From: a virus | Lineage: Duplodnaviria; Heunggongvirae; Uroviricota; Caudoviricetes | DNA: 64,000 nt | Direction: 5' to 3' (one strand) | Virus record (IMG/VR): IMGVR_UViG_3300031873_001030 | Shown here: positions 1 to 64,000 of the stretch, piece after piece | How positions within the stretch are numbered: position 1 is the first letter of the stretch | Layout: each line of letters starts with the position of its first letter | Program-made: the position numbers and the translations under genes | The notes under the pieces: generated by a model | What the model was told of the DNA's origin: nothing | What the model saw: only the letters and a program-made list of their open reading frames with translations | Databases searched by the model: none

Positions 1-84
1 GAAGAATTTGAAGACGGAGAATGGAGAGAATACTATAATGACGATAGTGAAGACATAATGGAGATGATAGATAATGGGAAATGA
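1..84 (+). CDS. 3' end of an upstream ORF running into the window (acidic tail ...EEFEDGEWREYYNDDSEDIMEMIDNGK*)
   Basis: Open frame from position 1 to TGA at 82-84; partial, no start in window. Confidence 0.2.
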   Translation, partial: EEFEDGEWREYYNDDSEDIMEMIDNGK

Positions 85-295
85 AGATGAATGGGATAAG
101 GTAAGGACAATATGTAAGGATTTGCTATACTTGGCTAAGATGAATGGATATGAGAAAGAATCCTTCTTTACATCTATGATTATACTGACAAACTTGAGGA
201 AGTCTTTGGATAGTGAAGATAATGTATGTATGCTTGAGGAAATGGAAAAGGAATTGAGGGAAGAGATACGTAGAAGGATAGGTGGATTTTCTTGA
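74..295 (+). CDS. hypothetical small protein (73 aa)
   Basis: ATG ORF from track; part of a run of co-oriented small ORFs; no recognisable motif. Confidence 0.3.
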   Translation: MGNEDEWDKVRTICKDLLYLAKMNGYEKESFFTSMIILTNLRKSLDSEDNVCMLEEMEKELREEIRRRIGGFS

Positions 296-371
296 GAGAG
301 GGATTTTGTAAAATAAAGAATGAGTATGCCTTCTGTTATTATTTTTCATTTGGACAGACTTATAATAGTCT

Positions 372-695
372 TTGTGGAAAGTTCAAGATAACTCCCACGA
401 AGAATGGATTTATAGTCAGAGAGAGGTGATACACGTATGTTTGAGGAAGAGGAAGAGATTGAAGAGAATGAGGAAGAAGAAGATGAAAAAGTGGAATGAC
501 AAGAAGTTAGTGAAAAATATAATGAAATACGAAGAAGGACTTATGGAAGACAAAGAAGTTGTGCTATTCTTTCAGTATCTTGTTGATATAGGAATGGCTT
601 GGACTTTACAAGGACACTATGGAAGGACTGCCCAATATCTTATTGACAGAGGATTTGTTGAAGACAAAAGAGGTAGGACGAATGTTGAACATTAA
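372..695 (+). CDS. hypothetical protein (107 aa, basic K/R-rich N-terminus)
   Basis: ORF track; ends 3 nt before palindrome copy 1. Confidence 0.3.
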   Translation: MWKVQDNSHEEWIYSQREVIHVCLRKRKRLKRMRKKKMKKWNDKKLVKNIMKYEEGLMEDKEVVLFFQYLVDIGMAWTLQGHYGRTAQYLIDRGFVEDKRGRTNVEH

Positions 696-697
696 AT

Positions 698-715
698 CAT
701 TAACATATGTTAATG
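698..715. repeat. 18-bp perfect palindrome CATTAACATATGTTAATG (core TTAACATATGTTAA), copy 1
   Basis: Exact palindrome read in sequence; intergenic between ORFs 372-695 and 739-975. Confidence 0.9.
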
Positions 716-738
716 TAAAAAATATGGGATTGGTGTGA

Positions 739-975
739 ATGTTTGACGAGAAATGGATAGCTCATTTGGAGAAGGAACACAACGAGAGATGTTCTGATAG
801 GGATTTGAGAAAGAAGAATAAGATATATGAAGTTTCTAAAAAGTATGCTAAGGATTGTATCAAGTGTCAATATATCTGTGAGAGAAGCAATAATTTTCAA
901 TCCACGTTGAAAGAGTTGAAGAGAATGGGTTGGAAGATATATTTTCCTAAAGTGAGACAAACCAGAGGAGATTGA
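739..975 (+). CDS. hypothetical small protein (78 aa, Cys-containing)
   Basis: ORF track. Confidence 0.3.
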   Translation: MFDEKWIAHLEKEHNERCSDRDLRKKNKIYEVSKKYAKDCIKCQYICERSNNFQSTLKELKRMGWKIYFPKVRQTRGD

Positions 976-985
976 AATCTTATGT

Positions 986-1003
986 CATTAACATATGTTA
1001 AAC
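986..1003. repeat. palindrome core TTAACATATGTTAA copy 2 (core at 988-1001)
   Basis: Exact 14-bp core read in sequence, intergenic. Confidence 0.9.
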
Positions 1004-1195
1004 ATTTTTTTTCTAGCGAACCAAACAGGAAGGTGTAGAATGAAAAAGAAAAAAACATATTGGATAATTGATTGGTGTAATGTGGAAAATTGTAAAGTAG
1101 CATATACATTAACAGAAGCAAGAAAATTTGCGAAAGAATTATATGAAGATAGTTCTCGCGTAATCATATTTCAATATATAGAAGAAAAGAGTTAG
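995..1195 (+). CDS. hypothetical small protein (66 aa)
   Basis: ORF track. Confidence 0.25.
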   Translation: MLNIFFLANQTGRCRMKKKKTYWIIDWCNVENCKVAYTLTEARKFAKELYEDSSRVIIFQYIEEKS

Positions 1196-1206
1196 AGGTG
1201 TAGAAA

Positions 1207-1578
1207 ATGGGAATGTATAGTTCTACTGATTGGTGTGAATTGAAAGTGAAAAGGGGAAAGGAAATAGAATTTTTTGATTGGCTTAAGAGGAATGAAGATT
1301 GGAAAGAAGCGATAGAAGTATTGAATGGCGAAGTAGAGATACAAGTCAGTTGGAAGATTATAAGTTATTGGTATGACAGCTTCCTTGACGAACTTGAACA
1401 GCTTGCTGAATATATTACAGGAAAATGGATATTGCTTTATGAGACAGGAGAAAGCAAAGCCATAATAACATTTACAGAAGATGACGAAGTGAAGATAGAA
1501 GTTGGGGAAATGGATTATCACAAAATTGATATAGATGATTTGAGAAAGGAAAATATGAAAATGGAAAGGAGTGATTAA
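1207..1578 (+). CDS. hypothetical protein (123 aa)
   Basis: ORF preceded by GAGGTG Shine-Dalgarno-like motif 7 nt upstream; stop codon TAA lies inside palindrome copy 3. Confidence 0.4.
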   Translation: MGMYSSTDWCELKVKRGKEIEFFDWLKRNEDWKEAIEVLNGEVEIQVSWKIISYWYDSFLDELEQLAEYITGKWILLYETGESKAIITFTEDDEVKIEVGEMDYHKIDIDDLRKENMKMERSD

Positions 1579-1626
1579 CATATGTTAAGAGAGTCGGCGG
1601 ACCCTGAGTTGCTTAACATATGTTAA
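1575..1626. repeat. pair of palindrome cores (1575-1588, 1613-1626) separated by a 24-nt GC-rich spacer GAGAGTCGGCGGACCCTGAGTTGC
   Basis: Read directly; spacer is near 60% GC in a genome near 33% GC. Confidence 0.9.
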
Positions 1627-1795
1627 GAAGCTTCATCCCGTTTCCATAGTAAATTTAAATACTATGGAAACTAATATTACATATGGTTAGATGGAAAAAA
1701 GATAGCCATATGATATTTGACAGCAACAATATCTATAATGATTTAGGTAATTGTTGGATTGACTTGAAAGCAAAGAAAAAAATGAGGTGATATGA

Positions 1796-1886
1796 AATGC
1801 CTGTTGGAAGACCTAAAGGTTATAGTCCTAAGAGAGATAATCAGAAGTGGAACTATTGCCCAAATTGTGGGAAGAAAGTAAATTGA
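1796..1886 (+). CDS. 29-aa zinc-ribbon micro-ORF (MPVGRPKGYSPKRDNQKWNYCPNCGKKVN)
   Basis: ATG with GAGGTGA 8 nt upstream; CxxC motif; below the 60-aa cutoff of the ORF track. Confidence 0.3.
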
Positions 1887-1905
1887 ACTAAAGAGGTAAT
1901 GAATT

Positions 1906-2094
1906 GTGAATTTGGAGAAGATTGTAAAGAAGATACAATTCCATAAAGAGATATTGATAAAGTTGAAGAATGATATGATTAAGAAGCATAGTCCTTTAGC
2001 TCCTGCGTATATAACTCATATACGTAGTTTGGAAGGTTTCTTGGCATATCTTGAAAAGGAGTTCAAAGCTATTGGAGAACAGAAAGAAGATTGA
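1906..2094 (+). CDS. hypothetical small protein (62 aa)
   Basis: ORF track. Confidence 0.25.
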   Translation: MNLEKIVKKIQFHKEILIKLKNDMIKKHSPLAPAYITHIRSLEGFLAYLEKEFKAIGEQKED

Positions 2095-2313
2095 TATGCT
2101 GAAAGGAAGTCTTTATAGATATTTCTTTTGTAAGGAAAAGAAAGAAAAAGAATATAGGTGTCCAAAATGCGATTGTATTTTGGAGATAGAGATAAAATGT
2201 GGACCCAAGTGATATTGATGAATAAATTACACGTAGATATATTTGGTATGGATATGGATTTTGTTAAATGTAATTCTATAAAAAATTCTCAGACAAGCGC
2301 TTCTGAAGACAAC

Positions 2314-2504
2314 TTAACATATGTTAAGAATTCAGCAGTACCTGCAGCAAGCAACTCATTAACATATGTTAAGTATCTCCATCGAATCATCCTTGGCAAA
2401 CGCCAGACCCAGGAACACAAGTCTTTAACATATGTTAATGTAATCATTGGCCGCATTGCCTCAAACAAGAAAGAAAATCCCAGTCGCCCATTAACATATG
2501 TTAA
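2314..2504. repeat. mini-array of 4 palindrome cores (2314-2327, 2359-2372, 2425-2438, 2491-2504) with unique spacers of 31, 52 and 52 nt
   Basis: Exact repeats read in sequence; spacers are GC-rich and unique; repeat-to-repeat distances 45/66/66 are all multiples of 3. Confidence 0.9.
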
Positions 2505-2641
2505 TAAGTTGGTGCCAGCAATTGCTTGGCAACCAACAGCATACAAAGTGATATTATGAATCATATTCCTTTCATATGAAGCAGATATGTGGAAAATATT
2601 TGATACAATAATAGAAGGGAGAAAAAATGAGTTAAAAAGAG

Positions 2642-2854
2642 ATGCGAATAATGAAAATATTTAATTACAACGTGAGCATAACAATAAAGAAAGATTATCC
2701 TAATTGTAAAGCTCCTATTCAAAAGAGATATAGAGAAAAAAAGAGGATGCGTGGTTTTTGTATAAATGGTGGATGTTGGAACAAAGTTGAAAATAACCGT
2801 TCCAAATGTCCAATCTGTATGGAAAAAGATAGGAAGAGATGGAAAGTGAGATAG
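2642..2854 (+). CDS. small Cys-rich zinc-finger protein (70 aa)
   Basis: CxxC...CxxC pattern (CKAP...CINGGC...CPIC). Confidence 0.35.
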   Translation: MRIMKIFNYNVSITIKKDYPNCKAPIQKRYREKKRMRGFCINGGCWNKVENNRSKCPICMEKDRKRWKVR

Positions 2855-2867
2855 TTAGTGATTATTT

Positions 2868-3089
2868 GTGGACATAATAATTTCAACATTGATAGCATTT
2901 GGCTCTTTGGTATTGGCGATATTTTTCATACTTATTGCGAGGTGGGACGCAAACAAAGTGATAGATAAGTTGTATAGAGAGGAATATAAAGAGAGAAATA
3001 GGATTGATGCGAATGTTGTCAAATCACTTGTAGGGAACTTGAAACAGAAAAGAGATGATGAAATATCTAGTTCGGAATATACAAAATGA
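2868..3089 (+). CDS. small membrane protein (73 aa, one N-terminal TM helix)
   Basis: Hydrophobic stretch IISTLIAFGSLVLAIFFILIA. Confidence 0.3.
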   Translation: MDIIISTLIAFGSLVLAIFFILIARWDANKVIDKLYREEYKERNRIDANVVKSLVGNLKQKRDDEISSSEYTK

Positions 3090-3440
3090 TTTTTAAGTAG
3101 CAACGTGTAATTATTAGATTAGTTAGATATAGAGGAGTGAAGGAAGTAACTAAAGAATCTCGTTTCTTTGGATATTTTCTTTAAGAATAAAGTATAATGG
3201 AGGTGGCAAATGTCATTCTACGAAAGATTGGAGAGGAGAGCAAAAGCACTTAATGATATAATGTGGGGTTCAGACGATGAGACTGAAAGTGAATAACTCT
3301 ACTATTAATACTTTAGCAATTAATTATACTATAGGGACTTTAGGAGTTCCTATGGTATAAAAAATCTAGGGGCTTTGTTCCTAGTTAGAAAGGGATATTC
3401 TTCCTTTCTAAAAATATGGTAAAAATAAGGTGATATATAA

Positions 3441-4010
3441 ATGAAGACAATAGAAGTAGAAATAAAAGGTCCTATTTTGCTGATGCATAATCCGAAGTCT
3501 ATGCTAGACCCACAGACTACTGGAACGAAATCATCAACTGCGAAATATGACTATAATGTCGAAGCAGAGAAGTCTGCTTACAAGACGAAAAAAAATGAAT
3601 TATATATTCCTGCCCAAGCTATGTTCAGTTCCACATTGAATGGAGCTTCTTTCAAGAAAGTAGGAAAATATACTGCCAAGAGCATTATAGCTGGCAATAT
3701 GAGAATAGAGCCAGAAGAAATCCTGATTCTAGATAGCAAAGGGAAAGTCATGACAAAATATGAGATAGACTTGAGGACTGTGGTTATTGCTCAAGGTAAG
3801 AAAAGAAACCGAATAGTCAGGGCAAGAGCTATGGTAAAGGATTGGAGTGCTAGATTCAGAATAGTCTATAACGACCAATTCATAGGCGACCCTGCTATAA
3901 TAGAAGATTGCTTGAAGGATGCAGGTTCAAGGATAGGTCTGTTGGAATACAGACCACAGACAAGTGGAAGCTACGGAACATTTGAGATAGTGAAATTCAA
4001 GGTGATATAA
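3441..4010 (+). CDS. hypothetical protein (189 aa), translationally coupled to the downstream ParB-like gene
   Basis: AAGGTGA Shine-Dalgarno-like motif 8 nt upstream; stop TAA overlaps the ATG of the next gene (TAAATG). Confidence 0.5.
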   Translation: MKTIEVEIKGPILLMHNPKSMLDPQTTGTKSSTAKYDYNVEAEKSAYKTKKNELYIPAQAMFSSTLNGASFKKVGKYTAKSIIAGNMRIEPEEILILDSKGKVMTKYEIDLRTVVIAQGKKRNRIVRARAMVKDWSARFRIVYNDQFIGDPAIIEDCLKDAGSRIGLLEYRPQTSGSYGTFEIVKFKVI

Positions 4011-4895
4011 ATGGCACTATGGGATAGGGAAGAAAGAAAGCATACGGAAAATAAAGTATTGCCACTCAAGGATATAGTATTTGATGAGAACATATATCCA
4101 AGACAAAGTTCATGGTGGCAAACTTCGTATAAATATGCCGAAGAGATGAAAGCAGGCGCAAGGTTTCCTCCAATCACAGTAGGTTTTGTGAATGGAAGAT
4201 ACGTGCTTGTGGATGGGAAGCATAGGAATGACGCACTTCTGATGAATAAGGAGACACATACATCAGTAGTAGTTCTCTATGGTTACACTTTGGATGAACT
4301 CTATATTGAAGCTGTAAAACTCAATAGGGCTCACGGTGTAGGACTTACTTCTTTCGACAAGGTCAAGATAATCAAGAGACTTGAAGATATGAAATATTCA
4401 TTGGGAGACATAGCCACGATAGTCCAGATTCCTTTGGGAAGCATAGAGAAATTTGTAGCACAGAGGATTACGTTAAATCCATTAGGACAAGTCACAGTAT
4501 TGAAATCTCCTCTCAAGTTTATGGCAGGAGGAACTATAACGATGACTGACGAAGAGCAAGATACTCTAAGTGTGAGGAGTGAGATAAGTCTGGTAAATCA
4601 GATGACACAGATATTCTCAAATCCGAAGATGCTAAGGGTTGATATAACATTCGTTGATGCTATCGAGAAGCTTTACCAACTGATTCAAGATTTCCTCAAA
4701 GAACAGAAAATTTTGAATGGAGCTGGAAATACAATAGAAGAAGTTCCAAAAGAGAAAATATACAAGAAAAGAGGAAGACCTAAGAAAATCAAGACTGAAA
4801 GTGAGACTTCAGAACCAAAGAAAAAGGGAAGACCTAAAGGTTCTAAGAACAAGCTTAAAGAACTTGATGTCAGTAACGTCAAAGAACAAGCATAA
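4011..4895 (+). CDS. ParB-like nuclease-domain protein with C-terminal AT-hook motifs
   Basis: N-terminal region with VDGKHRNDAL resembles the ParB/Srx catalytic motif; C-terminus carries two KRGRPKK/KKGRPKG AT-hooks. Confidence 0.55.
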   Translation: MALWDREERKHTENKVLPLKDIVFDENIYPRQSSWWQTSYKYAEEMKAGARFPPITVGFVNGRYVLVDGKHRNDALLMNKETHTSVVVLYGYTLDELYIEAVKLNRAHGVGLTSFDKVKIIKRLEDMKYSLGDIATIVQIPLGSIEKFVAQRITLNPLGQVTVLKSPLKFMAGGTITMTDEEQDTLSVRSEISLVNQMTQIFSNPKMLRVDITFVDAIEKLYQLIQDFLKEQKILNGAGNTIEEVPKEKIYKKRGRPKKIKTESETSEPKKKGRPKGSKNKLKELDVSNVKEQA

Positions 4896-4943
4896 ATAGT
4901 TAATCAGTTAGACTTTATTTGGAAAGAATGAAGCAGGGTTTAG

Positions 4944-5016
4944 TGACAACGAACCTCAGAGATAGAACTTACTGATTCTTAGAATCAGTTGGTTCTTACT
5001 GCGAGGTTCGTTGTCA
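4944..5016 (+). repeat. 73-nt stem-loop element family, copy A (14-bp terminal stem TGACAACGAACCTC / GAGGTTCGTTGTCA)
   Basis: Terminal inverted repeat with a compensatory substitution relative to copies B, C and D; begins 49 nt after the ParB-like stop. Confidence 0.6.
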
Positions 5017-5431
5017 TAGTTCCTTCCCTCTTCATACTTTCTTTAATATTAGGGAATTTATAAAAACTGTAGGTTTTTATTATGAGATAAGGTTCGGTTG
5101 GGTCAGTTGGGGTGGGTTCCGTTCCGATATGGTATGGTAAGATTATATTTATTGGACGTGGTAGGATAGGGTAGGATGCGATATGGTATTGTTACTTGTT
5201 CCGATATGGTTCGGTGATTTGGGGTTAGGTTAGGTCTGTTCCGATAGGGCAAGGTATGGTATTTTATTTATTCGATACGGTTCGGTTTGGTGGGTTTGGG
5301 TTAGGCAAGATAAGATAGGGTTAGACAAGGTATCTTACTTTTGTATCCGATTGGGTAAGGTCTGGTAGTATTCGGTCCGTTGTGGTTAGGCACGATATGG
5401 TGTGGTAAGGTTTGACATTTATAGTCAGTCA

Positions 5432-5491
5432 TTAACATATGATAAAGAGTTGGACCCAGTGCACGGGTGGCATTCCATTAACATATGTTAA
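5432..5491. repeat. variant palindrome (TTAACATATGATAA, 5432-5445) plus canonical core (5478-5491) with a 32-nt GC-rich spacer
   Basis: Read in sequence; sits at the edge of a satellite block. Confidence 0.85.
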
Positions 5492-5513
5492 TGAGAAAAG
5501 ATAAGAAATAATG
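5472..5513 (+). repeat. 42-bp direct repeat ATTCCATTAACATATGTTAATGAGAAAAGATAAGAAATAATG, copy 1 (copy 2 at 5817-5858)
   Basis: Two identical 42-mers flank the ORF 5526-5798; each is followed by a start codon. Confidence 0.85.
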
Positions 5514-5525
5514 TAAAATGATAAT

Positions 5526-5798
5526 ATGAAGAAGATAAAGGAAGAATTTTGCTTTCGCAGGAATGATACTAGAACTTCATATGATATGCAGAAAGGCTAT
5601 CTGATATATGGCAAGATTGATGACATTTATAATATCATCACTTACAATCTATTTGAGATGTGGAATACTACAAAGTGTTTTAAAAGGTTTAGGAAATTGT
5701 TCGTCACTACTTCAAATCACGAATGGATACATTATCTTGTTCCAGATATAAAAGATGGAAGTCTGATGAAGAAGATTGAAAATTGGTTTAACTGGTAA
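5526..5798 (+). CDS. hypothetical protein (90 aa) bracketed by 42-bp direct repeats
   Basis: ORF track; flanking direct repeats. Confidence 0.35.
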   Translation: MKKIKEEFCFRRNDTRTSYDMQKGYLIYGKIDDIYNIITYNLFEMWNTTKCFKRFRKLFVTTSNHEWIHYLVPDIKDGSLMKKIENWFNW

Positions 5799-5816
5799 AA
5801 TGTATCGTTAACCAAA

Positions 5817-5858
5817 ATTCCATTAACATATGTTAATGAGAAAAGATAAGAAATAATG
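5817..5858 (+). repeat. 42-bp direct repeat copy 2 (contains palindrome core 5823-5836)
   Basis: Identical to 5472-5513. Confidence 0.85.
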
Positions 5859-6150
5859 AAAATCAAAAAGAGGTAAAAAAAATGAGATACTATTGCCGAG
5901 AACATAAGGAAAGTTTTGAGACTACTGTCTGCTTTCTTCAACATGTTCTTAAGGAACACCATAGCATATTTGACATCACAAGTGAATAGATATTTATGTG
6001 ATGAGGTGGGGTCAAGTCAGGTCGGTTCTGGTTGCGATACTGACCTTATCACACCAAACCTCACCTTACCAGGGTTCGATAAGTTGTGATTTGGTAGGAT
6101 AGGGTAAAGTTATTTATATTTGAAACACGTAATTATATGTCAAGGAAGTC

Positions 6151-6223
6151 TGACAACAAACCTCAGAGTTGGAACTTTCTGGTTCTAAAAAATCACTTAG
6201 TTCTTTCTGCGAGGTTTGTTGTC
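6151..6223 (+). repeat. 73-nt stem-loop element, copy B (stem TGACAACAAACCTC / GAGGTTTGTTGTC)
   Basis: Embedded in the satellite; stem co-varies with copies A and D. Confidence 0.6.
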
Positions 6224-6948
6224 TTTGTATCGACTTTATCATTCGGTCAGGTAAGGCGGGTTCAGGTGGGGTATAGTTTCGGTTCGGTATGGTAGTTTGA
6301 CATTTATACGATACGGTAAGGTGAGGTTTGGAAGATAGTCTTTATGATTCGGTAAGGTGGGGTCAGTTGCGATTGTGTGAGGTTTGATTTGGTTTGGTCT
6401 GATTTGGTAGTTTGAGGCAAGGTAAAGTTAATTCCTTTTATATGATAAGGTATGGTCTAATTCGGTCTGGTTTGGTTGGATGGGCTACGTTCCGATAAGG
6501 TTCGGTATGGTAATATGACACTTATACGATTAGGTTCGGTCAGGTAAGGTTGGGTCAAATGCGATTAGGTAAGATGAGGTTCGGTCAGATACGGCAAGAT
6601 ATGGTATAATATTTATTCGGTTAGGTGAGGTCAGTTTAGGTCTGGTCTGATGTAGTTTGGCATGGTAGTATAACACTTATCGGTTTGGTTCGGTATGATG
6701 CGATATGGTCAGATTCGGTTTGATATGGTAGTATGACACTTATTGGTCAGGTTTAGTAGAATATGGTAAGGTTCGGTTCGATACGGTGGGATATGGTCAG
6801 TTAGGATTTGGAAAAGGAGAGAATAGTTTCAAGAAAGAATCAGCCCTTGGGTGAGTCCCTTGAAATGAAAAATGCCGCACCAGAGATGGTGATATTAGGT
6901 AAACTAATATAAATCAAGGTTCGAACCGTCCGTTAGGCAACGGTTCTC

Positions 6949-7020
6949 TGACAACAAACCTCAGAGTTAGAACTTACTGGTTCTTGAAATCAGTTGGTTC
7001 TTTCTGCGAGGTTTGTTGTC
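6949..7020 (+). repeat. 73-nt stem-loop element, copy C
   Basis: Embedded in the satellite; loop AGAGTTAGAACTTACTGGTTCTTGAAATCAGTTGGTTCTTTCTGC. Confidence 0.6.
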
Positions 7021-7963
7021 TTCCTCCAAAAAATTACTTATTCGATAGGGTAAGGATAGGTATGCTATGTCAGGGTCAGGTTTGGTTAGGTTTGATATGG
7101 TATGGTAAGGTAATTTAATACTTTTGCTTTGGTGCAATATGGTAATATTCGGTAGGGTATAATTCGGTGGGTTCCGTTAAGGTATGGTAAGGATTATATT
7201 TATGAAATACGTATATAGGAATAGAGATGATGAAAGGGAACTTAAATTTGAAGTTCCAGATAGTATGTCAATAGCTGAAGCATTTGAATTTGCAGAAAGG
7301 AAATGCGCCAGCATGGAGTGATTATAATTTTTGGTCTGGTAGGGTGCGATTAGGTACGATTGGGTTTGGTCAGATAGGATATGATATGGACTATTGTAAT
7401 TTTCGGTTAGGTGCGGTTAGGTCTGGTTTGGTGCGTTCGAGGTGTGGTCAGATAGGATATGGAACTTTCATTCGTACTTTTCGGTAGGGCATTATTCGGT
7501 CCGATATGGTCTGGTCAATTCCGCTCTGGTTCGGTTAGATAGTGTATGGTGATATATGTTAAGTCGTGGTTTGGTTCGGTCTGGTAGAATGAGGTTTATC
7601 TTTTTTGATAGGCTATCGTTCGGTCTGGTGAGGTATGGTTCGGTAGGGTTCGGCAAGGTTTAATCCTTTTAGGAAAGGGTCTTTGATTCATTCCCTTTCT
7701 ATAAAAGATTTATCCCACGTCTTCGGGATTTATCCCTTCTTTCAGAAGGGATTTATATATCACCGAATCTCGTTTTAAACGAGATTCACAAAGAACTTGT
7801 GGTCGGGTCTGATACGGCAAGGTGTGATACGGTAAGATAAGATTGGGTTATGGTCTGGCAAGGAACTTTTTACTTATATGGTTTGGCACGGTCCATTCCG
7901 TTGCGTTTAGGTGTGGTAAGGCTTGGTATGGTTACGATTTATTTGGCGTAACATATGTAATAC

Positions 7964-8632
7964 GTGTATTTAAGGTTTCTTATGTATAGTTATGCTATGG
8001 CAAAAGATGAGAATAGGGAAATAAACGTCAGTGGAAAGACAATTGCCTTAATCCTTATGGTAATCATTACAATATTTTCAGTAGGCAGTCTGATAGTAGC
8101 CATAAATGATAAAGGTCAAGCTTCCTCAGATTCAACTAGCTGGCAGAACAAATATACAACTTGCAGTTCTGGATTAAGCTCTTGCAACTCTCAACTAAGC
8201 TCTTCTCAATCAAGCTCCTCTTCATGCGCTTCACAACTCAATACTTGCAATAGCAACCTTGATTATTATCAGAACACAGGAGGAACTTGCAGTTCAGATT
8301 TGAGCAATTGCAATGCCAATTATAATACCTGCAATGCCAATCTTAACAATTATAAGACACTTTATTCTAATTGCGGTGGCAGTCTGACTAACTATCAGAC
8401 ACTTTATTCTAACTGCCAGTCAAGCTATTCTACTTGTAATTCTAATTTCAATACTCTGACTTCCACTTACAATTCTCTGAAGTCAAATTCTGATGTCATG
8501 GCACAGAATTATGCCAGTATGAAATGCTGTCCAAGCTGGCCATCCACCAAATACAGCTATTACTATACAAGCAATGGAAATGTCTATTGCACTGATACAG
8601 CAACAGCAAGCACAAAACTTACAGGATGCTAA
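7964..8632 (+). CDS. secreted/anchored Ser/Cys/Asn-rich repeat protein (222 aa) with N-terminal TM anchor
   Basis: TM helix IALILMVIITIFSVGSLIVAI; periodic TCNSNL/NCNANY/TCNANL/NCGGSL/NCQSSY/TCNSNF units with a Cys every 10-11 residues. Confidence 0.45.
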   Translation: MYLRFLMYSYAMAKDENREINVSGKTIALILMVIITIFSVGSLIVAINDKGQASSDSTSWQNKYTTCSSGLSSCNSQLSSSQSSSSSCASQLNTCNSNLDYYQNTGGTCSSDLSNCNANYNTCNANLNNYKTLYSNCGGSLTNYQTLYSNCQSSYSTCNSNFNTLTSTYNSLKSNSDVMAQNYASMKCCPSWPSTKYSYYYTSNGNVYCTDTATASTKLTGC

Positions 8633-8793
8633 ATCATGAGAAAATATACATCCGACAAATGGTTGAAACCTGGTGAAAAATATATCAGCACTGCAGAGAA
8701 AGAACCTGTTCCTAAAAAGAAATATGGTCATGTAGAAATTCCAGATATAGAAGACGATTGATAACTAATATTATAATAGTTTTTAAGTGGTAA

Positions 8794-9276
8794 GTGATGA
8801 GTTACGACGAGACAAGTGATTTAGCATATCTGATATTATTCGTCGGTTGTATAATTGGATTGCTCATACTTATCGTTGGCTTAGTCGGATTTTTCAATCT
8901 TGTCCAAGGATTATATTTTTGGGATTGGTTCATACTATTTATCTTGACATTCCTAGCTTCAGAAGTTTTCTTCCTTCTTGTATTCAAGAAAAAACCGACA
9001 GGAAATGTATTCTGGAAGACATTTGGAAATAAGATTTTATCTTGGATGTCAGGTTCGTTGATAATCGCAGAATTTACTTCTTTCTATTATTACATTATTC
9101 TGAACATAATCAGAGATTGGCTTACCGTATTGGAAGTATTGACTACTATAGGAAAAATAATTGGAATAGGTGTGATGATTGCATCACTTATTGCTTTTTA
9201 CGTATGGTTCAACACTTTGAGATATAAAAATATCAAAGAACCTAAAGGGAAACTTAAAAAAGTATACAAGAGGTGA
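8794..9276 (+). CDS. integral membrane protein (160 aa, about 4 TM helices)
   Basis: Four long hydrophobic segments. Confidence 0.45.
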   Translation: MMSYDETSDLAYLILFVGCIIGLLILIVGLVGFFNLVQGLYFWDWFILFILTFLASEVFFLLVFKKKPTGNVFWKTFGNKILSWMSGSLIIAEFTSFYYYIILNIIRDWLTVLEVLTTIGKIIGIGVMIASLIAFYVWFNTLRYKNIKEPKGKLKKVYKR

Positions 9277-9280
9277 TTAG

Positions 9281-9608
9281 TTTCTGATAATTACTCAGAC
9301 ATTCACATTCGGACATAGTGAAAATCTTCTGGCAAGGATATTCTCCTCAAGCACAACACTTGCAAGATGCACATTTGTTTTCAATGAAAGACGCATAATA
9401 GAATATTATATCCGTGAAGAATGGGGTGGAAAAATTGCTGATACAAAAACTATTAATGGTTTCATAGACAGATTATGTAGAGACACCACGCATGAATTTG
9501 TTCATGCTCTTGGAAATTGCCATGTGGAATGGGTACCAAAGATGATGGATAGATGGATGAAAAAACGAATCATATATGCACATTCTGTGGGACAAAGGAA
9601 GGACCTAT
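9281..9608 (+). CDS. possible gene with a non-ATG start (or pseudogene) carrying a HExxHxxGxxH metzincin-type motif
   Basis: About 109 sense codons open from the TAG at 9278-9280 to the TGA at 9606-9608; contains HEFVHALGNCH; no in-frame ATG until codon 88, so absent from the ATG-based track. Confidence 0.25.
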
Positions 9609-9702
9609 GATACAGTTTGACTATGACGACTGGGAATGTGAAAAATGCCATAGGATGGGAAGACACATATCACGTAAATAAATATGAATATCAAAATCAG
9701 AA

Positions 9703-10209
9703 TTGAAATATATGGAAGGATATAGTGTAAAGATTGGAAAGTGTTGTAATTGTAAAAAGGATATAACTAAAATGGGATTGAAAATAATAAAAGCAGAAGT
9801 TTTCACGAAAGAAGTATTTGACAAGATAATGAAAGGTGATTATATCGAAAATGCTAAGAAAGAGTATGAAAGCTTTTCCAATCAAAATCAGAGAAAAGGC
9901 CAATGGTTGTGGAATAAAATATGGGATAAAGTAGTTGATAAAGCAAAGAGACCAGAGAGTGAAAAAGATATTCTTGAAAATGAACAATTAGTTTCACATC
10001 ATCTATGGACTATGAAAGATTCTGAATTTGATGAGATGATGTCAAAGAGGGTAGATTGTTCTAAAATCTTGAAACTGATTGACGAATTTAGTAAAAAGTT
10101 TGATGTTAAGACTTTAGAATTATGTGGAGAAACTATAGAATATATTCCTATAACAATTGCAGACTGGAACAACTTTAAGGAAAAACTCAAGCAAGAGATT
10201 TTGAAATGA
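9703..10209 (+). CDS. hypothetical protein (168 aa)
   Basis: ORF track; no recognised motif. Confidence 0.4.
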   Translation: MKYMEGYSVKIGKCCNCKKDITKMGLKIIKAEVFTKEVFDKIMKGDYIENAKKEYESFSNQNQRKGQWLWNKIWDKVVDKAKRPESEKDILENEQLVSHHLWTMKDSEFDEMMSKRVDCSKILKLIDEFSKKFDVKTLELCGETIEYIPITIADWNNFKEKLKQEILK

Positions 10210-10332
10210 TGATAACAACAGCAATATTCATATTACTGAAACTTTTTGTAGAGAATAATAGTGTATCTTGGTGGTGGATGTTACTTTTCATACTCTTTGA
10301 TTTGATGATGGTTCTTACTATCAGAGTAGATT

Positions 10333-10524
10333 TTGGAAGATGAAATTATGAGTTATAAATGTGAAAATTGTAAAGGAACAGTTCCAAACTGTATGCCACA
10401 AATAAAGATAATTGTAGAAAAGAGAGATAAGACATATCCGAATGGAAGCATTGGTTGGGAAACAGTCAAAGAGAAAGTATTGTGCAGTTCATGCAATAAG
10501 GATAAAGAGGTCAAAAAATCATAG
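10333..10524 (+). CDS. small zinc-ribbon protein (63 aa)
   Basis: CENCKG...CSSCNK motif pairs. Confidence 0.3.
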   Translation: MEDEIMSYKCENCKGTVPNCMPQIKIIVEKRDKTYPNGSIGWETVKEKVLCSSCNKDKEVKKS

Positions 10525-10649
10525 ATTTCAATCAGATAATTGACAAGTATCTGGATAGGGAAAGGAGAGAAAGAAAGATAGGGGAATATTATGTTAGCGA
10601 GATTCCATATTGTTTAAGATTAACTTGGTTTAGATTCAAACAGCCTAAA

Positions 10650-11186
10650 GTGACATCCAAAAAAACACTCAGGCTATTCGAGAGGGGCAATGTGATTCAT
10701 CAATTCATATCAAAAGTCCTATTGAGTTCGGAAGCAGTAAGGGAAGTAAAAAGTGAACAGTCACTAAGGATACCAAGGATATCTGACAACCCTAAGGAAA
10801 ATTTTCTAATCACAGGCAGATTTGATAACTTTATTGAATTAGTAGAAGGGGAAAATGTGCTGATTGAAGTGAAGACGACAAGAAATCTGGATTATCAGAA
10901 ATCAGCTTCATTGCATCATATCATGCAACTGACACCATATCTTTTATACAAGCAAGGTCTGAAAGGTGCCATATTGTATATAGACATGAACTTCCAGACA
11001 AAAGTATTTGAAGTGATTTATGACCCTAAATTGATGCTGGAAATAATGAAAAGGGCAGAAAATTTGCATATGTATTTAGTGGAAGACAAAATGCCGCTAC
11101 CAGAAGCCAAAGACATACCAGAAAAAAATTGGGAATGCAAATACATATGCAATTATAAAGAGGAATGTGATAAATGTGTTACCTAA
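10650..11186 (+). CDS. PD-(D/E)xK nuclease, Cas4/RecB-like, with C-terminal Cys cluster
   Basis: GRFDNF...IEVK (D...ExK) followed by QxxxY-like LYKQ; C-terminal CKYICNYKEECDKC cluster as in Fe-S Cas4-type nucleases. Confidence 0.4.
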   Translation: MTSKKTLRLFERGNVIHQFISKVLLSSEAVREVKSEQSLRIPRISDNPKENFLITGRFDNFIELVEGENVLIEVKTTRNLDYQKSASLHHIMQLTPYLLYKQGLKGAILYIDMNFQTKVFEVIYDPKLMLEIMKRAENLHMYLVEDKMPLPEAKDIPEKNWECKYICNYKEECDKCVT

Positions 11187-12039
11187 AGTCACATTTGCAG
11201 TCTGCGCATACAATGAGGAAAAGATTATCGCAGAATGTCTGAGACACATAAAGAACGTCGATTATCCTAACAAGGAGATAATAGTCGGAAGCGATGGGAC
11301 TGACAGGACAACTGAGATAGCACAAAATATTGGTGGTGTGGAAGTCATATCATCTGGAGAGAGGCTTGGAAAGACTCAGATGCTGATGAAGATAATAGAG
11401 CAAGCCAAAGGAGATATAATAATCATAAATGATGCTGAATTTTTCCTATTTCCAAATGACGCTGTCTACAAGATTGTAGAAAGTTTTGAGAACGAAAGGA
11501 TAGGAGGATTGTCATTTGGCTCTTCAGCTCCTCATGAGATTGACTTCACAAATTGGTGGGGACTCGTGGAACACGTGATACAGGACATATTCAGATATCA
11601 TAGGATGAAAAAGAACCCACTCACGTCATTGAAAGATGCTAATTTTATCATCGTAGCAAATGCTTTCAGAAAGGATATCATAACAAAGCTTGAGACGATA
11701 AATGATGATGCTGAGATAGGATATCAATTACTGTCTAAAAATCATTATCTGCTATATGTCCCTTCAGTCAGTTTCTATACACCTGGAGGTTCTGCAAAGA
11801 ACATAAAGGATAATATAAACCAGAGGTCAAGGACTGCAGTAGGATGGATACAGATAGGAAAGTTGTATAAGATAAACTTCTTGAGATTCTATATAATCTC
11901 TTTCTGGATGATTGTCAAACTGATATTCAGCCTGATAATCTGGACTGGAGTATTCATATTCAGCTACCTGAAAGGAAGATTCCTCTACATCATAGGCAGA
12001 AGGTCTTCAAAGCAAGTATGGACAAAGGTAAGAAGATGA
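11167..12039 (+). CDS. family-2 (GT-A fold) glycosyltransferase with C-terminal TM helices
   Basis: N-terminal FAVCAYNEE...SDGTDRT pattern typical of GT2; hydrophobic C-terminus. Confidence 0.55.
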   Translation: MINVLPKVTFAVCAYNEEKIIAECLRHIKNVDYPNKEIIVGSDGTDRTTEIAQNIGGVEVISSGERLGKTQMLMKIIEQAKGDIIIINDAEFFLFPNDAVYKIVESFENERIGGLSFGSSAPHEIDFTNWWGLVEHVIQDIFRYHRMKKNPLTSLKDANFIIVANAFRKDIITKLETINDDAEIGYQLLSKNHYLLYVPSVSFYTPGGSAKNIKDNINQRSRTAVGWIQIGKLYKINFLRFYIISFWMIVKLIFSLIIWTGVFIFSYLKGRFLYIIGRRSSKQVWTKVRR

Positions 12040-12374
12040 GAAAAAAATTCAATTATGAAAACTATTACAAGAAATATTATGAAAGTCATAAGGATAAGCA
12101 CTTGTATTATGTCAATGAATGGAAGAAGAAGCATAAAGATAGTGTAAGAATTTATTCCAAACGTTATTCCAAAAGTTGGAGATTGAGAAACAAAGAAAGA
12201 TTGAAGAAAACTTCAAAAAGATATTATGACAGGCATATCAGAAGTTCTTGGTTCGATAGGATATTTGGTTTCAAATGCAAAGTATGCGGCAAGAGATATA
12301 AAGATAAAAAGGCTTTGGGTGGGCATACCACATATTGTAAAAGAAAAAGGATTGAACTTATTAACATATGTTAA
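12018..12374 (+). CDS. basic K/R/Y-rich protein with C-terminal C2H2-like zinc finger
   Basis: CKVCGKRYKDKKALGGH motif; N-terminal composition similar to the HNH protein N-terminus. Confidence 0.4.
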   Translation: MDKGKKMRKKFNYENYYKKYYESHKDKHLYYVNEWKKKHKDSVRIYSKRYSKSWRLRNKERLKKTSKRYYDRHIRSSWFDRIFGFKCKVCGKRYKDKKALGGHTTYCKRKRIELINIC

Positions 12375-12411
12375 AAAGATTGCATGCAGATAACTTCTTA
12401 ACATATGTTAA
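12361..12411. repeat. pair of palindrome cores (12361-12374, 12398-12411) with a 23-nt spacer
   Basis: Read in sequence; overlap the stop of 12018-12374 and the annotated ATG of 12405. Confidence 0.9.
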
Positions 12412-12995
12412 TTGCTCGGAAATTCCGAAAAGCAGAAGGTAATGACATGGACCCATTGTGGAACAAGAAATTAGAGATAATAAAGAAGCATGGTATAGAC
12501 AATGCTATTTTGGATTTAGGATGCAACATAGGTGACTTCTCCTCATATTTCGTGAGAAATGGATATGATGTGACTGGCGTCGACATAGACAATGAAAATT
12601 TGCTCATAGCAAACAGCAGAGGGATACATACGAAAAAATGCAATCTGAATCTGAAATTGCCTATGAAAAGCAATTCATATCCTACCATCTTCGCATTGGA
12701 GATAATAGAGCATCTCATCAATCCAGACAATGTCATAAAGGAAGCGCATAGACTGCTCAAAGATGGCGGGAAGTTTTATGTGTCAGTCCCATACTTCGGA
12801 CTAGTAAAAAGAACAGCGATATCGCTGTTCTTTTTTGATGATGTCTTTCTATATAATGGTCCGCATATAAGATTTTTCTCTGAAAAATCTTTCCGTAATA
12901 TATTGACAAAAAATGGATTCAAGATTCTCAAGATTTATAAACTTGGAAGATTCTATCCAGTCTATATGGACATGCTTGCCGTATGCTCTAAATAA
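12405..12995 (+). CDS. class I SAM-dependent methyltransferase (paralog 1; true start possibly 12447)
   Basis: Motif I ILDLGCNIGDF; shared paralog motif KLPMKSNSYP; EIIEHL...LLKDGGKFYVSVP. Confidence 0.6.
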   Translation: MLIARKFRKAEGNDMDPLWNKKLEIIKKHGIDNAILDLGCNIGDFSSYFVRNGYDVTGVDIDNENLLIANSRGIHTKKCNLNLKLPMKSNSYPTIFALEIIEHLINPDNVIKEAHRLLKDGGKFYVSVPYFGLVKRTAISLFFFDDVFLYNGPHIRFFSEKSFRNILTKNGFKILKIYKLGRFYPVYMDMLAVCSK

Positions 12996-13353
12996 GCAAT
13001 ATGCCTACTACAATCAATAACGAAAGCATTACGAAATTTATAAATCTCGAAGAATCAAATGAGATATTCTTCCCATTATACCAAAGGAATACAAAAGGTG
13101 ACATCCAGAAAAAATGTTTGTGCTTCAGTATGAACAGAGTATCTTCAAGAGTAAATTTGCTATGCCTCAAATCTTCTTTATAATCCTTTATGAAACTTTT
13201 TTCTACCAGATGCTTTTCCTCATGCTTTCTGAGCCTTAAGAACAAGCTTCTATTTTTTTTTAGAAATGGTTCCATGTAGATATTGCCATCTTCGACATAG
13301 GCTATGTTGAACGGGTCAAGCTTCTTATAGATAATCTGGTATTTCAAAGTCAT
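12988..13353 (-). CDS. hypothetical protein (121 aa)
   Basis: ORF track; begins the minus-strand block. Confidence 0.35.
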   Translation of the reverse strand: MTLKYQIIYKKLDPFNIAYVEDGNIYMEPFLKKNRSLFLRLRKHEEKHLVEKSFIKDYKEDLRHSKFTLEDTLFILKHKHFFWMSPFVFLWYNGKNISFDSSRFINFVMLSLLIVVGILLI

Positions 13354-13583
13354 TTATCATCATCAGAATCTTTTGTAAACAGAATTCCCAGATATTTCAA
13401 TCTATCTTCCTCTATTCTTTCAAATCTCAATCTTGTATTTCCAAGCCTGTATACTTCATGGTTGGTGCTATAGTTGTAAAACATGAACCTCAATTGGAAT
13501 TGTTCCAAATCTTTTTTCCCATATAATCTTCCTATCTCAAGTTCATTGTCATCCATCATTTCCTTTCTCCTATACATGAGCAA
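13350..13583 (-). CDS. hypothetical protein (77 aa)
   Basis: ORF track; 4-nt overlap with the downstream gene. Confidence 0.3.
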   Translation of the reverse strand: MLMYRRKEMMDDNELEIGRLYGKKDLEQFQLRFMFYNYSTNHEVYRLGNTRLRFERIEEDRLKYLGILFTKDSDDDK

Positions 13584-13723
13584 TTTTCACAAATCCAATA
13601 CATTGAATTTTTCATTTTGTCATGCCTTATTTTTATGCATTTATTTATGCAGGCAGACTTCCCACAGATGACACATGCTGCCAAAGCTGTCCTTTCGGCT
13701 CTACATATTTCACATGCCATTTA

Positions 13724-14488
13724 TTATCCTTTCCAATTATAATAATTTTTGCAATCATCTTTTGATTCGCACTGTTGGCATGATGTATCATCCTTATCAA
13801 AAAGTGTGAAGCAGTCATGAAAAGGTGGTCTCTTTATTATTTTTTTATTGCCCATGAACAATCCTAATTCGACCAATCTATCTGAACATTCGCTATCTTT
13901 AGCAGATATCACTTCTTCTAATTTGATTTTAAATAGCGCTAGCAAGACCATCGCTTGTCCTCTTTCTTTGCTCTCTCCTTTTGGAAAGTGCTTGTCCAGT
14001 TCATCAATAAGTTCTTCTATTACATTTGCAGACAAGATTTCAGAACAAGGATGCTGTTCTGTCCCTCTTGTTTTACAGGATGAATTGTTTGGGTTATCTG
14101 ACTTGCCTTTCAAAAAATTATTACGAACCTTTTTGAAATCATTAATCTCACCTTCAAGAGCTATGCCTCCGCTCCAATGTAATTGCTTCAGTTTTCTCAT
14201 GTTTTCCAATCTCTTGATTTCACTGTCCAGAATCTTAATTACATTGTCTTTTGCAATTCTTTTTTCATATCTGCTTGGATTGAATGAACACTTTTCCCAG
14301 CTCCTTACTTTCCCATCATTATATTCTCCATCCTCAGAAGTTCCGCATATCAAATCACAATGCAGGGCGACTAATCCCAAATCATTATCAGCATGTTTGC
14401 AACTGCCACAAGTCATCAGTTCTTCTTTGTTGCAACTTTTTATTATTATTTTTTTCATATTCATTTTCATTTTTTCATCTTCTGTCAT
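13724..14488 (-). CDS. Cys-rich hypothetical protein (254 aa)
   Basis: Multiple Cys clusters (CGSCKH...HCDLICG; C-terminal CQQCESKDDC). Confidence 0.45.
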   Translation of the reverse strand: MTEDEKMKMNMKKIIIKSCNKEELMTCGSCKHADNDLGLVALHCDLICGTSEDGEYNDGKVRSWEKCSFNPSRYEKRIAKDNVIKILDSEIKRLENMRKLKQLHWSGGIALEGEINDFKKVRNNFLKGKSDNPNNSSCKTRGTEQHPCSEILSANVIEELIDELDKHFPKGESKERGQAMVLLALFKIKLEEVISAKDSECSDRLVELGLFMGNKKIIKRPPFHDCFTLFDKDDTSCQQCESKDDCKNYYNWKG

Positions 14489-14822
14489 ATTTCACTACAA
14501 CAACTGTTTTGTTTTTCATAACGGCAGTAGCGATAGTATGTGCTGTTCCATAACTCCAACCATCCCAGAACGCAATGACAATATTTGAATCATTTACCAT
14601 TTCAATATTCCTTTTGAGATAATTGCCACTATCAGCAGGGAAATGTTCTATTTCAATATTATTCTCTCTTGCATATTCTTCTGCATATTCGTCAGCACTA
14701 TTCTTACAACAACCTTCAATAATTATGTCATCTTTATGCAAATGACATTTCAATGTATCAAATACTAATTCCTTATAAGATTCTTTCGTTCTTGTTCCAC
14801 ATATCAAGACTTTATTCATCAT
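14475..14822 (-). CDS. DUF2493/SLOG-family (DprA-like Rossmann) protein
   Basis: LICGTR...IIEGCCKNSADEYAEEYA...FPADSGNY...VIAFWDGWSYGTAHTIATA matches the phage-associated SLOG pattern. Confidence 0.4.
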   Translation of the reverse strand: MMNKVLICGTRTKESYKELVFDTLKCHLHKDDIIIEGCCKNSADEYAEEYARENNIEIEHFPADSGNYLKRNIEMVNDSNIVIAFWDGWSYGTAHTIATAVMKNKTVVVVKYDRR

Positions 14823-15055
14823 TTCACCTTTCTTTTTTTCTTATTCAAAGGCATCAAGTCATTCGTACCAATAGCAAAATAACCCATCTTTATCATAGGC
14901 GTGCTGTCTCGCAATATCTTTTTGGGATTATTCTTGTCAGCATAGATTGTAGTATTTCCAAATTGCCCTACTATCATGTCTTCACTTTCAAATGTCTCTA
15001 TCCTTGTATTTTTCACCCTCTCTATGAAATCCTTTAATTCTAATTTTATATCCAA
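14819..15055 (-). CDS. hypothetical protein (78 aa)
   Basis: ORF track; overlaps neighbours by 4 nt. Confidence 0.3.
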   Translation of the reverse strand: MDIKLELKDFIERVKNTRIETFESEDMIVGQFGNTTIYADKNNPKKILRDSTPMIKMGYFAIGTNDLMPLNKKKRKVK

Positions 15056-15059
15056 ATCA

Positions 15060-15419
15060 TTACCTCTTTAATTTCTTTTTTCGAAAGAAGGCATTGTCAT
15101 AAGTGCAATTCCATTCTGGTTTTCCAACGAGATAAAATCGTTCCTTGCTCAACTTGCCTCTTTTATATTTCTTCTTTTCAATCTTTCCGTAATGATAGCA
15201 TTTGCCTTCATCAAGGACATCATTGACCACATGCCAGAATTTCCTGAACATCAGATTTGCAGGCTTGTCCATATAATTAATCTTCAACCAATGCTGCATA
15301 TTCTTGTTCATCATGAAGAATCCCATGTCAAACATGGCTCTCAATTCATCTTCAGATATCGGTATCTGCAACCAATCCATATTTTTGTCATCAACTATGT
15401 TAATCGTCACTCTCTTCAT
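15060..15419 (-). CDS. hypothetical protein (119 aa)
   Basis: ORF track. Confidence 0.35.
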   Translation of the reverse strand: MKRVTINIVDDKNMDWLQIPISEDELRAMFDMGFFMMNKNMQHWLKINYMDKPANLMFRKFWHVVNDVLDEGKCYHYGKIEKKKYKRGKLSKERFYLVGKPEWNCTYDNAFFRKKKLKR

Positions 15420-15682
15420 AAGATATTCGCTCCTAGATTTCCTATGTTGAGTGCAAGTTTTTCACATCGCAGCCCATCATCAGTCACATCTATCACTTTA
15501 TATAATACTCCATTTTTATCCATGATTACTTTTCCGATATAGTTCTGCTTGTTGACTCTCATGTCTTTCAGCACTTCTGAAGTTATCGAACTCATGTCAA
15601 GAAATCCTCTTATATCATTTTTTTCTGTCCTTGCTCCAAAAATAATCCTTATGTCTCCCATATCATTCATCCTCCAACTCAT
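15416..15682 (-). CDS. hypothetical protein (88 aa)
   Basis: ORF track; 4-nt overlap coupling. Confidence 0.3.
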   Translation of the reverse strand: MSWRMNDMGDIRIIFGARTEKNDIRGFLDMSSITSEVLKDMRVNKQNYIGKVIMDKNGVLYKVIDVTDDGLRCEKLALNIGNLGANIL

Positions 15683-15765
15683 TCAAATCCTTGTCAAATT
15701 CATATATGGCATTCTCATCTTCTGGCATGCACCATTTTTTCAAGAACTTTTTTAATTTCATTTAA

Positions 15766-15984
15766 TCAACCCTGGCAATAATGTCTTGTTCTCTTCTCAC
15801 CTTTGAAAATCCTTCTCGCTTTCCATATTTCCCGATTCTTGTTTACGACGAAGTTCAGGTATTCGCCATCATTATCCATCTTCTCCAAGTCAGCACAAAG
15901 CATGTTCTCATGATATGGACATGGATAATAGTTTCCTCCGCTTGTCCTGCATCCGCAGGCAAAGTCTGTTCCGATTTGAATCAC
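15766..15984 (-). CDS. small Cys-rich zinc-finger protein (72 aa)
   Basis: CGC...CPYH...C pattern. Confidence 0.3.
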   Translation of the reverse strand: MIQIGTDFACGCRTSGGNYYPCPYHENMLCADLEKMDNDGEYLNFVVNKNREIWKARRIFKGEKRTRHYCQG

Positions 15985-16499
15985 CTAAGCTTTCGTATCT
16001 TGACTTCGATGAATGTCTCGGCATCGAAAAACTTTCCAAACTTCAGAGGAATCCATATTATCTTCCCTCTTTTTCCCATCTGACCCACCTTACATCTAAA
16101 ACTTATTTCATTTATCATAAAATATATTAGTTTCATTAGAATATAAAGTTTTAAATTCAATTATAATACAGCAAATAGAAGTGACAATTATACCAAACCC
16201 AAGTTGAGTCACTGAAATGAGGATTTATAGTTCAATCCAATCTTTACAATTTCCACAGAAGTCTCCACCACTCTTACAGCTTCCATCATAAAAATTTTTA
16301 CAACTACTGCAGCATCTCAAGTTTTAACCTATTTTTAGCTTCTTCTTCCAACTTACATATTTCATTTATCGTATACATCACAATAACCTCCACATCTTCA
16401 ATCTGACAGCGAGTTTATACATATTATGCCAAAACCAACTGCCTTCATTCTTTCTCGCAAACATATATATTCCAACATATGTTATCAATGACATAATTG

Positions 16500-16770
16500 T
16501 AAACCACAGATTACCAGACCATACCCGAACCTATAAGACCACATCACACCTGAGCGAAAAGTGTTAACCATACCACATCAGACTTTATCATGCCTTACCA
16601 GTCCTTAACATATCGTAACTTACCACAACGTAGCATAAATGACAATCCATATCTTACCACACACCAACATATCTTACCAAAACCCACCCTAACCCATCTA
16701 ACCCAATCATAAATATAATCCCTATCTTACCAAATCCCATCACAACGGACCCTACCAAATCAGACCCCGT
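16500..16770 (-). repeat. inverted copy of the (GGTNN)n satellite (reads ACC-rich on +), including the CATAAATGACAA and CATAAATATAATCC punctuation units
   Basis: Reverse complement matches the unit structure of the 5091-7925 array; contains degenerate palindrome TTAACATATCGTAA at 16605-16618. Confidence 0.8.
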
Positions 16771-16868
16771 TAAATAATTATAAGTTTCCCTTTAAAGAAA
16801 CATGGAAGAGGACTTGTTCCTCTTCCCAACCAAATAATACCTTCTTGCCCTCTAAGTCAGTTACTTCT

Positions 16869-17171
16869 TTATCGAATAAAAACGTCGAAAGCTTTTGCCT
16901 TTCGTCCGCTTTTAGTTGAAACTAGACCCTTGAAGACAATTTTCAGTTCCTGACCAATTTTCACTGAACCCATCTGTCTCTCTAAAATCATAGAACCAAA
17001 GACAGTTCTGACTTTTCCAGTGTTGTCTTTGATGTCGTAGACTCTGGACTTACTTCCATCTGGCCTGAAGTAATTTCCATCTCGAATTTGCATGAGAGTT
17101 CCTTCCAGTGAGTCGTCTTCATTTTCGAATCTGAATATTTCTCCACTTGTAGATTGCCAATTTCCTGGCAT
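16869..17171 (-). CDS. hypothetical protein (100 aa)
   Basis: ORF track. Confidence 0.35.
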   Translation of the reverse strand: MPGNWQSTSGEIFRFENEDDSLEGTLMQIRDGNYFRPDGSKSRVYDIKDNTGKVRTVFGSMILERQMGSVKIGQELKIVFKGLVSTKSGRKAKAFDVFIR

Positions 17172-17440
17172 GAATTATCAACTCCATTATTAATTAATAG
17201 AAACTATCAGTCTCTATCTAGATTATTTCATAACTTGGGAATAGTCTAGAATACAGACAAGCTCTTCAGTCTATATAAACATAATTGAAATCTGTGAGAT
17301 AAACTTCAGAAACTTTATCTCATGACTTATATCTTTCAAGATAAAGTTTCCCTGATAGAAAAGAGTATTTATAATCAAACATCAATATAATGACCGATAG
17401 CTTTTTAAAGCTATGCTTTATGTGATAAAGGAGAATAGGA

Positions 17441-17638
17441 ATGATAATAGACTATGGCAAGTTGAAAGGAAAGAAAGTGAAATTGTTATGCGTATTTGAA
17501 GGTCTGAGTCAGACTATCTATTACGATGGCATAATACTAGATTCATCTGAAGTCAATAAGGTTGTGACCATATCAGATAGATTTAGCAAGACAGTTCACA
17601 TTGATATGGATAGTATAAAACAAGTGGTAGAGTTATGA
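17441..17638 (+). CDS. hypothetical small protein (65 aa)
   Basis: ORF with AAGGAGAA upstream. Confidence 0.3.
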   Translation: MIIDYGKLKGKKVKLLCVFEGLSQTIYYDGIILDSSEVNKVVTISDRFSKTVHIDMDSIKQVVEL

Positions 17639-17742
17639 TTGAGAGAAAGAAAGACAGAACAAAGGTGGATAACCATTAGTCCTGCCCTTCATCTGTATAA
17701 GATATTGCTTTTTCTAGTATATAAGTCTTACTTGGTGGTATT

Positions 17743-18933
17743 ATGACGTTGAAGAATCTTGTAACGCCATTGGAACTTAAGACTCTCTGGGATTCTGAAT
17801 ATTACAAATCAATATTGACAGCTACAGCTAGCAGCTGCCAATTTGGAAGGATAAGAGAACACCAACGTAATAATACATTCAAAGAAATCAGAGCCAATCT
17901 GAATGCTCTGATAGTTGGAGAATATGGAATTGGGAAATCCACAATGTTGGACATTAAGAATGTCCCAATAGTCAGGGCTAATACAGTTTCAGTTGCTGGA
18001 CTAGCTGGAACTACGACAAGAAGTGGGGAACACGTTATTGGAGCTGCATATAAAGCTAATAATAAATTACTAATTATAGATGACGTTGGTAGTGGTGAAA
18101 ATTCTTATATAGATAATTCTGTAAAACGATGCATGAATCTGCTATTGGAACCTCCGCATACTTTTTCACGAATGTTAGGATTTAAGATGAACATTCCTGT
18201 GAAAGAGAAGAAGGGTGGAGCTTGGGTGAAAGGAAGTGAGAATCAGTTTACATTGCGTTCTAAGTTCAGTTGCATCGTAGCTACAACATCAGTTGTAATT
18301 CGAAATACTGATGACAAAGCTTGGATGTCAAGATTCGTACCAGTAAAACTACATGGTAGTGTGGATTACATGTTTGAATTTTTATCTGGTTCTAATCCAT
18401 TTACAATTACTGGTTTGAATCGGAAAGTCAAGTTATTTGAATTTCCAGATTATCTGGAATTCTTGGAATTCTATGAAGAACATTTTCGTGGAAGTCTGTG
18501 GGAGAAAAGCATAATAGAAAAGGAAGATGAAGTCGGTTCTATAGCGAGAAATACTGGTGACTTGGTAAGATTGGCTGCTTTCAATTGCGCTGTCGATGAT
18601 AGAATAAATATAGAATTTGAAGATGCCAAGAAAGTTTTTGATAGGTTCTACAATCAGATATGGTTCAATATCCAAGTTGGACCACTGACTCATGAACAAT
18701 ATAGAGTTCTATTACTTCTCAATAAGAAGTTGACTGAAGATGAGATAGCAGAAACTATACAAAGGTCACAGCCTTACGTATCTAAGATGATAGAGAAATT
18801 TGAAAGTAAGGGAATACTTGTAGACAGAAAAGTTGCGAAAGAAGTTGAAAACTTTAAACAAACTTCATGGGAAAAACTCGAACCACAGCAGACTTTATCA
18901 GAATCTGTAAAGTTAGATGGTAGTCATGAGTGA
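17743..18933 (+). CDS. mini-MCM-like AAA+ helicase core with C-terminal winged helix (no N-terminal OB/zinc domain)
   Basis: Walker A LIVGEYGIGKST; MCM-like GLAGTTTRSGEH...LLIIDDVGSGEN block; arginine-finger-like SRFVPVKL; C-terminal wH LTEDEIAETIQRSQPYVSKMIEKFESKGIL. Confidence 0.5.
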   Translation: MTLKNLVTPLELKTLWDSEYYKSILTATASSCQFGRIREHQRNNTFKEIRANLNALIVGEYGIGKSTMLDIKNVPIVRANTVSVAGLAGTTTRSGEHVIGAAYKANNKLLIIDDVGSGENSYIDNSVKRCMNLLLEPPHTFSRMLGFKMNIPVKEKKGGAWVKGSENQFTLRSKFSCIVATTSVVIRNTDDKAWMSRFVPVKLHGSVDYMFEFLSGSNPFTITGLNRKVKLFEFPDYLEFLEFYEEHFRGSLWEKSIIEKEDEVGSIARNTGDLVRLAAFNCAVDDRINIEFEDAKKVFDRFYNQIWFNIQVGPLTHEQYRVLLLLNKKLTEDEIAETIQRSQPYVSKMIEKFESKGILVDRKVAKEVENFKQTSWEKLEPQQTLSESVKLDGSHE

Positions 18934-19184
18934 TTATAAAGATAAATTGCATTATAGTGAACGTGATGATAGATATTACACAATGAGTGACTATGAAAAA
19001 AAATATCGACAAACTAAAAAGTACAAGGAATATAGAAAAAAATATCGGAAAAAACTGAAAGAGAAAAGGTTGATGAGAAGTTACAAATGATATTACAAAA
19101 TCGGCGCGCGCAAGTTTAACTAAAGCTATTAGCTGATGTGATGAGACTACTATGTAGGAGTAATGCTATATGAAGAACTCTAAG

Positions 19185-19520
19185 TAGTAAAAATAAAAAA
19201 ATTATATAATATATATATTAGAGTATATGAATGAAATCGTTGTTGGAGTTAAGGCGTAGAATGTCTCCGTTGGGGTAATTCATCTAGTCTGTATAGAGTA
19301 GAGGAAGAATATTCCAAATCGCAGAACATAGAGAGAGAGAGAGAGAAAATCTTGACTTCTTGTTTTGCCAAATGGAATATTTTGCTAGTAGTCTATAAAG
19401 ACTAGATGAACAAGGCTAACGGAGACAATTTACGCCTTCTTTCCAATAACGAAAAACGCAGTTTTTTTGCCAAAAATGATATTGAAAAAAGCCACTTTTT
19501 CGTTGTTTTTTGAAACAGCA
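19185..19520. other. candidate replication origin: AT-rich tract followed by a 190-bp imperfect palindrome (arms 19251-19330 and 19355-19438) around a (GA)8 centre
   Basis: Arms include AAGGCGTAGAATGTCTCCGTTGG vs the reverse complement of CTAACGGAGACAATTTACGCCTT, CATCTAGTCT vs AGACTAGATG, and AATATTCCAAAT vs ATTCCATTTGGCAAAAC (ORB-like TTCCA...TGG..AAAC); no ORFs; immediately downstream of the MCM-like gene. Confidence 0.4.
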
Positions 19521-19672
19521 CTAAATTCATAGACTAGTAGTAAAAAAAACTCAAATTAAGTATATGCTTCAAAACATACTTCATATGATATAATTTAACG
19601 AAGGATGACATTTCATGCATTGAAGATATTTAAACTTGAAAAACGAAAGTTATCATTAGTTTAAGTGATAAG

Positions 19673-20074
19673 ATGTTGGAAGAAAAACATAAAGGTTCTT
19701 CAAGTTTTTTACTGATTTTGCTTGGAATTTTTATTGGTGTAGCTATTATGTTTTTGATTGGTTTCATTTCAGATTCAAATCCAGATTTTGATTCACCTTC
19801 AGTCAAACTTTTGGGAACTTGGCAGACTTTCATACCAATCAATGGTGTTCAGAATTTATTCACATTCAGTTTTGACAAGAACGCTAGCACAATCATAGCT
19901 TCAGAAACTGCATCAGTCAGTGGAAAATATGAGATTAAAGGTTCAAGTCTGACTATCTTCGATTCCAGCAATCAGACAATTTCAGTTTATACTTATCAAT
20001 TTATTACAGATAACTCTTTGAGTCTGATTCAGTCTGGACAAAATTTAGGAATTATTCTGACTAGATTGGCATAA
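19673..20074 (+). CDS. secreted/anchored hypothetical protein (133 aa)
   Basis: N-terminal TM/signal segment FLLILLGIFIGVAIMFLIGFI. Confidence 0.4.
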   Translation: MLEEKHKGSSSFLLILLGIFIGVAIMFLIGFISDSNPDFDSPSVKLLGTWQTFIPINGVQNLFTFSFDKNASTIIASETASVSGKYEIKGSSLTIFDSSNQTISVYTYQFITDNSLSLIQSGQNLGIILTRLA

Positions 20075-20128
20075 AAATTTTAAAACTTTATAAAGAATGA
20101 TTCCTAAATGAATTGTAGGAAATTTTAA

Positions 20129-20344
20129 TTGGTAAATATGGATTTTATACCTGGAAAATTTTACAGTGTTAAGGAAATAGATGAAGGACTTACAGATTTG
20201 AGAGTCATACACAAGATTAAGGGTGTCGATTATCATCTTTTTAGGAATAAATCACATGATGATGGGAATAGGTATTATCTTATGTATGTTTCAAAAGCGT
20301 ATTGGTTGAAAGAAATACGGGAACGAGGTTTGTTGAAAATATGA
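20129..20344 (+). CDS. hypothetical small protein (71 aa)
   Basis: ORF track. Confidence 0.3.
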   Translation: MVNMDFIPGKFYSVKEIDEGLTDLRVIHKIKGVDYHLFRNKSHDDGNRYYLMYVSKAYWLKEIRERGLLKI

Positions 20345-20502
20345 CAAGAGAAGATAGAAGAAACAAAGTCGCACCAGGATGGAAATTTCTCCATAGCAAG
20401 AATAAGACCCTGCTGTTGAGATACGACAATGAAAATAAATAAAATCAGGAAAGTGAAAAATAGATGACTCACCAAATATAAAGAATAATGAAAGTGAAAT
20501 AG

Positions 20503-21249
20503 ATGAGTATCATAGAAGTCAGAAAAGATGCTGCTTATAGAGCTATGAAAGATATTATTTCGCTGATTAATAATGTTAATACAGTTTATGATGTGGGTGG
20601 GAGGAATGGTTGTGACAAACTTTTGAAGAAAGTGAAAAATGTTATCATTTTGGATAGGAATAAAGAGATGCTTGCAAGAGCACGGAGGAAAGGATTCAGA
20701 ACTATCTGTTGTGATTTGAATTACAAGCTTCCATTGAAAAGCAATTCTATAGAAGCATATTTTTGTGCTAATCTAGTGGAGCACATAGTAAATATAGATA
20801 TACTCATATCTGAGATGTGGAGGACTTTGAAACCAGGTGGAACTTTATTTATTCTGACGCCGAATTTGGTCTCGCTGCATAATCGGTTCTTGTTCTTATT
20901 TGGAAAATTACCGACTTGTTGCTGTGTATCTGATTTGTTCTATGTTGGAAGTTCTGGAGAAGAGGGGATATCCCATCGGCATATAAGAATGCATACATTC
21001 TCGTCTCTTGCGAGACTATTTGAACTTCATGGTTTTGATTCTGTGCTTATGAAGGGTTCTGGGTTCTATCCAAGTTTCCTCAATTTCATGTCAGGTGTAG
21101 TGCCTACATTCTCGGTGTATATAATAGCGGTATTTAGAAAGGGAAAAGTTCCAAAAGATGATGTCAGGAGACTTTTGTATAGGAAGCTATATGATGATGA
21201 TATGGAACTGTTAAAAAGAAAATTGTTAGATAGCAGATATGATTTATAG
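20503..21249 (+). CDS. class I SAM-dependent methyltransferase (paralog 2)
   Basis: VYDVGGRNG motif I; shared KLPLKSNSIE motif; LVEHIVN...LKPGGTLFILTPN. Confidence 0.55.
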   Translation: MSIIEVRKDAAYRAMKDIISLINNVNTVYDVGGRNGCDKLLKKVKNVIILDRNKEMLARARRKGFRTICCDLNYKLPLKSNSIEAYFCANLVEHIVNIDILISEMWRTLKPGGTLFILTPNLVSLHNRFLFLFGKLPTCCCVSDLFYVGSSGEEGISHRHIRMHTFSSLARLFELHGFDSVLMKGSGFYPSFLNFMSGVVPTFSVYIIAVFRKGKVPKDDVRRLLYRKLYDDDMELLKRKLLDSRYDL

Positions 21250-21672
21250 AGACTATGTTTTGGATGTCGGTTGTGGAAAAGGAAATCTTGAAGTGATATT
21301 GGAAAGAAGGGGATTTGAAAATCTTTTTGCATTGGACAGTTCCAAAATGGCATTGGCAGAACTTAAATTGAGAACAAGAAAAAGCAAGACATCCAAAATC
21401 CTATGCAAGTCATAAAGGAATGCATGAGAGTTGGCAGACAAGCTATCATAGCCGTTCCTAATGGATTTTGGGTCGAACTGATACCTAAGAATTGGACTAT
21501 GCCAATTCCAAATTACTATGCACCTACAAAGAAATTGTTGAAATCTGCTGTGCATTGGTTGGGAGGAGAGATAATAGAATGGAATTATTACTATTCAGAT
21601 TTCAGATTCATAAGAAAATTCTTTCCAAGATGGTTCAGTACTAGCTTCATAGTAAGAGTAAAAAAACGATAA
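21237..21672 (+). pseudogene. SAM-dependent methyltransferase split by a frameshift inside an A5 tract (N-part 21237-21417, C-part open from 21367 to 21672)
   Basis: N-part has motif I VLDVGCGKG; C-part (different frame) has the post-motif-II region RVGRQAIIAVPNGFW; frames overlap around AAGAAAAAGCAAG at 21376-21388. Confidence 0.45.
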
Positions 21673-21728
21673 GTTTATATACTTTCACAAACAATATATA
21701 ATATGCTTCAGAGACATGAAGTTAACTA

Positions 21729-22961
21729 TTGGAGATGAAAGTGATGAACATAGGTGAAGTTGAAATTGGAAAACCTTGGCAATATAAGGAAAATTCTATT
21801 GGAATTGTTGTTCCACTTTTAAGGAAGAATCAAGTCAAAAGAAATTATAAGACAGTTGAGGAAGTTAAGGAGATGATGAATATCAAGGATACTGGAAATA
21901 TAGACAGTGTTGAAATTTCCTCAAAAGTCAATGAACCAGTTTTTATCAGGAGCGGGACGATGTTTGAAGGGGTTGGAACTCAGAGCAGGACGCCAACAAC
22001 TAGCATTGTCATAATTCCAAATCAACAGCCTATGAAAGTTCCTGTAAAATGCATACATGCTTCTCATCACATATCTTCTGGAAGCAACTTTAAAGTCGCA
22101 GGTAGTATTCCCCACTATATTGGTTATGCAGCTTTTGGACCAAGGGCTAGTCAATCTCGTGTGTGGTCTTCTGTAAGCATGCAAGCAAGTTCTGTAAGCC
22201 ATCATGCTATGCATCTTTCTGACAATCTTATCGATAACGTAAGAAAAATAGAAACTTTTAAGAAAGATATTGGCGAAGCAGTTAAAAACTATCCGATATT
22301 GAAAAATCAAGTTGGTATAGTTGTTCTTGATTTTAACGGGGTTGTTGGTCTTGAGATGTTTGATAATTCTGAATCTTGGGCAGCAGTATGTAAAGACATA
22401 ATCAATAAGTATTCTGACACAATAACACAGCTTGTTGACAGTCCTTTATTTTCATTGAATGAAGAAAGCATAAAACCAAAGATATTGGAATTCTTGAAGA
22501 AGCTGACAGAAGCAAAAGAAGAGATTATCTTTCAAGCAGATGTGATGAAAACAATCTTATTGGAAAATGGAGATATCATTGGAGAATGTACGAGTATTGA
22601 TGGCAGGATGATACATCTCATGGGAATGAAAAAGAAGGATGAGGAAAGGACATATGGTTCAGTTGCTCCAAATAATTTACCATTTACACCACAAAATTGG
22701 ACAACCAGAGGTTCTAACTATTCTGTGCTATCTGCACTTGGAGATGGAAGTAGGAGATTTTCAGAAATAGAGAAAACAACTAAATTATCCCCAGCTACAG
22801 TAAGCAAAAATTTAAGCAAGTTCCATTCTCTTGGATTTATTGACAAGTCAGCAGAAATAATAAACAACAAGGCCCGTGAAGTTTATAGCCTTACAAGCAA
22901 CGGTAAAAATGCATTTTTTACTATGCATGATGTCAGGAAGAAATTGATGAAGCTTGGATAA
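21729..22961 (+). CDS. putative transcriptional regulator (410 aa) with C-terminal winged helix-turn-helix
   Basis: C-terminal RRFSEIEKTTKLSPATVSKNLSKFHSLGFIDK resembles ArsR/MarR-type wHTH; N-terminal domain unrecognised. Confidence 0.4.
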   Translation: MEMKVMNIGEVEIGKPWQYKENSIGIVVPLLRKNQVKRNYKTVEEVKEMMNIKDTGNIDSVEISSKVNEPVFIRSGTMFEGVGTQSRTPTTSIVIIPNQQPMKVPVKCIHASHHISSGSNFKVAGSIPHYIGYAAFGPRASQSRVWSSVSMQASSVSHHAMHLSDNLIDNVRKIETFKKDIGEAVKNYPILKNQVGIVVLDFNGVVGLEMFDNSESWAAVCKDIINKYSDTITQLVDSPLFSLNEESIKPKILEFLKKLTEAKEEIIFQADVMKTILLENGDIIGECTSIDGRMIHLMGMKKKDEERTYGSVAPNNLPFTPQNWTTRGSNYSVLSALGDGSRRFSEIEKTTKLSPATVSKNLSKFHSLGFIDKSAEIINNKAREVYSLTSNGKNAFFTMHDVRKKLMKLG

Positions 22962-23109
22962 GCCTTAAATACTTTAACAGCCAATATTTTTTAGATATCA
23001 AATGAGAATCTACGATAATGTCACGATATAAGTTACACATTATGTGTAACCTCTCTATCTTTGCCTAGCAAGTGAAGACAGGGACATAAAAGAAAAAGAG
23101 GTAGATTCA

Positions 23110-23427
23110 ATGGTATTAATGTATAGGCAGGGAGACTTGCTTTTCAGAAAAGTAGAGAAGATTCCTTCTAATGCAGATGTCGTTAAAAATGGCGTTATTC
23201 TAAAAGGTGAAGCGACTGGACATGCTCACAAGCTTGTAGGCGGTACAGTATTTTCACAGTCAACTGGATTCATGGGAAATGGTCCAAGACAAATGTTCCT
23301 TCAAGTTGAAAAGAGCGGAAGAGTTGTTCATGAAGAACATAAAACAATTGAACTTGAAATTGGGTTCTACATCGTAATCCGTCAACGTGAATATAACCCA
23401 TACAGAATCTCATTAGTCGGGGATTAG
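23110..23427 (+). CDS. hypothetical protein (105 aa)
   Basis: ORF track; coupled to the next gene. Confidence 0.35.
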   Translation: MVLMYRQGDLLFRKVEKIPSNADVVKNGVILKGEATGHAHKLVGGTVFSQSTGFMGNGPRQMFLQVEKSGRVVHEEHKTIELEIGFYIVIRQREYNPYRISLVGD

Positions 23428-24054
23428 ATGATGGACGAATTCAAGAACACAATGAAAGGATTCTTTCACAGTTTTGATTATCTTCCTGAAGTGTTCAAGA
23501 CTCTTCATATCATAAGGCTAGTTCCAGGAAAGTTCGAGGTCAAGATGAAGCAGCCAATGATAATCCTTGGAAACCTGAGATTCCTGAATGAGACAAAACA
23601 TAGATGGCAGGAATACAATTTCGAAACTTTCTTCCTCAAAAAGAGAATTCCAGATTGCCAATGCAAAGAAGTCATGGATGCTGCAAAGGAATACATCCTA
23701 TTCAAAAGACTGCATGAGAACCAGAAAATCAGTGCAAGAGAAATAATGAATTGCAAAAATCTCGAATTGAGGAGAGCATTACTTGAAAGGTTTGGTTATG
23801 AGAAAATGTTGAATGAGCTTGGTGGACATATGATAGATGCAGAAGGAAATTACATTCTTTTCAAAATGGATTTCAGGGAAGTAAATGAATCTGTAAAATT
23901 AAATGAGGATGTAAAACTTTTGAAGATGAAGGATTCCTCAACAGAAAGATGGTATGTATTAAGGGTTCCTCCAAATGTAAAAAATTGCACTGAAGCTGTG
24001 TCATGGTCTTTCAATACGCCAGTTGAAGAATACAAATTAGAAGTGGAAACATAG
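23428..24054 (+). CDS. hypothetical protein (208 aa)
   Basis: ORF track; ends at the tRNA-like fragment. Confidence 0.4.
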   Translation: MMDEFKNTMKGFFHSFDYLPEVFKTLHIIRLVPGKFEVKMKQPMIILGNLRFLNETKHRWQEYNFETFFLKKRIPDCQCKEVMDAAKEYILFKRLHENQKISAREIMNCKNLELRRALLERFGYEKMLNELGGHMIDAEGNYILFKMDFREVNESVKLNEDVKLLKMKDSSTERWYVLRVPPNVKNCTEAVSWSFNTPVEEYKLEVET

Positions 24055-24100
24055 TGCGTGTGACAGGATTTGAACCTGTAAGGCACTAAGCAACGGATAT
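24054..24100 (-). other. tRNA 3'-half-like fragment (T-arm ACAGGTTCAAATCCTGT + CACACGCA) without a matching 5' acceptor strand
   Basis: Perfect T-stem-loop on the minus strand but no complementary 5' strand within 300 nt; possible att-site remnant or split tRNA. Confidence 0.3.
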
Positions 24101-24415
24101 CCAAGTCCTAATCGTTTAAGTTTACTCTTGGTTTGAGCCTTTGAGTTTGGGCCTCTAAGTCCGCCTATCTTTTAAATAATTATATATGCTGTAATATATA
24201 TTATGAAAAAGCGAAAACTAATTTAACTGTTGAAATTAAAGTTATTGGATATGTCTTACTGTAAAGCATGCAGAATATGCCTTCCTTTCTTAATTCATCA
24301 TGCAATTTTATAATTAAGAAGGTTATAATGTTGACTTTGATACTCTTCTTTCCAGCACAAGCTCATATCTTTTTAATACCTTCCTTATTGCAGCAATGAT
24401 ACTTATCTTTTTCTC

Positions 24416-24479
24416 TTAACATATGTTAATCAGTGATGCAGCATAATGCAAAATTCCTTCAGTCTTTAACATATGTTAA
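24416..24479. repeat. pair of palindrome cores (24416-24429, 24466-24479) with a 36-nt spacer
   Basis: Read in sequence; intergenic between the tRNA fragment and tRNA-Pro. Confidence 0.9.
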
Positions 24480-24601
24480 TGTCAAATTAGAAATGCAATA
24501 CGATTGTTAACAAGAAAGTTAACAAAGTCTCACCTGCCAGAATTGCACCAGCATCTACGAGGCTACAGCTCGTTGTTCTACTGTTGAACTAAGGCGAGTT
24601 G

Positions 24602-24674
24602 TGGGGATGCTGAGATTTGAACTCAGATTATTCGCTTCCAGAGCGAAGGTTCTAACAAGTTATACTACATCCCC
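24602..24674 (-). tRNA. tRNA-Pro (anticodon UGG); D-arm non-canonical by eye
   Basis: Minus-strand read GGGGATG...TTCGC-TCTGGAA-GCGAA...CTGAG-TTCAAAT-CTCAG-CATCCCC-A; acceptor, anticodon and T arms perfect. Confidence 0.6.
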
Positions 24675-24677
24675 AAG

Positions 24678-24751
24678 GGAGAATAGAGGGATTTGAACCC
24701 TCTCTAACAAGTTCACAGCTTGACGTGCTCGCCTACTACACCATATTCTCC
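24678..24751 (-). tRNA. tRNA-His (anticodon GUG) with genome-encoded G-1
   Basis: G-1:C73 pair; acceptor GAGAATA/TATTCTC; D-stem GTGT/GCAC; anticodon loop CTGTGAA; T-arm GAGGG-TTCAAAT-CCCTC; 3 nt from tRNA-Pro. Confidence 0.7.
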
Positions 24752-25212
24752 ATTTTATTATGTTCTTCTCTATGGCAATTTGCACATAGAAGTTTGCATT
24801 TCTGCAATTCTTTTCGTATCACCTCGAGACTATTATGCCATATTCTGGATATTTCATATTTCTTTTCTCCGTTCATATGATGAAATTCAAGTGCTGCGAA
24901 ACATTTGTTATATCCACATTTTTGACATTTACCTCCAAATTCCATTTTCATAATTTTTGTTTTTTCTTGGTTTTTACGCTTTTGTGCTATATACCACAAA
25001 TGTCTCTGAGGGAGAGATGATTTTTGTTTATGTTGTTTTATATATTTTCTCATATATTCTCTATGATATTTTTTCCTTTTTTCTCTGTTTTCAGGGTTTG
25101 ACAACCAAATTTTCCATCGTTCTTTTTCTTGCTCACGGTGTGATTTTCTATATAATCTATTTATTTCACACAATCGTTCTTTGTTTTTTTCATAATATTT
25201 TTTACTGGTCAT
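24736..25212 (-). CDS. HNH endonuclease (158 aa); final 5 codons overlap the 5' end of tRNA-His
   Basis: HNH core CQKCGY...LEFHHMNG...N...CANCHREEHN; basic K/R-rich N-terminus; stop TAG at 24736-24738 lies inside tRNA-His. Confidence 0.6.
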   Translation of the reverse strand: MTSKKYYEKNKERLCEINRLYRKSHREQEKERWKIWLSNPENREKRKKYHREYMRKYIKQHKQKSSLPQRHLWYIAQKRKNQEKTKIMKMEFGGKCQKCGYNKCFAALEFHHMNGEKKYEISRIWHNSLEVIRKELQKCKLLCANCHREEHNKMENMV

Positions 25213-25255
25213 ATAATGTAATTGTTTAATACCATTTATATTTGTTGTTGAACTA

Positions 25256-25330
25256 CGCTCTGGGCAAGACTCGAACTTGCAATTTCTCCGTTAACAGCGG
25301 AGCGCTTGTACCTGTTTAAGCTGCCAGAGC
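25256..25330 (-). tRNA. tRNA-Asn (anticodon GUU)
   Basis: GCTCTGG-CA-GCTT-AAACAGGTAC-AAGC-G-CTCCG-CTGTTAA-CGGAG-AAAT-GCAAG-TTCGAGT-CTTGC-CCAGAGC-G; all stems canonical. Confidence 0.75.
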
Positions 25331-25333
25331 AAG

Positions 25334-25437
25334 TACTCCCCGAATGATTCGAACATTCGTCTCTTGGTTTCTCCAAGTTTCAGATTCTTGTTGAAATTAT
25401 CAAAGCCAAGCATCTTTGTCCACTGGACGAGGGGAGT
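25334..25437 (-). tRNA. tRNA-Gln (anticodon UUG) with A1:U72 pair and a roughly 31-nt intron at position 37/38 (intron about 25368-25398)
   Basis: Acceptor ACTCCCC/GGGGAGT; T-arm GAATG-TTCGAAT-CATTC; anticodon stem CTTGG/CCAAG with loop CTTTGA|intron|A; D-arm fit only approximate. Confidence 0.45.
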
Positions 25438-25469
25438 ATATTGATTGTAGTTCTTTTTAAAAACTATGG

Positions 25470-25545
25470 ACACAAGCGGGAATCGAACTCGCATCTCTTT
25501 CTTGCAAGGGAAGTATCCTACCATTAAACGATTGGCCCGTCATTG
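25470..25545 (-). other. tRNA-like sequence with T-loop TTCGATT that I could not fold into a canonical cloverleaf
   Basis: GCGAG-TTCGATT-CCCGC followed by TTGTGTCCA; no matching 5' acceptor strand found nearby. Confidence 0.2.
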
Positions 25546-25713
25546 AAGAAAAAAGAACTAGCTCTATTGATTTGCCTTATGGGCGGGCTGTTGATTATAT
25601 GCTTCAATAGACATATTAGAAAATTTAGTCTTGATGATTGATTTGATTTTGTATTATGTGATATATAGAATGCAATATATATTTTAGAAGCATTATTTTC
25701 TAGATTTATCCCT

Positions 25714-26358
25714 CTAACGGGATTTATATTTTTCAGTCAATATCTTCTTGATTCTAGTTGAAAGTACGTCTCCTATTCCCTTTGCTTTCTGCAAGTCTTC
25801 CTCACTGGCTAAAAGTACTTTTTCAACAGAACCGAGATTTTCCAACAGCCTTTTGGATATTGTCGAATTTACTCCAGGAATGGAGGAGACTATCTGCTCT
25901 TGTATCTTTGACATTTCTGTCGGCACCTTTTCAAATTTGTATGATACAGTTCTTTTGCTTTCAACTTGCTCTTTTTTCGCAAGATGATATATCATTCTGG
26001 CAGTGTCCATTTTGTCCTTAGTATTTACTATGGAAATGTTGAATCTGATGATTAGACTTGCCATAGCGGCTTTCACAATGTTCACATCTATGCGTTCATT
26101 TGGAAATCCTTCTATGATTATGATGACAATCTTAAAATTGTCCTTCATCCTAGTTGTCTGTTCAAATAACCTTCCATCAAATATTGACGCTACAAAATCT
26201 TGATATGTCTTCCTTTCAATCACTGTCCTATCCGAAACTATGAAGTCTCCAACTTCCAAGAAAGATTCATTCAAGTTGACGTTGGCAAAATTTCTCAGAA
26301 AGTATATCAGCTCTTTTTCCCTGGAATCTGCTGATATCGTGATTTTAAATTCTTCCAT
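25714..26358 (-). CDS. xpf: short XPF/ERCC4-family nuclease with C-terminal (HhH)2
   Basis: GDFIVSDRTVIERKTYQDFVASIFDGRLFEQ (ERCC4 ERK motif); C-terminal IPGVNSTISKRLLENLGSVEKVLLASEEDLQKAKGIG helix-hairpin-helix pair. Confidence 0.6.
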   Translation of the reverse strand: MEEFKITISADSREKELIYFLRNFANVNLNESFLEVGDFIVSDRTVIERKTYQDFVASIFDGRLFEQTTRMKDNFKIVIIIIEGFPNERIDVNIVKAAMASLIIRFNISIVNTKDKMDTARMIYHLAKKEQVESKRTVSYKFEKVPTEMSKIQEQIVSSIPGVNSTISKRLLENLGSVEKVLLASEEDLQKAKGIGDVLSTRIKKILTEKYKSR

Positions 26359-26385
26359 AGTATTATCAGTAATTGCAAAAATATA

Positions 26386-26466
26386 TCTCCGAAATCGGGA
26401 AGGTTACAGATTCACTGGAAACCAGCGAAGCATTGTCGATGCTATGAAATCCTTCCCAGTAGGAGA
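26386..26466. ncRNA. candidate structured small RNA (Y-RNA-like?) upstream of the Ro60-like gene
   Basis: TCTCC-GAAATC-GGGAAGG...CCTTCCC-AGTA-GGAGA long terminal stem with internal loop; inner hairpins CAG-ATTCA-CTG and AGCAT-TGTCG-ATGCT; local GC well above background; strand undetermined. Confidence 0.3.
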
Positions 26467-26598
26467 TAAATTTATTTGTGCAGATAATCTTAAATACTTT
26501 AACAACCGATATAATTGTATCTCTCATACAGCTATGGGATTCATAATACAACAACAGGATGTAGTACAGTTTCCGTAGCGATTTTGGAGGGTACATTT

Positions 26599-26859
26599 AT
26601 GGATACCATCACGCTATATATACTTAGAACAAAGCCAGAGACACATTTCTATGTTGGAATTACTAAAGACCTTGATAAGAGATTAGAACAGCATAAAAAT
26701 AATCCAAATGTCTCTTGGGTAAAAAGAAGAAACTTTAAATTTGATTTAGTATGGAGAGAGAAATTTCCTGATTTGAAATCTGCAAGGAAAAAGGAGAAAT
26801 ATTATAAGAAAATGGAAAGGAAAAGACTCTTAAAAATCATTGGGATAAAAGGAGTGTGA
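26599..26859 (+). CDS. small GIY-YIG nuclease-domain protein (paralog 1; track ORF starts at 26515, likely true start at 26599)
   Basis: FYVGITKDLDKRLEQH...KKEKYYKKMERKRLLKII; GGAGGG 6 nt upstream of 26599; paralog at 35982. Confidence 0.55.
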   Translation: MDTITLYILRTKPETHFYVGITKDLDKRLEQHKNNPNVSWVKRRNFKFDLVWREKFPDLKSARKKEKYYKKMERKRLLKIIGIKGV

Positions 26860-26863
26860 TGGT

Positions 26864-28279
26864 ATGGAACTAAACAAAGGTTCAAAAAGAACGAGAAAAG
26901 TAATTAATCCTGAAGGTTCTATAGTATTGAAACGTTCAGATGAAATCCAGCTATATCTTGAAGCAAGCAATCTCAACATAAAGGAAGATAAGTTCTATCA
27001 GAGTGCTAAGGACAAGCTGGCAAGCTTGATAAAGATGGCTAGGGAAGCCAATCAGGCATACGTCTTTGGTCTTGGAAGATTCTTAACTGACAACGGATTG
27101 AAACTTTCTCCAGTTGTGTTATATTCAGTACTGTCTGACAGACATGTTCCAATTAATGCAAGTGCAATAAAGACATTCAACACTCCTCAAAGAATAGCAG
27201 AAGCTGTATCATTGCAGAATCTTAAGATAGTTAAATTGAACAACCAATTCAAGAAAAAGATTCTTAAGAAAGCCTTGGAAAACATGTCAGAATTTACTTT
27301 GAGAAAGAACAAGATGCTTAAGAGAAAAGTCAAGGAAAAGGACTTGATTAAACTTTTGAGGCCTAAGCCAGCAAATGCAGAAATGGCAAAGCTATACAAG
27401 GCAATTATAGAAGATGACAAGCTTTCAAAGATGAAGGAGACTGAAACATTTGTAAGAGTGAAGTCTTCAAAAGAAATGAACACTAAAGATAAGCTTGATT
27501 ATTTGACAAATAACGTAGACAGGCTTCCAATAAATGAATTGATAAGAAATCTTAAGTTCATCTCTGAAAATGCAGACTTCAGGAAAGACTTTGAATTGAA
27601 GAGCAAAGTGATAGCAAAATTGCAGAATATAAAGGACATGAGGTTCTTGAACGTTTTTGATTTGATAACCACTGTGGTTTATGTTCCAGACTTCAGCAAG
27701 GCACTGTCAGAAGTTGTAAAGAAATTTTGCGATGATGTTAAAGCTAAGTTTGACTACAATGAAAGTGCAACTGTATTATTTGACTTGTCTGGAAGTATGG
27801 AAGGGGAGGGAATAGAAAAAGGTTTTAAGTACTTGGTACTGTTTGCAAATATATTTGGCAATTTGAAATTGAGATGCTTTAGTGAAGAATTGCTTAAGGA
27901 CACTTACCAGAATGTCATCACTGACATAAATAAAGGAAATTACAAGATTGCATTGAACAAGCTTGACACTATCGGTGGAACTGCATTGCTTGATTCTTTG
28001 GACAAACTTATAGATGAGGGAAAGACTGAATCTAATATAATCATTATAAGCGATGAAGTGAGCTGGCTTGAAGGAGATGACTTGAGTGTGAGAATAAAGG
28101 AAATTTCAGACAAGCTTAAGGGAAAGAAAGTGATACTGGTAAATCCTGTAGTTTATAAGGGAACAGTATTCAGGGACAATATAATTGCATTTGCAAGCCT
28201 TACCTCAAATGTCATTTACAATCTGATGATAGGAACAAAGCCAGAAGCATTTGTAAAGATGATAAAAGAATATAAGTGA
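26864..28279 (+). CDS. rsr: Ro60/TROVE + vWA protein (Rsr-like)
   Basis: C-terminal vWA with MIDAS DLSGSM...GGTALLDSL; N-terminal segments IKEDKFYQSAKDKLASLIKMA and LPINELIRNLKFISENA parallel the Ro60 TROVE segments [21 protein letters not shown] and PLTALLRNLGKMTANS (recalled from memory). Confidence 0.55.
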   Translation: MELNKGSKRTRKVINPEGSIVLKRSDEIQLYLEASNLNIKEDKFYQSAKDKLASLIKMAREANQAYVFGLGRFLTDNGLKLSPVVLYSVLSDRHVPINASAIKTFNTPQRIAEAVSLQNLKIVKLNNQFKKKILKKALENMSEFTLRKNKMLKRKVKEKDLIKLLRPKPANAEMAKLYKAIIEDDKLSKMKETETFVRVKSSKEMNTKDKLDYLTNNVDRLPINELIRNLKFISENADFRKDFELKSKVIAKLQNIKDMRFLNVFDLITTVVYVPDFSKALSEVVKKFCDDVKAKFDYNESATVLFDLSGSMEGEGIEKGFKYLVLFANIFGNLKLRCFSEELLKDTYQNVITDINKGNYKIALNKLDTIGGTALLDSLDKLIDEGKTESNIIIISDEVSWLEGDDLSVRIKEISDKLKGKKVILVNPVVYKGTVFRDNIIAFASLTSNVIYNLMIGTKPEAFVKMIKEYK

Positions 28280-28299
28280 TAAAAAAGGAAGTGAAATAA

Positions 28300-28599
28300 A
28301 TGGGAATGTTTGATTATGTATTGGCAGATTTCAAATGTCCTTACTGCAAATTTATTGTTGCACAAGAAAGCATGCAGAAAAGTGTAAACACTGGGGAATA
28401 TGACACATGGCAAACAAAAGATTTGAGTTGCGGTTTGAGGATAATAAAGGTTGGTGACAAGATAAAATTAAGTGGGATGCATATCGGAAAAGGATTCCTA
28501 AACATTCATCACATATGCCCAAAATGCGACAAGCTTGTCGAAGCAAGAATCAAAATAAAGAATTACAAGCTTACAAACAAAAAGAGATACATAATATGA
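28300..28599 (+). CDS. zinc-ribbon protein (99 aa)
   Basis: CPYCKF...CPKCDK. Confidence 0.35.
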   Translation: MGMFDYVLADFKCPYCKFIVAQESMQKSVNTGEYDTWQTKDLSCGLRIIKVGDKIKLSGMHIGKGFLNIHHICPKCDKLVEARIKIKNYKLTNKKRYII

Positions 28600-28844
28600 A
28601 CTTTGAAGACTCATCAAGAGAAAGGATAGAATCCATGAAGAAATTAAAGGACGAATTTTTAGAGGAAGTATTCAAGAAATTTGGAATGTCCAAAACTGGA
28701 AGTAATGATATCTATAAGGTGAAGGACATGTCAATAGGTATCGTTAGAGATGAACTATATCAAGTGTTCAGAAAATTGGCAAAGCAGGAATTGCGAAATA
28801 CCTTTACTAAATTATGCAAGGAAATAGATGGTGATGAAGATTAA
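28596..28844 (+). CDS. hypothetical protein (82 aa; track ORF 28515 probably starts at the internal ATG coupled to the upstream stop)
   Basis: ATGA start/stop overlap at 28596-28599. Confidence 0.3.
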   Translation: MNFEDSSRERIESMKKLKDEFLEEVFKKFGMSKTGSNDIYKVKDMSIGIVRDELYQVFRKLAKQELRNTFTKLCKEIDGDED

Positions 28845-29322
28845 GCAATACAAGATAGTCTATCCAAAAGAGTTTGAGGTCAACGAAACTTGGGGAAAAT
28901 CATTTGTTTTTCCATTTGAACCATTGGATTTGTCAAATAAGCCAGATAGCTTGGGAAGAATTGAGTGGCATATAGAACTTGTAATGGATAAGAAAAAGAG
29001 CAAGGTCAGCAAATCATTTTCAAAATATTACATAAAGGAATTGTGGGTATTTGCCACACAGACAAAAGATAAGAGGTACATAGGTAAAATATTCAAGATA
29101 CCGTGCCATACAGAAACTCTTACTGCTTCTTCTTTCCATCCTGAGGACTATTTGAACAACTTATGGAAATTCACATTCTGCGATGAGCACAAGAACCCAC
29201 TCTTTTCTGCATATCCAAAAGATGAGCACAAATATTTTGTGATTGATGCATCAAGTTCCATTTCAATAGAACCAAAATTCATGTCAAAATTACCTGTTAA
29301 AGATGTACTGCATAAGAGTTAG
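28828..29322 (+). CDS. hypothetical protein (164 aa)
   Basis: ORF track. Confidence 0.4.
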   Translation: MVMKIKQYKIVYPKEFEVNETWGKSFVFPFEPLDLSNKPDSLGRIEWHIELVMDKKKSKVSKSFSKYYIKELWVFATQTKDKRYIGKIFKIPCHTETLTASSFHPEDYLNNLWKFTFCDEHKNPLFSAYPKDEHKYFVIDASSSISIEPKFMSKLPVKDVLHKS

Positions 29323-29483
29323 AATAAAGTAATGATGTAAAATGTATGTTGCGATATATAATTTCTGAAATCTAAAACAATATTAATCATCTTTCATAAA
29401 TTTTATTCTGCTCCTAAAAGTTTGTCTTAATAAGCTAGCTTTACGGAGTATTTGATAAGTAAGTAAGTAACTAGGTAATAATA

Positions 29484-29903
29484 ATGGATAAGCCTAAATC
29501 AAATGAAGAGGAAAAGTTTGAGAAGGGAGCAGAGGCTAGTTCATCTACCCTTGCTCCTTCTTCAAAATTAAAAGAAGAGAGAAAAATTCCTGAGGCGACT
29601 TTTGTGGTTCCTACTTCTACTATTGGGACTTTTGTGAAGAAGGATGATAAAGACGTTTCATTTCCAGAATGGGAGGGACGGTATAGGAAACGGGCTAGGA
29701 GGCTTGGGATTATTTTCACGGTCTGCTGTATTTTGGCTGTCATTTGGTTGTTATACATTTACATTGCTGGAAACAAGGATGTCCTTAGTACGATAACATA
29801 TACTCTTCTGATGTGGATACTTGTGATAGTGTTCCTGAAGTTTGCTGTGAATAGGAGAGTAAAGCAGAAAGAGAATTCCTATAGAAAGAAAGCGGAGGGC
29901 TAG
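29484..29903 (+). CDS. membrane protein (139 aa, 2 TM)
   Basis: Hydrophobic helices in the C-terminal half. Confidence 0.4.
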   Translation: MDKPKSNEEEKFEKGAEASSSTLAPSSKLKEERKIPEATFVVPTSTIGTFVKKDDKDVSFPEWEGRYRKRARRLGIIFTVCCILAVIWLLYIYIAGNKDVLSTITYTLLMWILVIVFLKFAVNRRVKQKENSYRKKAEG

Positions 29904-29905
29904 TT

Positions 29906-30238
29906 GTGGGAAATTACAGATTTCTTATAACTCTTGAGCTCCTTGGGAGATTAGTCTTGGGTGTGAGCTGGCTTATTTTCGTCAGCGCTTTTGTGCGGTT
30001 TGGTGAATATTTTTCGGCTTTTGCGTTTGTAGTTTTTGGATTGTCATCTATCGCAATGGTTTACTGGATGTTCGTTCCATTCTTCATTCCTGTTGCTTTA
30101 TTGACCCCACTGATGGGGTTGACAAGAAAGAAAGATGAGAAACTGGATAGCAGAAGGAAACCAGAGGAATTTTCTGGAATGATACTTTTCAACTTGGCCT
30201 ATGAAAGATTAAAACAGAGAGTAGAGCGAGGTTCATAA
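29906..30238 (+). CDS. membrane protein (110 aa, 3 TM)
   Basis: Hydrophobic helices. Confidence 0.4.
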   Translation: MGNYRFLITLELLGRLVLGVSWLIFVSAFVRFGEYFSAFAFVVFGLSSIAMVYWMFVPFFIPVALLTPLMGLTRKKDEKLDSRRKPEEFSGMILFNLAYERLKQRVERGS

Positions 30239-30241
30239 TCA

Positions 30242-31066
30242 ATGGCTAAACTTACTGCTACTGTAAATGATGTTGTCATGTTCAAGTCTCTTTTTGGTCT
30301 GTTGTGCAGGAATTCTGATATGCTAAAATTTAAAGTCGATAAGGAAGGTATAAGTTCTGTTACTATGCCTGCGGATATGGCGACTTTTCTTAGTGTTTTG
30401 ATAAAGCCAAATTTCTTTGAGGAATGGAATTTTGAAGGTTCGTTCATGTATTGCTATTTTGACCCGCAGCAATTTTCTCGGATGATGAAGAATCTTACCT
30501 CGAAGAAGATTGAGATGGTGCTTGATGAGAATTATATAAATTTCAGTCTTGAGAACGAGGGAAGAAAGAAACATATCTCATTGGTACAGATTACTGGAGA
30601 ATTGTCAGAGCTTCCTGGGAATTTGGGAACTGATTTTGATTTTTCATGGATTATTGAGATAGAGACTTTGAAAAGCATTGTGGATGATATTGTCAATGTC
30701 GATGACAATGCGGATTTGTCTTCCATCTATTTCACATGGGAAAAAGACAGTCTGAAAGTTGAAGCAAGGGAGAGTAAGGTCATGAAGTTTGAGACTATTA
30801 TTGGCCCACCTTTTGTGAAATGTGGTAGCGGGCATTCTTCTTTTAGGACCAATTATTTTTCAAAGATAGTCTGGGCTGGTCTTGGTAAGATTAGATTTTC
30901 AATCTTGAATACTGACGGTCCAGCTTTTATGGAGACTTGTGATGATAGCAAGTTCTCATTGAAATTTATTGTGGCGCCTTTTGTGGCAAGTAATCCTGAT
31001 ATGGATATCACGTCCGAGAATGACGGTAAAAGTTCACAAGATAGTGAGGTGGTAAGTGATGGGTAA
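30242..31066 (+). CDS. PCNA-like sliding-clamp candidate (274 aa)
   Basis: N-terminal pattern VNDVVMFKSLFGLLCRNSDMLKFKVDKEGISSVTMPADMATFLSVL...FEGSF...NLTSKKIEMVLDEN parallels PCNA domain-1 topology; weak and by eye only. Confidence 0.3.
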   Translation: MAKLTATVNDVVMFKSLFGLLCRNSDMLKFKVDKEGISSVTMPADMATFLSVLIKPNFFEEWNFEGSFMYCYFDPQQFSRMMKNLTSKKIEMVLDENYINFSLENEGRKKHISLVQITGELSELPGNLGTDFDFSWIIEIETLKSIVDDIVNVDDNADLSSIYFTWEKDSLKVEARESKVMKFETIIGPPFVKCGSGHSSFRTNYFSKIVWAGLGKIRFSILNTDGPAFMETCDDSKFSLKFIVAPFVASNPDMDITSENDGKSSQDSEVVSDG

Positions 31067-31520
31067 ATGTACAGCGTGTGGAAAAAACATAGGAATGTTT
31101 GGTAGCAGCAAGTCTTGCGATGCTGAAGATTGTAAAGTTGAAGGTCTGTGCAAGGAATGTTCGTCTGCCAAATTGTCAGACTGCGAAAAATGCGGATATA
31201 CATTCTGCATTGCTCACATAAAAAATCATGAATGCGAAGAGGAAAGTGATAAGGAAGAGAGTGAGGATTCTGAAGATGGAGAAGAGGAGGAAGAGCCTGT
31301 TGAATTGTCTGAAGATGATGTCCATATCTCAAAGGATAAGAAATTTAAGATGCTTCTTTTGGAAGATTACTATAATGAAGATATTGTAAACTTCCTTGAA
31401 GAGACGGAAAAGGAAGGGTATGTGCTTATCGGCACCGATATGGGCAATAGCATGTACTTATTCAAGAACTTTTCTTTAGAAAAGAAAAGTTCACAAAAGA
31501 AAGAAGGAGAAAGTGCATGA
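31056..31520 (+). CDS. Cys-rich zinc-binding protein with acidic linker (154 aa)
   Basis: CTACGK...CKEC...CEKCGY...C...H pattern; E/D-rich tract. Confidence 0.4.
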   Translation: MMGKCTACGKNIGMFGSSKSCDAEDCKVEGLCKECSSAKLSDCEKCGYTFCIAHIKNHECEEESDKEESEDSEDGEEEEEPVELSEDDVHISKDKKFKMLLLEDYYNEDIVNFLEETEKEGYVLIGTDMGNSMYLFKNFSLEKKSSQKKEGESA

Positions 31521-31556
31521 AGAATCAAGAATCAGAAAATTCTTTGTATACTTTCT

Positions 31557-32483
31557 TTGAAGAAAGTATTTGGAGGTTATAAAGAAATGATAATGACAAC
31601 AGGAAGTTGGATATTGGCAGGATTAGGTGCCTTCATATTCATAATGTTTCTTTCTGGAATAAGGATAGTAAGGCCTTTGGAAAGGGGTTTGGTTGAAAGG
31701 TTTGGTAAGTATCATAGGTTTGCCATGCCAGGTTTCAATTGGATAATCCCAGTATTTGACAGCATGTACAGAATCAACATCACCGAGACTATGGTGAATG
31801 CTGAACCTCAGCAGATTATTACTATGGATAAACTGAATGCCACAGTTGATGCGCAGGTTTATTTCAAGGTAAAAGATGATGAGACTTCTGTGAAGGCTTC
31901 TCAATATAACGTCTACAACTACAGGTACCAGATTGTAAATCTTGCGAGGACTACTCTGAGAAACATCATAGGTACGATGTCCCTTACTGATGCAAATAGC
32001 AAGAGGGATGTGATAAACAAGGATTTGATGGATACTCTCAGTGTCGAGACAAAGAATTGGGGTATACAAGTTGTGAGGACTGAATTGAAGGAGATAGACC
32101 CGCCAGAAGATGTACAAGCTACAATGAACAGGGTAGTGAAAGCGGAGAATGAAAAGATGGCTGCCATAGACTTTGCAACAGCTGCAGAGACTCAGGCAGA
32201 TGGTCTTAAGAGAGCGAAGATAAAGGAAGCGGAAGGTCTGAGGCAATTTGAGATATTGCGTGCAGAAGGTAATAAGCAGGCGACTATACTTGAAGCTGAC
32301 GGAAGAGCTCAGGCTATCAAGCTTGTGAATGAGGCTGCAGAAAAGTATTTCATTGGAAATGCCCAGAAATTGAAGACTCTCGAAGTCACTCAGAGTTCAT
32401 TGGAAAGCAATACAAAAATAATAGTTCCGAACGACCAGAAAATCATAAATGTGATAGGAAACTTAATCGGCGAAAAATTATAG
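31557..32483 (+). CDS. SPFH/band-7 (stomatin/prohibitin-like) membrane protein
   Basis: N-terminal TM then VRPLERGLVERFGKYHRFAMPGFNWIIP... SPFH pattern with a coiled-coil-like C-terminus. Confidence 0.6.
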   Translation: MKKVFGGYKEMIMTTGSWILAGLGAFIFIMFLSGIRIVRPLERGLVERFGKYHRFAMPGFNWIIPVFDSMYRINITETMVNAEPQQIITMDKLNATVDAQVYFKVKDDETSVKASQYNVYNYRYQIVNLARTTLRNIIGTMSLTDANSKRDVINKDLMDTLSVETKNWGIQVVRTELKEIDPPEDVQATMNRVVKAENEKMAAIDFATAAETQADGLKRAKIKEAEGLRQFEILRAEGNKQATILEADGRAQAIKLVNEAAEKYFIGNAQKLKTLEVTQSSLESNTKIIVPNDQKIINVIGNLIGEKL

Positions 32484-32564
32484 AGAAACTTTTTCAAAAA
32501 AGTTTCATCAAAAAATCTGTGGTAGGGTTTGGTATATTGATTTTGTTAGTGAGGAGTATATAAA

Positions 32565-32807
32565 ATGACGAAAACAATAGTTGAGGAAAGTGTGATGCCG
32601 CATAAAAATGATTTCAGTTTTGACGAAGGAAAATCTTTTCTTGTAGAGGAATTTAAGATTAATGATAATCTTAGAAGAAGATATGTGAAGCTTATTGACC
32701 AGCATGGAAAATTCGAATTGTCTTTGTCACAGTTCAAATGGATTGTTGAAAAAGTCAATTGCATAGAATCTGAAGTAAATGTATATGAAAAACAATTGAG
32801 ATTGTGA
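32565..32807 (+). CDS. hypothetical protein (80 aa)
   Basis: ORF track. Confidence 0.3.
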   Translation: MTKTIVEESVMPHKNDFSFDEGKSFLVEEFKINDNLRRRYVKLIDQHGKFELSLSQFKWIVEKVNCIESEVNVYEKQLRL

Positions 32808-33193
32808 ATATGAAAAATATAAAGATAACGACAAAAATTTGTGACAAGCATTTTGCAATTTTGAGATATGAAAGTGATGATATGATTAGTGCGAAGAAGG
32901 TTTTCAATAAGCTGAATTGTAAGTTTAATTTCAAAGAGACTTGGTTCGTATCTGTTGATGGGATGATTTTTTCCATATCTTTCTGCCTTTATACTTGGTC
33001 GAAATACAAGTCGATGATTTATGCAAAAGGTATTTCAAAGAATTTCCGTGAAGGATGTTTGAAGGATAGGTGCGGTTGTCTTGTGTTGAAACCTGGCTGC
33101 AAGTTTAAAGTATTGTACAAATTCAATCAGGAGCGTTCGAATCAGGAACTTAAGAATAGCATTCAAGATATATTAACTAGGAAAGAATTATAA
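32804..33193 (+). CDS. hypothetical protein (129 aa)
   Basis: ORF track; 4-nt overlap coupling. Confidence 0.35.
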   Translation: MNMKNIKITTKICDKHFAILRYESDDMISAKKVFNKLNCKFNFKETWFVSVDGMIFSISFCLYTWSKYKSMIYAKGISKNFREGCLKDRCGCLVLKPGCKFKVLYKFNQERSNQELKNSIQDILTRKEL

Positions 33194-33195
33194 TT

Positions 33196-33501
33196 ATGGA
33201 GAACTTTCTTCAAAGAAAGTTCACAAAGAAATTGGAGGTAACTGGTATGAGTAAAGAAGCTGCAAGTAAGGAAGATGGTAGAGGAAGAAACGCAGTTTCT
33301 TCCCTAATGCATAAGCTGAAGATGGAAAAAAGATATAAAGGTAAGAAGATTGTTTCGATGAAGGAACGGTTCCTTAAGACTGCGCATCAGAGAGGGAAGA
33401 TGAAAAAAGGAATGACTAAATCCCAGATGAAGAAAGAAATCAAGCAAAGATTAAAAGATAAAAAACCAATATATCAATCAAGGCTTACCGATTATGTTTA
33501 A
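33196..33501 (+). CDS. basic K/R-rich protein (101 aa)
   Basis: ORF track. Confidence 0.35.
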   Translation: MENFLQRKFTKKLEVTGMSKEAASKEDGRGRNAVSSLMHKLKMEKRYKGKKIVSMKERFLKTAHQRGKMKKGMTKSQMKKEIKQRLKDKKPIYQSRLTDYV

Positions 33502-33829
33502 GAAGAAAAAAGTTTCGGCGAGACAGGAAGTAGAAGATATACGGAATAAAGTACATCAATCTGTACATTCTAAAGATAGGATGTCTTTAAAGGAAGAGCT
33601 TGATGAACTTCATGCACAGATACATGAGTCTGGAAAAGTTCGGATGCCTACTAGGGGGGAGATATATGGACATCCAACAAAGCCGATTGGAATCTGCTTG
33701 AAATGCAAAAAGATGTTTCCGACTGAGCAGCTTCAACGTTATTATATAAATCCAGAAGAGTGTTATTGGTTGTGTCCAAAGTGCGGTTTCAAGAAAAGAA
33801 TGAGAGAAAAGTTTTCATCGAGATTATAA
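33494..33829 (+). CDS. zinc-ribbon protein (111 aa)
   Basis: CLKCKK...CPKCGF. Confidence 0.35.
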   Translation: MFKKKKVSARQEVEDIRNKVHQSVHSKDRMSLKEELDELHAQIHESGKVRMPTRGEIYGHPTKPIGICLKCKKMFPTEQLQRYYINPEECYWLCPKCGFKKRMREKFSSRL

Positions 33830-33878
33830 TTAAGTGATAAGAGGCAATAGAAAGTGAAAGAAGAAATCATTAATTTCT

Positions 33879-34622
33879 TTGTATACTTTCTTTGAAGAAA
33901 GTATTATGATAGAAGATGAAATTATAAGCGGGAGAATTTCTATTGGTCGGGTTGGTATTTATCTTAATGCTAAGACTAAAGGTGGTTACAATATAGGATT
34001 TAATTTTCTTAATAGTCCAGAGCTGAGGACTGCGGGCGTGTGCAATATCACGAAGGACCAGATGTTTATAATGTTTGCTGATTTTGACAATATAGGTTAT
34101 GAAAAACTTAAAGACCAGTTGGATTTCATAAATAGGAATCATGATGTGAGCAATTTTCTTGTTCTTACGACTGGAAAGAATCGATATCATGTGATAAGTT
34201 TTGAAAAATTCTGGAAACAGGAATTAGTTGACATATTGAAGAATACTTTCTGCGATTATACGTATAAAAGTTTTGTTCCGTTGAAAGTTGACAAGGGCTG
34301 GATACTTAGGGTGACTGAAAAGAGGGATTTGGATAATAATGTTGTGAAGGACAGGCCTGAATATGTAGAATCGTTTTCTTATTCTGAAGTCCCTAAGAGG
34401 AGATTGTCGCGTGCTCACGTAGAATTTTTTTCGAGAATGTATCCTGAATTCAGGAAATTTGCAGAGGAGAAGCTTGATAAAAATTATTGGGATGAGTTTA
34501 CTGTGATTCAGCTGCTGAAATATGGGACAAGCCATGAGAATCTTATTGCAAAATTTGACTTGAAGGATTTGATAGATTCCAAGAAGCTTGAAATAGTGTG
34601 GAAGGACAATATATTTGATTAG
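33879..34622 (+). CDS. primase-polymerase (AEP/PrimPol-like) candidate
   Basis: FIMFADFDN (motif I, DxD), LTTGKNRYHVISF (motif II, sGxxxH), later KVDKGW (motif III-like); 247 aa. Confidence 0.4.
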   Translation: MYTFFEESIMIEDEIISGRISIGRVGIYLNAKTKGGYNIGFNFLNSPELRTAGVCNITKDQMFIMFADFDNIGYEKLKDQLDFINRNHDVSNFLVLTTGKNRYHVISFEKFWKQELVDILKNTFCDYTYKSFVPLKVDKGWILRVTEKRDLDNNVVKDRPEYVESFSYSEVPKRRLSRAHVEFFSRMYPEFRKFAEEKLDKNYWDEFTVIQLLKYGTSHENLIAKFDLKDLIDSKKLEIVWKDNIFD

Positions 34623-34695
34623 TGACAATGAACCTCAGAGTAGGAACCAACTGGAAAGTGGAATCAGCAAGTCATAACTGCGAGGTTCATTGTCA
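34623..34695 (+). repeat. 73-nt stem-loop element, copy D (stem TGACAATGAACCTC / GAGGTTCATTGTCA)
   Basis: Starts 1 nt after the PrimPol-like stop; stem carries a compensatory AT/AT pair relative to other copies. Confidence 0.6.
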
Positions 34696-34739
34696 GGCTT
34701 TTATTGTACAAAAACGAAGATTAATATTGAGGACCTTTT

Positions 34740-35402
34740 ATGACCGATATCGATGCCGAAAAAGTTTGGAGCTCTCTTAGAAGGGAAAAGACATTGGATT
34801 TGTTAGGGCTTACTGACAGTGAATTGAGGGATATTGTTGATTCGCTTATTGATGAGGCTGGATTTCCTGCGACTAATTTGGGAGATGAAGCTAGGGAATT
34901 GCTGACAGATGAGGCTAGAAAGGAAGCTGGTCCTGAGGAGGAAGTTGAAAGAGAAAAAGAGATAGAGGAAGCAGAAGAAGTCACTGAAGAAGAGCTTGAA
35001 GCTGCTAGGGAAGGAAGAGCTGAAGAGAGAAGGGAAGAGCGTCTTGAACGTCTTGGAGAAAGGAGACCAAGAAGGGAAAGAGGAGTTGGAATTGAGCCTA
35101 TGGAATTGCCTAAAGTGAAGATTCCAGAAGAGAGGATTCCAGAAATAAGAGTTCCTCCTGGAGTTGAACTTCCAGTTATTCGGGAATTTGAAACTCCATC
35201 TAAGCGCATGGAAAGGGTCATAGGTGAAGTTGAGGGTGGTGTAGAGAAGAGAATAAAAGAGACTGATGAAAAGACAAAAGAGATTAGTAAAGGTCCAGTT
35301 AGTTTTGGCCAGAGAGTTGCCGATACTGCAAGAAATGTGAGGGATACTGTTATTAATGTTTCAAAGCGTATAATTGATAGAATAAGGCAATTAGGTAGAT
35401 AA
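34740..35402 (+). CDS. highly charged Glu/Arg-rich protein (220 aa)
   Basis: ORF track; low-complexity EEAEEVTEEELEAAREGRAEERREERLERLGERR. Confidence 0.4.
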   Translation: MTDIDAEKVWSSLRREKTLDLLGLTDSELRDIVDSLIDEAGFPATNLGDEARELLTDEARKEAGPEEEVEREKEIEEAEEVTEEELEAAREGRAEERREERLERLGERRPRRERGVGIEPMELPKVKIPEERIPEIRVPPGVELPVIREFETPSKRMERVIGEVEGGVEKRIKETDEKTKEISKGPVSFGQRVADTARNVRDTVINVSKRIIDRIRQLGR

Positions 35403-35414
35403 TCTTTATGTGAT

Positions 35415-35500
35415 GAGTTAGGGTCCGATGGGGTAAGTTAGGATATTGTGAGGTCGGATGTGGTATGTTTGGTGAGGTAAGGTATGGTCCGATATGGTTT
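35415..35500 (+). repeat. short block of the (GGTNN)n satellite
   Basis: GGGTCCGATGGGGTAAGTTAGGATATTGTGAGGTCGGATGTGGTATGTTTGGTGAGGTAAGGTATGGTCCGATATGG. Confidence 0.7.
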
Positions 35501-35502
35501 AA

Positions 35503-35982
35503 GTGATTGATATGAAAATTGAAGTAAGGATGCACCATCTTAGCGAACTTAAGAGAAAGTTGCTTGATTCTGATATGAATCATACCAAGTATATTTTACT
35601 GGATGAGATGAGAGCGACGATAGATAAGTTGAAGGGTGACAGGAATCTCATGTTCAAGATTGTTGCTATGATGTCGAAAGTGACTACTGCTTCTCGGTTG
35701 ACTACTGAAGGGATGATAATGGCTTTGGAAAATATGGTTTTGTTTGATATAATGCAATATGATATTTTACAGGATGGTGATGTGACTGTTTTGAATCTGA
35801 ATGTTGATGATAATTATTTTGAGATTTTTAACAAGATTCCTCTGATTGGCAGGTTTATCTCAACTCTTTCTGGAGGAAGAAAAAGATATTTGGAAGAGGT
35901 GAGAAAAACTATAGAGGAGGATTATACAAAAGATTATACACTGAAAATAATCATGGATGATACAAAGGAGGTTCATGAATAA
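35503..35982 (+). CDS. hypothetical protein (159 aa)
   Basis: ORF track. Confidence 0.4.
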   Translation: MIDMKIEVRMHHLSELKRKLLDSDMNHTKYILLDEMRATIDKLKGDRNLMFKIVAMMSKVTTASRLTTEGMIMALENMVLFDIMQYDILQDGDVTVLNLNVDDNYFEIFNKIPLIGRFISTLSGGRKRYLEEVRKTIEEDYTKDYTLKIIMDDTKEVHE

Positions 35983-36239
35983 TGAATCGCGTCACATTGT
36001 ACATATTAAAATGCGATAATGGAATGTTTTATACTGGTATTACTAGAGATTTAAAAAAGAGACTTTTTCAGCATAGAAATTGTAAAAGTTCTTCATTTGT
36101 AAAAAGAAGAAATTTAAATTTTGATGTTGTTTATACTGAAACTTTTGGGAATTGGACACTTGCTAGAAAAAAGGAAAAATATTATAAGAAGATGAATAGG
36201 GAAAAATTAAAAAAAATTATAAAGAGTGTGACGCGATGA
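35982..36239 (+). CDS. small GIY-YIG nuclease-domain protein (paralog 2)
   Basis: FYTGITRDLKKRLFQH...KKEKYYKKMNREKLKKII; TAATG start/stop coupling; AGGAGG upstream. Confidence 0.55.
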   Translation: MNRVTLYILKCDNGMFYTGITRDLKKRLFQHRNCKSSSFVKRRNLNFDVVYTETFGNWTLARKKEKYYKKMNREKLKKIIKSVTR

Positions 36240-36646
36240 ATTCACTTGTGTGGATTTTGTTGATACTTTATGTTCTGATAGGTGTTGGAGTAGCTGTCAG
36301 CAAGAAATGGATAACGAATAGCACGGGTGAGATAAACTTGCAGAATGTGTTGAGGCTGCAGACTTGGACAAGATTGTTTTTCAATCCATGGACTGTTTTG
36401 ATTTTAGCGGTCTCTATAGGATTGTTCGGAGTTTCTATGTGGGTGTTTTCTCTTGAGAAAGCTAACAGTATAATTTTAGTGAGCATGGTTCTTGGATTAC
36501 CAGCTACGTTGTTCAACGTATTCTTGAATAAGAGGATTCTTGGTGAGATTGTGTCATCTTCACAGTACGTTCCAATTTCTATGACTGTTGTCGGTTATAT
36601 GCTGATGATTGCTGGAGTCTGGTATTTCGTTGGAGGGATAAAGTGA
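36236..36646 (+). CDS. small 4-TM membrane protein (136 aa)
   Basis: Four hydrophobic helices; size and topology resemble GtrA-like proteins, unverified. Confidence 0.4.
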   Translation: MNSLVWILLILYVLIGVGVAVSKKWITNSTGEINLQNVLRLQTWTRLFFNPWTVLILAVSIGLFGVSMWVFSLEKANSIILVSMVLGLPATLFNVFLNKRILGEIVSSSQYVPISMTVVGYMLMIAGVWYFVGGIK

Positions 36647-36767
36647 AATTGTCAGATGAAGATAAAAAAGTCTTGAAGGATAAGAAATGGTGGGTTCTTT
36701 TAGCGTTTTCTTTGCTGCTTCTTGGAGTTTTTATATGGTTTGTTAGTTCTCACAGTGGAGCAGGTTT

Positions 36768-37862
36768 ATGAAGATAGCAATTCTATTTGATTTCATAGAA
36801 GGATGTGCGGGTGGAGAGAAGTTGTTAAAATTCCTAGCTCAAAAATATGATGCTGATATTTATACTGGCTATGTGGATTGGGACAATACTTATCCAGAAT
36901 TTAAGAATATGCGTATAACTGTCATAGGAAAAATATCAAAGATTCAGATATTGAAGCAGGAGATGCTGATAAGAAGTTTCAGGAAATTGGATTTGTCTGG
37001 ATATGATAAGATAATATGTCTTGGATTGTATTCAATCTACGCAGCGGAGAACTTTTCTTTGAAGAAAAGTTCACAAAAGAAATCAGAGATAATTTGGTAT
37101 CCTTATGGAGTGAGTCCTTTCTACAAAAAGAGAGCCAATATGGATGATAGTTTTGCTAATCAGAGTTTGATTTGGAAGATAGGTGCTTGGATATTGACGC
37201 AAAGGACTAAAGGATATAATAAAAAGATTGTTCAAAATAATATTGACAGGATAGTGACGATATCCACGTATTCAAGGAAATCTTTCAGGGAATATTATGG
37301 AAGGGATTCTGCTGTGATATCGCCGCCAGTGGATATGGATAAACATTATTGGAAACAAAACAAAGGATACTATCTGATTGTATCAAGGTTGCTTGCTGGA
37401 AAGAGAGTTGACTTGGTGATAGAGGCTTTCAAAAAAATGCCAGACAAGATTCTTTATATCGAAGGGATAGGTCATATGGAAAATAAATTGAAGGAGCTTG
37501 CAAATGGATATGATAATATAAAATTTCTTGGAAGGATTCAGTCTGACAAGCTTCCAGAACTTTATTCTGAATGCATAGCTTTTGTGGGAACTGCTCTATA
37601 TGATGATTGGAGCATGCCTATGGTGGAAGCTTTGGCATCAGGGAAACCTTGCATAGCTGTGAATAAGGGGGCATATCCTGAAATCATAAATGACAGGGTT
37701 GGCATATTGGTTGAAGGGACGCCAGAAGGGATAATTGCAGGTGTGAATAAGATTACTCCAGGAATCGCTGAGAGCATGAAGGATGAGTGCATCAAAAGGG
37801 CAAGAAGATGGGGCATGGTAGAATTTGGAAATAAATGGGATAAGATATGCGAAGTATATTAA
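36768..37862 (+). CDS. family-1 (GT-B, GT4-like) glycosyltransferase
   Basis: C-terminal EALASGKPCIAVNKGAYPEIINDRVGILVE signature of GT1. Confidence 0.6.
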   Translation: MKIAILFDFIEGCAGGEKLLKFLAQKYDADIYTGYVDWDNTYPEFKNMRITVIGKISKIQILKQEMLIRSFRKLDLSGYDKIICLGLYSIYAAENFSLKKSSQKKSEIIWYPYGVSPFYKKRANMDDSFANQSLIWKIGAWILTQRTKGYNKKIVQNNIDRIVTISTYSRKSFREYYGRDSAVISPPVDMDKHYWKQNKGYYLIVSRLLAGKRVDLVIEAFKKMPDKILYIEGIGHMENKLKELANGYDNIKFLGRIQSDKLPELYSECIAFVGTALYDDWSMPMVEALASGKPCIAVNKGAYPEIINDRVGILVEGTPEGIIAGVNKITPGIAESMKDECIKRARRWGMVEFGNKWDKICEVY

Positions 37863-39082
37863 AATGCAGGTCATGTGGTAGTAAAAAATTGATTCCTTTA
37901 CTGTCATTGGGAAATCAATACATATCTAATTTTGTAAAAAAATCTGAAGAGAGGGGAAAGAAGATACCTCTGACTCTTCTGTTGTGTGAAAATTGCAAAT
38001 TGGTGCAGTCGAAATATACAGCGCCTCGGGAATTGCTATATTCAAAGTATTGGTACAAATCTGGGATAAGTTCTACAATCAGGGATGACTTGAAAGATAT
38101 AGTAGATAGTGTGAAAAAATTTGTTGCTTTGGAGAGGAATGACAAAGTGATTGACATAGGTTGCAATGATGGGACTTTGCTGCGGTATTATAAGAATGAT
38201 GTGGTCAAGATAGGATTTGAACCGTCGGATTTGTATAAGGAAGCTGAAGATGGAAATGATTGGATAGTCCATGATTATTTCAGTCTGCATCCCAAAGGGT
38301 TGGGATATGAAAATTTCTTTGATGTCAGGGCAAAAGTTGTGACTGCAATCTCGATGTTCTATGACTTGGATGACCCGAACCAATTTCTTGAGGATGTGAA
38401 AAATATTCTGCATGAGGATGGCATATTTGTCATACAGCAGAATTATCTTGTGTCCATGATGGAGCAGAATGCTTTTGATAACATTGTACATGAGCATCTG
38501 GAATATTATTCATTGTATTCTTTGGAGAAACTTTTGGACAGGCATGGCATGGAAATTTTTGATGTCAAGATAAGCGGCATAAATGGCGGAAGTTTTAGGA
38601 CATACATAAGATTGAAGAAAGGAAATAAAATCCCGTCAAGACGGGATAAATGTTCTTCTTATTCTCTAAAGTCAATGAGAAAAAAAGAAAAACTTTTGAA
38701 GTTGGACAAAAAAGAAATTTATATGAGATTTGGAAAAAGGGTAAAAAAAATAAGAAGAGATTTGAAATCATTGCTGCTAAAGCTGAAAAAACAGAAGAAG
38801 AGCATAGGGATATATGGGGCATCGACAAGGGGAAATACGATTCTCCAATATTGCGGCATAGACAAATCCATAGTTGATTTTGCGACAGACAAGAATCCAG
38901 ATAAATGGGGCAAGCATACAATCACGATGATACCGATAATATCAATAGAAGAATATAGGAAAAGAAAACCAGATGTCCTTCTTGTGATGACTTGGCATTT
39001 CTTTGACGAGATAAAAAAACAGGAAAAAGATTATGAAGGTGTATTCATAATTCCAATGCCTAAGGTGAGGCTAGTAGCATGA
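37847..39082 (+). CDS. sugar C-methyltransferase-like protein (N-terminal Zn ribbon + class I MTase + C-terminal MTase domain)
   Basis: CRSCGSKKLIPLLSLGNQYISNF opening typical of TylCIII/NovU-type C-methyltransferases; central VIDIGCNDGTLL motif I. Confidence 0.5.
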   Translation: MRSILKCRSCGSKKLIPLLSLGNQYISNFVKKSEERGKKIPLTLLLCENCKLVQSKYTAPRELLYSKYWYKSGISSTIRDDLKDIVDSVKKFVALERNDKVIDIGCNDGTLLRYYKNDVVKIGFEPSDLYKEAEDGNDWIVHDYFSLHPKGLGYENFFDVRAKVVTAISMFYDLDDPNQFLEDVKNILHEDGIFVIQQNYLVSMMEQNAFDNIVHEHLEYYSLYSLEKLLDRHGMEIFDVKISGINGGSFRTYIRLKKGNKIPSRRDKCSSYSLKSMRKKEKLLKLDKKEIYMRFGKRVKKIRRDLKSLLLKLKKQKKSIGIYGASTRGNTILQYCGIDKSIVDFATDKNPDKWGKHTITMIPIISIEEYRKRKPDVLLVMTWHFFDEIKKQEKDYEGVFIIPMPKVRLVA

Positions 39083-39209
39083 TGTTATGGATAAAAATTG
39101 TGATTGGAATTGCATCGTTCATAGTTGCTGCATTCATATTTTTGGTGATTTCTTTCTACTTTCTGATGAAAGAGCTTGAGAAACGGGAAAGGGAGATGGG
39201 GGAATCTCA

Positions 39210-40823
39210 ATGATGGAAATAAAATTTGACCCATATCTGATTGTTTTTATTATCATCGCTCTCGGTGTTTTGGTATTTGAATTGATTGTGACTGTCGGCA
39301 AGCCTCTGGCTTTCGGTGACGAGGCATATCATGCTTACATCGGAAAATATATTGGAACTACGCATACATTTCCAAAGGACCTTCCAGGATTCGGAGGTCT
39401 TTACACGTATTCTCCATTGTTGCATATCATATTGGGTGTGATATATGTATTGCCTTCTGCGTTATGGGTATTGGCAAAGACTGTAGTGCCATTGACTGTT
39501 CTTGTGATAGGGATGTCGATGTTCATTCTTCTGTCGAAATTATATAATAGCAGGCTGGCATTTGTAGCTTCAGTGATAATAATCGCATTGCCGATATTTG
39601 TGACTTATTCAGTTTTGATTTATACTGACATGCTGATGGTATTGTTTTTCTTCCTTTCATTTGCTTTCACATTATTGGCAGATAAATTTGGTAGTAAAAA
39701 ATATTGGTTTCTTGCTGTCGTATTTGCATCTCTTTCTTACTTGTCAAAAACTCCAGGAATAGTGAGTTTCTTGTTCATCGGTGGGTTGCTGGTATATAAA
39801 TTTGCGAAGAAGGAATTGTCTCTGAAACAATTCTTGGCAATATCATTGATATCTATCGGGATTGTGGCAGCATTAGTCGGTTGGTGGTGGGTGAGGAATT
39901 ATGTTGATTTCAAGACGATTGATTGCAATCTTCCTCTTACATTTTTCAACACCGTTATCGGTGTCAAATCAGAATGTTACAATCTGTCGGATGTGATTAC
40001 TAAGGAGAGTGCTGATAAGTTTGCTGGATATGTTGCACCGACTGGTTCGAATCTGGACGTGCTTCATTTTGGATTGAAAGGATTCATGGAATTTGTGTAT
40101 GGAAAAATGTTGTTGGTTCCACTGTTCGTATTTTGTGGAATAATTCTGATGTTGAGAAGGAGAGAACGGAATGACATTTATTTGCTGGTATTATTGCTGC
40201 TGTCTGTATTGCCAGTGATATTTGTAAGTTCTGCAAGAGTGGAGGATGTTGGAAGGTATATAATTCTGTCAACTGTGACTTTTGCCCTGATGTCTGCAGT
40301 TTTTCTTGAGGAGTTTTTCAAGTCAGTGCAAAAGTTTTGGAAATACATACCTGTGTTAATCATCATTGTGATGCTGATATTGTTTTGGCCTGTGTTTAAG
40401 AGCAGGTTGGATACGATGTCACAAGTGAAGACTTTCTCTCCATTGTTCTTTGATGCGTGCGATTGGATAAAAGGAAATACGCCAAATGATGGGATATTCC
40501 TGTCTTTATGGTCAGCTCCTACTGCATATAATTGCGAAAGGACATCAAAATGGAGCACTAATGATTTGCCTGATATTGTACTGAGTCAGAATGTGACGAT
40601 TGTATTGGATGCGTTGGAAAGTGAAAAAATAAATTATATATTCATCCAGAAATTTGCAATGAGCGGTGCTGCATATATAACCATGGTTCCTTACAATTTT
40701 GTAGTATTTCTAGAGAGTAATCCAAATAACTTTCAGAAGGTTTATGAGAATGGACCTTCCTTGAATGATTGTGCGAGTGCTGGCGGATGTGACGGAACTA
40801 TAGTTTATAAAGTGATAAAATGA
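39210..40823 (+). CDS. GT-C fold glycosyltransferase (ArnT/PMT-like) polytopic membrane protein
   Basis: At least 10 TM helices; FGDEAYHAY first-loop DE motif characteristic of the GT39/GT83 family. Confidence 0.5.
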   Translation: MMEIKFDPYLIVFIIIALGVLVFELIVTVGKPLAFGDEAYHAYIGKYIGTTHTFPKDLPGFGGLYTYSPLLHIILGVIYVLPSALWVLAKTVVPLTVLVIGMSMFILLSKLYNSRLAFVASVIIIALPIFVTYSVLIYTDMLMVLFFFLSFAFTLLADKFGSKKYWFLAVVFASLSYLSKTPGIVSFLFIGGLLVYKFAKKELSLKQFLAISLISIGIVAALVGWWWVRNYVDFKTIDCNLPLTFFNTVIGVKSECYNLSDVITKESADKFAGYVAPTGSNLDVLHFGLKGFMEFVYGKMLLVPLFVFCGIILMLRRRERNDIYLLVLLLLSVLPVIFVSSARVEDVGRYIILSTVTFALMSAVFLEEFFKSVQKFWKYIPVLIIIVMLILFWPVFKSRLDTMSQVKTFSPLFFDACDWIKGNTPNDGIFLSLWSAPTAYNCERTSKWSTNDLPDIVLSQNVTIVLDALESEKINYIFIQKFAMSGAAYITMVPYNFVVFLESNPNNFQKVYENGPSLNDCASAGGCDGTIVYKVIK

Positions 40824-40978
40824 AATCAAAGGAACGGAGATTGCTATTGGCATGTGAAAAGCTGTCTAAGTTAAAACAAGAGGAAAGAGAATTGGAAGAT
40901 AAGTTATATCATGTAAGGATAAAAATTGAAGAATTGTATTATGGGAAGAGGCAAGCAAATGAAATCAGTAAATATTAG
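40820..40978 (+). CDS. 52-aa coiled-coil micro-protein, translationally coupled (ATGA)
   Basis: ATGA overlap with upstream stop; below track cutoff. Confidence 0.25.
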   Translation: MKSKERRLLLACEKLSKLKQEERELEDKLYHVRIKIEELYYGKRQANEISKY

Positions 40979-41086
40979 GACAGAATCAAAATCAGTGACT
41001 TATGTTTCTTATGAGGATAATCCAGATGAAAAGGAAATGAGAGACTATATTTTGAAGACATTGAACTTTAGAGGTGACTTTCTTTT

Positions 41087-41671
41087 ATGACAGATTTGAG
41101 CAGAGTGATAGAAAATAGCGGGGTAGTGTTGAAATATTGCGAGGGGATTAAGAATCCGAAGATAATAGAATTTGGCGGTGGAAACAATAGGTTGGTGCTT
41201 CCATACAAAGTTGATGAATTGGATTACATAAGATTGAAGAAAGGCGATATGATTGCGGATTTGGAAAAGAGACTTCCGATAAAGAGCAATTCTTATGATA
41301 TCATATTCTCATCATCAGTCTTCGAACATGTGTTCAACATCAAGCAGCTTTTCAATGAATGCCATAGGATACTCAGACCAGAAGGGAAATTGATATGTTT
41401 CATTCCGCATTTTGCATCGTTATCGTCTATACACTTTCTGCATCAGAAATTCTTTTCAACAACATCTTTTGGAGTTCTGACCGAAATTGATACTGATTTC
41501 AATTATGAGTTTAGAGGAAAGTTGTGGAAGATAGTTGAGATGAGAATAACTTGTCCGTTGAAATTCTTGGAGCCATTGATAAACTTGAACCAGAGATTTT
41601 ATGAAGGTACGATACTGAAAAATATAGTTCCTCCACGATTCTTGGTTGTTGTGCTGGAAAAGGTTTTATAA
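41087..41671 (+). CDS. class I SAM-dependent methyltransferase (paralog 3)
   Basis: Shared RLPIKSNSYD motif; SVFEHVFN...LRPEGKLICFIP. Confidence 0.55.
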   Translation: MTDLSRVIENSGVVLKYCEGIKNPKIIEFGGGNNRLVLPYKVDELDYIRLKKGDMIADLEKRLPIKSNSYDIIFSSSVFEHVFNIKQLFNECHRILRPEGKLICFIPHFASLSSIHFLHQKFFSTTSFGVLTEIDTDFNYEFRGKLWKIVEMRITCPLKFLEPLINLNQRFYEGTILKNIVPPRFLVVVLEKVL

Positions 41672-41698
41672 ACTTTGATTACCAATTATTATGACAGC

Positions 41699-41745
41699 GT
41701 ATGGTTAGGTCTGGTTGGATGTGATAAGATAAGGTTTGGTAAGAT
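41699..41745 (+). repeat. short block of the (GGTNN)n satellite
   Basis: TATGGTTAGGTCTGGTTGGATGTGATAAGATAAGGTTTGGTAAG. Confidence 0.6.
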
Positions 41746-41763
41746 AATAAAGAGGTAATGTAA

Positions 41764-42054
41764 ATGGGAATACTTGATATGTTTACGCAATCTGACAGAC
41801 TGAAAAATGTTTTGTTGGGAATTATTAATATGTTGCTTCTTTTGGGAATTTTTCTTCTTGGCCATAATTCTGCGATATGGACAAATGAACAAATACAAAC
41901 ATATTGTTCCATAGATTGGTGCAATGCTTATCGCATGAATACAGGAATTTTCAATACTTCTATCATAACTGGTGTGAATGATACTTTTAATATTTCAGAT
42001 TTAGGTCTGAATCCGAAATTGAATTTTACATTGGTGAATGTAAGTGGTAGCTAG
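41764..42054 (+). CDS. small secreted protein (96 aa) with N-X-S/T sequons
   Basis: N-terminal hydrophobic segment; several NxS/T. Confidence 0.3.
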   Translation: MGILDMFTQSDRLKNVLLGIINMLLLLGIFLLGHNSAIWTNEQIQTYCSIDWCNAYRMNTGIFNTSIITGVNDTFNISDLGLNPKLNFTLVNVSGS

Positions 42055-42583
42055 AATCTTGAATGTCGGTTGTGGTAATGATACCTATGGAACGGATTTT
42101 ATAGACATGTATCCGATGAGAAAGGAAGTAAGAAGATGCGATATTGAGAATGAGAAGCTTCCATTCAAGGATAATACTTTTGACGAAGTGTATTCTGAAA
42201 ACTTTTTTGAGCATCTGAAAAATCCAAGCAATGTGTTGAAGGAAATGAGAAGAGTGTTGAAGCATGGAGGCAAGCTTGTAGTCATAACAGATAATGCTGG
42301 ATTCTGGGCATTTCATATTGCTGGTGCTACTACTCACTATGGAGGATATGAGAAGAAAAGTTTTGGAAAATTGGACAGGCATTTCGGATTGTTCACCCCT
42401 TGGCATCTGAAAAATCATTTTGAAGATATCGGACTGAAAAATATCATGTATAAATATAGGTTATTGAGAAAGAAAAATCCTTATTGGTATGTGAGAATAA
42501 TTTCAAATGTCATAAGTGTTGTGACTAAGAGAATGGGACAATCGCAGATAAGGATTGAAGGTATTAAACAATTTACCAAATAA
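42044..42583 (+). CDS. class I SAM-dependent methyltransferase (paralog 4)
   Basis: ILNVGCGNDTYG motif I; shared KLPFKDNTFD motif; LKHGGKLVVITDN. Confidence 0.55.
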   Translation: MVARILNVGCGNDTYGTDFIDMYPMRKEVRRCDIENEKLPFKDNTFDEVYSENFFEHLKNPSNVLKEMRRVLKHGGKLVVITDNAGFWAFHIAGATTHYGGYEKKSFGKLDRHFGLFTPWHLKNHFEDIGLKNIMYKYRLLRKKNPYWYVRIISNVISVVTKRMGQSQIRIEGIKQFTK

Positions 42584-43328
42584 TTTGGTACAATTCAATT
42601 GTTCTATTTGGAAAACCAAAAGAATTTGATGTGTTTACTTCTTCATCATTTTGAGGTTCGATGAAAATTCTACCTTTGTCTGTAGTGTTGAATATTATTA
42701 TTGCATGCCCTATTGTGTAATTTTTCCATTCAATATATACTAAGCCAATACTGATGTGTTGTTTAAGAGAATTTAATATGATGTCTCGACTAAAGTCCCA
42801 ACAATTATAAGTTTCATTATATGTGTTTTCATTTGTCTTATCAGTAGCTATGAAATTTTTCATATCATTATATGTTGGGTCTTGAGAATTTTCATAGAAA
42901 AGGTAGTCATTTAAATTCCACGTATTACGATAGAATGTTGTCAAGTTAGTTGTGTTAAAGACTGATATATTTGTTATGTTCAATACTGTCAAATTAGTTG
43001 TGTTAAAGACTGATATATTTGTTATGTTCAATACTGTCAAATTAGTTGTGTTAAAGACTGATATATTTGTTATGTTCAATGTTGTCAATTCTGTTATGTT
43101 CGTTACGTTTAATACTGTGATATTAGTTATGTTAAGAATTTTGATGTTTGATATCGAACTGTTGACTAAATTTATCTTATCGTCTAAAAGAGTTTTTACA
43201 CTGCTTAGTTCATTTTGTGTGGAAGTTAGACTTTTTTGTATTTCAGATGTTTTTTGAATCTGAAAAATTATTGTAATCAAGGTTGCAATAAAAATTGTGG
43301 AAAAGACGAAGATTGTCTTTGAATCCAT
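42573..43328 (-). CDS. secreted sequon-repeat protein with transglutaminase-like (Cys-His-Asp) core
   Basis: N-terminal TM; 16-aa tandem repeats ITNISVFNTTNLTVLN; C-terminal YNCWDFSRD...GHAIIIFNT...EPQNDE fits a papain/transglutaminase-like triad. Confidence 0.4.
   Translation of the reverse strand: MDSKTIFVFSTIFIATLITIIFQIQKTSEIQKSLTSTQNELSSVKTLLDDKINLVNSSISNIKILNITNITVLNVTNITELTTLNITNISVFNTTNLTVLNITNISVFNTTNLTVLNITNISVFNTTNLTTFYRNTWNLNDYLFYENSQDPTYNDMKNFIATDKTNENTYNETYNCWDFSRDIILNSLKQHISIGLVYIEWKNYTIGHAIIIFNTTDKGRIFIEPQNDEEVNTSNSFGFPNRTIELYQIIW
42939..43100. repeat. 48-bp DNA tandem repeat (about 3 copies; perfect copies 42961-43008 and 43009-43056) inside CDS 42573-43328
   Basis: Unit ACTGATATATTTGTTATGTTCAATACTGTCAAATTAGTTGTGTTAAAG read twice exactly plus partial copies. 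Confidence 0.9.
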
Positions 43329-44138
43329 AATTTATCATAGTGTTCGTTGAACTTAAGACAATCGCAGATTCTGCAACATACAGGTTGAGTCTTGTATATA
43401 CGTAGAATCATGTCCTAAACTATATGATTAAGCTTATATATTTCCAAAGCTTAATTACTAATTGTGACCAAATTACATAAAACTTTTATCCCGAAGACGG
43501 GATTTAAGAGAAATTTGTTGAATCCTATTTCACAGAGGATGAGTTTTGTATTTCCTGTTTCTTTTTACAGATTGTTGGGAGGCATCAGTATGAAGTACAA
43601 TCGTGATATGACATATATCATGATGGAAGCTGTGAATGAATGGACGATGAAGAGGGAAGGAATAAATCTTGCAGAACTTTCAAACAATGGAAGAAAAATA
43701 AAAATAGGAGGTAGATTGTAAATGGGCGGTGAATCGATAGAAGATAAGATTGCAGGTACGATACCATTAGTCATAACTACTGGAGTTGCTATGAATGTCT
43801 ATGAGAGGACTTTGGGCAGTAGCGGAAAGAAACCGAAGAAAAAGATGGTGAATAAAGTATTTGGTGCGAAGAAAATTTCTTTCGGGAATTCAAAGAAAAA
43901 TGGATTGTATGACTTGTGATGTGAGTTGAAGAAAACATGTCACATGGGGAAAAAAGACAGAGAAGGAAAAAAACTAAGAAGCAAAGGCAAAGAAAAAGGA
44001 TGAAAGAGAGGAGAGACAAAGGGAGGTAATCTATGAATGAGATTGACATCCATGAAATGAATTATTTCATCGACATGGTGTCACCAGCTTATCAAGATGA
44101 GTTGTGAAAAAAATGAGATGCGAAAACAATAGGGGTAA

Positions 44139-47100
44139 TTGCCCAATTTGGAGGGTTTTGTAATGGCAAATAGTATTTTTGGTCAGCCTCAGCCAAATCC
44201 ATTTTCACCAGGCACGACATTGCCGTCATCAAATGTAAGTGTGACGCCAAGTATGCCCATTGGTGGATTGACTGTAGGATTAGGAGGAAGTGGAAATGTT
44301 TATTATGGAGGAGCGCCTGCTGGAGGAGTTGGTCAGACTACAACAACAACTGGAGGTCCTGCGATTTATATTCCTCCACAGGAGACTGCAAAAGCAGCAG
44401 AAAAAACAATAACTCCTGCTTTGATTCCTGAAATAAAACCGCCAACTTTAAAAGTTGGTGTCGGCGGATTGGTAGAAGGTTTGGGAAAATCTGGTAATGT
44501 ATATGAAGGTGGTGTGCTTGTTGGAGGTACTACTCCATGGGGTCCTGTAGTTAAGGAAGGTGGTGTCAGTTATGTCCCAACTGGAAGGACAGCTGAAACT
44601 GGAGAGACAATTTATTCTGGAACTCAGATAAGTTCTGCAACACCTATTGGAACTTTTGTGCCTGCAAAGAGAATTGAAATAACTCCACTGATGCCAGAGA
44701 TTAGTGTACAACCAGCTACAGCTGGTGCTATAGGTCTTTCATTTCCTGCAGGTGTTTTGTCTGTAAAATCTGGTCCAGTTGATGTGAGCAAACTTTCTCC
44801 AGATGTGCAGACTGCGTTGGGAAATCTTCAAGGAAAGGTGCAGGCTGAATATCCAGGATTCAAGCTTGCAAGTTGGACTCGTGAAGGTGATGAGCTGAAA
44901 GGTGTTTTGGAACCTGTGAAGTATGTCTCACTTGGAACTGATGTTACGAAAGCGACTGCTGCCATAAAGGATTTGGGATTGAAAGAAGGTGATTATAAAT
45001 TATATACTGGAATTGGTGGGGATTATCAGCTTGTGACTGATAAGGTGTCAAGCCAGAAATACGTGAGTGGTCTTCTTTCCAGTTATTCAGTTATTCCTAT
45101 AACTGGGTATGGACAGTATAGAGGGTCTGATGAGAGGATTGCATTGAAGTTTCTTGATAAGGAAGGTTATATCAAAGATGGTGTGATAAGCAAAGATGTT
45201 CAAGTGATAGGGGATATAGGAGTAGGAGGAACTGGTGCGATGATAGTTTTAAAGGGAAGTACAAAGAGTTCTGAAGATTTGTCAAAGACTTATTTTTCTT
45301 CCTTGACTGAAGTGCAGAAGGAAGATACTGCGATGGCAAGAGGAGAGTTGCAGATTGCTCAGGAAAAGGAACTTTTGAGACAACCTGGTATGAGTGTTGA
45401 AAAGGGAGCTGCTTGGTGGAATTTGAATGTTGGTCCTTATATGCTTTCTCCAAAGGACCCTCTTGGTCTGAGGAGTGCTTACATAGGAGTTGAAGGTTTG
45501 GTAAAAGGAACTCCTGTCAGTGTCATACAAAAGGACATAGAAGCTAGCAGGCTTTCTGCAGAACAGGAATTTCTTCAGAGAAAATATATGGGAGAGTCTT
45601 GGACTAAATCATTATGGGAAGCTCCTGCAACGCAGCCTTTGAAAGTTGCTGCTACTTGGTATGGCGGTGGTCTTTTGTTGGGAGGTGCTGCTGGAGTTCT
45701 TAAAACTGCTGAAGTAGGTGCTGGTATAGTATCAAAAGCTCCATGGCTTGCAACTACAGGAAGAGTTATTTCAACTGCTGGAAAAGTTGCGACAAGTGTT
45801 CCAGGACAAGTTGTAATTGGTTCAGGATTGTATGGTTTTACTGAAAGAGGAAATATAATGGCACTTGCAAAAGGAGGTGTTCCAAGAGACATTGTTCCTG
45901 GAATGATTTTTGACGCATCACAATTTGGATTTGCATATGGCGGTGCAGCTGCAGGTTTTCCAGTTGGTTATTCTAGAGGTGCTGGATTGGGTTATGCTTT
46001 CAAGCCTGGTGCATTGCCTCCATCTGAAACATTCGTGGCAGAAATCAGAGGGACTGGAGTATCTGGAATTCCAGGTGAATTGCAAGGATTGAAACTTGGG
46101 ACAAGGGTTGCTGGAGAAGTTCCAAAGGGTTTTGTTCCAAAAGGATTTAGTGAAGGTGTTCCTTATAGGGCGTTCTTGCAGGAGGGTGTGACAGTTACAA
46201 GAGCTGGAGAAGTTGTACCTTCTGGGACTTTGATGCCAACTATTGCAGAAATGGAACCTGCAAAACCTTTGATGCAGAGGATTGCCACTGCAATGACAAA
46301 GCCAAGCGAATTGATTCCTAAGATGCTTCCTGGAGGACCTACTGTTGAAGCTCCTTTTCTTGAATCAATCAGATATGGTGAAGAAAAGATAGCGAAAGGA
46401 GGAACTAAGGATATTTATGCTGCAGGTTATCAGCCAGGAACTACAATATGGTCAAGATTGAAGATGCCTGTTGAAGGAGCGCAGTATGGGATTGCTGAAG
46501 GTTTTAAGACTGTTACAGCTGAGAGTCCTCTTGCTTCGTTGACAGAAAAATACACTACAAGGATGGCATTGAGAGCTACTGGCGCTCCTATTGAAGCGGG
46601 AGATGTTGTTCCAGTGAAAATAATGGCAAAGACAGATTTTATTGTAAATGATGAAGGGATAGCTGCGATGTTGAAATCTGGAAAGAATCTTGCAGATATT
46701 GAAAAATTGAAAGGTGCTGATATAATACAGCGTGATATTGAATTTGCAGATAAGCCTGCTGTAAGGTACACTAGATTTATTGATAAGGAAACTGGAAAAT
46801 CTTTGGTTGTGTTGAAGCAGACTGCAGCTCCTACAATAGAGGAAGTTGTTGCTTTGGCAGAGGAAGGAAAGACTTTGATAAAACCTGAATATGTTGGAGG
46901 AAAGGTTGCAGGCTATAGTATAAGAGGTACTGAAATAGTTGGAGAGGGGAAAGAATTTGCAGGAGGAGTGCGTTATAAAAAGGGTGTTGAAGTAGTTGGT
47001 AAGGAACAAGTGACAGGAATAGCTCTTGATGATAAGACATTTAACGCATTGATGGATAAATATGGAAACAAGATATTGAGGGTTTCATCTCCGACAACTG

Positions 47101-48161
47101 CAAGAGATATAGCAGCTCTTGAGGCAAGTGCTGAAGGCGGTGTCACAAGAGGGACAAGCGAGCTTTCTGTCATCAGATACGTCTCAAGGGGACAATTTGA
47201 AGATTATCTGAAATCAAGAACTGGAGTAAGTAGTGTGAAGGGTGGTGAATATCCTCCTACTGAAGCTGGAACTTTTGGAACTGTTTCAATTGAAAGGCCT
47301 GAAGTTCCTAGACTTCCTAAGGTACCAGAAGAAAAAATAGTTCCACCTGAAGCTGGAGTTTCAAAAGGAGGTCTTATGTCTGAAGGCGAGAGAGTGATGT
47401 CAATTGCTCTTTCAGAAGAAGTTGGAAGACCAGCAGTCGGATTGGAAGAACGTCCTTTGAGATTCACTGAAAAGTATTTTGGGATGCAAACTCCATCCTT
47501 TGGAGTGACATCTGTTGAAGGTGCAGGGATAATAAGTTCTGACATAGCCATTGCTACAAAGTCTGCTGTTGGAATGCGTGAACAATTAGTTGCAGCTCCA
47601 GAGATTAGTGTTAGAACTATGTTGAAACCATCTGCAATTATGACTAGTGTAAATATTGAGGATGTGTTGCTTAAGATTTCTGAAAGTATTTTAGGCAAGT
47701 TGCAGCCAAGGATAAGTACTGATATCACTGATGTAGGAATGAGGATTGAACCGATAACTTCTCCTATTGTTACAACTAAGGTTACAACTGCTGTTGATAT
47801 AACACCTATACCTATGAATTTGATAGCTCCTATTACAACTTTTAAAGGACCAATTGTGACTGTCAGACCTCCAATAATACCTCCTGGTGGTGGGGGCGGT
47901 GGTGGAGAAGGTAAAAAACCTGAAAGAGAATATTTTGGATATTTCGGTCGTAAAAAAGCAGGAAAGAGAATTTTAAGTTCTGATTTGTTTTCTGTTGCTG
48001 TGTCTCAGGCTGCGTATGGAAAAGCCACTACTCCAAAGTTTAGTAGGAAAGAAGTTTCTGAACTTGAGAGCAGAGGTTTGATAAGAGTTCCTACAGCTGA
48101 GATATCTGGAATCCCAAGTTCTGGAGAATTATTGAAAAGATTGTTAGGAGGTAGAAAATGA
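44139..48161 (+). CDS. large Gly/Val/Thr/Pro-rich protein (1340 aa), structural or surface-associated
   Basis: Recurrent GGSGNVYYGG / GKSGNVYEGG glycine-rich repeats; C-terminal PPIIPPGGGGGGGEGKK; no TM; first gene of a coupled operon. Confidence 0.5.
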   Translation: MPNLEGFVMANSIFGQPQPNPFSPGTTLPSSNVSVTPSMPIGGLTVGLGGSGNVYYGGAPAGGVGQTTTTTGGPAIYIPPQETAKAAEKTITPALIPEIKPPTLKVGVGGLVEGLGKSGNVYEGGVLVGGTTPWGPVVKEGGVSYVPTGRTAETGETIYSGTQISSATPIGTFVPAKRIEITPLMPEISVQPATAGAIGLSFPAGVLSVKSGPVDVSKLSPDVQTALGNLQGKVQAEYPGFKLASWTREGDELKGVLEPVKYVSLGTDVTKATAAIKDLGLKEGDYKLYTGIGGDYQLVTDKVSSQKYVSGLLSSYSVIPITGYGQYRGSDERIALKFLDKEGYIKDGVISKDVQVIGDIGVGGTGAMIVLKGSTKSSEDLSKTYFSSLTEVQKEDTAMARGELQIAQEKELLRQPGMSVEKGAAWWNLNVGPYMLSPKDPLGLRSAYIGVEGLVKGTPVSVIQKDIEASRLSAEQEFLQRKYMGESWTKSLWEAPATQPLKVAATWYGGGLLLGGAAGVLKTAEVGAGIVSKAPWLATTGRVISTAGKVATSVPGQVVIGSGLYGFTERGNIMALAKGGVPRDIVPGMIFDASQFGFAYGGAAAGFPVGYSRGAGLGYAFKPGALPPSETFVAEIRGTGVSGIPGELQGLKLGTRVAGEVPKGFVPKGFSEGVPYRAFLQEGVTVTRAGEVVPSGTLMPTIAEMEPAKPLMQRIATAMTKPSELIPKMLPGGPTVEAPFLESIRYGEEKIAKGGTKDIYAAGYQPGTTIWSRLKMPVEGAQYGIAEGFKTVTAESPLASLTEKYTTRMALRATGAPIEAGDVVPVKIMAKTDFIVNDEGIAAMLKSGKNLADIEKLKGADIIQRDIEFADKPAVRYTRFIDKETGKSLVVLKQTAAPTIEEVVALAEEGKTLIKPEYVGGKVAGYSIRGTEIVGEGKEFAGGVRYKKGVEVVGKEQVTGIALDDKTFNALMDKYGNKILRVSSPTTARDIAALEASAEGGVTRGTSELSVIRYVSRGQFEDYLKSRTGVSSVKGGEYPPTEAGTFGTVSIERPEVPRLPKVPEEKIVPPEAGVSKGGLMSEGERVMSIALSEEVGRPAVGLEERPLRFTEKYFGMQTPSFGVTSVEGAGIISSDIAIATKSAVGMREQLVAAPEISVRTMLKPSAIMTSVNIEDVLLKISESILGKLQPRISTDITDVGMRIEPITSPIVTTKVTTAVDITPIPMNLIAPITTFKGPIVTVRPPIIPPGGGGGGGEGKKPEREYFGYFGRKKAGKRILSSDLFSVAVSQAAYGKATTPKFSRKEVSELESRGLIRVPTAEISGIPSSGELLKRLLGGRK

Positions 48162-48304
48162 AACTTACAAAGGAAAAGATAGCGTATTTCATCAAGGACG
48201 AGAAGAAAGCTGTGAAGGAATATCACAAGTATGGCCTGCACAATCTTGAAAAGGACGAGCGCAAGCATAAGAAATTCCTGCTTAAAAAATTAGGGGGAAA
48301 GTAA
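48158..48304 (+). CDS. 48-aa lysine-rich micro-protein, coupled on both sides (ATGA ... TAAATG)
   Basis: Start overlaps the upstream stop and its stop overlaps the downstream start; below track cutoff. Confidence 0.3.
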   Translation: MKLTKEKIAYFIKDEKKAVKEYHKYGLHNLEKDERKHKKFLLKKLGGK

Positions 48305-48928
48305 ATGCCAGAAGAAAAATGGAGGAAAAGATTAACATTTCAACCTTCTCCTGGAGCTTCTATAATGGATGCTTTTAAGATTGCAGAAGATTTGCCGCAA
48401 CTGACTACAGGAAAATTGCCATTGGGAGAAACAGAAAGAGAAATCAAGTCAAAAGAATGGTATGGGGCGACACGTCCAGAGGAATATGAGGAAAGGGAAC
48501 GGATAAAGAGAGAGGCTATGGTAAGGGAAGGAGTTAGGAGAAATCCGAAGTTGCCTGAACCTGAGATGGTTGGTGGGAAGGAAGGAATTGAAATTTTTAG
48601 TCCTGCTAAATCCTCGCTAACTTATGGTAGTCAGCCTCAAATAAGGGAAGCTGAAGATGTTCTCTCAAGGAAAGAAAAACTTAGAGCTAGGGCGCAAGTA
48701 TTGTCTGAAAAGGTTGAAGCAGAAAGTTTAAGAAGAAGAGAATTTGAAGAATGGAGAAGTTCTCCGAAAGGTGCTCCATTGAGATTTGCAGAGACTGTTG
48801 GTGCAAGATTTCTTAATCCAAGAGAGCTTCGTAGGATTCCCGCAATACCAAAAATGCCATTTGGCGGGTATAAAAAATATGGAAGGGGAATTGAAAGGAG
48901 AAAAGCTAAATTGCTTTTCAGCAGGTAA
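48305..48928 (+). CDS. charged hypothetical protein (207 aa)
   Basis: ORF track. Confidence 0.4.
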   Translation: MPEEKWRKRLTFQPSPGASIMDAFKIAEDLPQLTTGKLPLGETEREIKSKEWYGATRPEEYEERERIKREAMVREGVRRNPKLPEPEMVGGKEGIEIFSPAKSSLTYGSQPQIREAEDVLSRKEKLRARAQVLSEKVEAESLRRREFEEWRSSPKGAPLRFAETVGARFLNPRELRRIPAIPKMPFGGYKKYGRGIERRKAKLLFSR

Positions 48929-49089
48929 AATAAAAATGGGAGATTCAAGATGAAATTAGTTAAAAGGAATGGTCAGTTCTTGGAGGAATGAACTAAGATG
49001 AATATCACTAGACAATTGTGGTTAGAAAAAAATAGAGATATGATTAGTGATTATAATAAAAATTATTATCTGAAGGAGGAAAAAAAATA

Positions 49090-49320
49090 ATGAGATTAAA
49101 AAAAGTCAAAGGTCAGTTTCTCATAGTTTCCATGATTGCCACATTTATGACAGTGACGGCATTCATCGTAATCTATCCGATATTGAGCAGCCAGATAAAT
49201 TCAGCAGTTGGAGATATGGATGTTTATTCTGCAACTATGCTGAAACTGACTCCGTTCTTCATATTGGTTAGCATAATACTGACGATAGTGTTCGCATCAA
49301 TGCCTATGAGAGAAGGTTGA
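49090..49320 (+). CDS. small membrane protein (76 aa, 2 TM)
   Basis: Two hydrophobic helices; AAGGAGGA upstream. Confidence 0.35.
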   Translation: MRLKKVKGQFLIVSMIATFMTVTAFIVIYPILSSQINSAVGDMDVYSATMLKLTPFFILVSIILTIVFASMPMREG

Positions 49321-49388
49321 ACACCGATAACGGTGTTGAAGAACTTTTTCAAATTAGGAGGAACTGACATGAAAGTAAAGAGTACAAT

Positions 49389-52300
49389 ATGCATTGGAAA
49401 CATTTACTTACTCATAAGTCTCTTTTTCTGGAGGGGATTCGAATCAGTATAAGATTGTCAAAGGCAACTGTAAAGATTACAAGCTTGATATTCGCATTGG
49501 CTCTGATTGGAACTTTTGGCTATCTTTTTATCTCCAATGTCAGCAACAAAGTGAGTGGAGATTCTTATAATGACATAAATATGAGTGATATAGTCAATAA
49601 TACTATAGTGACAGCATCTAGTTATTCGAATTATGAATATGAGGTGACTAAAAATGTATACAAGACTTATTTCCAAGACAATATCAATTCAGGTGAAGCT
49701 GTAAGGTTTGAGAAGGATGGATATTATTTCATATATGATTTGAGTGGTGGAAAGATTCAGTGGGCAGAACAAGATGGAAACCCTACGAAGACAAAGTCCA
49801 TAGGAGCAATATTATCTTCTCCGATAAGTCTTGCTGGTGATAAAGTTTATTACAATGATGCTTTTGCATATACAAATGTGAGTTATCTTATCTTGAATGA
49901 CATGCTCAAAGAGAATTTCATATTGTCATCATCGTTGCCGATAGATGACACATACTTGTATTTGGAATATACTGGTGAGATAAAGCATTCGGATAGTCTG
50001 ATGATTTATGCAAATGATAAGAATCAGACTGAAAAGAATTTTGTAACTCAAGGTAAGATAGAATTCAAGGATGTAAATGGAACTACGATATTTTTCTTAC
50101 CAGCACCTACAGTAACTGATTCGAATGGAAAGTCGGAATATGGTTTTTATGATATAAAAATTTCCAGTGGAAAGATTGCATTCAATCTTAGAGTGAACAG
50201 CACTTTCTTGAAAAATGCCGCTTACCCAGTGTATATAGACCCAACTATTAGAACTTTCAATGATACATTATCATCAAAAAACTTGACATTTATATGGAAT
50301 CAGAATCAGACACTTTATATATCAATACCAAAAAATGCTATAGTTACAAATGCTTACTTGAATTTGAGTGGATTCCCGGCACAGAATAATGTAAATTTCT
50401 TTGACCCCTTAGACAATGGAAATTATATTAGTTCAACCAATGCTATAGTAAGTGGCGGGCAAATAACATTAAATCGTCAAAACAATACAGGGGAAAGTTT
50501 TACTTCACCTCCCTGCAGTGAAATACAATATATAGGCGGTACCGTACCAGGTACTTATGCAACTGCACAATCCTTTAGAGCATCGGGTGTGTATCTTTCA
50601 TATATTAAAGTCAAGTTCTTCAATCAAGTCACCGCAACATTATCAATAAGGTCGAGTTTAGCTGGAGCCAATCTTGTTTCTACAAGTGTTGCAAGCGGAG
50701 ATGAGAGATATTATGAATGGTATATCACAAACCCACCAGCGCTCACTGTTGGTAATACTTACTACATAGTTCTTACATGGAGTTCTGACGGAAGCAATTA
50801 TGGAGGCTTGAGACAGGCTTGCTACAATTATTTGTATCCGAACGGAACTTATTATGCTTACTTGTTAAGTTCCTGGAACACTGAACCGAATGGGGCTTAC
50901 TATGACCATGCTTTTGAAACAAAATACTGGGAGTATGATACAAGCAATTATGTTAATTCAGTTGCAATAGACACCACATCATATTATTTGAATGCAACCT
51001 TAACAAAATCAGATAACATACCAGCAGGAACATCAATAACTTATTATTTAAGTTCAAATGGTGGCGCGTCTTGGGAACAAGTCACCTCAGGCATAAATCA
51101 TACATTCTCTAATATCGGGCAAGATATCAGATGGAGAGGAGTATTGACAACAAATTCTGATAGGTCATCAACACCAACACTTTATAACATGACTGTGAAT
51201 GCATCTCAAGGGTATTGGCCAATGAATCCTTATCTTGATATTTCTGGGGATGGAGACGTGGAATGGAATTATACAGGAACATTTAATCAATCAAACAATA
51301 GGACAGCAAACTTATCCTCTGAAATAAACACATATTTGTCGACTTGTACACCAACAAGTGGGAATTGCACAATGCCATTAGTATTCCATTCAGATACAGC
51401 AGGAATAATTCAGGTTTCAGATATCAACATAACATATAATGTGCCTTTTATATCGGTTTGGAATACTTCAAAGGCAGGAACTAGCAACTCTACACAGATT
51501 GAATTGCCTTTATACAATGGAGGCACTTATGCATTTACAGTGGACTGGGGTGATGGAACAACAGATTACATCACTTCATATCTGAATGATAACCACACTT
51601 ATGCGACAGCAGGGGTTTACGTTGTGAACATAGCTGGGACTATAAATGGATTCAGGTTCAACAATGGTGGCGACAGATTAAAGATTATCAACATCACACA
51701 ATGGGGAGACTTGAATGTAGGAAATTCTGGTAATTATTTTCACGGTTGTGCTAATTTGAATAGCAATGCCACTGATAACTTGAATTTGGCAGGAACTACG
51801 GATTTGTCTAATATGTTTTATTCAGCTACTTCCTTCAATGGAAGTATTTCAGGCTGGGATACAAGTGGTGTCACTTCCATGTATACTATGTTCTATGGCG
51901 CTTCTAATTTTAATTCGAATATTTCAAGCTGGAATACAGGAAATGTAATCAATATGGAATATATGTTTTATACCGCTTCTTCCTTTAATCAGAATATTTC
52001 AAACTGGAATACAGGAAAAGTCACTAGTATGTTAAGTATGTTTCATGGTGCCACTTCTTTCAATCAGAACATAAGCAATTGGGATGTCAGTAAAGTCACT
52101 ACTATGTCTGATATGTTTCATAGTGCTACTTCCTTCAATGGAAATATTTCAGGCTGGAATGTAGTCAATGTCACTACTATGTATGATATGTTCCATAGTG
52201 CCACTTCTTTCAATCAGAGTATGAGTAGTTGGAATACAGGAAATGTTGCTACTATGTTTTCCATGTTTTATGGTGCTACTGCTTTCAATGGCAATATTTC

Positions 52301-55300
52301 AGGCTGGAATACAGGAAATGTCAATAATATGGTAGCTATGTTTTATAATACTCCTTTTAATCAGAATATTGGAAATTGGAATGTCAGCAGTGTCACTACC
52401 ACATATCAGATGTTTTATAGTGCTTCTATTTTCAATCAGAATATCAGTAGTTGGAACACAAGTAAAGTCATTACTATGAGTGAGATGTTTCGTGGTGCTT
52501 CTGCTTTCAATCAGAATATAAGCAATTGGGATACAAGCAAAGTCACTACTATGACCAATATGTTTTATGATGCTACTTCATTCAATGGCAATGTTTCAGG
52601 CTGGAATATAGGAAATGTCACTACTATTGATTATATGTTCCGTGGTGCTACTTCTTTCAACCAGAGTATGAATAATTGGAACACAAGTAAAGTCACTACT
52701 ATGTATGCTATGTTCTATGGCGCTTCTAATTTTAATGGAAATATTTCAAATTGGAATACAAGCAATGTCATTGCCATGGATTATATGTTTTATAATACTG
52801 CTTTCAATCAGAATATTTCAAGCTGGAATACAGGAAAAGTCGCTAGTATGGCAGGTATGTTTCAGAGTGCTGCTTCCTTCAATCAGAATCTTAGTTCTTG
52901 GAATGTCAGTTCAGTGACTAATGCGGCAAATATGTTTTTGTCTGTGACATTATCTACTCCCAATTATGATTCCTTGCTTGTTGGATGGGGCAGCAGGGTT
53001 GAAAAGAATGCTACTGTTTTTTCGGGAGGTAATTCCAAGTATTCTGCTGCTGGTCTTGCTGGCAGGAATAATTTGACTGGTATTTATAATAATTGGACTA
53101 TCACTGATGGTGGTCCTGTGGACATAATTAATCCGACATATACTAACTTCGGTTCAGATTACACGAATAACACAGCAGTAAATGGCGGAAGTATTTTAAC
53201 TTATTATGCGAAATGGATAGATAATATCCAATTAGACAAATGTGTAAACTCAAGCAAGATAAATACCTCAGGCAGCTGGACTAATGGAACTTGGGCATCA
53301 GCAGGAACAGGTAACTGGACTAACTACACAGTAAAATTTCCAGCAGAAGTAGGAAGCAACTATACAGTAAAAATCTATTGTAACGATACTTCTGGATACA
53401 TGAATGTGACTGGAACTTTATTCTGGTGGGCAGAGAGTTTTGTGATAACTCAGAATCATACTTGGCAAGGTACGACATTGGAAGATGACAATACATTCGC
53501 ATATTCTCCAACGTTGAATGTGAGTTTCCAGATGACTGCATTGAATTTTGACAATGGAACATTTGAATTTGACGGAGCTAATTATACAATTTCTACAAAT
53601 CCAAAAGTTTACAACAATACCAATGGAGTTTATTGGATTAATTTTACAAATAAAAAACCAGGAAATTATAATTTCAAATGGTATGCCAGTACGATTAGTG
53701 GAATATGGAAAAATACAAGTCAAGTGACTTTGATAGTTACAAAGGCATATCCTGCATTTTCAAATTCAGTTACAACACCGATAAATTATCTTACTGCATC
53801 TGATTATGCAAGTAATGGAAATAATTTAGGTTGTGATGACTGTACATATTATACAAAAAGGAATGGAACTCAGATATGTGTTGGAGCTTGTTCAGATACG
53901 ACTGTATTAGGAGCAAGTGCATATAATTATACAATCTATACGGCTGGAGGTGAGAATTATACTTCAGGCCAGAGTGAATTGGATTTGACTGTGAATAAAA
54001 TCATATTGTCAGGTACGATAAATTCTCCTGATGTGACTTATCCTACTGGAATGTCAATAACTGGAAGCGAATCAAATACTGGAGATGGAGATGTCGCATA
54101 TCAAACTTGTTTAGATAATGTATGTACATTAGGCAAGGGACCAAATACTTTTAATTATGGTGCGAATACTTACACTTGCAAGTTCAACACCACTGGAGCT
54201 ACTTTTGAAAACTATACGGCAAGTGCAAGCATAGCTATAGACTCATGCACTATAAACAAAGGTACGTCACTTTCGCTGTCGATAAATTCAAATGTGACAT
54301 CACCGATAACATATCCTATACCATCATCGATAAACGGAAGTGGGTGTGTGTTTGGAGCTGGTTATGGGACAGATATAGTTTGTACTTTATACAGAGGAAA
54401 TTCAACTTGGTCAGGAACTGGAAATGATACGGCAATCTTAGGAGCGGGCATCTATGCATATAATTATTCTACTCCAGGAGGAACAAACTGGACTGCAACA
54501 TCTGCAAGCAATTATACACTGATAGTGAACAGGGGAAGTCTTTCTTTATCGATAAATTCCAATGTCACGTCTCCGATAACATATCCTACACCATCATCGG
54601 TAAATGGAAGTGGATGTGCAGGAAGTGATGTAGTCTGCACTTTATACAGAGGAAATTCGTCTTGGTCTGGAACAGGAAATGATTCTGCAGTTTTATCTGC
54701 AGGTGTGTATGCATATAATTATTCCACTCCAGGTGGAACTAACTATTCAGCAGCATCTGCTGTTAATTATACATTGGTAGTGCTTGGTAATACTCCGCCA
54801 ACATATTCGTATTTTGGTGCAACTGTTCCAAATAATACAGTAGTGGTTGGTGGAAGTGTTGTGACTTATTATGCAAAATGGTCAGATGATGTCCAATTGG
54901 ATAAGTGTGCAAATTCTTCGAGAGTGAATAATTCAGCATGGGTTAATGGGACATGGGTATCTCCAGGAACAGGCAATTGGACGAACTATACAGTAGCATT
55001 TCCATCTGAGCGTGGGAGCAACTTGACAATAAGGATTTATTGCAATGATAGTGTCGGGCAGATGGTTGAGACTGGAACTTTGTTCTGGATTATAGATTAT
55101 TATCCATATTCAAATTCTACAGGACAAGCAAGCAATTCGATACCTTCAGGGACTAACAACACGTTATTTTCTAAATTATTTGCTGGTGGCGGAGGCACTA
55201 CACTTAGTTGGGCATGGCTATCTACAAATGAAACAGGAGCGTGGAAAAATTATACAATTACTAATTATACGTATTATAGTGTAATCTTAAATGAATCAAA

Positions 55301-58300
55301 TAGTGGTAATATTGGTGATACTTTTGAGGCAGGTAGTAGTAATCCTAATATAAATAATGGTATATATCCAAGTCTGGAAGTCTATGCATTTTATGGTATG
55401 CGAACATTTTTGTTGTGGAATTTGTCAATAATACCAACAGGTGCTACAATAGTTAGTGCTAATTTGTCTTTATATGGGTATGATATTGCACATGGTGGAC
55501 TTGGTTCAAGATTGTATAATGCATATAATACATCTACATATACTCTCAATGATTGTGGGCAGCAATGGATAGAAGGAACAAGGAACCAGTCAGCTAATGT
55601 GACCTGTAATGAATTGGTATATAACAATCAGCCATCTTTGAATATTTTACAGGATTCTATTTGGACTGGAACTACAAGTAATGTTTGGTTATCTTGGAAT
55701 GTGACAAACGCCACTATATCAACTTATTCAAATACAACCAATAAAAATATGAGCATAGTAATAAAAGAAAATACTGAAGTTGACAATATTTATTCACTTT
55801 TCTTCTCAAAAGAATATACAGGTAACATAGCATTAAGGCCACAATTGAATATAACATATGCATTGCCTTCTCCTTATATTGCTGGAAGTTTATTCAATTG
55901 GGTTAATTTCACGTGGCAGAACAATTCCATAATTGCTGGAAACATAATAGGTTGGAAGATATATTTCAATGATTCTTTAGGGCATGAAAATGTGACTGAG
56001 ACATATAACTTTACTATTGAGAGTAGCAAACCGATAATATCCCAGAATCATACTTGGCAAGGTACGACATTGGAAGATGATAATACATTTACATATTCTC
56101 CAACTTTGAATGTCAGTTTCCAGATTACTGCATGGGCTTATGATTTGAACATTCTTACTGCGACATTTGAATTTAACGGAGTCAATTATACAAATTCAAC
56201 AACAACTAGGGTCTATAATAATACAAATAATGTGTTCTGGATTAACTTCACTTCGATGAAAGCTGGCAATTATAATTTCAGGTGGTATGTCAATGATACT
56301 GTAGGTGGATGGAGCAATACAAGTCAAGTTGTATTGGCAATAGGTAAAGCTACATTGGTTGGAACAATATCCTCTCCAGATGTGTATTTTCCTGCTGACA
56401 TGTCACTGACTGGTTTGGAAAGCAATGCAGGAGATGTGGATGTTGCATATCAGACTTGTCTAGGTGATGCATGTAAACCTGGATTAGGACCAAATCTTTT
56501 TGGTTCATGTTGTGAATATCCTGCAGATACTTACACTTGCAAATTCAATACGACTGGAGCTGTCTTTGAGAATTATACTTCAAATGCCAACATAGCTACA
56601 GATTCTTGTACAATCAATAAAGGAGGACTTGTAGGAACAATAACAAGTCCAGATGTAACTTATCCAGCTGACTTATTTTTAACTGGTTCAGAGAGCAATG
56701 TAGGTGATACAGATGTCACATATCAGACTTGTGTCAGCAACATATGTAAGGCAGGTTTGGGTGCGAATAGTTTTGATATTGGAGGAGGAACATATAATTG
56801 CATATTCAATACTACAGGAGCTACTTTTGCAAATTGGACGGCAAGTGCAAGCATGCAGACTGACAGTTGCACTGTAAACAAAGGAATATTGACAGGAAGT
56901 TCTTCATCACCAGCAGTGACTTATCCTGCTGGATTGACAGCGACAGGAACTGAAACTAACACAGTGGATACTGATGTCGCATACAGGGAATATTGTGAAT
57001 TAGGAACAAAAGGAGTTTTGATGGGTTCTGCCTTAGGTGGAAATCCTTCAGGAACTGTTGTGCTTGATGTAGGGACATGGACATGCAAGCTTAACACCAC
57101 AGGCGGACCATTTGCCAATTGGACTGCATCCGCAAGCATAGGAACATCTGTTGGAATAGTAAGCATAGGAACATTGACTGGGACTATATCATCTCCAGAT
57201 GTCACTTATCCGACTGATATGACAATCACTGGAATTGAGACTAATACTGGTGATAGTGATGTTGCTTATAGGACTTGTTTAAGTGGCAGTGGTGAATGCA
57301 AGTCAGGAAAGGGACCAAATACTTTTGATTATCCTCCTGGAACTTATAGTTGCGTATTTAACACTACAGGTGCGGCATTTGCAAATTGGACGTCATCATC
57401 AAATATTGCTACGGATGTGTGTGTCATAAACAATGGAACGCTTACAATACAATTGTCAACACCAACTCCTATAACTTATGAAGCTGTAGCTGGTATCGAA
57501 GGATGGATTACTAATAACGCTGGAGATGGTGGATGTACTTATATCTTATTGAGGAATGGCACTCAAATCAATACCAGTATTCATGTCACTGATAACACAA
57601 TACTAGGTGCTGGATATTACAACTATACTTATTATACAGCAGGTTGTGCAAATTATACTATCAATAGGCTTGCTGATGTGCCATTGACTGTGAATCAGAA
57701 AAATGCATTTGTAAGAGTCTATCCATGGACAGGTCCTATAACATATGAGACAAGTGTATTTCAATATTGTACATCCTTATCTACATTGGTAAATTGTACG
57801 ATGTACAGGAATGGAACTACAGTTACGAATGGAACGAATATAGTATTAGGAGTTGGAGCTTATCTTTTCAAGGCTAACATATCAGATGCTGCCAATTATA
57901 CAAATTATGATGACTTGAATATTCTGACTGTCGATAAAAAACAGTTGGCAGCAAATTTATGGATTAATGGTCACTTGAATCAGAATACAACTGTGGTTCA
58001 AACATTCCCATACATTCCTAAATATGCGACTTCAAATGCGACGAATATCAATGGATTGAGTGGTTCTCTATATAGAGATGATGCACCTGTTGCAGGTGAT
58101 ACTGATACAATTCCACCTGTGCAAGGAACATATAAATACAAGGCCAATGCGACTGGAAATGTAAATTATACAAGCGATTCTGTAGGGCAGACATTTTATG
58201 CAAGTGTCATCTCAGCTCACAACATAACAATCTCAAGTCCAGTAAATGGAAGTTCGATTGGGATATTGCCAAATACAAATAAGAGTGTCCAAATAAATTA

Positions 58301-60647
58301 TACGGTTGGAAATCCAGTTTCAATTGTTTGCGCATATGCGATAGATGCTGGAATCAATACATCATATCGTGTAAATATGCTGACATGTGAGAATGTGACT
58401 TCTATTGGCATAAGTCAGATTGGGAGCCATAACTTGACAGTAGCTGTTTGGGATACGTTCTTCACTACATATAATGAAAGCAGTGTCTTCTTTGACATAG
58501 ATTTTGTCAATCAGTGGATTGTGACTAATGGCGGTGGTGTTGTGCTGACTGATGGAAATGTATCATTTTCAAATGGAACGTATAGCTTTAACTTGTCTAC
58601 AACTAATGGAACGTTTTCGACAAATACATCTCTGCTTCCGAAAGGTAATGTGTCAGCTACATTCAAAGATTTTGTGACGTATGCAGATAAAACTGTATAC
58701 TACAATGTGACTAATGAGACTCAAATTTCTACAACTATTGTTCTTTCATTTTCTGGAGTCACTATAAGGGTATTTGGAGAAGATTCGCTTTCTCCGATAA
58801 ATTGGTATAAAGTGACGATGACAAATGGGACTGCAAGCACTGGAGCGTATACTACGCAATTGACAGTTGGAAAGGGAAATCCTGGGGGTTACTTGATAAA
58901 TTTCCTTGATGATGATATCAATACTTATGAGAGCAATCTGAATGCCTTGTTCACTTATGAATTTGGATTTACAAATGCGACATTTGCATTGACATATAAT
59001 ATATCTGATGCTGTTGGAAATAGCACCAATCTTACATTGAAGATTTATAACAATACAGTAGGTGCATGGGATACTGTCTTCAATCTGACAAATTCTGGAA
59101 ATAGTGGAGGAATCACGACAAGATATTTCACGATAGACAATAGTCCGTCGATATATGCAAATTATGGGGACATATTCACAAGCTGTCTTGGAACATATTG
59201 CCCATTGTTCATGATGAACATGACACCAGCTGGTTCTGCAGTGATAAAAGTTTATGAGATGAGATTGACAGAACCATATACTTATGATACAAACGGATTT
59301 GCACAGATTAATTTCACAAAGTTCCCGATTACTAGCGGAACTAGCAGATTCATGTTTCAATCTCCTGTATATGCTTCATCATTGAATAATTATGGACTGA
59401 GGACTTATTTCATAAATCCATCTGCGATGGCTACGATAAATTTGGATGCATATCTTAGTAACTTATGTTATATACAGCAGTTCCAAACTGTCCAATCTAG
59501 TTTGGCTACTACAAATCCTATTCCAGTTCCTGATGTGTTGCTTACATTGATGAAGGTATTTGGAACTGAATTGAAGATAGTCGACCAGCAGAAGAGCGAT
59601 TATTCTGGCATTGCAAGATTGTGTGTGGAAGCTGGTTATCCATATACTATGACTTTTGTGAAGAGTGGATATCAGACACAGACTGCTTATGATGAAGTGT
59701 TTTCAAACGCTGGTCCTTATTATGTCAACATGTTTACAGTGAACGCAAGCGATTACTTTTCAAACCCATATTCTACAAACATTTCGATAACTCCTGCAGA
59801 TAATTATATACACAATTCTACAACAATCTATACATGTGCTGTACTGGCTCCATATAATCCATGGGGACCTTCTGGAAATGTATTACTCTCATCTTTCCTT
59901 AGAATATATCATTCTTATGAGTTTGCTGCATATCCTCCAAACATATCTTCAGCGTTATATCCACCAAGTTCTGGATTCTGTAATGGTACTGCTCCATTTT
60001 GCACTAACTATTATACAAATACGACTTGTGCAGCAGTTGTAGGATGTAATTGGGTAAATTGGATTGTTACTGGTGCTTGTAATGGACCACCAACTTGCCT
60101 TAGTCATCTGAAAGAATCAACTTGTTTGAATGAGACTGGATGTGATTGGACACGTTTTGGACCATTTGGAATATCAACATTGCATAATTCGACATTGGTA
60201 TCTAATCAGACTTCAACAAATCCGCTTGGAGCTATATTCACTTATGGATTGAATGAGTCTGGAACTTACAACATAACTTGTGGAGGATATTTTCGTGTAG
60301 TGAATGATACTTCAATCTTCAATGCGACTGGGAGTATTATCGAAATTTCTAAGCAGAGGGTAATATGGGTAGAACCTACTGGAGGTGGAATAGCTGGTGC
60401 TGGAAAAGACTTGATAGGAAACATAAGCGAATCTGCGTTATATTTTGTAGTGCTGATATTGGATATGATTATAACAAGTTTCTTTGTCCGTCACTTTGGT
60501 ATGAAAAGTGCGTTTATATTCCTTGTAGTATGGGCTATGGCAATGGTGATATTAGGAGGTTGGGGTTTCAATGCACAGACTGGAGTATTCTCAGTTGGAT
60601 TTTTGTTATGGATAGCACTCATGTTCTATCCATATAGGAGGGAATAA
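49389..60647 (+). CDS. giant surface protein (3752 aa) with DUF285/BspA-like repeats, internal duplications, dense N-X-S/T sequons and a C-terminal multi-TM anchor (exact start uncertain)
   Basis: N-terminal signal-anchor ITSLIFALALIGTFGYLFI; about 14 tandem 26-aa repeats FN.NIS.WNT..VT.M..MF..A (DNA about 51790-52930); duplicated blocks TYTNFG...LFWW and QNHTWQGTTLEDDNTF...; C-terminal three-TM tail. Confidence 0.7.
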   Translation: MHWKHLLTHKSLFLEGIRISIRLSKATVKITSLIFALALIGTFGYLFISNVSNKVSGDSYNDINMSDIVNNTIVTASSYSNYEYEVTKNVYKTYFQDNINSGEAVRFEKDGYYFIYDLSGGKIQWAEQDGNPTKTKSIGAILSSPISLAGDKVYYNDAFAYTNVSYLILNDMLKENFILSSSLPIDDTYLYLEYTGEIKHSDSLMIYANDKNQTEKNFVTQGKIEFKDVNGTTIFFLPAPTVTDSNGKSEYGFYDIKISSGKIAFNLRVNSTFLKNAAYPVYIDPTIRTFNDTLSSKNLTFIWNQNQTLYISIPKNAIVTNAYLNLSGFPAQNNVNFFDPLDNGNYISSTNAIVSGGQITLNRQNNTGESFTSPPCSEIQYIGGTVPGTYATAQSFRASGVYLSYIKVKFFNQVTATLSIRSSLAGANLVSTSVASGDERYYEWYITNPPALTVGNTYYIVLTWSSDGSNYGGLRQACYNYLYPNGTYYAYLLSSWNTEPNGAYYDHAFETKYWEYDTSNYVNSVAIDTTSYYLNATLTKSDNIPAGTSITYYLSSNGGASWEQVTSGINHTFSNIGQDIRWRGVLTTNSDRSSTPTLYNMTVNASQGYWPMNPYLDISGDGDVEWNYTGTFNQSNNRTANLSSEINTYLSTCTPTSGNCTMPLVFHSDTAGIIQVSDINITYNVPFISVWNTSKAGTSNSTQIELPLYNGGTYAFTVDWGDGTTDYITSYLNDNHTYATAGVYVVNIAGTINGFRFNNGGDRLKIINITQWGDLNVGNSGNYFHGCANLNSNATDNLNLAGTTDLSNMFYSATSFNGSISGWDTSGVTSMYTMFYGASNFNSNISSWNTGNVINMEYMFYTASSFNQNISNWNTGKVTSMLSMFHGATSFNQNISNWDVSKVTTMSDMFHSATSFNGNISGWNVVNVTTMYDMFHSATSFNQSMSSWNTGNVATMFSMFYGATAFNGNISGWNTGNVNNMVAMFYNTPFNQNIGNWNVSSVTTTYQMFYSASIFNQNISSWNTSKVITMSEMFRGASAFNQNISNWDTSKVTTMTNMFYDATSFNGNVSGWNIGNVTTIDYMFRGATSFNQSMNNWNTSKVTTMYAMFYGASNFNGNISNWNTSNVIAMDYMFYNTAFNQNISSWNTGKVASMAGMFQSAASFNQNLSSWNVSSVTNAANMFLSVTLSTPNYDSLLVGWGSRVEKNATVFSGGNSKYSAAGLAGRNNLTGIYNNWTITDGGPVDIINPTYTNFGSDYTNNTAVNGGSILTYYAKWIDNIQLDKCVNSSKINTSGSWTNGTWASAGTGNWTNYTVKFPAEVGSNYTVKIYCNDTSGYMNVTGTLFWWAESFVITQNHTWQGTTLEDDNTFAYSPTLNVSFQMTALNFDNGTFEFDGANYTISTNPKVYNNTNGVYWINFTNKKPGNYNFKWYASTISGIWKNTSQVTLIVTKAYPAFSNSVTTPINYLTASDYASNGNNLGCDDCTYYTKRNGTQICVGACSDTTVLGASAYNYTIYTAGGENYTSGQSELDLTVNKIILSGTINSPDVTYPTGMSITGSESNTGDGDVAYQTCLDNVCTLGKGPNTFNYGANTYTCKFNTTGATFENYTASASIAIDSCTINKGTSLSLSINSNVTSPITYPIPSSINGSGCVFGAGYGTDIVCTLYRGNSTWSGTGNDTAILGAGIYAYNYSTPGGTNWTATSASNYTLIVNRGSLSLSINSNVTSPITYPTPSSVNGSGCAGSDVVCTLYRGNSSWSGTGNDSAVLSAGVYAYNYSTPGGTNYSAASAVNYTLVVLGNTPPTYSYFGATVPNNTVVVGGSVVTYYAKWSDDVQLDKCANSSRVNNSAWVNGTWVSPGTGNWTNYTVAFPSERGSNLTIRIYCNDSVGQMVETGTLFWIIDYYPYSNSTGQASNSIPSGTNNTLFSKLFAGGGGTTLSWAWLSTNETGAWKNYTITNYTYYSVILNESNSGNIGDTFEAGSSNPNINNGIYPSLEVYAFYGMRTFLLWNLSIIPTGATIVSANLSLYGYDIAHGGLGSRLYNAYNTSTYTLNDCGQQWIEGTRNQSANVTCNELVYNNQPSLNILQDSIWTGTTSNVWLSWNVTNATISTYSNTTNKNMSIVIKENTEVDNIYSLFFSKEYTGNIALRPQLNITYALPSPYIAGSLFNWVNFTWQNNSIIAGNIIGWKIYFNDSLGHENVTETYNFTIESSKPIISQNHTWQGTTLEDDNTFTYSPTLNVSFQITAWAYDLNILTATFEFNGVNYTNSTTTRVYNNTNNVFWINFTSMKAGNYNFRWYVNDTVGGWSNTSQVVLAIGKATLVGTISSPDVYFPADMSLTGLESNAGDVDVAYQTCLGDACKPGLGPNLFGSCCEYPADTYTCKFNTTGAVFENYTSNANIATDSCTINKGGLVGTITSPDVTYPADLFLTGSESNVGDTDVTYQTCVSNICKAGLGANSFDIGGGTYNCIFNTTGATFANWTASASMQTDSCTVNKGILTGSSSSPAVTYPAGLTATGTETNTVDTDVAYREYCELGTKGVLMGSALGGNPSGTVVLDVGTWTCKLNTTGGPFANWTASASIGTSVGIVSIGTLTGTISSPDVTYPTDMTITGIETNTGDSDVAYRTCLSGSGECKSGKGPNTFDYPPGTYSCVFNTTGAAFANWTSSSNIATDVCVINNGTLTIQLSTPTPITYEAVAGIEGWITNNAGDGGCTYILLRNGTQINTSIHVTDNTILGAGYYNYTYYTAGCANYTINRLADVPLTVNQKNAFVRVYPWTGPITYETSVFQYCTSLSTLVNCTMYRNGTTVTNGTNIVLGVGAYLFKANISDAANYTNYDDLNILTVDKKQLAANLWINGHLNQNTTVVQTFPYIPKYATSNATNINGLSGSLYRDDAPVAGDTDTIPPVQGTYKYKANATGNVNYTSDSVGQTFYASVISAHNITISSPVNGSSIGILPNTNKSVQINYTVGNPVSIVCAYAIDAGINTSYRVNMLTCENVTSIGISQIGSHNLTVAVWDTFFTTYNESSVFFDIDFVNQWIVTNGGGVVLTDGNVSFSNGTYSFNLSTTNGTFSTNTSLLPKGNVSATFKDFVTYADKTVYYNVTNETQISTTIVLSFSGVTIRVFGEDSLSPINWYKVTMTNGTASTGAYTTQLTVGKGNPGGYLINFLDDDINTYESNLNALFTYEFGFTNATFALTYNISDAVGNSTNLTLKIYNNTVGAWDTVFNLTNSGNSGGITTRYFTIDNSPSIYANYGDIFTSCLGTYCPLFMMNMTPAGSAVIKVYEMRLTEPYTYDTNGFAQINFTKFPITSGTSRFMFQSPVYASSLNNYGLRTYFINPSAMATINLDAYLSNLCYIQQFQTVQSSLATTNPIPVPDVLLTLMKVFGTELKIVDQQKSDYSGIARLCVEAGYPYTMTFVKSGYQTQTAYDEVFSNAGPYYVNMFTVNASDYFSNPYSTNISITPADNYIHNSTTIYTCAVLAPYNPWGPSGNVLLSSFLRIYHSYEFAAYPPNISSALYPPSSGFCNGTAPFCTNYYTNTTCAAVVGCNWVNWIVTGACNGPPTCLSHLKESTCLNETGCDWTRFGPFGISTLHNSTLVSNQTSTNPLGAIFTYGLNESGTYNITCGGYFRVVNDTSIFNATGSIIEISKQRVIWVEPTGGGIAGAGKDLIGNISESALYFVVLILDMIITSFFVRHFGMKSAFIFLVVWAMAMVILGGWGFNAQTGVFSVGFLLWIALMFYPYRRE

Positions 60648-60649
60648 TC

Positions 60650-61099
60650 ATGAAAATGATATATAGGAAAGCAGCATCGTTGACTTTATTATTATCCATA
60701 TGGGCTGGAATAATAGGAGTTGGTGTATTGGCATATCCAAGCGGATATAAATCTACTTGGGACCAGATACAGACAGTATATTCAAATCCAGTTGGTGCAA
60801 TTCCAGTGATAATTAAGAATGCATTTTCAGCAGGGAATCTTGGTATGTTTGGAGGATTGTTAGTTGCTGGAGCAGTATCTGCAGTGATATTTACAACTTC
60901 TGTCTTGGGTGGTGGATTTTCCCAGCTGTTTGCAATTCCACTATTGATTATATTTGCAGTTGTCAATATGTTTGTCTTGCCAACGACTCAGATATTGTCA
61001 GAAAGTGGTGCGCCTTATGCAGTGCAGGTAATCTATACGCTTTTCATAGGGACACTTACTATTTTGACGGCATTGACATTCACTTCAGGTAGACCATAA
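60650..61099 (+). CDS. polytopic membrane protein (149 aa)
   Basis: 4-5 hydrophobic helices; ATG 3 nt after the giant gene stop. Confidence 0.45.
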   Translation: MKMIYRKAASLTLLLSIWAGIIGVGVLAYPSGYKSTWDQIQTVYSNPVGAIPVIIKNAFSAGNLGMFGGLLVAGAVSAVIFTTSVLGGGFSQLFAIPLLIIFAVVNMFVLPTTQILSESGAPYAVQVIYTLFIGTLTILTALTFTSGRP

Positions 61100-61149
61100 G
61101 AGGCAAATGATATGAAAAAAGAAGATACAGAGAAGGAGGGAATGAGAAA

Positions 61150-61425
61150 ATGGTAGTATCTTTTCCATTCTTATGGGATGAATTGATTCAACAATTGTTA
61201 CTTAGTGTGACAGGTAGCCCATTACTTGTTGGTCTAATCGGAATATTTTTCATCGGAGTGTTAGGATTGGCAATGAGATTGACATTAGAGATACAGCTAA
61301 TTGCGATGTTCTTTTTTATAATGCTAATTGCTGTCGCATATATACCATGGATAAGTGGAGTTGTGCTAATTGTAGCTGGAATATTCGTTGGAATGTTTTT
61401 CTTTTACACGTTTTTCAGAGGATAA
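61150..61425 (+). CDS. small membrane protein (91 aa)
   Basis: Three hydrophobic helices. Confidence 0.4.
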   Translation: MVVSFPFLWDELIQQLLLSVTGSPLLVGLIGIFFIGVLGLAMRLTLEIQLIAMFFFIMLIAVAYIPWISGVVLIVAGIFVGMFFFYTFFRG

Positions 61426-61615
61426 TATGGAATTTGAAAAAGAATTGCAGTGCCCAAGATGCAGGACAAATTCACTGATAGATATAGGTGATTGGGATGA
61501 TGAGAATCTTTTCAAGTGCGTGTCTTGCAGATATTGGTTTCTGGAATCTTACATAAGAGGAAAAAATAATGATGCGTTGTGTCTGCATGAAGTGCCGATA
61601 GGAGATTTAAAATGA
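61388..61615 (+). CDS. zinc-ribbon protein (75 aa)
   Basis: CPRC...CVSC. Confidence 0.35.
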   Translation: MECFSFTRFSEDNMEFEKELQCPRCRTNSLIDIGDWDDENLFKCVSCRYWFLESYIRGKNNDALCLHEVPIGDLK

Positions 61616-61830
61616 AATATCTGTACAACAAAGTTTCAGAAAAAATAGATGAGCTGATAAGGAAGAGCCCGAAGAGGGAGTTGGATATGGAATTATTGAA
61701 GAGGAGTCTTCCAAATAAGATAAGGCTTACAAGATTTGACGTATTGAGCATTGTGAGAGAAATGGAAAAAGATGGTTGTTTCGTTATCGATGGCAATAAA
61801 CTCAGAAAGGAGGTGAAAACCGATGGTTGA
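61612..61830 (+). CDS. hypothetical protein (72 aa)
   Basis: ATGA coupling to the upstream gene. Confidence 0.3.
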   Translation: MKYLYNKVSEKIDELIRKSPKRELDMELLKRSLPNKIRLTRFDVLSIVREMEKDGCFVIDGNKLRKEVKTDG

Positions 61831-61979
61831 ATACATTGTGAAAATATATAAAAGGAAAAGAGACGGAACTCTGACTGCTAATCTTGTGAGGCATTCTTAT
61901 AAGAAAGGAAAGGCTATAAAGATGGCTAAAGTCAATATTTGATGAATTAAGATATAAAATAGTGGAGGTGAAAAAGAAA

Positions 61980-62054
61980 TGGCAAAAAAATGTTCAAATA
62001 AAGGAAAATTACTCAAAGTCAAGGGAAAAGTTCCCAAAGGTTGGAAAAAATGAA
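61980..62054 (+). CDS. 24-aa Lys-rich micro-ORF (MAKKCSNKGKLLKVKGKVPKGWKK), copy 1 of a tandem duplicated module
   Basis: GGAGGTGA 7 nt upstream; ends ...GKVPKGWKK-TGA with a downstream ATGA-coupled MKEL ORF. Confidence 0.3.
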
Positions 62055-62092
62055 AGAGTTGAAAAATATAAGATGATGGGGGTGAAAAAGAA

Positions 62093-62206
62093 ATGCAAAA
62101 ATGGAAAATTGAAAAAAGCAAAGTGAAAAAATTGAAAAAAATGAAAGGGAAATTTGATAAGATTGACATATATGAAGGAAAAGTTCCAAAAGGTTGGAAA
62201 AAATGA
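62093..62206 (+). CDS. 37-aa Lys-rich micro-ORF (…EGKVPKGWKK), copy 2, followed by an ATGA-coupled 48-aa ORF (62203-62349)
   Basis: GGGGGTGA 7 nt upstream; the same 37-nt tail GGAAAAGTTCC[C/A]AAAGGTTGGAAAAAATGAAAGAGTT as copy 1. Confidence 0.3.
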   Translation: MQKWKIEKSKVKKLKKMKGKFDKIDIYEGKVPKGWKK

Positions 62207-62345
62207 AAGAGTTAGGAACTGTGAAAAGAGGCAAGGTGAAGATATATTCAGAGAAACAGATGAAGTATCTTCATTTTAAGGAATTGCCTCACACTCACTA
62301 TAAGTATGTTGGAGGAAAGTTAATAAAAAAGAGGCATATATATAC

Positions 62346-64000
62346 ATGACGCTTAAATTTGGAAAAATCAATAAGTTTAGTATGAGATGGCTTATCCTAT
62401 TAGCTATAGTGCCACTGATATTTTTCTCAGGATGTACTAGTCAACCAGGCATAATTTTATCTGCACCAAGCGGTAATCAGACTATATTTTTGACTCATGT
62501 TAATACGACTGTATTTGCATGGAATGGAACAGCTTTATCAGATTTGAATATGAGCATGTATTCGATAATAAATGCGACTTGGGTTAATACCACAAATATA
62601 AATGTCAGTCAGATTTGTTTCAATGGAACTTGTCTATTGTCATGGCCTATAAATTCATCTGCACAGATTATTGCTGTAATAAATAATTCTGGATATTACA
62701 ATATCACAGCTGCGATAGCTTCATACATAAATAATGCGACTGAGAGAAATCTGTTTACTGCGACATATAACATAACTTACAATACATGGGCATACAACCA
62801 GACATCTCCAGCAGTCAGCTATATAGATTGGTTGATACTTGTTTTTAATTCCACTTGGAATTCTACGTATAATGTTACGTATGATACTTGGGCTTATAAC
62901 CAGACAACACCTGCAGTAAATTATGTAGATTGGATTGTAGATACTTTCAATTCAACTTGGAACACCACTTATAACTCGACGTATGACACATGGGCATATA
63001 ACCAGACCACTCCAGCAGTCAGTTATACAAATTGGATTGTAGATATTTTCAACGCGACTTGGAACACAACTTATAATTCTACTTATGACCAATGGACTTA
63101 TAATCAAACACTTCCTGCTATCACATATGCGAACAGTCAATTCATAAATATGTCAAATGCAACTGTAAACCAATGGTTATACAATCAGACAACTCCTGCT
63201 ATAGACTGGGTTATAGCTCAAGGGTACATTAGCCAAGAATCAGAATATAATTCCAATCCACTTGGTTACATAAATGATACTTCGTGGAACATAACTGCAT
63301 GGAACGGTACTTTAGCTTTCAATAATACTTTATCAACTTATGACACATGGGCATATAACCAGACTACACCAGCTATAGATTGGGTCATAGCTCAAGGATA
63401 TACTGGAAATGCTTCATGGAACCAATCGTTAGCTGATACGTTATATTACAGTATCTTGAATCCGAATAATTTCATAAACAGTAGTTATAATGCAACTTAT
63501 GATACATGGTCATACAATCAGACTACTCCAGCTATTGACTGGGTCACAGCTCAAAATTATACTACTAGTAATTTTACATGGAACCAGTCATTAGCAGATA
63601 CACTTTACTACTGGATAACAAATCCAGATAATTTTGTGAATAATACTTATAATTCTACCTATGATACATGGGCTTATAATCAAACAACTCCAGCTATAGA
63701 TTACATACTGTCAAATCCTTATGGCTGGCTTAATACGAGTTATAACTCAACGTATAACACTTATGCTTATAACCAGACACAGCCAGCAATAGATTGGGTT
63801 ATAGCTCAAGGGTACATTAGTCAAGAGTCAGAGTATAACTCAAATCCACTTGGTTACATAAATGATACAAGTTGGAACATATCAGCTTGGAATGGTACTT
63901 TAGCTTTTAACGACACATTGGCTACATATGATACTTGGGCATATAACCAGACACTTCCAGCAATAGATTATGCAAATAGCCAATTCATAAACATGACTAA
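62346..64000 (+). CDS. partial (3'-truncated) lipoprotein-like secreted protein with about 40-aa sequon-rich repeats (Y[DN]TWAYNQTTPAIDWV...)
   Basis: Signal peptide + Cys (LIFFSGC); runs open to the window end; at least 12 repeat units each with 3-5 N-X-S/T. Confidence 0.55.
   Translation, partial: MTLKFGKINKFSMRWLILLAIVPLIFFSGCTSQPGIILSAPSGNQTIFLTHVNTTVFAWNGTALSDLNMSMYSIINATWVNTTNINVSQICFNGTCLLSWPINSSAQIIAVINNSGYYNITAAIASYINNATERNLFTATYNITYNTWAYNQTSPAVSYIDWLILVFNSTWNSTYNVTYDTWAYNQTTPAVNYVDWIVDTFNSTWNTTYNSTYDTWAYNQTTPAVSYTNWIVDIFNATWNTTYNSTYDQWTYNQTLPAITYANSQFINMSNATVNQWLYNQTTPAIDWVIAQGYISQESEYNSNPLGYINDTSWNITAWNGTLAFNNTLSTYDTWAYNQTTPAIDWVIAQGYTGNASWNQSLADTLYYSILNPNNFINSSYNATYDTWSYNQTTPAIDWVTAQNYTTSNFTWNQSLADTLYYWITNPDNFVNNTYNSTYDTWAYNQTTPAIDYILSNPYGWLNTSYNSTYNTYAYNQTQPAIDWVIAQGYISQESEYNSNPLGYINDTSWNISAWNGTLAFNDTLATYDTWAYNQTLPAIDYANSQFINMT

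What the first reader, a model, noticed from the sequence alone, without database searches (positions are those of the whole stretch)
698..24479. Dispersed 14-18 bp perfect palindrome TTAACATATGTTAA (15 copies) organised in mini-arrays with unique GC-rich spacers
The exact core occurs 14 times plus one single-mismatch variant in 64 kb, where the chance expectation is essentially zero. Copies sit singly, as pairs with 23-36 nt spacers, and once as a 4-repeat array with 31/52/52-nt spacers. The spacers are unique and far more GC-rich (roughly 50-60%) than the surrounding 33% GC DNA. That is the architecture of a miniature CRISPR-like array, but the repeat is too short and perfectly palindromic, and no cas operon is present. 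Ten of the 15 copies lie within 5.5 kb around the ParB-like gene, and several overlap stop or start codons of flanking small ORFs. Degenerate copies also sit at the edges of both satellite arrays (5432, 16605). Alternatives I can see are a centromere-like or operator site for a dimeric DNA-binding protein, a REP/BIME-like element family, hairpin-flanked small RNAs, or recombinase target sites.
Basis: seen in the sequence. Interest (0 to 1): 0.7.

Follow-up and report, generated by a model that had tools for sequence, protein, structure and literature searches.

The report
Repeated palindromic operator-like sites at gene boundaries
A perfectly conserved 14-base palindrome is scattered, singly and in small clusters, between the genes of one arm of an uncultivated, probably archaeal, virus- or plasmid-like element; it behaves like a binding site for a two-part DNA-binding protein that controls those genes, not like a miniature CRISPR array.

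Summary
In detail: 14 exact and one single-mismatch TTAACATATGTTAA in the window, against 0.03 expected. An overlapping contig adds 11 more exact copies in the 9 kb upstream. All 27 lie in one 34-kb arm.

Most copies sit in the 19% of that arm that is non-coding. The last site of each cluster usually lies 11-81 nt before the next start codon, sometimes abutting a promoter-like motif.

Four related contigs keep the motif. Its spacers there diverge like neutral DNA but stay alignable. One relative uses TTATCATATGATAA, with the two half-site types mixed freely. That pattern fits half-site recognition by a protein dimer, and it would break a hairpin.

Seven unrelated candidate-phyla-radiation bacterial loci carry the same palindrome pair directly beside an HTH_17 gene.

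CRISPR-like and TIGR-like readings fail on repeat length, spacer length, spacer evolution and internal motifs.

The binding protein is unidentified. The neighbouring ParB-like protein has a genuine ParB fold, but it also occurs in seven relatives that lack the palindrome.

Unexpectedly, the gene coupled to it has a Cas7/RAMP fold, and a Cas4-like nuclease lies nearby.

Verdict: a new family-specific cis-regulatory or boundary palindrome, of moderate interest.

The parts
700..713 (.). Solitary palindrome. Lies 4 nt after the stop of ORF 441-695 and 25 nt before the ATG at 739.
988..1001 (.). Solitary palindrome. Lies 12 nt after the stop of ORF 739-975 and 38 nt before the ATG at 1040. Followed by a T8 run.
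1575..1626 (.). Pair of palindromes with a 24-nt spacer (67% GC). The first supplies the TAA stop of ORF 1207-1578.
2314..2504 (.). Four-site cluster with spacers of 31, 52 and 52 nt. All spacings are multiples of 3, and the cluster is free of stop codons on both strands. It lies inside ORF 2167-2559, which has no homologue anywhere searched. The cluster is absent at the matching position in relative L007.
5432..5491 (.). Pair at the end of the first NNGGT satellite. The first copy is the hybrid half-site variant TTAACATATGATAA. The spacer is 32 nt.
5823..5836 (.). Solitary palindrome. Followed by the same 22-nt promoter-like stretch as the 5478 copy.
5492..5513 (+). Promoter-like stretch TGAGAAAAGATAAGAAATAATG. 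It is repeated at 5837-5858 and conserved after a palindrome in L007. It belongs to the recurrent TTTAAGATAA(T/A)AAT..CGTGCTTAT motif found about 30-40 nt before start codons.
12361..12411 (.). Pair with a 23-nt spacer. The first copy supplies the stop of the C2H2 zinc-finger ORF 12018-12374. The second lies 35 nt before the ATG at 12447 of a methyltransferase gene.
24416..24479 (.). Pair with a 36-nt spacer, between minus-strand tRNA genes at the right edge of the palindrome-bearing arm.
4011..4895 (+). ParB-family protein: ParB N-domain, helix-turn-helix region, and two AT-hooks at the C-terminus. A candidate binder, but not a specific one.
21729..22961 (+). ARPP-1 domain protein with a C-terminal winged helix resembling that of Csa3/CasR. 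A candidate ligand-responsive dimeric regulator.
17743..18933 (+). AAA+ protein (Walker A at 17917) with a C-terminal winged helix. A candidate DNA-binding protein, but it also occurs in the palindrome-free relative L045.
3441..4010 (+). Context only, not shown to be part of the motif system. A 189-aa protein with a Cas7/RAMP fold, translationally coupled to the ParB-like gene and conserved with it in all relatives.

Best explanation
TTAWCATATGWTAA is a DNA-level recognition site made of two 7-bp half-sites (TTAWCAT). I propose it is bound by a homodimeric sequence-specific DNA-binding protein.

The sites are placed at transcription-unit boundaries in the small-gene 'accessory/early' arm of a 66-106 kb, probably archaeal, virus- or plasmid-like element. 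They sit just after one gene's stop and 11-81 nt before the next start, upstream of or overlapping a TATA-like promoter motif.

Occupancy would repress or insulate those promoters. Clusters of 2-6 sites, with neighbours most often 44-46 bp apart, would give cooperative or stronger occupancy.

Shown:
- the motif, its excess over chance, and its gene-boundary placement;
- its strict conservation against fast-evolving spacers;
- the independent mixing of half-site variants in a relative.

Inferred:
- protein binding;
- the regulatory sign (repression or insulation);
- the binder's identity, which could be an element-encoded ParB-like or winged-helix protein, or a host factor.

A likely side effect is that the identical sites act as recombination or indel junctions that shuffle gene cassettes.
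For: (1) Excess and sharpness. The extended element has 25 exact copies, 2 with one mismatch and 1 with two mismatches (chance 0.9). All lie between window coordinates -9033 and 24479, and none in 24.5-64 kb.

(2) Placement. 15 of 22 sites and 9 of 12 clusters lie in the 19% of sequence that is non-coding (P=7e-7 and 4e-5). The last site of 11 clusters is 11-81 nt before the next start. Some abut the AAGATAA promoter-like motif.

(3) Conservation. L007, L025 and L021 keep exact copies at matching intergenic positions, and L042 keeps a variant cluster where gene order suggests the same position. Copy number differs (3 versus 3 versus 6). Spacers diverge with indels yet remain alignable.

(4) Half-site test. 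In L042 the sites are TTATCATATGATAA x7, hybrids x7 and TTAACATATGTTAA x0. Independent assortment predicts 7.9, 5.25 and 0.9. Hybrids put an A.A or T.T mismatch into a 5-bp stem, so hairpin pairing is not what is conserved.

(5) Precedent in nature. Exact pairs or triples of the same 14-mer lie within about 40 bp of an HTH_17 gene in 7 distinct candidate-phyla-radiation loci. A further pair lies at the start of a wHTH-nucleotidyltransferase/HEPN module. By my own rough estimate, well under one such pair is expected by chance in 596 Gb.

(6) No Rfam match in the clusters.
Against: No binding protein is identified.
- No HTH_17 homologue exists in 73 kb of the element or in its relatives.
- No protein is found only in the palindrome-bearing relatives.

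Twenty-five of 27 identical 14-mers is sharper than most transcription-factor regulons.

The GC enrichment of the spacers (46% against 34%) is unexplained by this model.

The four-site cluster is free of stop codons on both strands (P about 0.001). Relative L042 also has in-frame coding copies. Neither is predicted by an operator model.

Promoter assignment rests on a sequence motif only, and the host domain is inferred.
Confidence: 0.55

Rival explanations
1. The sites are KorB/ParB-type loading sites. The element's ParB-like protein (4011-4895) would bind the palindrome and spread or slide from it, either to silence nearby promoters as KorB does at OB sites on plasmid RK2, or to form a partition complex.
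Against: Seven relatives (L008, L010, L013, L039, L045, L046, L047) carry the ParB-like gene with its RAMP partner and the downstream satellite, yet have no repeated palindrome of this kind. No ParA-type ATPase exists in 73 kb. The feature consistently next to the ParB-like gene is the NNGGT satellite, not the palindrome. The sites are not centred on the gene once the upstream contig is added.
Confidence: 0.12
2. The palindromes are primarily recombination or boundary elements, analogous to the PeSL promoter-terminator cassettes of T4-like phages or to palindromic mobile repeats. Identical short sequences at gene borders would promote cassette gain, loss and exchange. Clusters with odd spacers would be scars of such events, for example filler DNA captured between duplicated sites.
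For: Homology between L038 and L021 runs at high identity up to the first base of the palindrome at window -192 and stops there. The window and L007 are syntenic on both sides, but carry unrelated DNA where the four-site cluster lies. Copy number per position varies among relatives. The sites concentrate in the small-ORF, poorly conserved arm, next to a promoter-like motif. This matches the description of PeSLs (PMC4122927). The element encodes an ATP-dependent ligase; a Holliday-junction resolvase (Hjc, weak hit) is annotated only in relative L039.
Against: Fourteen bp is short for homologous recombination. No recombinase or transposase is linked to the sites. Orthologous spacers are inherited and diverged, not newly captured. 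Strict conservation of all 14 positions over about 20-25% flanking divergence implies a sequence-reading function that recombination alone does not require.
Confidence: 0.15
3. The function is at the RNA level. The palindromes would form hairpins, or neighbouring copies would pair into a 14-bp stem enclosing the spacer. These would act as terminators, processing sites or small structured RNAs, possibly handled by the neighbouring Cas7/RAMP-fold protein.
For: Pairs fold into 14-16 bp stems with z-scores of -2.8 to -7.3. The sites sit at 3' ends of genes. Spacers are GC-enriched. A protein with a RAMP fold is encoded 0.9 kb from the four-site cluster. Relative L047 has true hairpins with covarying stems at one equivalent position.
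Against: The fold scores follow trivially from self-complementarity. A single copy gives only a 5-7 bp A-U stem with no consistent U-tract. Half-site hybrids, 7 of 14 in L042, break the stem. The outer-position and central variants in L042 are likewise not compensatory. Spacers show no conserved sequence between relatives. Rfam finds nothing. The RAMP gene is equally present in relatives with no palindrome.
Confidence: 0.08
4. The clusters are guide-RNA arrays of a CRISPR-like or stem-loop TIGR-like system.
For: The architecture is repeat-spacer-repeat with compositionally distinct spacers. A solo Cas7/RAMP-fold protein and a Cas4-like nuclease are present. Stem-loop TIGR arrays in archaeal viruses and candidate-phyla-radiation bacteria use palindromic stems flanking spacers (10.64898/2026.09.09.750476).
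Against: The repeat is 14 bp. Spacers are 22-93 nt with no fixed length. Solitary copies are common. Orthologous spacers are alignable, not replaced. No spacer matches any held sequence. None of 27 units contains two box C-N9-box D intervals, and 17 of 27 are too short to hold them. TIGR stems vary within an array, whereas these are identical. No Cas1, Cas2, Cas6, Cas10 or Nop-domain hit came from the Pfam, PHROG, NCBIfam and PADLOC scans of the ORFs tested. Those scans did not cover every ORF.
Confidence: 0.03

Closest known systems
KorB operator (OB) sites of IncP plasmid RK2
   Same: A near-identical 13-16 bp palindrome occurs in many copies on one mobile element. Sites lie from a few bp to more than 1 kb upstream of promoters, and a ParB-family protein is encoded on the element (PMC11790492). 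In RK2 the sites serve global repression.
   Different: Here the ParB-like gene does not co-vary with the palindrome across relatives. No ParA or KorA-like partner was found. Sites form tight clusters of 2-6 with 22-93 nt spacers, at about one site per 1.2 kb. The host is probably archaeal.
Autoregulatory paired operators of HTH_17 (excisionase/MerR-like) genes in candidate-phyla-radiation bacteria, found here
   Same: Exactly the same 14-mer occurs as pairs or triples 15-44 bp apart, directly beside the gene of a small HTH protein.
   Different: Each of those loci has one pair next to its regulator gene, with AT-rich spacers. Here there are 27 sites, no HTH_17 gene, and GC-enriched spacers. 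That these are operators is my inference from position; nothing has been tested experimentally.
PeSL (promoter-early/stem-loop) cassettes of T4-like phages
   Same: A short conserved composite motif recurs at gene borders in the variable small-ORF regions. It lies next to promoters and marks indel and exchange junctions between relatives (PMC4122927; breakpoint).
   Different: PeSLs are longer promoter-plus-terminator hairpin units in bacterial phages. Here the conserved unit is a bare 14-bp perfect palindrome, separate from the promoter-like motif, and its hairpin is not conserved.
Virus-borne mini-CRISPR arrays and stem-loop TIGR arrays
   Same: Both have a repeat-spacer-repeat appearance on a virus-like element. 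TIGR stem-loop units are flanked by palindromic stems.
   Different: Repeat length, spacer-length variability, spacer inheritance, lack of box C/D intervals, identical rather than variable stems, and no Cas1/2 or Nop effector found.

Membership tests
CRISPR array | Direct repeats of about 23-50 bp | tested here: not met
   The conserved unit is 14 bp, or 18 bp in a subset. Flanks are not conserved.
CRISPR array | Spacers of near-uniform length within an array | tested here: not met
   Spacers are 31/52/52 nt in the four-site cluster and 22-93 nt overall.
CRISPR array | Spacers gained by acquisition, so related arrays share identical spacers or carry unrelated ones | tested here: not met
   Orthologous spacers in L038/L021 and in window/L007/L025 are alignable but heavily diverged, like neutral DNA.
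CRISPR array | Linked cas genes (adaptation module or effector) | tested here: inconclusive
   Only a solo protein with a Cas7/RAMP fold and a Cas4-like nuclease were found. No Cas1, Cas2, Cas3, Cas6 or Cas10 appeared in the ORFs scanned, and not every ORF was scanned. The RAMP gene also occurs in relatives without the repeat.
CRISPR array | Spacers match foreign or competing genomes | tested here: inconclusive
   No match among the window and 47 fetched loci.
Stem-loop TIGR array | Each unit holds two 14-nt box C-N9-box D intervals separated by a loop of 15 nt or less | tested here: not met
   0 of 27 units, and 17 of 27 are shorter than 37 nt. Criteria were taken from 10.64898/2026.09.09.750476.
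Stem-loop TIGR array | Nop-domain Tas protein nearby | tested here: inconclusive
   No Nop hit in the Pfam scans of the ORFs tested. Tas proteins are divergent, and not all ORFs were modelled.
ParB/KorB with parS/OB sites | ParB-family protein with an N-terminal GxxRxxA domain and an HTH | tested here: met
   [not shown]
ParB/KorB with parS/OB sites | The sites co-occur with the ParB gene across relatives | tested here: not met
   L008, L010, L013, L039, L045, L046 and L047 have the gene but no repeated palindrome of this kind.
ParB/KorB with parS/OB sites | ParA-type partner ATPase (needed for partition) | tested here: not met
   No deviant Walker A motif in 73 kb. The only Walker A is in the AAA+-wHTH protein.
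ParB/KorB with parS/OB sites | Specific binding of the protein to the palindrome | not testable with these tools
   Needs EMSA or ChIP.
Operator of a dimeric transcription factor | Two-fold symmetric site whose half-sites vary independently | tested here: met
   L042 shows 7 symmetric, 7 hybrid and 0 of the other symmetric type, against 7.9, 5.25 and 0.9 expected.
Operator of a dimeric transcription factor | Promoter-proximal position | tested here: met
   The last site of 11 clusters lies 11-81 nt before the next start. Some abut the AAGATAA motif. Sites are enriched in non-coding DNA (P=7e-7). Promoters are inferred from sequence only.
Operator of a dimeric transcription factor | Cognate regulator identified | tested here: inconclusive
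   Candidates exist (ParB-like and two wHTH proteins), but none tracks the motif across relatives. A host factor is possible.
Intrinsic terminator or structured-RNA hairpin | Stable stem maintained by compensatory changes, with a U-tract for terminators | tested here: not met
   The stem is 5-7 bp of A-U pairs. Hybrids break it. T-runs are inconsistent. No palindrome site is among the nine terminator-like hits in window 1-13000.
PeSL-like boundary cassette | Repeated motif at gene borders that coincides with indel or exchange junctions between relatives | tested here: met
   The homology break falls exactly at the palindrome. The four-site cluster lies in a segment replaced in L007. Only two cases were examined.
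REP/BIME or MITE-like mobile repeat | Imperfect palindromes or terminal inverted repeats with target duplications, spread through the host chromosome | not testable with these tools
   The host genome is unknown. Within the element the copies are restricted to one arm.

The most novel reading that the evidence does not exclude
The palindrome clusters are the RNA or DNA partner of the conserved solo Cas7/RAMP-fold protein, with the Cas4-like nuclease nearby. Together they would form a minimal, non-canonical repeat-spacer system carried by an archaeal virus-like element. The 14-bp sites would be duplicated around captured or fast-evolving GC-rich inserts, and the resulting hairpin-flanked RNAs would be bound by the RAMP protein, for example as decoys against host type III/I complexes or as guides.
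Probability: 0.05. Interest if true: 0.85.

Novelty: new variant of a known kind. Interest (0 to 1): 0.42.

Why it matters
If correct, this defines the cis-regulatory code of one arm of an uncharacterised family of 66-106 kb elements, probably archaeal. It is a single 14-bp word with a lineage-specific half-site variant. That gives a direct handle for finding the regulator by DNA-affinity capture or DAP-seq. It also allows relatives to be recognised in metagenomes and transcription units to be mapped.

The same word is used beside HTH_17 genes in candidate-phyla-radiation bacteria. This suggests a widespread operator-regulator pair in organisms that cannot be cultured.

The surroundings are more unusual than the palindrome itself and deserve their own study. 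A solo protein with a Cas7/RAMP fold is translationally coupled to a ParB-family protein, and a strictly 5-nt-periodic (NNGGT)n satellite follows the pair in the window and in L007, L025, L039 and L042.

Tried and rejected
- **Known phages.** Megablast of 20 kb against 50,697 phage records found no match. IMG/VR scans with the pair pattern, the ParB-like protein and the 18-mer found no relatives; the eight 18-mer hits are single, unrelated chance-level copies.
- **Literature.** A full-text search for the 14-mer returned 0 papers.
- **HTH_17 regulator in the element.** tblastn with four bacterial HTH_17 proteins against the window, L038 and all relatives found nothing.
- **Spacers as protospacer matches.** blastn-short of all spacers against the window and every locus gave only chance 10-13-mers.
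- **Spacers as known RNAs.** Rfam gathering and E-value scans found nothing in the clusters.
- **TIGR interior motifs.** 0 of 27 units.
- **Coding status of the four-site cluster.** ORF 2167-2559 has no homologue among 1.84 billion cluster representatives. It therefore stays unresolved whether the absence of stop codons on both strands (P about 0.001) reflects translation.
- **Co-occurrence search for the binder.** No window ORF is restricted to the palindrome-bearing relatives.
- **Helical phasing of neighbouring sites.** Distances cluster at 44-46 bp (8 of 26), but there is no clean 10.5- or 11-bp phasing.
- **Borg-like element.** No pervasive perfect tandem repeats.
- **Sigma-70 promoter and terminator scan.** Uninformative for a probably archaeal element.
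- **L018.** An unrelated 49% GC contig has four copies of the same palindrome, but no informative neighbouring gene.

Full report
**Observation**

The window holds 14 exact copies of TTAACATATGTTAA and one single-mismatch copy (5432, TTAACATATGATAA). Expectation is 0.03, and no shuffle comes near 15.

There are pairs with 23-36 nt spacers and one four-site cluster with spacers of 31, 52 and 52 nt.

Spacer GC in the window is 35-67%. Over 16 spacers in this element and its relatives the mean is 45.8%, against 34.2% for random windows of the same size (0 of 20,000 resamples). The two-mismatch 'copy' at 16605 is at chance level.

**The window edge hides half of the family**

A 11.2-kb contig from the same sample (L038) is identical to window 1-2049 and extends 9,174 bp upstream. 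It carries 11 more exact copies and one single-mismatch copy.

The joined 73 kb therefore holds 25 exact copies, 2 with one mismatch and 1 with two (chance 0.9). All lie between window coordinates -9033 and 24479, and none in 24.5-64 kb.

The apparent clustering around the ParB-like gene is thus an effect of where the window starts. The right half belongs to the same element family, because its SPFH gene has homologues in relatives L039 and L047. The motif is therefore specific to one arm.

**What the element is**

No known phage, plasmid-like or IMG/VR relative was found. The left arm is packed with small plus-strand ORFs preceded by GGAGGTG-type ribosome-binding sites. It encodes:
- a bpMoxR ATPase, a vWA protein and an ATP-dependent ligase;
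- a ParB-like protein, a Cas4-like PD-(D/E)XK nuclease, a glycosyltransferase and methyltransferases;
- an AAA+-wHTH protein and an ARPP-1-wHTH protein.

A Hef/XPF-type nuclease, intron-containing tRNA genes, Hjc in a relative and a ParB domain closest to that of Sulfolobus plasmid pNOB8 all point to an archaeal host. This is an inference. Related contigs are 66-106 kb. No capsid or terminase gene was recognised, so 'virus- or plasmid-like' is as far as the evidence goes.

**Placement**

In the stretch where I could call genes with confidence (-8230 to 5989), 19% of the sequence is non-coding. Yet 15 of 22 sites and 9 of 12 clusters lie there (P=7e-7 and 4e-5).

Over all 27 sites:
- Three sites provide or overlap the upstream gene's stop codon.
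- One overlaps the ligase start codon. The encoded N-terminus MLKC is shared with L021.
- One lies near the end of a small ORF.
- Four lie in ORF 2167-2559, which has no homologue anywhere.

The last site of 11 clusters is 11-81 nt before the next start codon.

A separate recurrent motif, TTTAAGATAA(T/A)AAT followed by CGTGCTTAT, lies about 30-40 nt before many start codons. It looks like an archaeal BRE/TATA plus initiator. Some promoters have it without a palindrome. Some palindromes abut or overlap it, for example ...ATGTTAAGATAATAAT at L038 2522.

So the palindromes sit between the end of one transcription unit and the promoter of the next.

**Evolution**

Four related contigs carry the family.
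- **L007** is 77% identical in nucleotides over the RAMP and ParB-like genes. It has two pairs.
- **L025** has one pair and two single copies.
- **L021** is syntenic with L038, with proteins about 70-85% identical. It has sites at the same intergenic positions: before vWA, after vWA, before the ligase and after the ligase. The post-vWA region has three sites in both once a degenerate copy is counted.
- **L042** has six sites in what gene order suggests is the same post-vWA position.

Across these comparisons the 14-mers stay exact. The spacers diverge with substitutions and indels but remain alignable. This is the pattern of conserved sites embedded in unconstrained DNA. It is not the pattern of acquired spacers.

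The four-site cluster of the window lies in a segment that L007 replaces with unrelated genes. The palindrome at window -192 sits exactly where homology between L038 and L021 stops. The sites therefore also mark exchange junctions.

**DNA or RNA?**

Relative L042 settles most of this. Its family is TTAWCATATGWTAA: 7 copies of TTATCATATGATAA, 7 hybrids (4 TTAACATATGATAA and 3 TTATCATATGTTAA) and no TTAACATATGTTAA, plus 18 single-mismatch variants in 20.6 kb.

The counts fit independent assortment of two half-site types, which predicts 7.9, 5.25 and 0.9. Every hybrid would put an A.A or T.T mismatch into the only possible 5-bp stem.

The window's own variant at 5432 is one of these hybrids. Conservation therefore acts on two half-sites read separately, as a protein dimer would read them, and not on base pairing.

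The strongly negative folding z-scores of the pairs follow from self-complementarity and carry no extra weight. Rfam finds nothing.

**An independent precedent**

Scanning 596 Gb of genomes and the metagenome collection for exact pairs of the 14-mer returned 19 loci. By my own rough estimate, well under one is expected by chance.
- In seven distinct loci from candidate-phyla-radiation bacteria, the pair or triple lies within about 40 bp of the start of a small HTH_17 gene. These genes are homologous to one another.
- In a Pacearchaeota genome, a pair lies at the start of a wHTH-nucleotidyltransferase/HEPN module.

This is the arrangement expected of autoregulatory operators. It shows that this exact sequence is used in nature next to helix-turn-helix regulators. 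No HTH_17 homologue exists in the element or its relatives, so the binder here must be a different protein.

**Who binds?**

However, seven relatives keep this gene and have no repeated palindrome of this kind. There is no ParA. The neighbour of the gene in the window and the four relatives inspected there (L007, L025, L039, L042) is the NNGGT satellite, not the palindrome.

The two wHTH proteins resemble Csa3/CasR only in the winged helix. One of them also occurs in a palindrome-free relative. No window protein is restricted to the palindrome-bearing relatives, although the loci are partial. A host factor remains possible.

**CRISPR-like and TIGR-like readings**

The repeat is too short, and spacer lengths range from 22 to 93 nt. 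Solitary copies are common, and spacers are inherited. Nothing matches them.

Stem-loop TIGR arrays use palindromic stems and occur in archaeal viruses and candidate-phyla-radiation bacteria. They require two box C-N9-box D intervals per unit, and their stems vary in sequence (10.64898/2026.09.09.750476). Here 0 of 27 units qualify, and 17 are too short.

**A surprise in the neighbourhood**

Similar uncharacterised proteins exist in phage metagenomes, one of them annotated as a RAMP. PHROG lists the family as of unknown function.

With the Cas4-like nuclease, the statement 'no cas operon' is still true, but 'no cas-like genes' is not. The RAMP-ParB pair occurs in every relative, with or without palindromes. 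I therefore treat it as context and give a link to the palindromes a low probability.

**Unexplained**

- Why are the spacers GC-enriched?
- Why is the four-site cluster in frame and free of stop codons on both strands (P about 0.001), when its ORF has no homologue?
- Why are some L042 copies in frame inside genes?

**Verdict**

This is a real, highly non-random, family-specific palindromic cis-element. It is most likely an operator or boundary site read by a dimeric DNA-binding protein, and secondarily a junction for cassette exchange. It is a new variant of a known kind of feature, and its binder is unknown.

Noticed in passing
[not shown]
   Followed up: partly
window 5090-5430, 6000-7950 (+); mirror image 16480-16760: The 'satellite' is a degenerate pentanucleotide repeat, (NNGGT)n. 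GGT recurs at lags of 5, 10, 15 up to 40 nt with 2- to 5-fold enrichment, and almost never at other lags. Similar GGT-rich DNA follows the RAMP-ParB pair in L007, L025, L039 and L042; the other relatives were not inspected for it. In L039 the motif GTTCATGCTT is embedded 5 times.
   Followed up: partly
window 4945-5015, 6153-6225, 6950-7020: Three copies of a long hairpin element of about 72 nt (GACAACRAACCTCAGAG...CTGCGAGGTTYGTTGTC) are interspersed with the satellite. Only weak sub-threshold Rfam hits were found.
   Followed up: no
window 24056-24170 and 25332-25438 (-): Intron-containing tRNA-like genes lie beside the tRNA-Tyr/Pro/His/Asn cluster. ARAGORN calls one a tRNA with anticodon TTA (a stop-codon reader) and a 31-nt intron at a non-canonical position. 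This may be a mis-call of tRNA-Gln(TTG).
   Followed up: no
L038 900-2400 and window 5492-5513, 5837-5858: A recurrent promoter-like motif, TTTAAGATAA(T/A)AAT..(A)CGTGCTTAT(A)G, lies about 30-40 nt upstream of many start codons in the left arm, with or without a palindrome.
   Followed up: partly
L002, L003, L005, L006, L017, L020/L029, L022: In seven distinct candidate-phyla-radiation bacterial loci, exact pairs or triples of TTAACATATGTTAA lie directly beside homologous HTH_17 genes. This looks like a conserved regulator-operator pair. Nothing on it turned up in the one literature search made, which looked for the 14-mer itself.
   Followed up: partly
L047 2391, 2475, 5699, 8867: A palindrome-free relative carries four hairpins with a constant top (AACC-GTA-GGTT) and covarying outer stems. 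One lies just before its ligase gene, the position held by the palindrome in L038, L021 and L042.
   Followed up: no
L042 8900-9100 and 11322-11383: Variant palindromes (TTATCAGATGATAA, TTATCATCTGATAA) occur in frame inside ORFs. There they encode LSDD[NK], LSSDK and LSYDK, including in the 3' end of that element's ParB-like gene.
   Followed up: no
window 10650-11186 (+); 25714-26358 (-): A Cas4-like PD-(D/E)XK nuclease (PADLOC E 5e-12) and a Hef/XPF-type ERCC4-HhH nuclease (NCBIfam E 4e-58) are encoded on the element.
   Followed up: no
window 49389-60647 (+): A 3,752-aa protein carries DUF285 (BspA-like) repeats (Pfam E 3e-138), with tandem 75/150-nt repeats in its gene.
   Followed up: no
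L018 293-531: An unrelated 49% GC metagenome contig has four copies of the same palindrome. Its GC-rich spacers contain their own perfect hairpin (TGTCTGGTGGACCAGTGGTCCACCAGACA). No informative neighbouring gene was found.
   Followed up: partly

Follow-up and report, generated by a model that had tools for sequence, protein, structure and literature searches.

Short, near-identical DNA sites that recur many times in one replicon are known from several systems. In mycobacteriophage L5 and Cluster A, the gp71 repressor binds stoperators, dozens of near-identical 13-14 bp sites placed in short intergenic gaps between genes of the same strand, and related phage lineages carry variant sites. The Streptomyces phage phiC31 has the CIRs, palindromes of ~17 bp that are repeated in the intergenic regions of the early genes and are bound by the phage repressor, while RK2 carries 12 dispersed OB palindromes and phage N15 four dispersed SopB sites. 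The PeSLs of T4-type phages combine a directional promoter with a stem-loop within ~40-50 nt and flank small orphan ORFs in the hyperplastic region, and the polycistronic mRNAs of phage T7 contain RNase III sites between cistrons. CRISPR arrays consist of repeats of ~23-50 nt and similarly sized spacers with adjacent cas genes, REP/BIME elements are built from imperfect hairpin units of 20-40 nt, and MITEs have terminal repeats and a conserved interior.

We investigated a palindrome array within a 64,000-nt stretch of viral DNA, the whole of which is referred to here as the window, and which belongs to a source contig of 92 kb (relatives are of 66 and 106 kb). Nearly all genes of the window lie on the + strand, with a strong positive GC skew, and they encode a short XPF whose best solved relative is the Aeropyrum XPF (E = 7e-33), an AAA+ protein that has a winged helix at its C-terminus, a DUF285 protein of 3752 aa, five tRNAs and numerous methyl- and glycosyltransferases; in relatives, genes for an Hjc resolvase and an ATP-dependent DNA ligase are also present. 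The element looks like an archaeal extrachromosomal element or virus of an uncharacterised family. It is similar in GC, size and strand bias to the mini-Borgs of Methanoperedens (bioRxiv 10.1101/2023.08.02.551345), a likeness that we take as a lead only. Comparison of window positions 1-8000 with phage records gave zero similarity matches.

The array at 2314-2504 contains four exact copies of TTAACATATGTTAA, a 14-nt perfect palindrome. A repeat scan returned start-to-start spacings of 45, 66 and 66 nt, all multiples of 3, and thereby reproduced the coordinates and spacing reported by an earlier, sequence-only reading of the locus. The array and the sequence just 5' of it contain the following features, the palindrome copies being without strand:

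2226-2285, + strand: AT-rich stretch 5' of the array, inside the N-terminal part of the + strand ORF that runs through the array
2226-2237: TACACGTAGATA box, present in a relative (L025) as well, in the intergenic DNA of the syntenic place
2274-2285: TATA-like TCTATAAAAAAT, within the AT-rich stretch upstream of the array
2314-2327: palindrome copy 1 (TTAACATATGTTAA), exact
2328-2358: array spacer, 31 nt
2359-2372: palindrome copy 2 (TTAACATATGTTAA), exact
2373-2424: array spacer, 52 nt
2425-2438: palindrome copy 3 (TTAACATATGTTAA), exact
2439-2490: array spacer, 52 nt
2491-2504: palindrome copy 4 (TTAACATATGTTAA), exact

The spacers are GC-rich, as had been claimed, with 46-50% GC compared to ~35% for the window, and on the + strand they have more C than G, whereas the + strand genes of the window have more G than C. 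The two 52-nt spacers are mutually unrelated in sequence, so their equal lengths are not explained by recent duplication. Common motifs in the spacers, or matches to them elsewhere in the window, were found at chance level only, a comparison with phages and plasmids gave no meaningful matches, and three 20-22-mers searched in IMG/VR gave zero matches. For the 62-aa gene just 5' of the array, the homologue search returned only itself.

The palindrome is not confined to the array, which had been regarded as an isolated oddity: TTAACATATGTTAA is present in 14 exact copies in the window, and 16 sites are found with at most 2 mismatches, compared to 0.91 expected from shuffles. The question raised by the array is thereby less whether it codes for a protein than which protein reads the site. 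Eleven of the copies are located within the first 6 kb, among small + strand genes. Outside the array, all 10 exact copies are located in the gaps between ORFs or share with an ORF no more than its stop or start codon, either solo or paired 37-50 nt apart with unrelated spacers, and from a copy downstream to the next start codon the distance is typically 25-45 nt (starts 739, 1040, 5526, 5882 and 12447). These sites, again without strand, and two genes that bear on their interpretation are:

700-713: solo copy, between the gene end at 695 and the gene start at 739
988-1001: solo copy, between the gene end at 975 and ATG 1040, which has a Shine-Dalgarno-like site
1575-1626: pair 1575 + 1613 (spacer 24 nt, 67% GC); ORF 1207-1578 has its stop codon in the first copy
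4011-4895, + strand: ParB/KorB-like protein, ParB N domain and HTH
5432-5491: pair of a hybrid half-site TTAACATATGATAA (5432, one mismatch) and a canonical copy at 5478, 34 nt before ATG 5526
5823-5836: solo copy, 45 nt before ATG 5882, with a 22-nt downstream module in common with 5478
10650-11186: Cas4-like PD-(D/E)XK nuclease, 8 kb from the array
12361-12411: pair 12361 + 12398; the first copy forms the stop of the ORF ending at 12374
16474: further core AACATATGTT
16605-16618: degenerate copy with 2 mismatches, inside an ACC-periodic tract
24416-24479: pair 24416 + 24466, between the end of a + strand gene and the 3' end of a - strand tRNA cluster

The copy at 12398 is 35 nt upstream of a likely methyltransferase start (12447), and the pair 24416/24466 has zero + strand genes downstream. 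Inspection of the flanks over 27 exact sites revealed a weak and symmetric preference, TYA on the left and TRA on the right, with T at position -3 in 17 sites on the left and 14 on the right, C or T at -2 in 20 and 23, and A at -1 in 13 and 15, respectively. Single sites are often not self-complementary at these positions, which fits recognition of each half-site rather than base pairing. Intrinsic terminators, like sigma-70 promoters, are not enriched around the sites, a consistent TATA box was not found 5' of the copies, and Rfam searches at gathering and E-value thresholds identified tRNAs only. The restriction-related idea that CATATG is avoided in the window was rejected, as 37 occurrences were observed against ~44 expected.

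Comparison with the described systems places the palindrome closest to dispersed protein-binding sites. It resembles the L5/Cluster A stoperators in its dispersed, intergenic and near-identical sites with lineage variants, but stoperators are asymmetric and oriented with transcription, whereas TTAACATATGTTAA is a perfect palindrome in an archaeal-looking element. The phiC31 CIRs are, like TTAACATATGTTAA, repeated intergenic palindromes, although their sequence and host domain differ and a cognate repressor gene is not recognised here. The OB sites of RK2 KorB and the ParB-parS systems (also the N15 SopB sites and F sopC) share the format of dispersed perfect palindromes of 13-16 bp, about a dozen in number and often near gene starts, and a ParB-fold protein, with KorB as best match, is encoded in the middle of the cluster; unlike in ParB-parS, however, site and protein do not co-occur across the relatives and the recognition helix does not track the site. 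PeSL is comparable as a short, near-identical intergenic module beside many small orphan ORFs of a hyperplastic region, around which the gene content varies between relatives, but the palindrome is a symmetric site of 14-20 bp and at most a putative site of recombination. Identical repeats that part unrelated spacers of similar size (52 and 52 nt) are also a feature of CRISPR arrays and viral mini-arrays; a CRISPR array was nevertheless rejected given the 14-nt repeat, the uneven spacers (22-111 nt), the solo copies and the lack of cas genes, a leader, and Rfam or protospacer matches. REP/BIME and MITE were rejected as well, since the interiors have no common sequence, the unit is a 14-nt perfect palindrome and solo copies are common. 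The exact 14-mer was not found in the literature, and its 10-mer core led only to the LexA box. The Bacillus-type LexA (Cheo) box CGAACATATGTTCG (PMC8270828) has the same central 10 bases, AACATATGTT, but was rejected as an SOS box because its defining GAAC-N4-GTTC half-sites are TAAC-N4-GTTA in the palindrome. LexA was not seen in the element, and the gene content is archaeal-type (Aeropyrum-like XPF).

Relatives were obtained from metagenome contigs by a pattern scan and by protein-guided retrieval, and four of them were informative. The source contig and its relatives come from the samples SRR9651338, JGI Ga0172363/Ga0172364 and Ga0315281. The exact 14-mer is kept in L021, L025 and L018, where the copies are also concentrated at gene boundaries, while positions, copy numbers and spacers turn over. 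L021 (~75% nucleotide identity) has two copies at a spacing of 64 nt (spacer 50 nt, 54% GC) immediately 5' of the homologue of the window gene 2868-3089, a second pair 125 nt apart, and a copy at 166 that is 25-45 nt before the next start. L025 (~77% identity), the closest syntenic relative, matches the gene order of the window from the gene at 1906 through the ParB-like gene; it is without palindromes upstream of the ParB-like gene, with an unrelated ORF of 89-92 aa in the array slot, and has four copies downstream of that gene, with spacings of 36 and 82. In the more distant L018, copies are found in five gaps between genes; three copies form a cluster (spacing 95 and 45), and those at 1825, 4651 and 5495 are solo. 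L041 and L042, whose 189-aa protein is 75% identical to that of the window, carry the symmetric variant TTATCATATGATAA, which differs from TTAACATATGTTAA by a symmetric swap at positions 4 and 11, at ~31 sites with at most 1 mismatch in 20.6 kb. Both lineages also contain hybrid sites (TTAAC..GATAA and TTATC..GTTAA), at 5432 in the window, at 3618 in L018 and seven times in L041. A six-site array in L041 and the three-site cluster in L018 occupy corresponding positions, each upstream of a syntenic block that consists of a gene plus a DNA ligase. In IMG/VR, the 189-aa protein has distant relatives (L002-L012, 31-35% identity, high GC), which are uninformative, as they lack recurrent palindromes.

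A search with the palindrome-pair pattern gave zero matches in IMG/VR, and most of the metagenome and genome matches to the pair come from unrelated organisms (CPR bacteria, one Pacearchaeota contig, simple repeats). In unrelated bacterial contigs, small HTH genes of excisionase type that precede Fic/Doc genes have pairs of the 14-mer directly upstream; a position directly upstream of an HTH gene is the classic place of an autoregulatory operator. A homologue of that HTH (HTH_17-type) was not found in the window.

With moderate confidence, we propose that the array is a non-coding cluster of element-wide sites for a dimeric, sequence-specific DNA-binding protein, predicted from the sequence to be regulatory. 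The symmetric half-site flanks, the symmetric change between lineages and the tolerated hybrids point to a dimeric protein that reads two half-sites on DNA, and the operator-like pairs upstream of HTH-Fic genes in unrelated contigs may support an operator by analogy only. The site would be a symmetric sequence of ~20 bp, TYA-TTAACATATGTTAA-TRA, with its two half-sites read by the dimer; the bound protein would act as operator or roadblock and co-regulate small early/accessory genes at gene boundaries, and clusters of 2-6 sites would form high-occupancy nodes. We infer both the protein binding and its regulatory outcome. The array is best read as non-coding, with the + and - strand ORFs as a by-product of the palindrome's reading frames; they would arise from the one stop-free frame that the palindrome has per strand and from spacings that here happen by chance to be multiples of 3. 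The operator model does not explain the 46-67% GC of the spacers of several pairs, and the pair 24416/24466, with no + strand gene downstream, counts against it. The spacings of 36-82 bp show no helical phasing, and cooperative binding is not evident. Among candidates for the cognate regulator, none co-varies with the site, and the small early proteins have no DNA-binding Pfam matches. Candidate readers besides the ParB-like protein are winged-helix proteins (17743-18933 and 21729-22961) and small Zn-ribbon proteins.

An adjacent candidate for a reader is the ParB/KorB-like protein, the only one nearby whose fold binds palindromes, in which case the sites would be parS- or KorB-operator-like and serve as centromere and/or global repressor sites, an explanation we consider unlikely. 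On its AF2 model (pLDDT 71), the product of 4011-4895 is a genuine ParB-fold protein, with KorB (8qa9), Noc (7ol9), ParB (7bnk) and the ParB N domain of pNOB8 (5k5d) as the best Foldseek matches (E-values of 2e-7 to 1e-5, over the N domain and HTH), a weak PHROG ParB match, and Pfam ParB_N matches in its homologues. A multi-copy perfect palindrome of 14-16 bp within a few kb of the gene is, in addition, the usual format of parS and OB sites. However, orthologues of the pair formed by the 189-aa protein and the ParB-like protein in L026, L028, L039, L043 and L045 are encoded in 5-20 kb of sequence that has no recurrent palindrome. Despite an identical site, moreover, the predicted recognition helix varies (GSIEK in the window, ENITQ in L021, ETISN in L025), with the helix of L025 being closer to that of the site-less L026 (ESISN). 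What accompanies the gene pair instead is a GGTNN-periodic tract just downstream (L021, L025, L026, L039-L046), scored in the relatives whose contigs extend past the pair. ParA was not seen next to the ParB-like gene, and a Walker A motif is absent by eye from the upstream 189-aa partner (phrog_4652). The ParB-like protein is thus an unlikely reader of the palindrome.

It is doubtful whether the palindrome acts at the level of RNA, where neighbouring copies would form stems of 14-18 bp around the spacer, or solo copies weak hairpins, and would control processing, stability or translation between cistrons. The sites are located between cistrons of same-strand genes, as this would demand, and the lineage variant keeps its self-complementarity through the double change at positions 4 and 11. 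When folded, either strand of the array also gives two long hairpins (-53.9 and -70.7 kcal/mol, with z of -4.4 and -4.2), but such low z-scores are a trivial consequence of repeated palindromes. Solo copies, which alone form only a 5-bp AU-rich stem, are common (700, 988 and 5823 in the window, and the three in L018), hybrids that break the pairing are frequent (7 of ~31 sites in L041), the flank preferences apply to each half-site and are often non-complementary within a site, and Rfam gave zero matches to the sites.

A minor possibility is that the palindrome is a core promoter element that drives each small gene, for example an unusual TATA/BRE-like box with symmetry, or a promoter used by a polymerase specific to the element. 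The distance of 25-45 nt to the next start at 700, 988, 5478, 5823, 12398 and L021 166 is consistent with this, there is often no space for another promoter between the preceding stop and the site, and sigma-70-type promoters are not enriched. On the other hand, core and flanks are perfectly symmetric while nearly all genes run one way, and both the four tandem copies and the pair 24416/24466 are without a gene to drive. To our knowledge, TTAACATATGTTAA is also unlike the known archaeal TATA boxes, which counts against a promoter, and separate TATA-like and ACACGTA boxes are present upstream of several genes.

That the strictly conserved palindromes are more than operators and bound exchangeable units (gene cassettes or short, foreign GC-rich inserts), or, in a lesser version, that a regulatory array of sites is also translated into a young orphan protein, we regard as quite improbable. 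The former would mean, if true, that this family of archaeal extrachromosomal elements has a system of recombination or guide type built on a 14-bp palindrome with variants specific to each lineage.

The sequence-only reading had offered two options for the frame-keeping of the array, either a non-coding array with in-frame spacing by chance, which is favoured by the off-frame spacings in relatives and by a + strand ORF without homologue, or a protein with LTYV repeats whose gene doubles as an array of sites. The reading frames concerned are:

2158-2559, + strand: ORF through the array, beginning with GTG 2158, first ATG at 2167; a gene-caller gene in the public assembly; predicted tryptic peptides include, e.g., NSAVPAASNSLTYVK and YLHR
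2289-2564, - strand: mirror ORF, open across the array

Both ORFs translate every palindrome copy as LTYV(K/N). Their coordinates were recovered; the + strand ORF starts with GTG and has an ATG only from 2167, and the Shine-Dalgarno-like AGGTG is present (2156-2160), 6 nt before that ATG. Only frame 1 of the palindrome is stop-free, since frames 2 and 3 contain TAA, and by symmetry the same is true on the opposite strand. With a single stop-free frame per strand and in-frame spacing, both strands are therefore open at once, and because of the palindrome symmetry the two ORFs represent one coincidence, not two. The chance of the frame-keeping had been put at roughly 1 in 9, but three independent spacings give 1/27. 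When spacers were shuffled with the in-frame spacing kept, the frame was open on the + strand in 12.8%, on the - strand in 9.5% and on both in 2.3% of trials, and the joint chance of in-frame spacing (1/27) and an open + strand frame (0.13) is ~0.5%, which is low even allowing for post-hoc selection.

The spacings in the relatives fit a non-coding array. Spacings that are not multiples of 3, which the sequence-only reading had named as the sign of such an array, are found at related loci in L021 (64 and 125 nt), L025 (82 nt) and L018 (95 nt), and the six-site array of L041 (149, 135, 44, 55 and 48 nt) does not keep the frame. Spacings between neighbours in the TTAAC lineage are 38, 45, 66, 66, 46, 37, 50, 64, 125, 95, 45, 36 and 82, of which 5 of 13 are divisible by 3 (11 of 24 with L041 added); outside the array, 2 of 10 are, no more than chance would give.

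We consider it very improbable that 2167-2559 encodes a genuine protein in which LTYV(K/N) is repeated four times, and whose gene serves as a site array at the same time. The AGGTG 6 nt ahead of ATG 2167, the ~0.5% joint chance and the prediction by a gene caller speak for it, and variant sites are found in frame inside plausible ORFs of L041, where an ORF of 138 aa contains LSDDK three times and the C-terminal tail of the ParB-like protein contains LSSDK and LSYDK, so sites embedded in coding sequence do occur in the family. However, a search among 1.84 billion representative proteins returned only the + strand ORF itself, in a singleton cluster, it has zero Pfam matches, and it is absent from L021 and from the syntenic slot of L025, which holds an unrelated ORF and zero palindromes. 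The Markov coding score is -11.9 bits per 100 nt for the array part and -6.7 for the whole ORF, compared to +9.1 +/- 3.6 for real genes (5th percentile +3.5) and -22 +/- 5 off-frame, with the model being weak for the small genes of this element, some plausible ones of which score below the + strand ORF. The spacers also have a GC skew of opposite sign to + strand genes, and the N-terminal part of the ORF overlaps a Zn-ribbon-like small ORF (2096-2212) and holds two regulatory-looking boxes, the TACACGTAGATA box, which is intergenic in L025, and the TATA-like box. Translation of the + strand ORF is accordingly judged very unlikely, and a functional, conserved LTYV-repeat protein less likely still.

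Finally, that the copies mark the boundaries of cassettes or of recombination, or make up a guide-array-like structure (a CRISPR-like mini-array with foreign GC-rich spacers), is hardly credible: gene content differs between the window, L021 and L025 exactly around the copies, the spacers are unrelated, two of them equal (52 nt) and with GC above that of the element, and a Cas4-like nuclease is encoded at 10650-11186, but the repeat is only 14 nt long with spacers of 22-111 nt, cas genes and CRISPR repeat families were not found, the spacers are unmatched in the window, phages, plasmids and IMG/VR, and many copies are solo.

The array would be a dispersed-binding-site architecture of a known type, in a poorly known type of element, and what it reveals is not a dual-coding palindrome gene. 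For annotation, palindromes with a single stop-free frame yield spurious ORFs on both strands that gene callers accept. As a dispersed operator, the palindrome would be the principal cis-regulatory word in an uncharacterised family of archaeal-type extrachromosomal elements that are low in GC and coded on one strand. The 14-bp site, invariant within a lineage and switched symmetrically between lineages, could define 'immunity groups', and its lineage specificity may offer a route to the cognate regulator by co-variation. The site could also be used to map the set of co-regulated early/accessory genes in elements that are unculturable.

Pairs of the identical 14-nt palindrome, with copies 39-56 nt apart, were found in unrelated contigs, including candidate-phyla-radiation (CPR) bacterial genomes.

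L014, 6858-6927: 14-mer pair
L017, 5442-5494: 14-mer pair
L024, 1293-1345: 14-mer pair
L034-L038: further 14-mer pairs

In L014 and in L017/L024 a small excisionase-type HTH gene lies immediately 3' of the pair, followed in L017/L024 by a Fic/Doc gene, and this arrangement of a pair upstream of an HTH gene looks like a toxin-antitoxin operator that shares the sequence by chance. In the sister lineage of contigs L041 (Ga0315281_10000317, 1-20594) and L042, the symmetric variant of the palindrome is TTATCATATGATAA, with ~31 sites in the 20.6 kb of L041. A further variant of this lineage, TTATCAGATGATAA, is confined to called ORFs, where its frame reads LSDD(K/N); an AT-hook protein of 138 aa (L041 8771-9187) has the peptide three times, and LSSDK and LSYDK occur in the C-terminal tail of the lineage's ParB-like protein. 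In this lineage, sites that lie within coding sequence may be genuine.

A second box recurs between genes, near gene starts, as (A/T)ATACACGTA or, reverse-complemented, as TACGTGTAT.

Window, 430, 2226-2237, 6123-6131, 7207 and 7958-7968: second box
Relative L025, 3423-3437, 3830, 3912 and 7360: second box

The box is kept in L025 at the syntenic spot 3' of the homologue of the 1906 gene, and it may be a promoter or the site of a second regulator.

Adjoining the tRNA cluster, window 24057-24170 (- strand) contains a GGTTCAAATCC motif that resembles a tRNA T-arm; no tRNA was called in this segment by ARAGORN or Rfam. It may represent part of a tRNA, a tRNA that is split or contains an intron, or the remnant of an attachment site. 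Two GTTAACAA direct repeats, 12 nt apart and with a TTAACA half-site within, lie at 24506-24525, shortly 3' of the palindrome at 24466 and adjoining the 3' end of tRNA-Tyr. Elsewhere in the window, a near-perfect 48-nt tandem repeat (42939-43088; 3.1 copies, 97% matches) recalls the perfect tandem repeats known from Borg and mini-Borg elements, and a giant ORF of 3752 aa (49389-60647) with many DUF285 repeats (Pfam E = 3e-138) contains tandem repeats of 75/150 nt at 51805-52903.

Two further kinds of element were observed.

Window, 4945-5015, 6152-6225 and 6951-7020: hairpin element of ~72 nt
Window, 5080-5420, 6230-6800, 7040-7200, 7330-7660 and 7800-7950: (GGTNN)n tracts
Window, 16500-17000: (GGTNN)n tract, reverse orientation
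Relatives, L039 11400-14700, L026 3998-4235 and L025 6660-7340: (GGTNN)n tracts

The hairpin, for which 28 pairs are predicted, has no Rfam family, and one compensatory change (G-C to A-U) is found among its copies. Compared with L025, which has the empty site GGGTTGT|TGTTCC, the copy at 4945-5015 is inserted, and the element therefore acts like a small mobile hairpin or ncRNA.

The (GGTNN)n repeats are degenerate pentanucleotides that form long tracts without ORFs, and we know of no described equivalent. Nearly all GGT-to-GGT distances are 5, 10, 15 or 20 nt. 'GACAYTTATAC'-like boxes interrupt the tracts, whose orientation is that of transcription. In the relatives whose contig extends past the 189-aa/ParB-like gene pair (L021, L025, L026 and L039-L046) a tract is found 3' of the pair, reaching up to ~3 kb in L039, and the tract may be the actual partner of the ParB-like protein.

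What the first reader, a model, noticed from the sequence alone, without database searches (positions are those of the whole stretch)
3441..4895. ParB-like nuclease-domain protein with AT-hooks, coupled to an upstream 189-aa ORF and surrounded by palindrome arrays
A ParB/Srx-type N-terminal domain (VDGKHRNDAL) is fused to two C-terminal AT-hook motifs. Its start overlaps the stop of the preceding ORF (TAAATG). No Walker-type ParA is present. The palindrome copies cluster on both sides at 698-2504 and 5432-5836, and the gene is followed by stem-loop element A and then the 2.8 kb satellite. This could be a partition-like or DNA-targeting module of a mobile element with its own cis sites, or a ParB-nuclease defence or anti-defence gene.
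Basis: partly seen in the sequence, partly recalled or inferred. Interest (0 to 1): 0.5.

Follow-up and report, generated by a model that had tools for sequence, protein, structure and literature searches.

The report
Phage VIPR RNA-guided DNA-silencing locus
The "ParB-like gene pair plus satellite" is a phage-encoded VIPR system: a small CRISPR-related protein, a ParB-like helper protein and about 25-30 pentamer-repeat guide RNAs predicted to switch off chosen DNA targets. This kind of system was first described in 2026, so this is a new and unusually guide-rich example, not a new kind.

Summary
The 189-aa upstream ORF (3441-4010) is a Vipr protein, a minimal Cas7-like RAMP. A family profile matches the solved SUSP1 Vipr at E 9e-17, and the residues that grip the GGY motif are conserved. 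The 294-aa ORF (4011-4895) has a ParB/Noc/KorB-like fold (N-domain plus HTH) and a basic tail with two AT-hooks. It is the vipr-accessory protein (Vap).

The "2.8 kb satellite" (5086-7934) is a set of about 25 vrRNA guides made of G-G/A-Y-N-N pentamers. G1 and Y3 are 92-98% conserved and the NN positions are near maximum entropy. Orphan guides lie at 16.5, 35.4 and 41.7 kb.

The trio of vipr, ParB-like vap and guide array recurs in 12 other loci. The 14-bp palindrome recurs in only two close phage relatives, so it is not the cis site of the pair. There is no ParA.

VIPR systems were published as preprints in 2026, so this is a new member. The ParB-like Vap is unrelated in sequence to SUSP1 Vap1, and the arrays are very large. 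One conserved guide has a candidate wobble-skipping target in an RNase J-like gene, but chance is not excluded.

The parts
3441..4010 (+). vipr: 189-aa Vipr protein, a minimal Cas7-like RAMP (RRM core, beta-hairpin thumb around residues 108-143, glycine-rich loop 166-181)
   Evidence: A family profile matches PDB 36pp 'SUSP1 Vipr protein' at E 9.3e-17 over residues 1-174. phrog_4652 scores 2e-17. The AF2 model has pLDDT 87.5 and pTM 0.82. Foldseek top hits are Cmr4, Csm3 and type VII Cas7 backbones at E about 1e-6. The SUSP1 GGY-contact residues H17/R138/D177/W178/R179 correspond to H16/R129/E169/Y170/R171 here. R129 and R171 are invariant in the family (H16 pairs with H17 only in the gapped profile alignment).
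4011..4895 (+). vap: 294-aa ParB-like vipr-accessory protein. ParB/Srx N-domain at residues 11-107 (nt 4041-4331, motif DGKHR at 68-72). HTH at residues 114-152 (nt 4350-4466). Disordered linker, then C-terminal helices at 188-231. Basic tail with AT-hooks at nt 4770-4784 and 4824-4838.
   Evidence: A homologous gene lies next to vipr in L003, L005, L007, L036, L037 and L095 and in six IMG/VR loci. A more distant ParB-type hit lies close to vipr in L057 and 2.5 kb away in L085. It has no sequence similarity to SUSP1 Vap1 or to the LESphi2 neighbour.
4944..5016 (+). hairpin 'element A', copy 1 (28 predicted pairs). Other copies are at 6152-6223, 6950-7020 and 34624-34694. The first three each precede a guide sub-array.
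   Evidence: It is not found in related loci, so it is probably not a core VIPR part. It could be a terminator, a processing site or a small repeated element.
5086..5422 (+). vrRNA array 1: 5 guides of 8-14 GGYNN pentamers, each ending in a short A/T-rich YTTAT-type spacer or tail
   Evidence: Guide 5349-5418 is conserved in L095 and L003.
6000..6112 (+). two short vrRNA-like tracts (7 and 8 pentamers). A 6-pentamer tract lies on the opposite strand at 6041-6070.
6245..6814 (+). vrRNA array 2: about 9 back-to-back guides (10-17 pentamers each) separated by GGTAR-TATGACACTTAT-like tails
7044..7195 (+). vrRNA array 3: 2 guides of 14 pentamers
7333..7661 (+). vrRNA array 4: about 4-5 guides
7801..7934 (+). 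vrRNA array 5: 2 guides
16511..16766 (-). orphan array of 4 vrRNA-like guides on the minus strand, co-oriented with the local minus-strand gene block, with the same ATTTAT-type boundaries
35412..35500 (+). orphan vrRNA-like tracts (12 and 7 pentamers) in an intergenic gap
41693..41747 (+). orphan vrRNA-like tract (11 pentamers) in an intergenic gap

Best explanation
The locus is a phage-encoded VIPR (Viral Interference Programmable Repeat) system.

Shown here:
- A vipr gene lies at 3441-4010 and is abutted by a ParB-like vap gene at 4011-4895.
- About 25 co-oriented guide units follow at 5086-7934. Each is 7-21 tandem G-G/A-Y-N-N pentamers. More guides are scattered elsewhere in the genome.

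Inferred from the published SUSP1 and P. fulva work:
- The arrays are transcribed and cut into vrRNAs.
- One Vipr protomer binds each pentamer. It buries the GGY bases and displays the NN dinucleotides.
- The filament binds double-stranded DNA whose sequence reads NN-x-NN-x..., skipping one base per unit.
- This forms an R-loop triplex that blocks transcription of the target. Published targets are mostly competing phages or satellites.

Inferred here with less confidence:
- The ParB-like Vap binds DNA through its HTH and its AT-hook tail and reinforces silencing at or around Vipr-bound sites.
- It might do this by bridging or spreading along the DNA in the manner of ParB or KorB.
- It is not a partition protein.
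For: Vipr identity:
- The family profile matches the solved SUSP1 Vipr at E 9e-17.
- Pairwise BLASTP to the SUSP1 Vipr gene product gives 4e-9.
- The model has a RAMP fold.
- The GGY-contact residues are conserved.

Guide arrays:
- Over 232 pentamers, G1 is 92%, position 2 is G 64% or A 24%, and Y3 is 98%. Entropy at N4 and N5 is 1.86 and 1.94 bits.
- There are 17 strong tracts against 0 in shuffles.
- The orientation and the 9-16-unit length class match SUSP1 vrRNAs read directly from KT454805.

Conserved architecture:
- vipr, ParB-like vap and a downstream array occur in L003 (at least 34 tracts over 3.7 kb), L005, L007, L037 and L095.
- L036 has the same three parts in a different order.
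- Six IMG/VR loci also carry the trio.
- 53 of 54 IMG/VR Vipr loci have GGYNN tracts beside vipr.

Other support:
- No guide matches the window itself above a shuffled null, as published for other VIPRs.
- Vap fold.
- Published mechanism, and the finding that vap1 co-expression enhances protection: bioRxiv 10.64898/2026.04.26.720920 and 10.64898/2026.04.26.720927.
- The viral context includes 4 tRNAs, many small ORFs and phage-type genes.
Against: - No expression or processing data exist for these guides.
- The units lack the structured pseudoknot tail of the SUSP1 clade, and no ribozyme was found. How the arrays are cut is unknown.
- Position 2 of the pentamer is G in only 64% of units.
- Vipr is only about 20% identical to the characterised SUSP1 protein.
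- Natural targets were not established. Exact seeds of two guides found nothing in IMG/VR, and shorter seeds gave chance hits that did not extend.
- The one candidate target could be chance.
- The Vap role is purely inferred. Its GERRxRA box reads DGKHRNDA, so ParB-type CTP clamping is not assured.
- It shares no sequence similarity with the only Vap tested experimentally.
Confidence: 0.85

Rival explanations
1. Vap is a KorB-like global regulator. Its HTH binds the 14-bp palindrome TTAACATATGTTAA. The palindrome sits upstream of early genes and between guide sub-arrays. Vap would thereby control early transcription, including vrRNA expression, in this phage lineage.
For: The palindrome has 15 copies, often paired and 25-45 nt upstream of small-ORF starts. 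Eleven of them lie within 3.5 kb of the pair. The same motif is interspersed with guides in L095, and a variant occurs in L005. KorB is a ParB-family repressor that acts at about 12 palindromic operators (established knowledge). KorB is among the top structural matches.
Against: Eight of 10 loci with a homologous vap have no repeated inverted repeat at all. L003 Vap is as similar to the window Vap as L005 Vap is (53%), yet L003 has no palindrome. Many other small HTH-type regulators could be the binder. Vap always travels with vipr and guides, not with the palindrome.
Confidence: 0.08
2. The pair is a partition-like (ParB/centromere) module, with the palindromes as parS-like sites that maintain an episomal element.
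For: The protein has a ParB-like fold with an HTH. Palindrome arrays lie on both sides.
Against: There is no ParA or other partition NTPase. The upstream partner is a RAMP, not an NTPase. The palindrome is not conserved with the gene. The GERR arginine patch is degenerate. The conserved companions are guide arrays.
Confidence: 0.02
3. The ParB-like protein is a stand-alone ParB-nuclease or NTPase defence or anti-defence gene that merely sits next to vipr.
For: DGxHR-type ParB/Srx domains occur in defence-linked proteins such as DndB and GmrSD_N. Family members gave weak GmrSD_N and DUF6551 hits.
Against: PADLOC gives no hit. Adjacency to vipr holds across a wide range of Vipr divergence, from 97 to 281 bits against the Vipr family profile, and in two gene orders. 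No nuclease catalytic motif was identified.
Confidence: 0.04
4. The GGT-rich 5-nt-periodic DNA is a non-functional or structural satellite, for example a replication or packaging region, unrelated to the genes.
For: The region has strong strand asymmetry and is repetitive.
Against: The same pentamer grammar lies next to vipr in 53 of 54 independent viral loci. The NN positions are hypervariable while G1 and Y3 are fixed. Unit lengths match published vrRNAs. One guide's NN code is conserved across three diverged phages.
Confidence: 0.01

Closest known systems
Type II VIPR system of Escherichia phage SUSP1 (vipr + vap1 + 4 vrRNAs; bioRxiv 10.64898/2026.04.26.720920; PDB 36pp)
   Same: Both have a homologous Vipr RAMP with conserved GGY-binding residues. 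In both, vipr is followed directly by an accessory gene. Both have co-oriented GGYNN tandem-repeat guides in the flanking non-coding DNA. Both are phage-encoded. Neither shows self-targeting.
   Different: Vipr is only about 20% identical. Vap here is a 294-aa ParB-like protein with AT-hooks, with no sequence similarity to the 146-aa SUSP1 Vap1. There are about 25-30 guides instead of 4. Guides are packed back to back with 10-15-nt A/T-rich YTTAT-type spacers instead of an invariable tail of roughly 30 nt with a pseudoknot. The second G is relaxed (G/A). Extra guides are dispersed over the genome, on both strands.
Class 1 CRISPR-Cas backbone RAMPs (Cas7 family: Csm3, Cmr4, type VII Cas7)
   Same: Same fold (RRM, thumb, G-loop; Foldseek E about 1e-6). 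Both use one protomer per repeat of guide RNA with periodic base flipping.
   Different: There is no CRISPR array, no cas genes and no second RRM. The period is 5 nt (3 buried, 2 read) rather than 6 nt. The guide is itself a tandem repeat.
ParB / Noc / KorB CTP-dependent DNA clamps
   Same: The N-terminal ParB/Srx domain followed by an HTH gives the top structural matches. Box I (YPR) and box III (invariant N105) remnants are present.
   Different: Box II GERRxRA reads DGKHRNDA, which is closer to the Srx/SerK/SbnI/DndB 'DGxHR' type. There is no ParA and no conserved parS-like site. The C-terminus is a helical segment plus an AT-hook tail, not the ParB dimerisation domain as far as can be told.
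AT-hook motif (HMGA-type minor-groove binder)
   Same: KKRGRPKK is a canonical R-G-R-P core flanked by K/R.
   Different: The second copy is a KGRP variant. The tail is not conserved. Only 3 of 13 family members have a GRP core, others have plain K/R-rich tails or none.

Membership tests
VIPR system | Encodes a Vipr protein (minimal RAMP with RRM core, thumb and G-loop) homologous to characterised Viprs | tested here: met
   Profile against PDB 36pp SUSP1 Vipr gives E 9.3e-17. BLASTP to the SUSP1 gene product gives 4e-9. Foldseek to Cas7-family RAMPs has probability 1.0.
VIPR system | Residues that recognise GGY (SUSP1 H17, R138, D177, W178, R179) are present | tested here: met
   They correspond to H16, R129, E169 (family consensus D), Y170 and R171. 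R129 and R171 are invariant in 30 sequences. The H16/H17 pairing comes from the gapped profile alignment; the ungapped BLASTP places H16 opposite S16.
VIPR system | Flanking non-coding DNA carries YNNGG/GGYNN tandem repeats (at least 4 units, typically 9-16), co-oriented with vipr | tested here: met
   There are 22 tracts of 7-21 units on the + strand at 5086-7934. At score 6 or above there are 17 tracts against 0 in 200 shuffles.
VIPR system | GGY conserved while NN is hypervariable | tested here: met
   Entropy is 0.51, 1.35 and 0.47 bits at positions 1-3 against 1.86 and 1.94 bits at positions 4-5, over 232 pentamers. Position 2 is relaxed (G 64%, A 24%).
VIPR system | Minimal two-gene locus: vipr plus a vipr-accessory (vap) gene predicted to interact with DNA | tested here: met
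   The TAA-ATG junction is abutting. Vap has a ParB-like fold with an HTH and AT-hooks. The pairing is conserved in 12 further loci.
VIPR system | No CRISPR array or cas genes; viral genome context | tested here: met
   There are no CRISPR-type repeats. The context has tRNAs, small ORFs and phage-type genes. Relatives are IMG/VR viral contigs.
VIPR system | Guides do not match the element's own genome under the 1-nt-skip rule | tested here: met
   The best self-matches do not exceed the unit-order-shuffled null for 23 guides.
VIPR system | Guides match natural targets (at least 80% of NN bases) with skip bases at codon wobble positions | tested here: inconclusive
   One guide family (5349-5418) gives 12 of 12 database hits on one RNase J-like motif, antisense, with the skip base at codon position 3. 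The window's own guide reaches 23/28. The rough chance expectation is 0.15-0.25 hits per collection. Other guides gave nothing.
VIPR system | vrRNAs are expressed, processed to about 100 nt and co-purify with Vipr; the RNP represses targets | not testable with these tools
   Requires small-RNA sequencing, pull-down and reporter assays.
Type II VIPR (SUSP1 / P. fulva clade) | vap1-type accessory gene and an invariable structured 3' tail (pseudoknot) on each vrRNA | tested here: not met
   Vap has no similarity to SUSP1 Vap1 or to the LESphi2 neighbour. Unit ends are short A/T-rich GGTAR-TATGACACTTAT-like strings with no hairpin, unlike the SUSP1 tails. Which of the other six published types it belongs to could not be read, because the figures and data S4 are not held.
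ParB family (partition / CTP clamp) | ParB/Srx N-terminal domain followed by an HTH DNA-binding domain | tested here: met
   Foldseek to Noc, ParB and KorB over 140-210 columns gives E 3e-7 to 1e-5. The profile hits 4umk across both domains.
ParB family (partition / CTP clamp) | Pfam PF02195 (ParB_N) at gathering threshold | tested here: not met
   There is no Pfam hit on this protein. One family member reached E 9.5e-4 when rescanned, and three members carry a precomputed PF02195 hit.
ParB family (partition / CTP clamp) | Box II arginine patch GERRxRA (CTP binding) | tested here: not met
   The aligned segment reads DGKHRNDA (family consensus DGKHRxEA). Only one Arg is retained.
ParB family (partition / CTP clamp) | Cognate ParA (deviant Walker A ATPase) in the same operon | tested here: not met
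   There is no KGGxGK[ST] motif in the window. The only P-loop ORF is 14 kb away.
ParB family (partition / CTP clamp) | Conserved palindromic parS-like sites accompanying the gene | tested here: not met
   A repeated palindrome is present in only 2 of 10 tested related loci carrying the gene.
AT-hook | R-G-R-P core flanked by basic residues | tested here: met
   KKRGRPKK lies at 254-258 and the variant KKKGRPKG at 272-276.

The most novel reading that the evidence does not exclude
This ParB-Vap clade would be a distinct VIPR variant. In it, the Vipr-vrRNA R-loop triplex would serve as a programmable loading site for a ParB-like, NTP-gated DNA clamp or bridge that spreads silencing beyond the guide footprint. 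It would be RNA-guided 'parS-free' ParB loading, deployed with 25-40 guides per phage. In addition, at least one guide that is conserved in three diverged phages would be aimed not at a rival mobile element but at a cellular RNase J-like beta-CASP gene. That would mean VIPR is used for host takeover.
Probability: 0.15. Interest if true: 0.8.

Novelty: new member of a known kind. Interest (0 to 1): 0.55.

Why it matters
VIPR is a very recently described RNA-guided way of recognising DNA and a proposed ancestor of CRISPR RAMPs. Only the SUSP1 and P. fulva (type II) systems have been studied in detail.

This locus and its relatives differ in two ways. The accessory protein is ParB-like rather than Vap1-like. 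The guide repertoire is an order of magnitude larger, at about 25-30 guides here and at least 34 tracts in relative L003, with extra guides scattered through the genome.

That gives a natural test bed for several questions:
- How are dense arrays processed without ribozymes or structured tails?
- What does an accessory ParB-like protein add to a purely steric silencer?
- Whom do such phages fight?

For annotation, it shows that 'ParB-like nuclease domain' genes next to a roughly 190-aa hypothetical protein and GGT-rich 'satellites' should be read as VIPR loci.

Tried and rejected
- Direct Pfam, NCBIfam and PADLOC scans of both proteins gave nothing useful.
- A phmmer search of Vap against PDB gave only spurious myoglobin hits.
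- blastn and tblastn of the locus and of Vap against 50,697 GenBank phages found no match. Vipr found only distant hits.
- Rfam at E up to 1 on 1-9000 found no ribozyme or other known RNA.
- Partition module: rejected, because there is no ParA and the palindrome is not conserved.
- Hairpin element A as a core VIPR part: rejected, because it is absent from relatives and a fourth copy lies away from the arrays.
- Sigma-70 promoter scan: no enrichment over shuffles.
- Target hunting: 20-base exact seeds of guides 6528-6607 and 5349-5418 gave 0 hits in IMG/VR. 16-base seeds gave 27 and 21 hits that do not extend, so they are chance.
- Guides of relatives against this window: the best match is 17/20, which is not significant after multiple testing.
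- The degenerate conserved-guide pattern gave 0 hits in IMG/VR.
- The candidate target gene has no homologue in the window or in related loci and no PADLOC hit. In Erysipelothrix it sits in a sugar ABC-transporter operon, which does not look like a rival mobile element.
- The afdb50 fold library was unavailable.
The host remains unknown.
Full report
**Observation**

The two ORFs are present exactly as described, at 3441-4010 (189 aa) and 4011-4895 (294 aa). The stop TAA abuts the next ATG with no overlap. Both starts follow the same GGTGATATA(T)AA context.

The window is about 35% G+C with a strong G-over-C skew on the coding strand. It carries four tRNAs. Its genes include many small ORFs, a PD-(D/E)XK nuclease, methyltransferases, glycosyltransferases and a 3752-aa DUF285 protein, which fits a large uncultivated phage. 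It has no close relative among 50,697 GenBank phages.

**The 294-aa protein**

Pfam, NCBIfam and PADLOC give nothing on the protein itself. The ParB call is still supported by four results:
- PHROG 1033 'ParB-like partition protein' scores 6e-6.
- The 5.8-billion-protein search found 13 proteins (the query itself plus 12 relatives), three of which carry PF02195.
- A profile of the family hits H. pylori ParB (4umk) at E 6e-4 across the N-domain and HTH. In that alignment LVDGKHRxEA aligns to LIAGERRLRA.
- An AF2 model (pLDDT above 80 for residues 11-150) retrieves Noc, ParB, KorB, PadC, sulfiredoxin and SerK/SbnI by Foldseek.

Box II therefore keeps only one of three arginines. It is of the 'DGxHR' Srx/SerK/DndB type.

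The tail (residues 232-294) is disordered and basic, with 19 K/R in 63 residues. It holds KKRGRPKK and KKKGRPKG. Homologues have a GRP core in only 3 of 13 cases. The others have plain K/R-rich tails or none. No ParA-type Walker A exists in the window.

**The 189-aa protein**

This protein is the key to the locus. It belongs to phrog_4652 (2e-17) and gave 31 database matches (itself plus 30 relatives). A 30-sequence profile matches PDB 36pp, 'SUSP1 Vipr protein', at E 9.3e-17 over nearly its full length. The AF2 model is confident (pLDDT 87.5, pTM 0.82). Its best structural neighbours are CRISPR type III and type VII Cas7-family backbone subunits.

Two 2026 preprints describe Vipr:
- It is a minimal RAMP that polymerises on vrRNAs made of alternating GGY/NN pentamers.
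- It buries GGY and presents NN.
- It binds dsDNA by a one-nucleotide-skip code and forms an R-loop triplex that silences transcription.
- Loci are typically vipr plus one accessory gene (vap), flanked by guide-encoding non-coding DNA, and are mostly found in phages.

The SUSP1 residues that read GGY are H17, R138, D177, W178 and R179. They correspond here to H16, R129, E169 (family consensus D), Y170 and R171. R129 and R171 are invariant. H16 pairs with H17 only in the gapped profile alignment.

**The 'satellite'**

A scan for in-phase GGY every 5 nt finds 22 tracts on the + strand between 5086 and 7934. It also finds two sites further downstream on the + strand (35412-35500 and 41693-41747). 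A four-unit array lies on the minus strand at 16511-16766, inside a minus-strand gene block.

Over 232 pentamers the composition is as follows:

| Position | Composition | Entropy (bits) |
|---|---|---|
| 1 | G 92% | 0.51 |
| 2 | G 64%, A 24% | 1.35 |
| 3 | T 92%, pyrimidine 98% | 0.47 |
| 4 | variable | 1.86 |
| 5 | variable | 1.94 |

Composition-matched shuffles give no tracts at all.

Units are 7-21 pentamers long, mostly 10-14. They begin just after a YTTAT(N0-2) boundary. They commonly end with GATAT-GGTAT-GGTAR followed by TATGACACTTAT-like A/T-rich strings.

SUSP1's own vrRNAs, read from KT454805, show the same grammar. They carry a longer structured tail, and there are only four of them.

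**Conservation**

Close and distant relatives were recovered by exact-protein look-up:

| Locus | Source | Vap identity to window | Guide tracts |
|---|---|---|---|
| L003 | 106-kb NCBI assembly | 53% | at least 34, over 3.7 kb |
| L005 | 66-kb JGI contig | 53% | 10 |
| L007 | 26-kb contig | 38% | 6 |
| L037 | 4.7-kb contig | not measured | 2 |
| L095 | 8.4-kb contig | about 75% | 7 |

All five carry vipr, then a homologous ParB-like vap, then guide arrays. L036 has the order vap, a single 13-unit GGC guide, then vipr.

In IMG/VR, 54 contigs encode Vipr relatives, and 53 of them have GGYNN tracts beside the gene. Six have an adjacent ParB-like Vap. A more distant ParB-type hit lies close to vipr in L057 and 2.5 kb away in L085. 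A seventh IMG/VR locus with the adjacent pair (L038) came from the Vap search. Vap-bearing loci tend to have the larger arrays, with 11-14 tracts against a typical 1-5.

The ParB-like Vap shows no sequence similarity to SUSP1 Vap1 or to the neighbour of the LESphi2 Vipr. Neither preprint mentions ParB in its text. I could not read the figure or table that defines vap1-6 and the seven types.

**Palindrome and hairpin**

TTAACATATGTTAA is strongly over-represented, with 15 copies against 0.03 expected. Copies often come in pairs and lie 25-45 nt upstream of small-ORF starts. The closest relative L095 has it four times, interspersed with guides. L005 has a variant, TTATCATATGATAA, spread over 16 kb.

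Eight other loci carrying vipr plus ParB-like vap have no repeated inverted repeat of any kind. The palindrome therefore tracks a phage lineage and is probably an early-gene operator or promoter element. It does not track the gene pair.

Hairpin element A has 28 predicted pairs and four copies. It is absent from relatives and is not strictly array-linked.

**Targets**

- No guide matches the window above a unit-shuffled null, which is consistent with the published absence of self-targeting.
- Exact seeds from two guides found nothing meaningful in IMG/VR.
- Guide 5349-5418 is conserved at its NN positions in L095 and L003.
- I built a 12-unit pattern that allows the two alleles of that guide. 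It hit 4 metagenome contigs and 8 genomes: Erysipelothrix three times, Helcococcus, Alkaliphilus, Caldisericales, Aciduliprofundum and Thermoplasmata.
- All 12 hits lie antisense on the motif [ML][KT]IAYTGD[FL]R[FL]H of a divergent RNase J-family beta-CASP/MBL gene. Every skipped base falls on a codon third position.
- This is the signature reported for genuine VIPR targets.

There are three caveats:
- The 12 hits amount to one evolutionary event.
- My rough chance expectation is 0.15-0.25 hits per collection.
- The window's own guide reaches only 23/28.

In addition, the gene is chromosomal in Erysipelothrix, where it sits in a sugar-transport operon. It is absent from IMG/VR. I treat this as a lead only.

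**Verdict**

The locus is a VIPR system.

The mechanism of Vipr plus vrRNA is inferred by homology from experimentally and structurally characterised systems. The role of the ParB-like Vap is my inference: DNA binding that reinforces or spreads silencing.

As a kind of system it is already known from the 2026 preprints. This is a new, guide-rich member with a ParB-like accessory protein that the available text does not describe.

Noticed in passing
window 700-2504, 5432-5836, 12361-12411, 24416-24479: The 14-bp perfect palindrome TTAACATATGTTAA occurs 15 times against 0.03 expected. Copies often come in pairs 37-66 nt apart and lie 25-45 nt upstream of small-ORF starts. The copy at 5432 is a hybrid (TTAACATATGATAA) with the half-site used by relative L005. 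It is probably an operator or promoter element of early genes. The protein that binds it is unknown.
   Followed up: partly
window 4944-5016, 6152-6223, 6950-7020, 34624-34694: There are four copies of a 72-nt imperfect hairpin (28 predicted pairs, one compensatory change). Three of them lie just upstream of guide sub-arrays. The hairpin is absent from related phages. It could be an RNase III-type processing site, a terminator or a small repeated element.
   Followed up: partly
window 5472-5517 and 5817-5862, flanking ORF 5526-5798: A 46-nt direct repeat (98% identical, containing the palindrome) brackets a 90-aa ORF with no family hit. The ORF sits in the middle of the guide arrays and looks like an inserted or duplicated promoter-gene cassette.
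   Followed up: no
window 16511-16766 (-), 35412-35500 (+), 41693-41747 (+), 6041-6070 (-): vrRNA-like GGYNN tracts lie far from vipr, in intergenic gaps and co-oriented with local genes. This suggests guides are dispersed around the genome. One short tract lies antisense inside the main array.
   Followed up: partly
window 24527-25331 (-): A cluster of four tRNA genes (Tyr-GTA, Pro-TGG, His-GTG, Asn-GTT) lies next to a palindrome pair.
   Followed up: no
window 49389-60647 (+): A giant 3752-aa ORF is made of DUF285 (BspA-like, 'Mycoplasma') repeats (E 3e-138). A 1340-aa ORF with no family hit precedes it at 44139-48161, in a region of higher G+C (about 0.42).
   Followed up: no
window 21729-22961 (+): A 410-aa protein combines an ARPP-1 domain (ARG and Rhodanese-Phosphatase-superfamily-associated Protein domain) with a C-terminal winged-helix domain.
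   Followed up: no
window 7964-8632 (+): A 222-aa Ser/Asn/Cys-rich ORF with internal 126-nt repeats lies directly after the last guide array. An N-terminal hydrophobic stretch suggests it is secreted or membrane-bound.
   Followed up: no
L003:9399-13081: The relative from NCBI assembly GCA_964352345.1 carries at least 34 guide tracts over 3.7 kb behind vipr-vap. Its units end in GGWTTCATGCTTA-type boundaries, so tail sequences are clade-specific.
   Followed up: partly
L036:4824-6326: A distant member has the gene order ParB-like vap, a single perfect 13-unit GGC-NN guide, then vipr. The three parts stay together even when they are rearranged.
   Followed up: partly
L096:4303-4337, L097-L099, L121-L128: The candidate target of the conserved guide 5349-5418 is the motif [ML][KT]IAYTGD[FL]R[FL]H of a divergent RNase J-like beta-CASP gene. 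The match is antisense, with skipped bases at codon third positions in all 12 hits. In Erysipelothrix the gene lies in a sugar ABC-transporter operon.
   Followed up: partly
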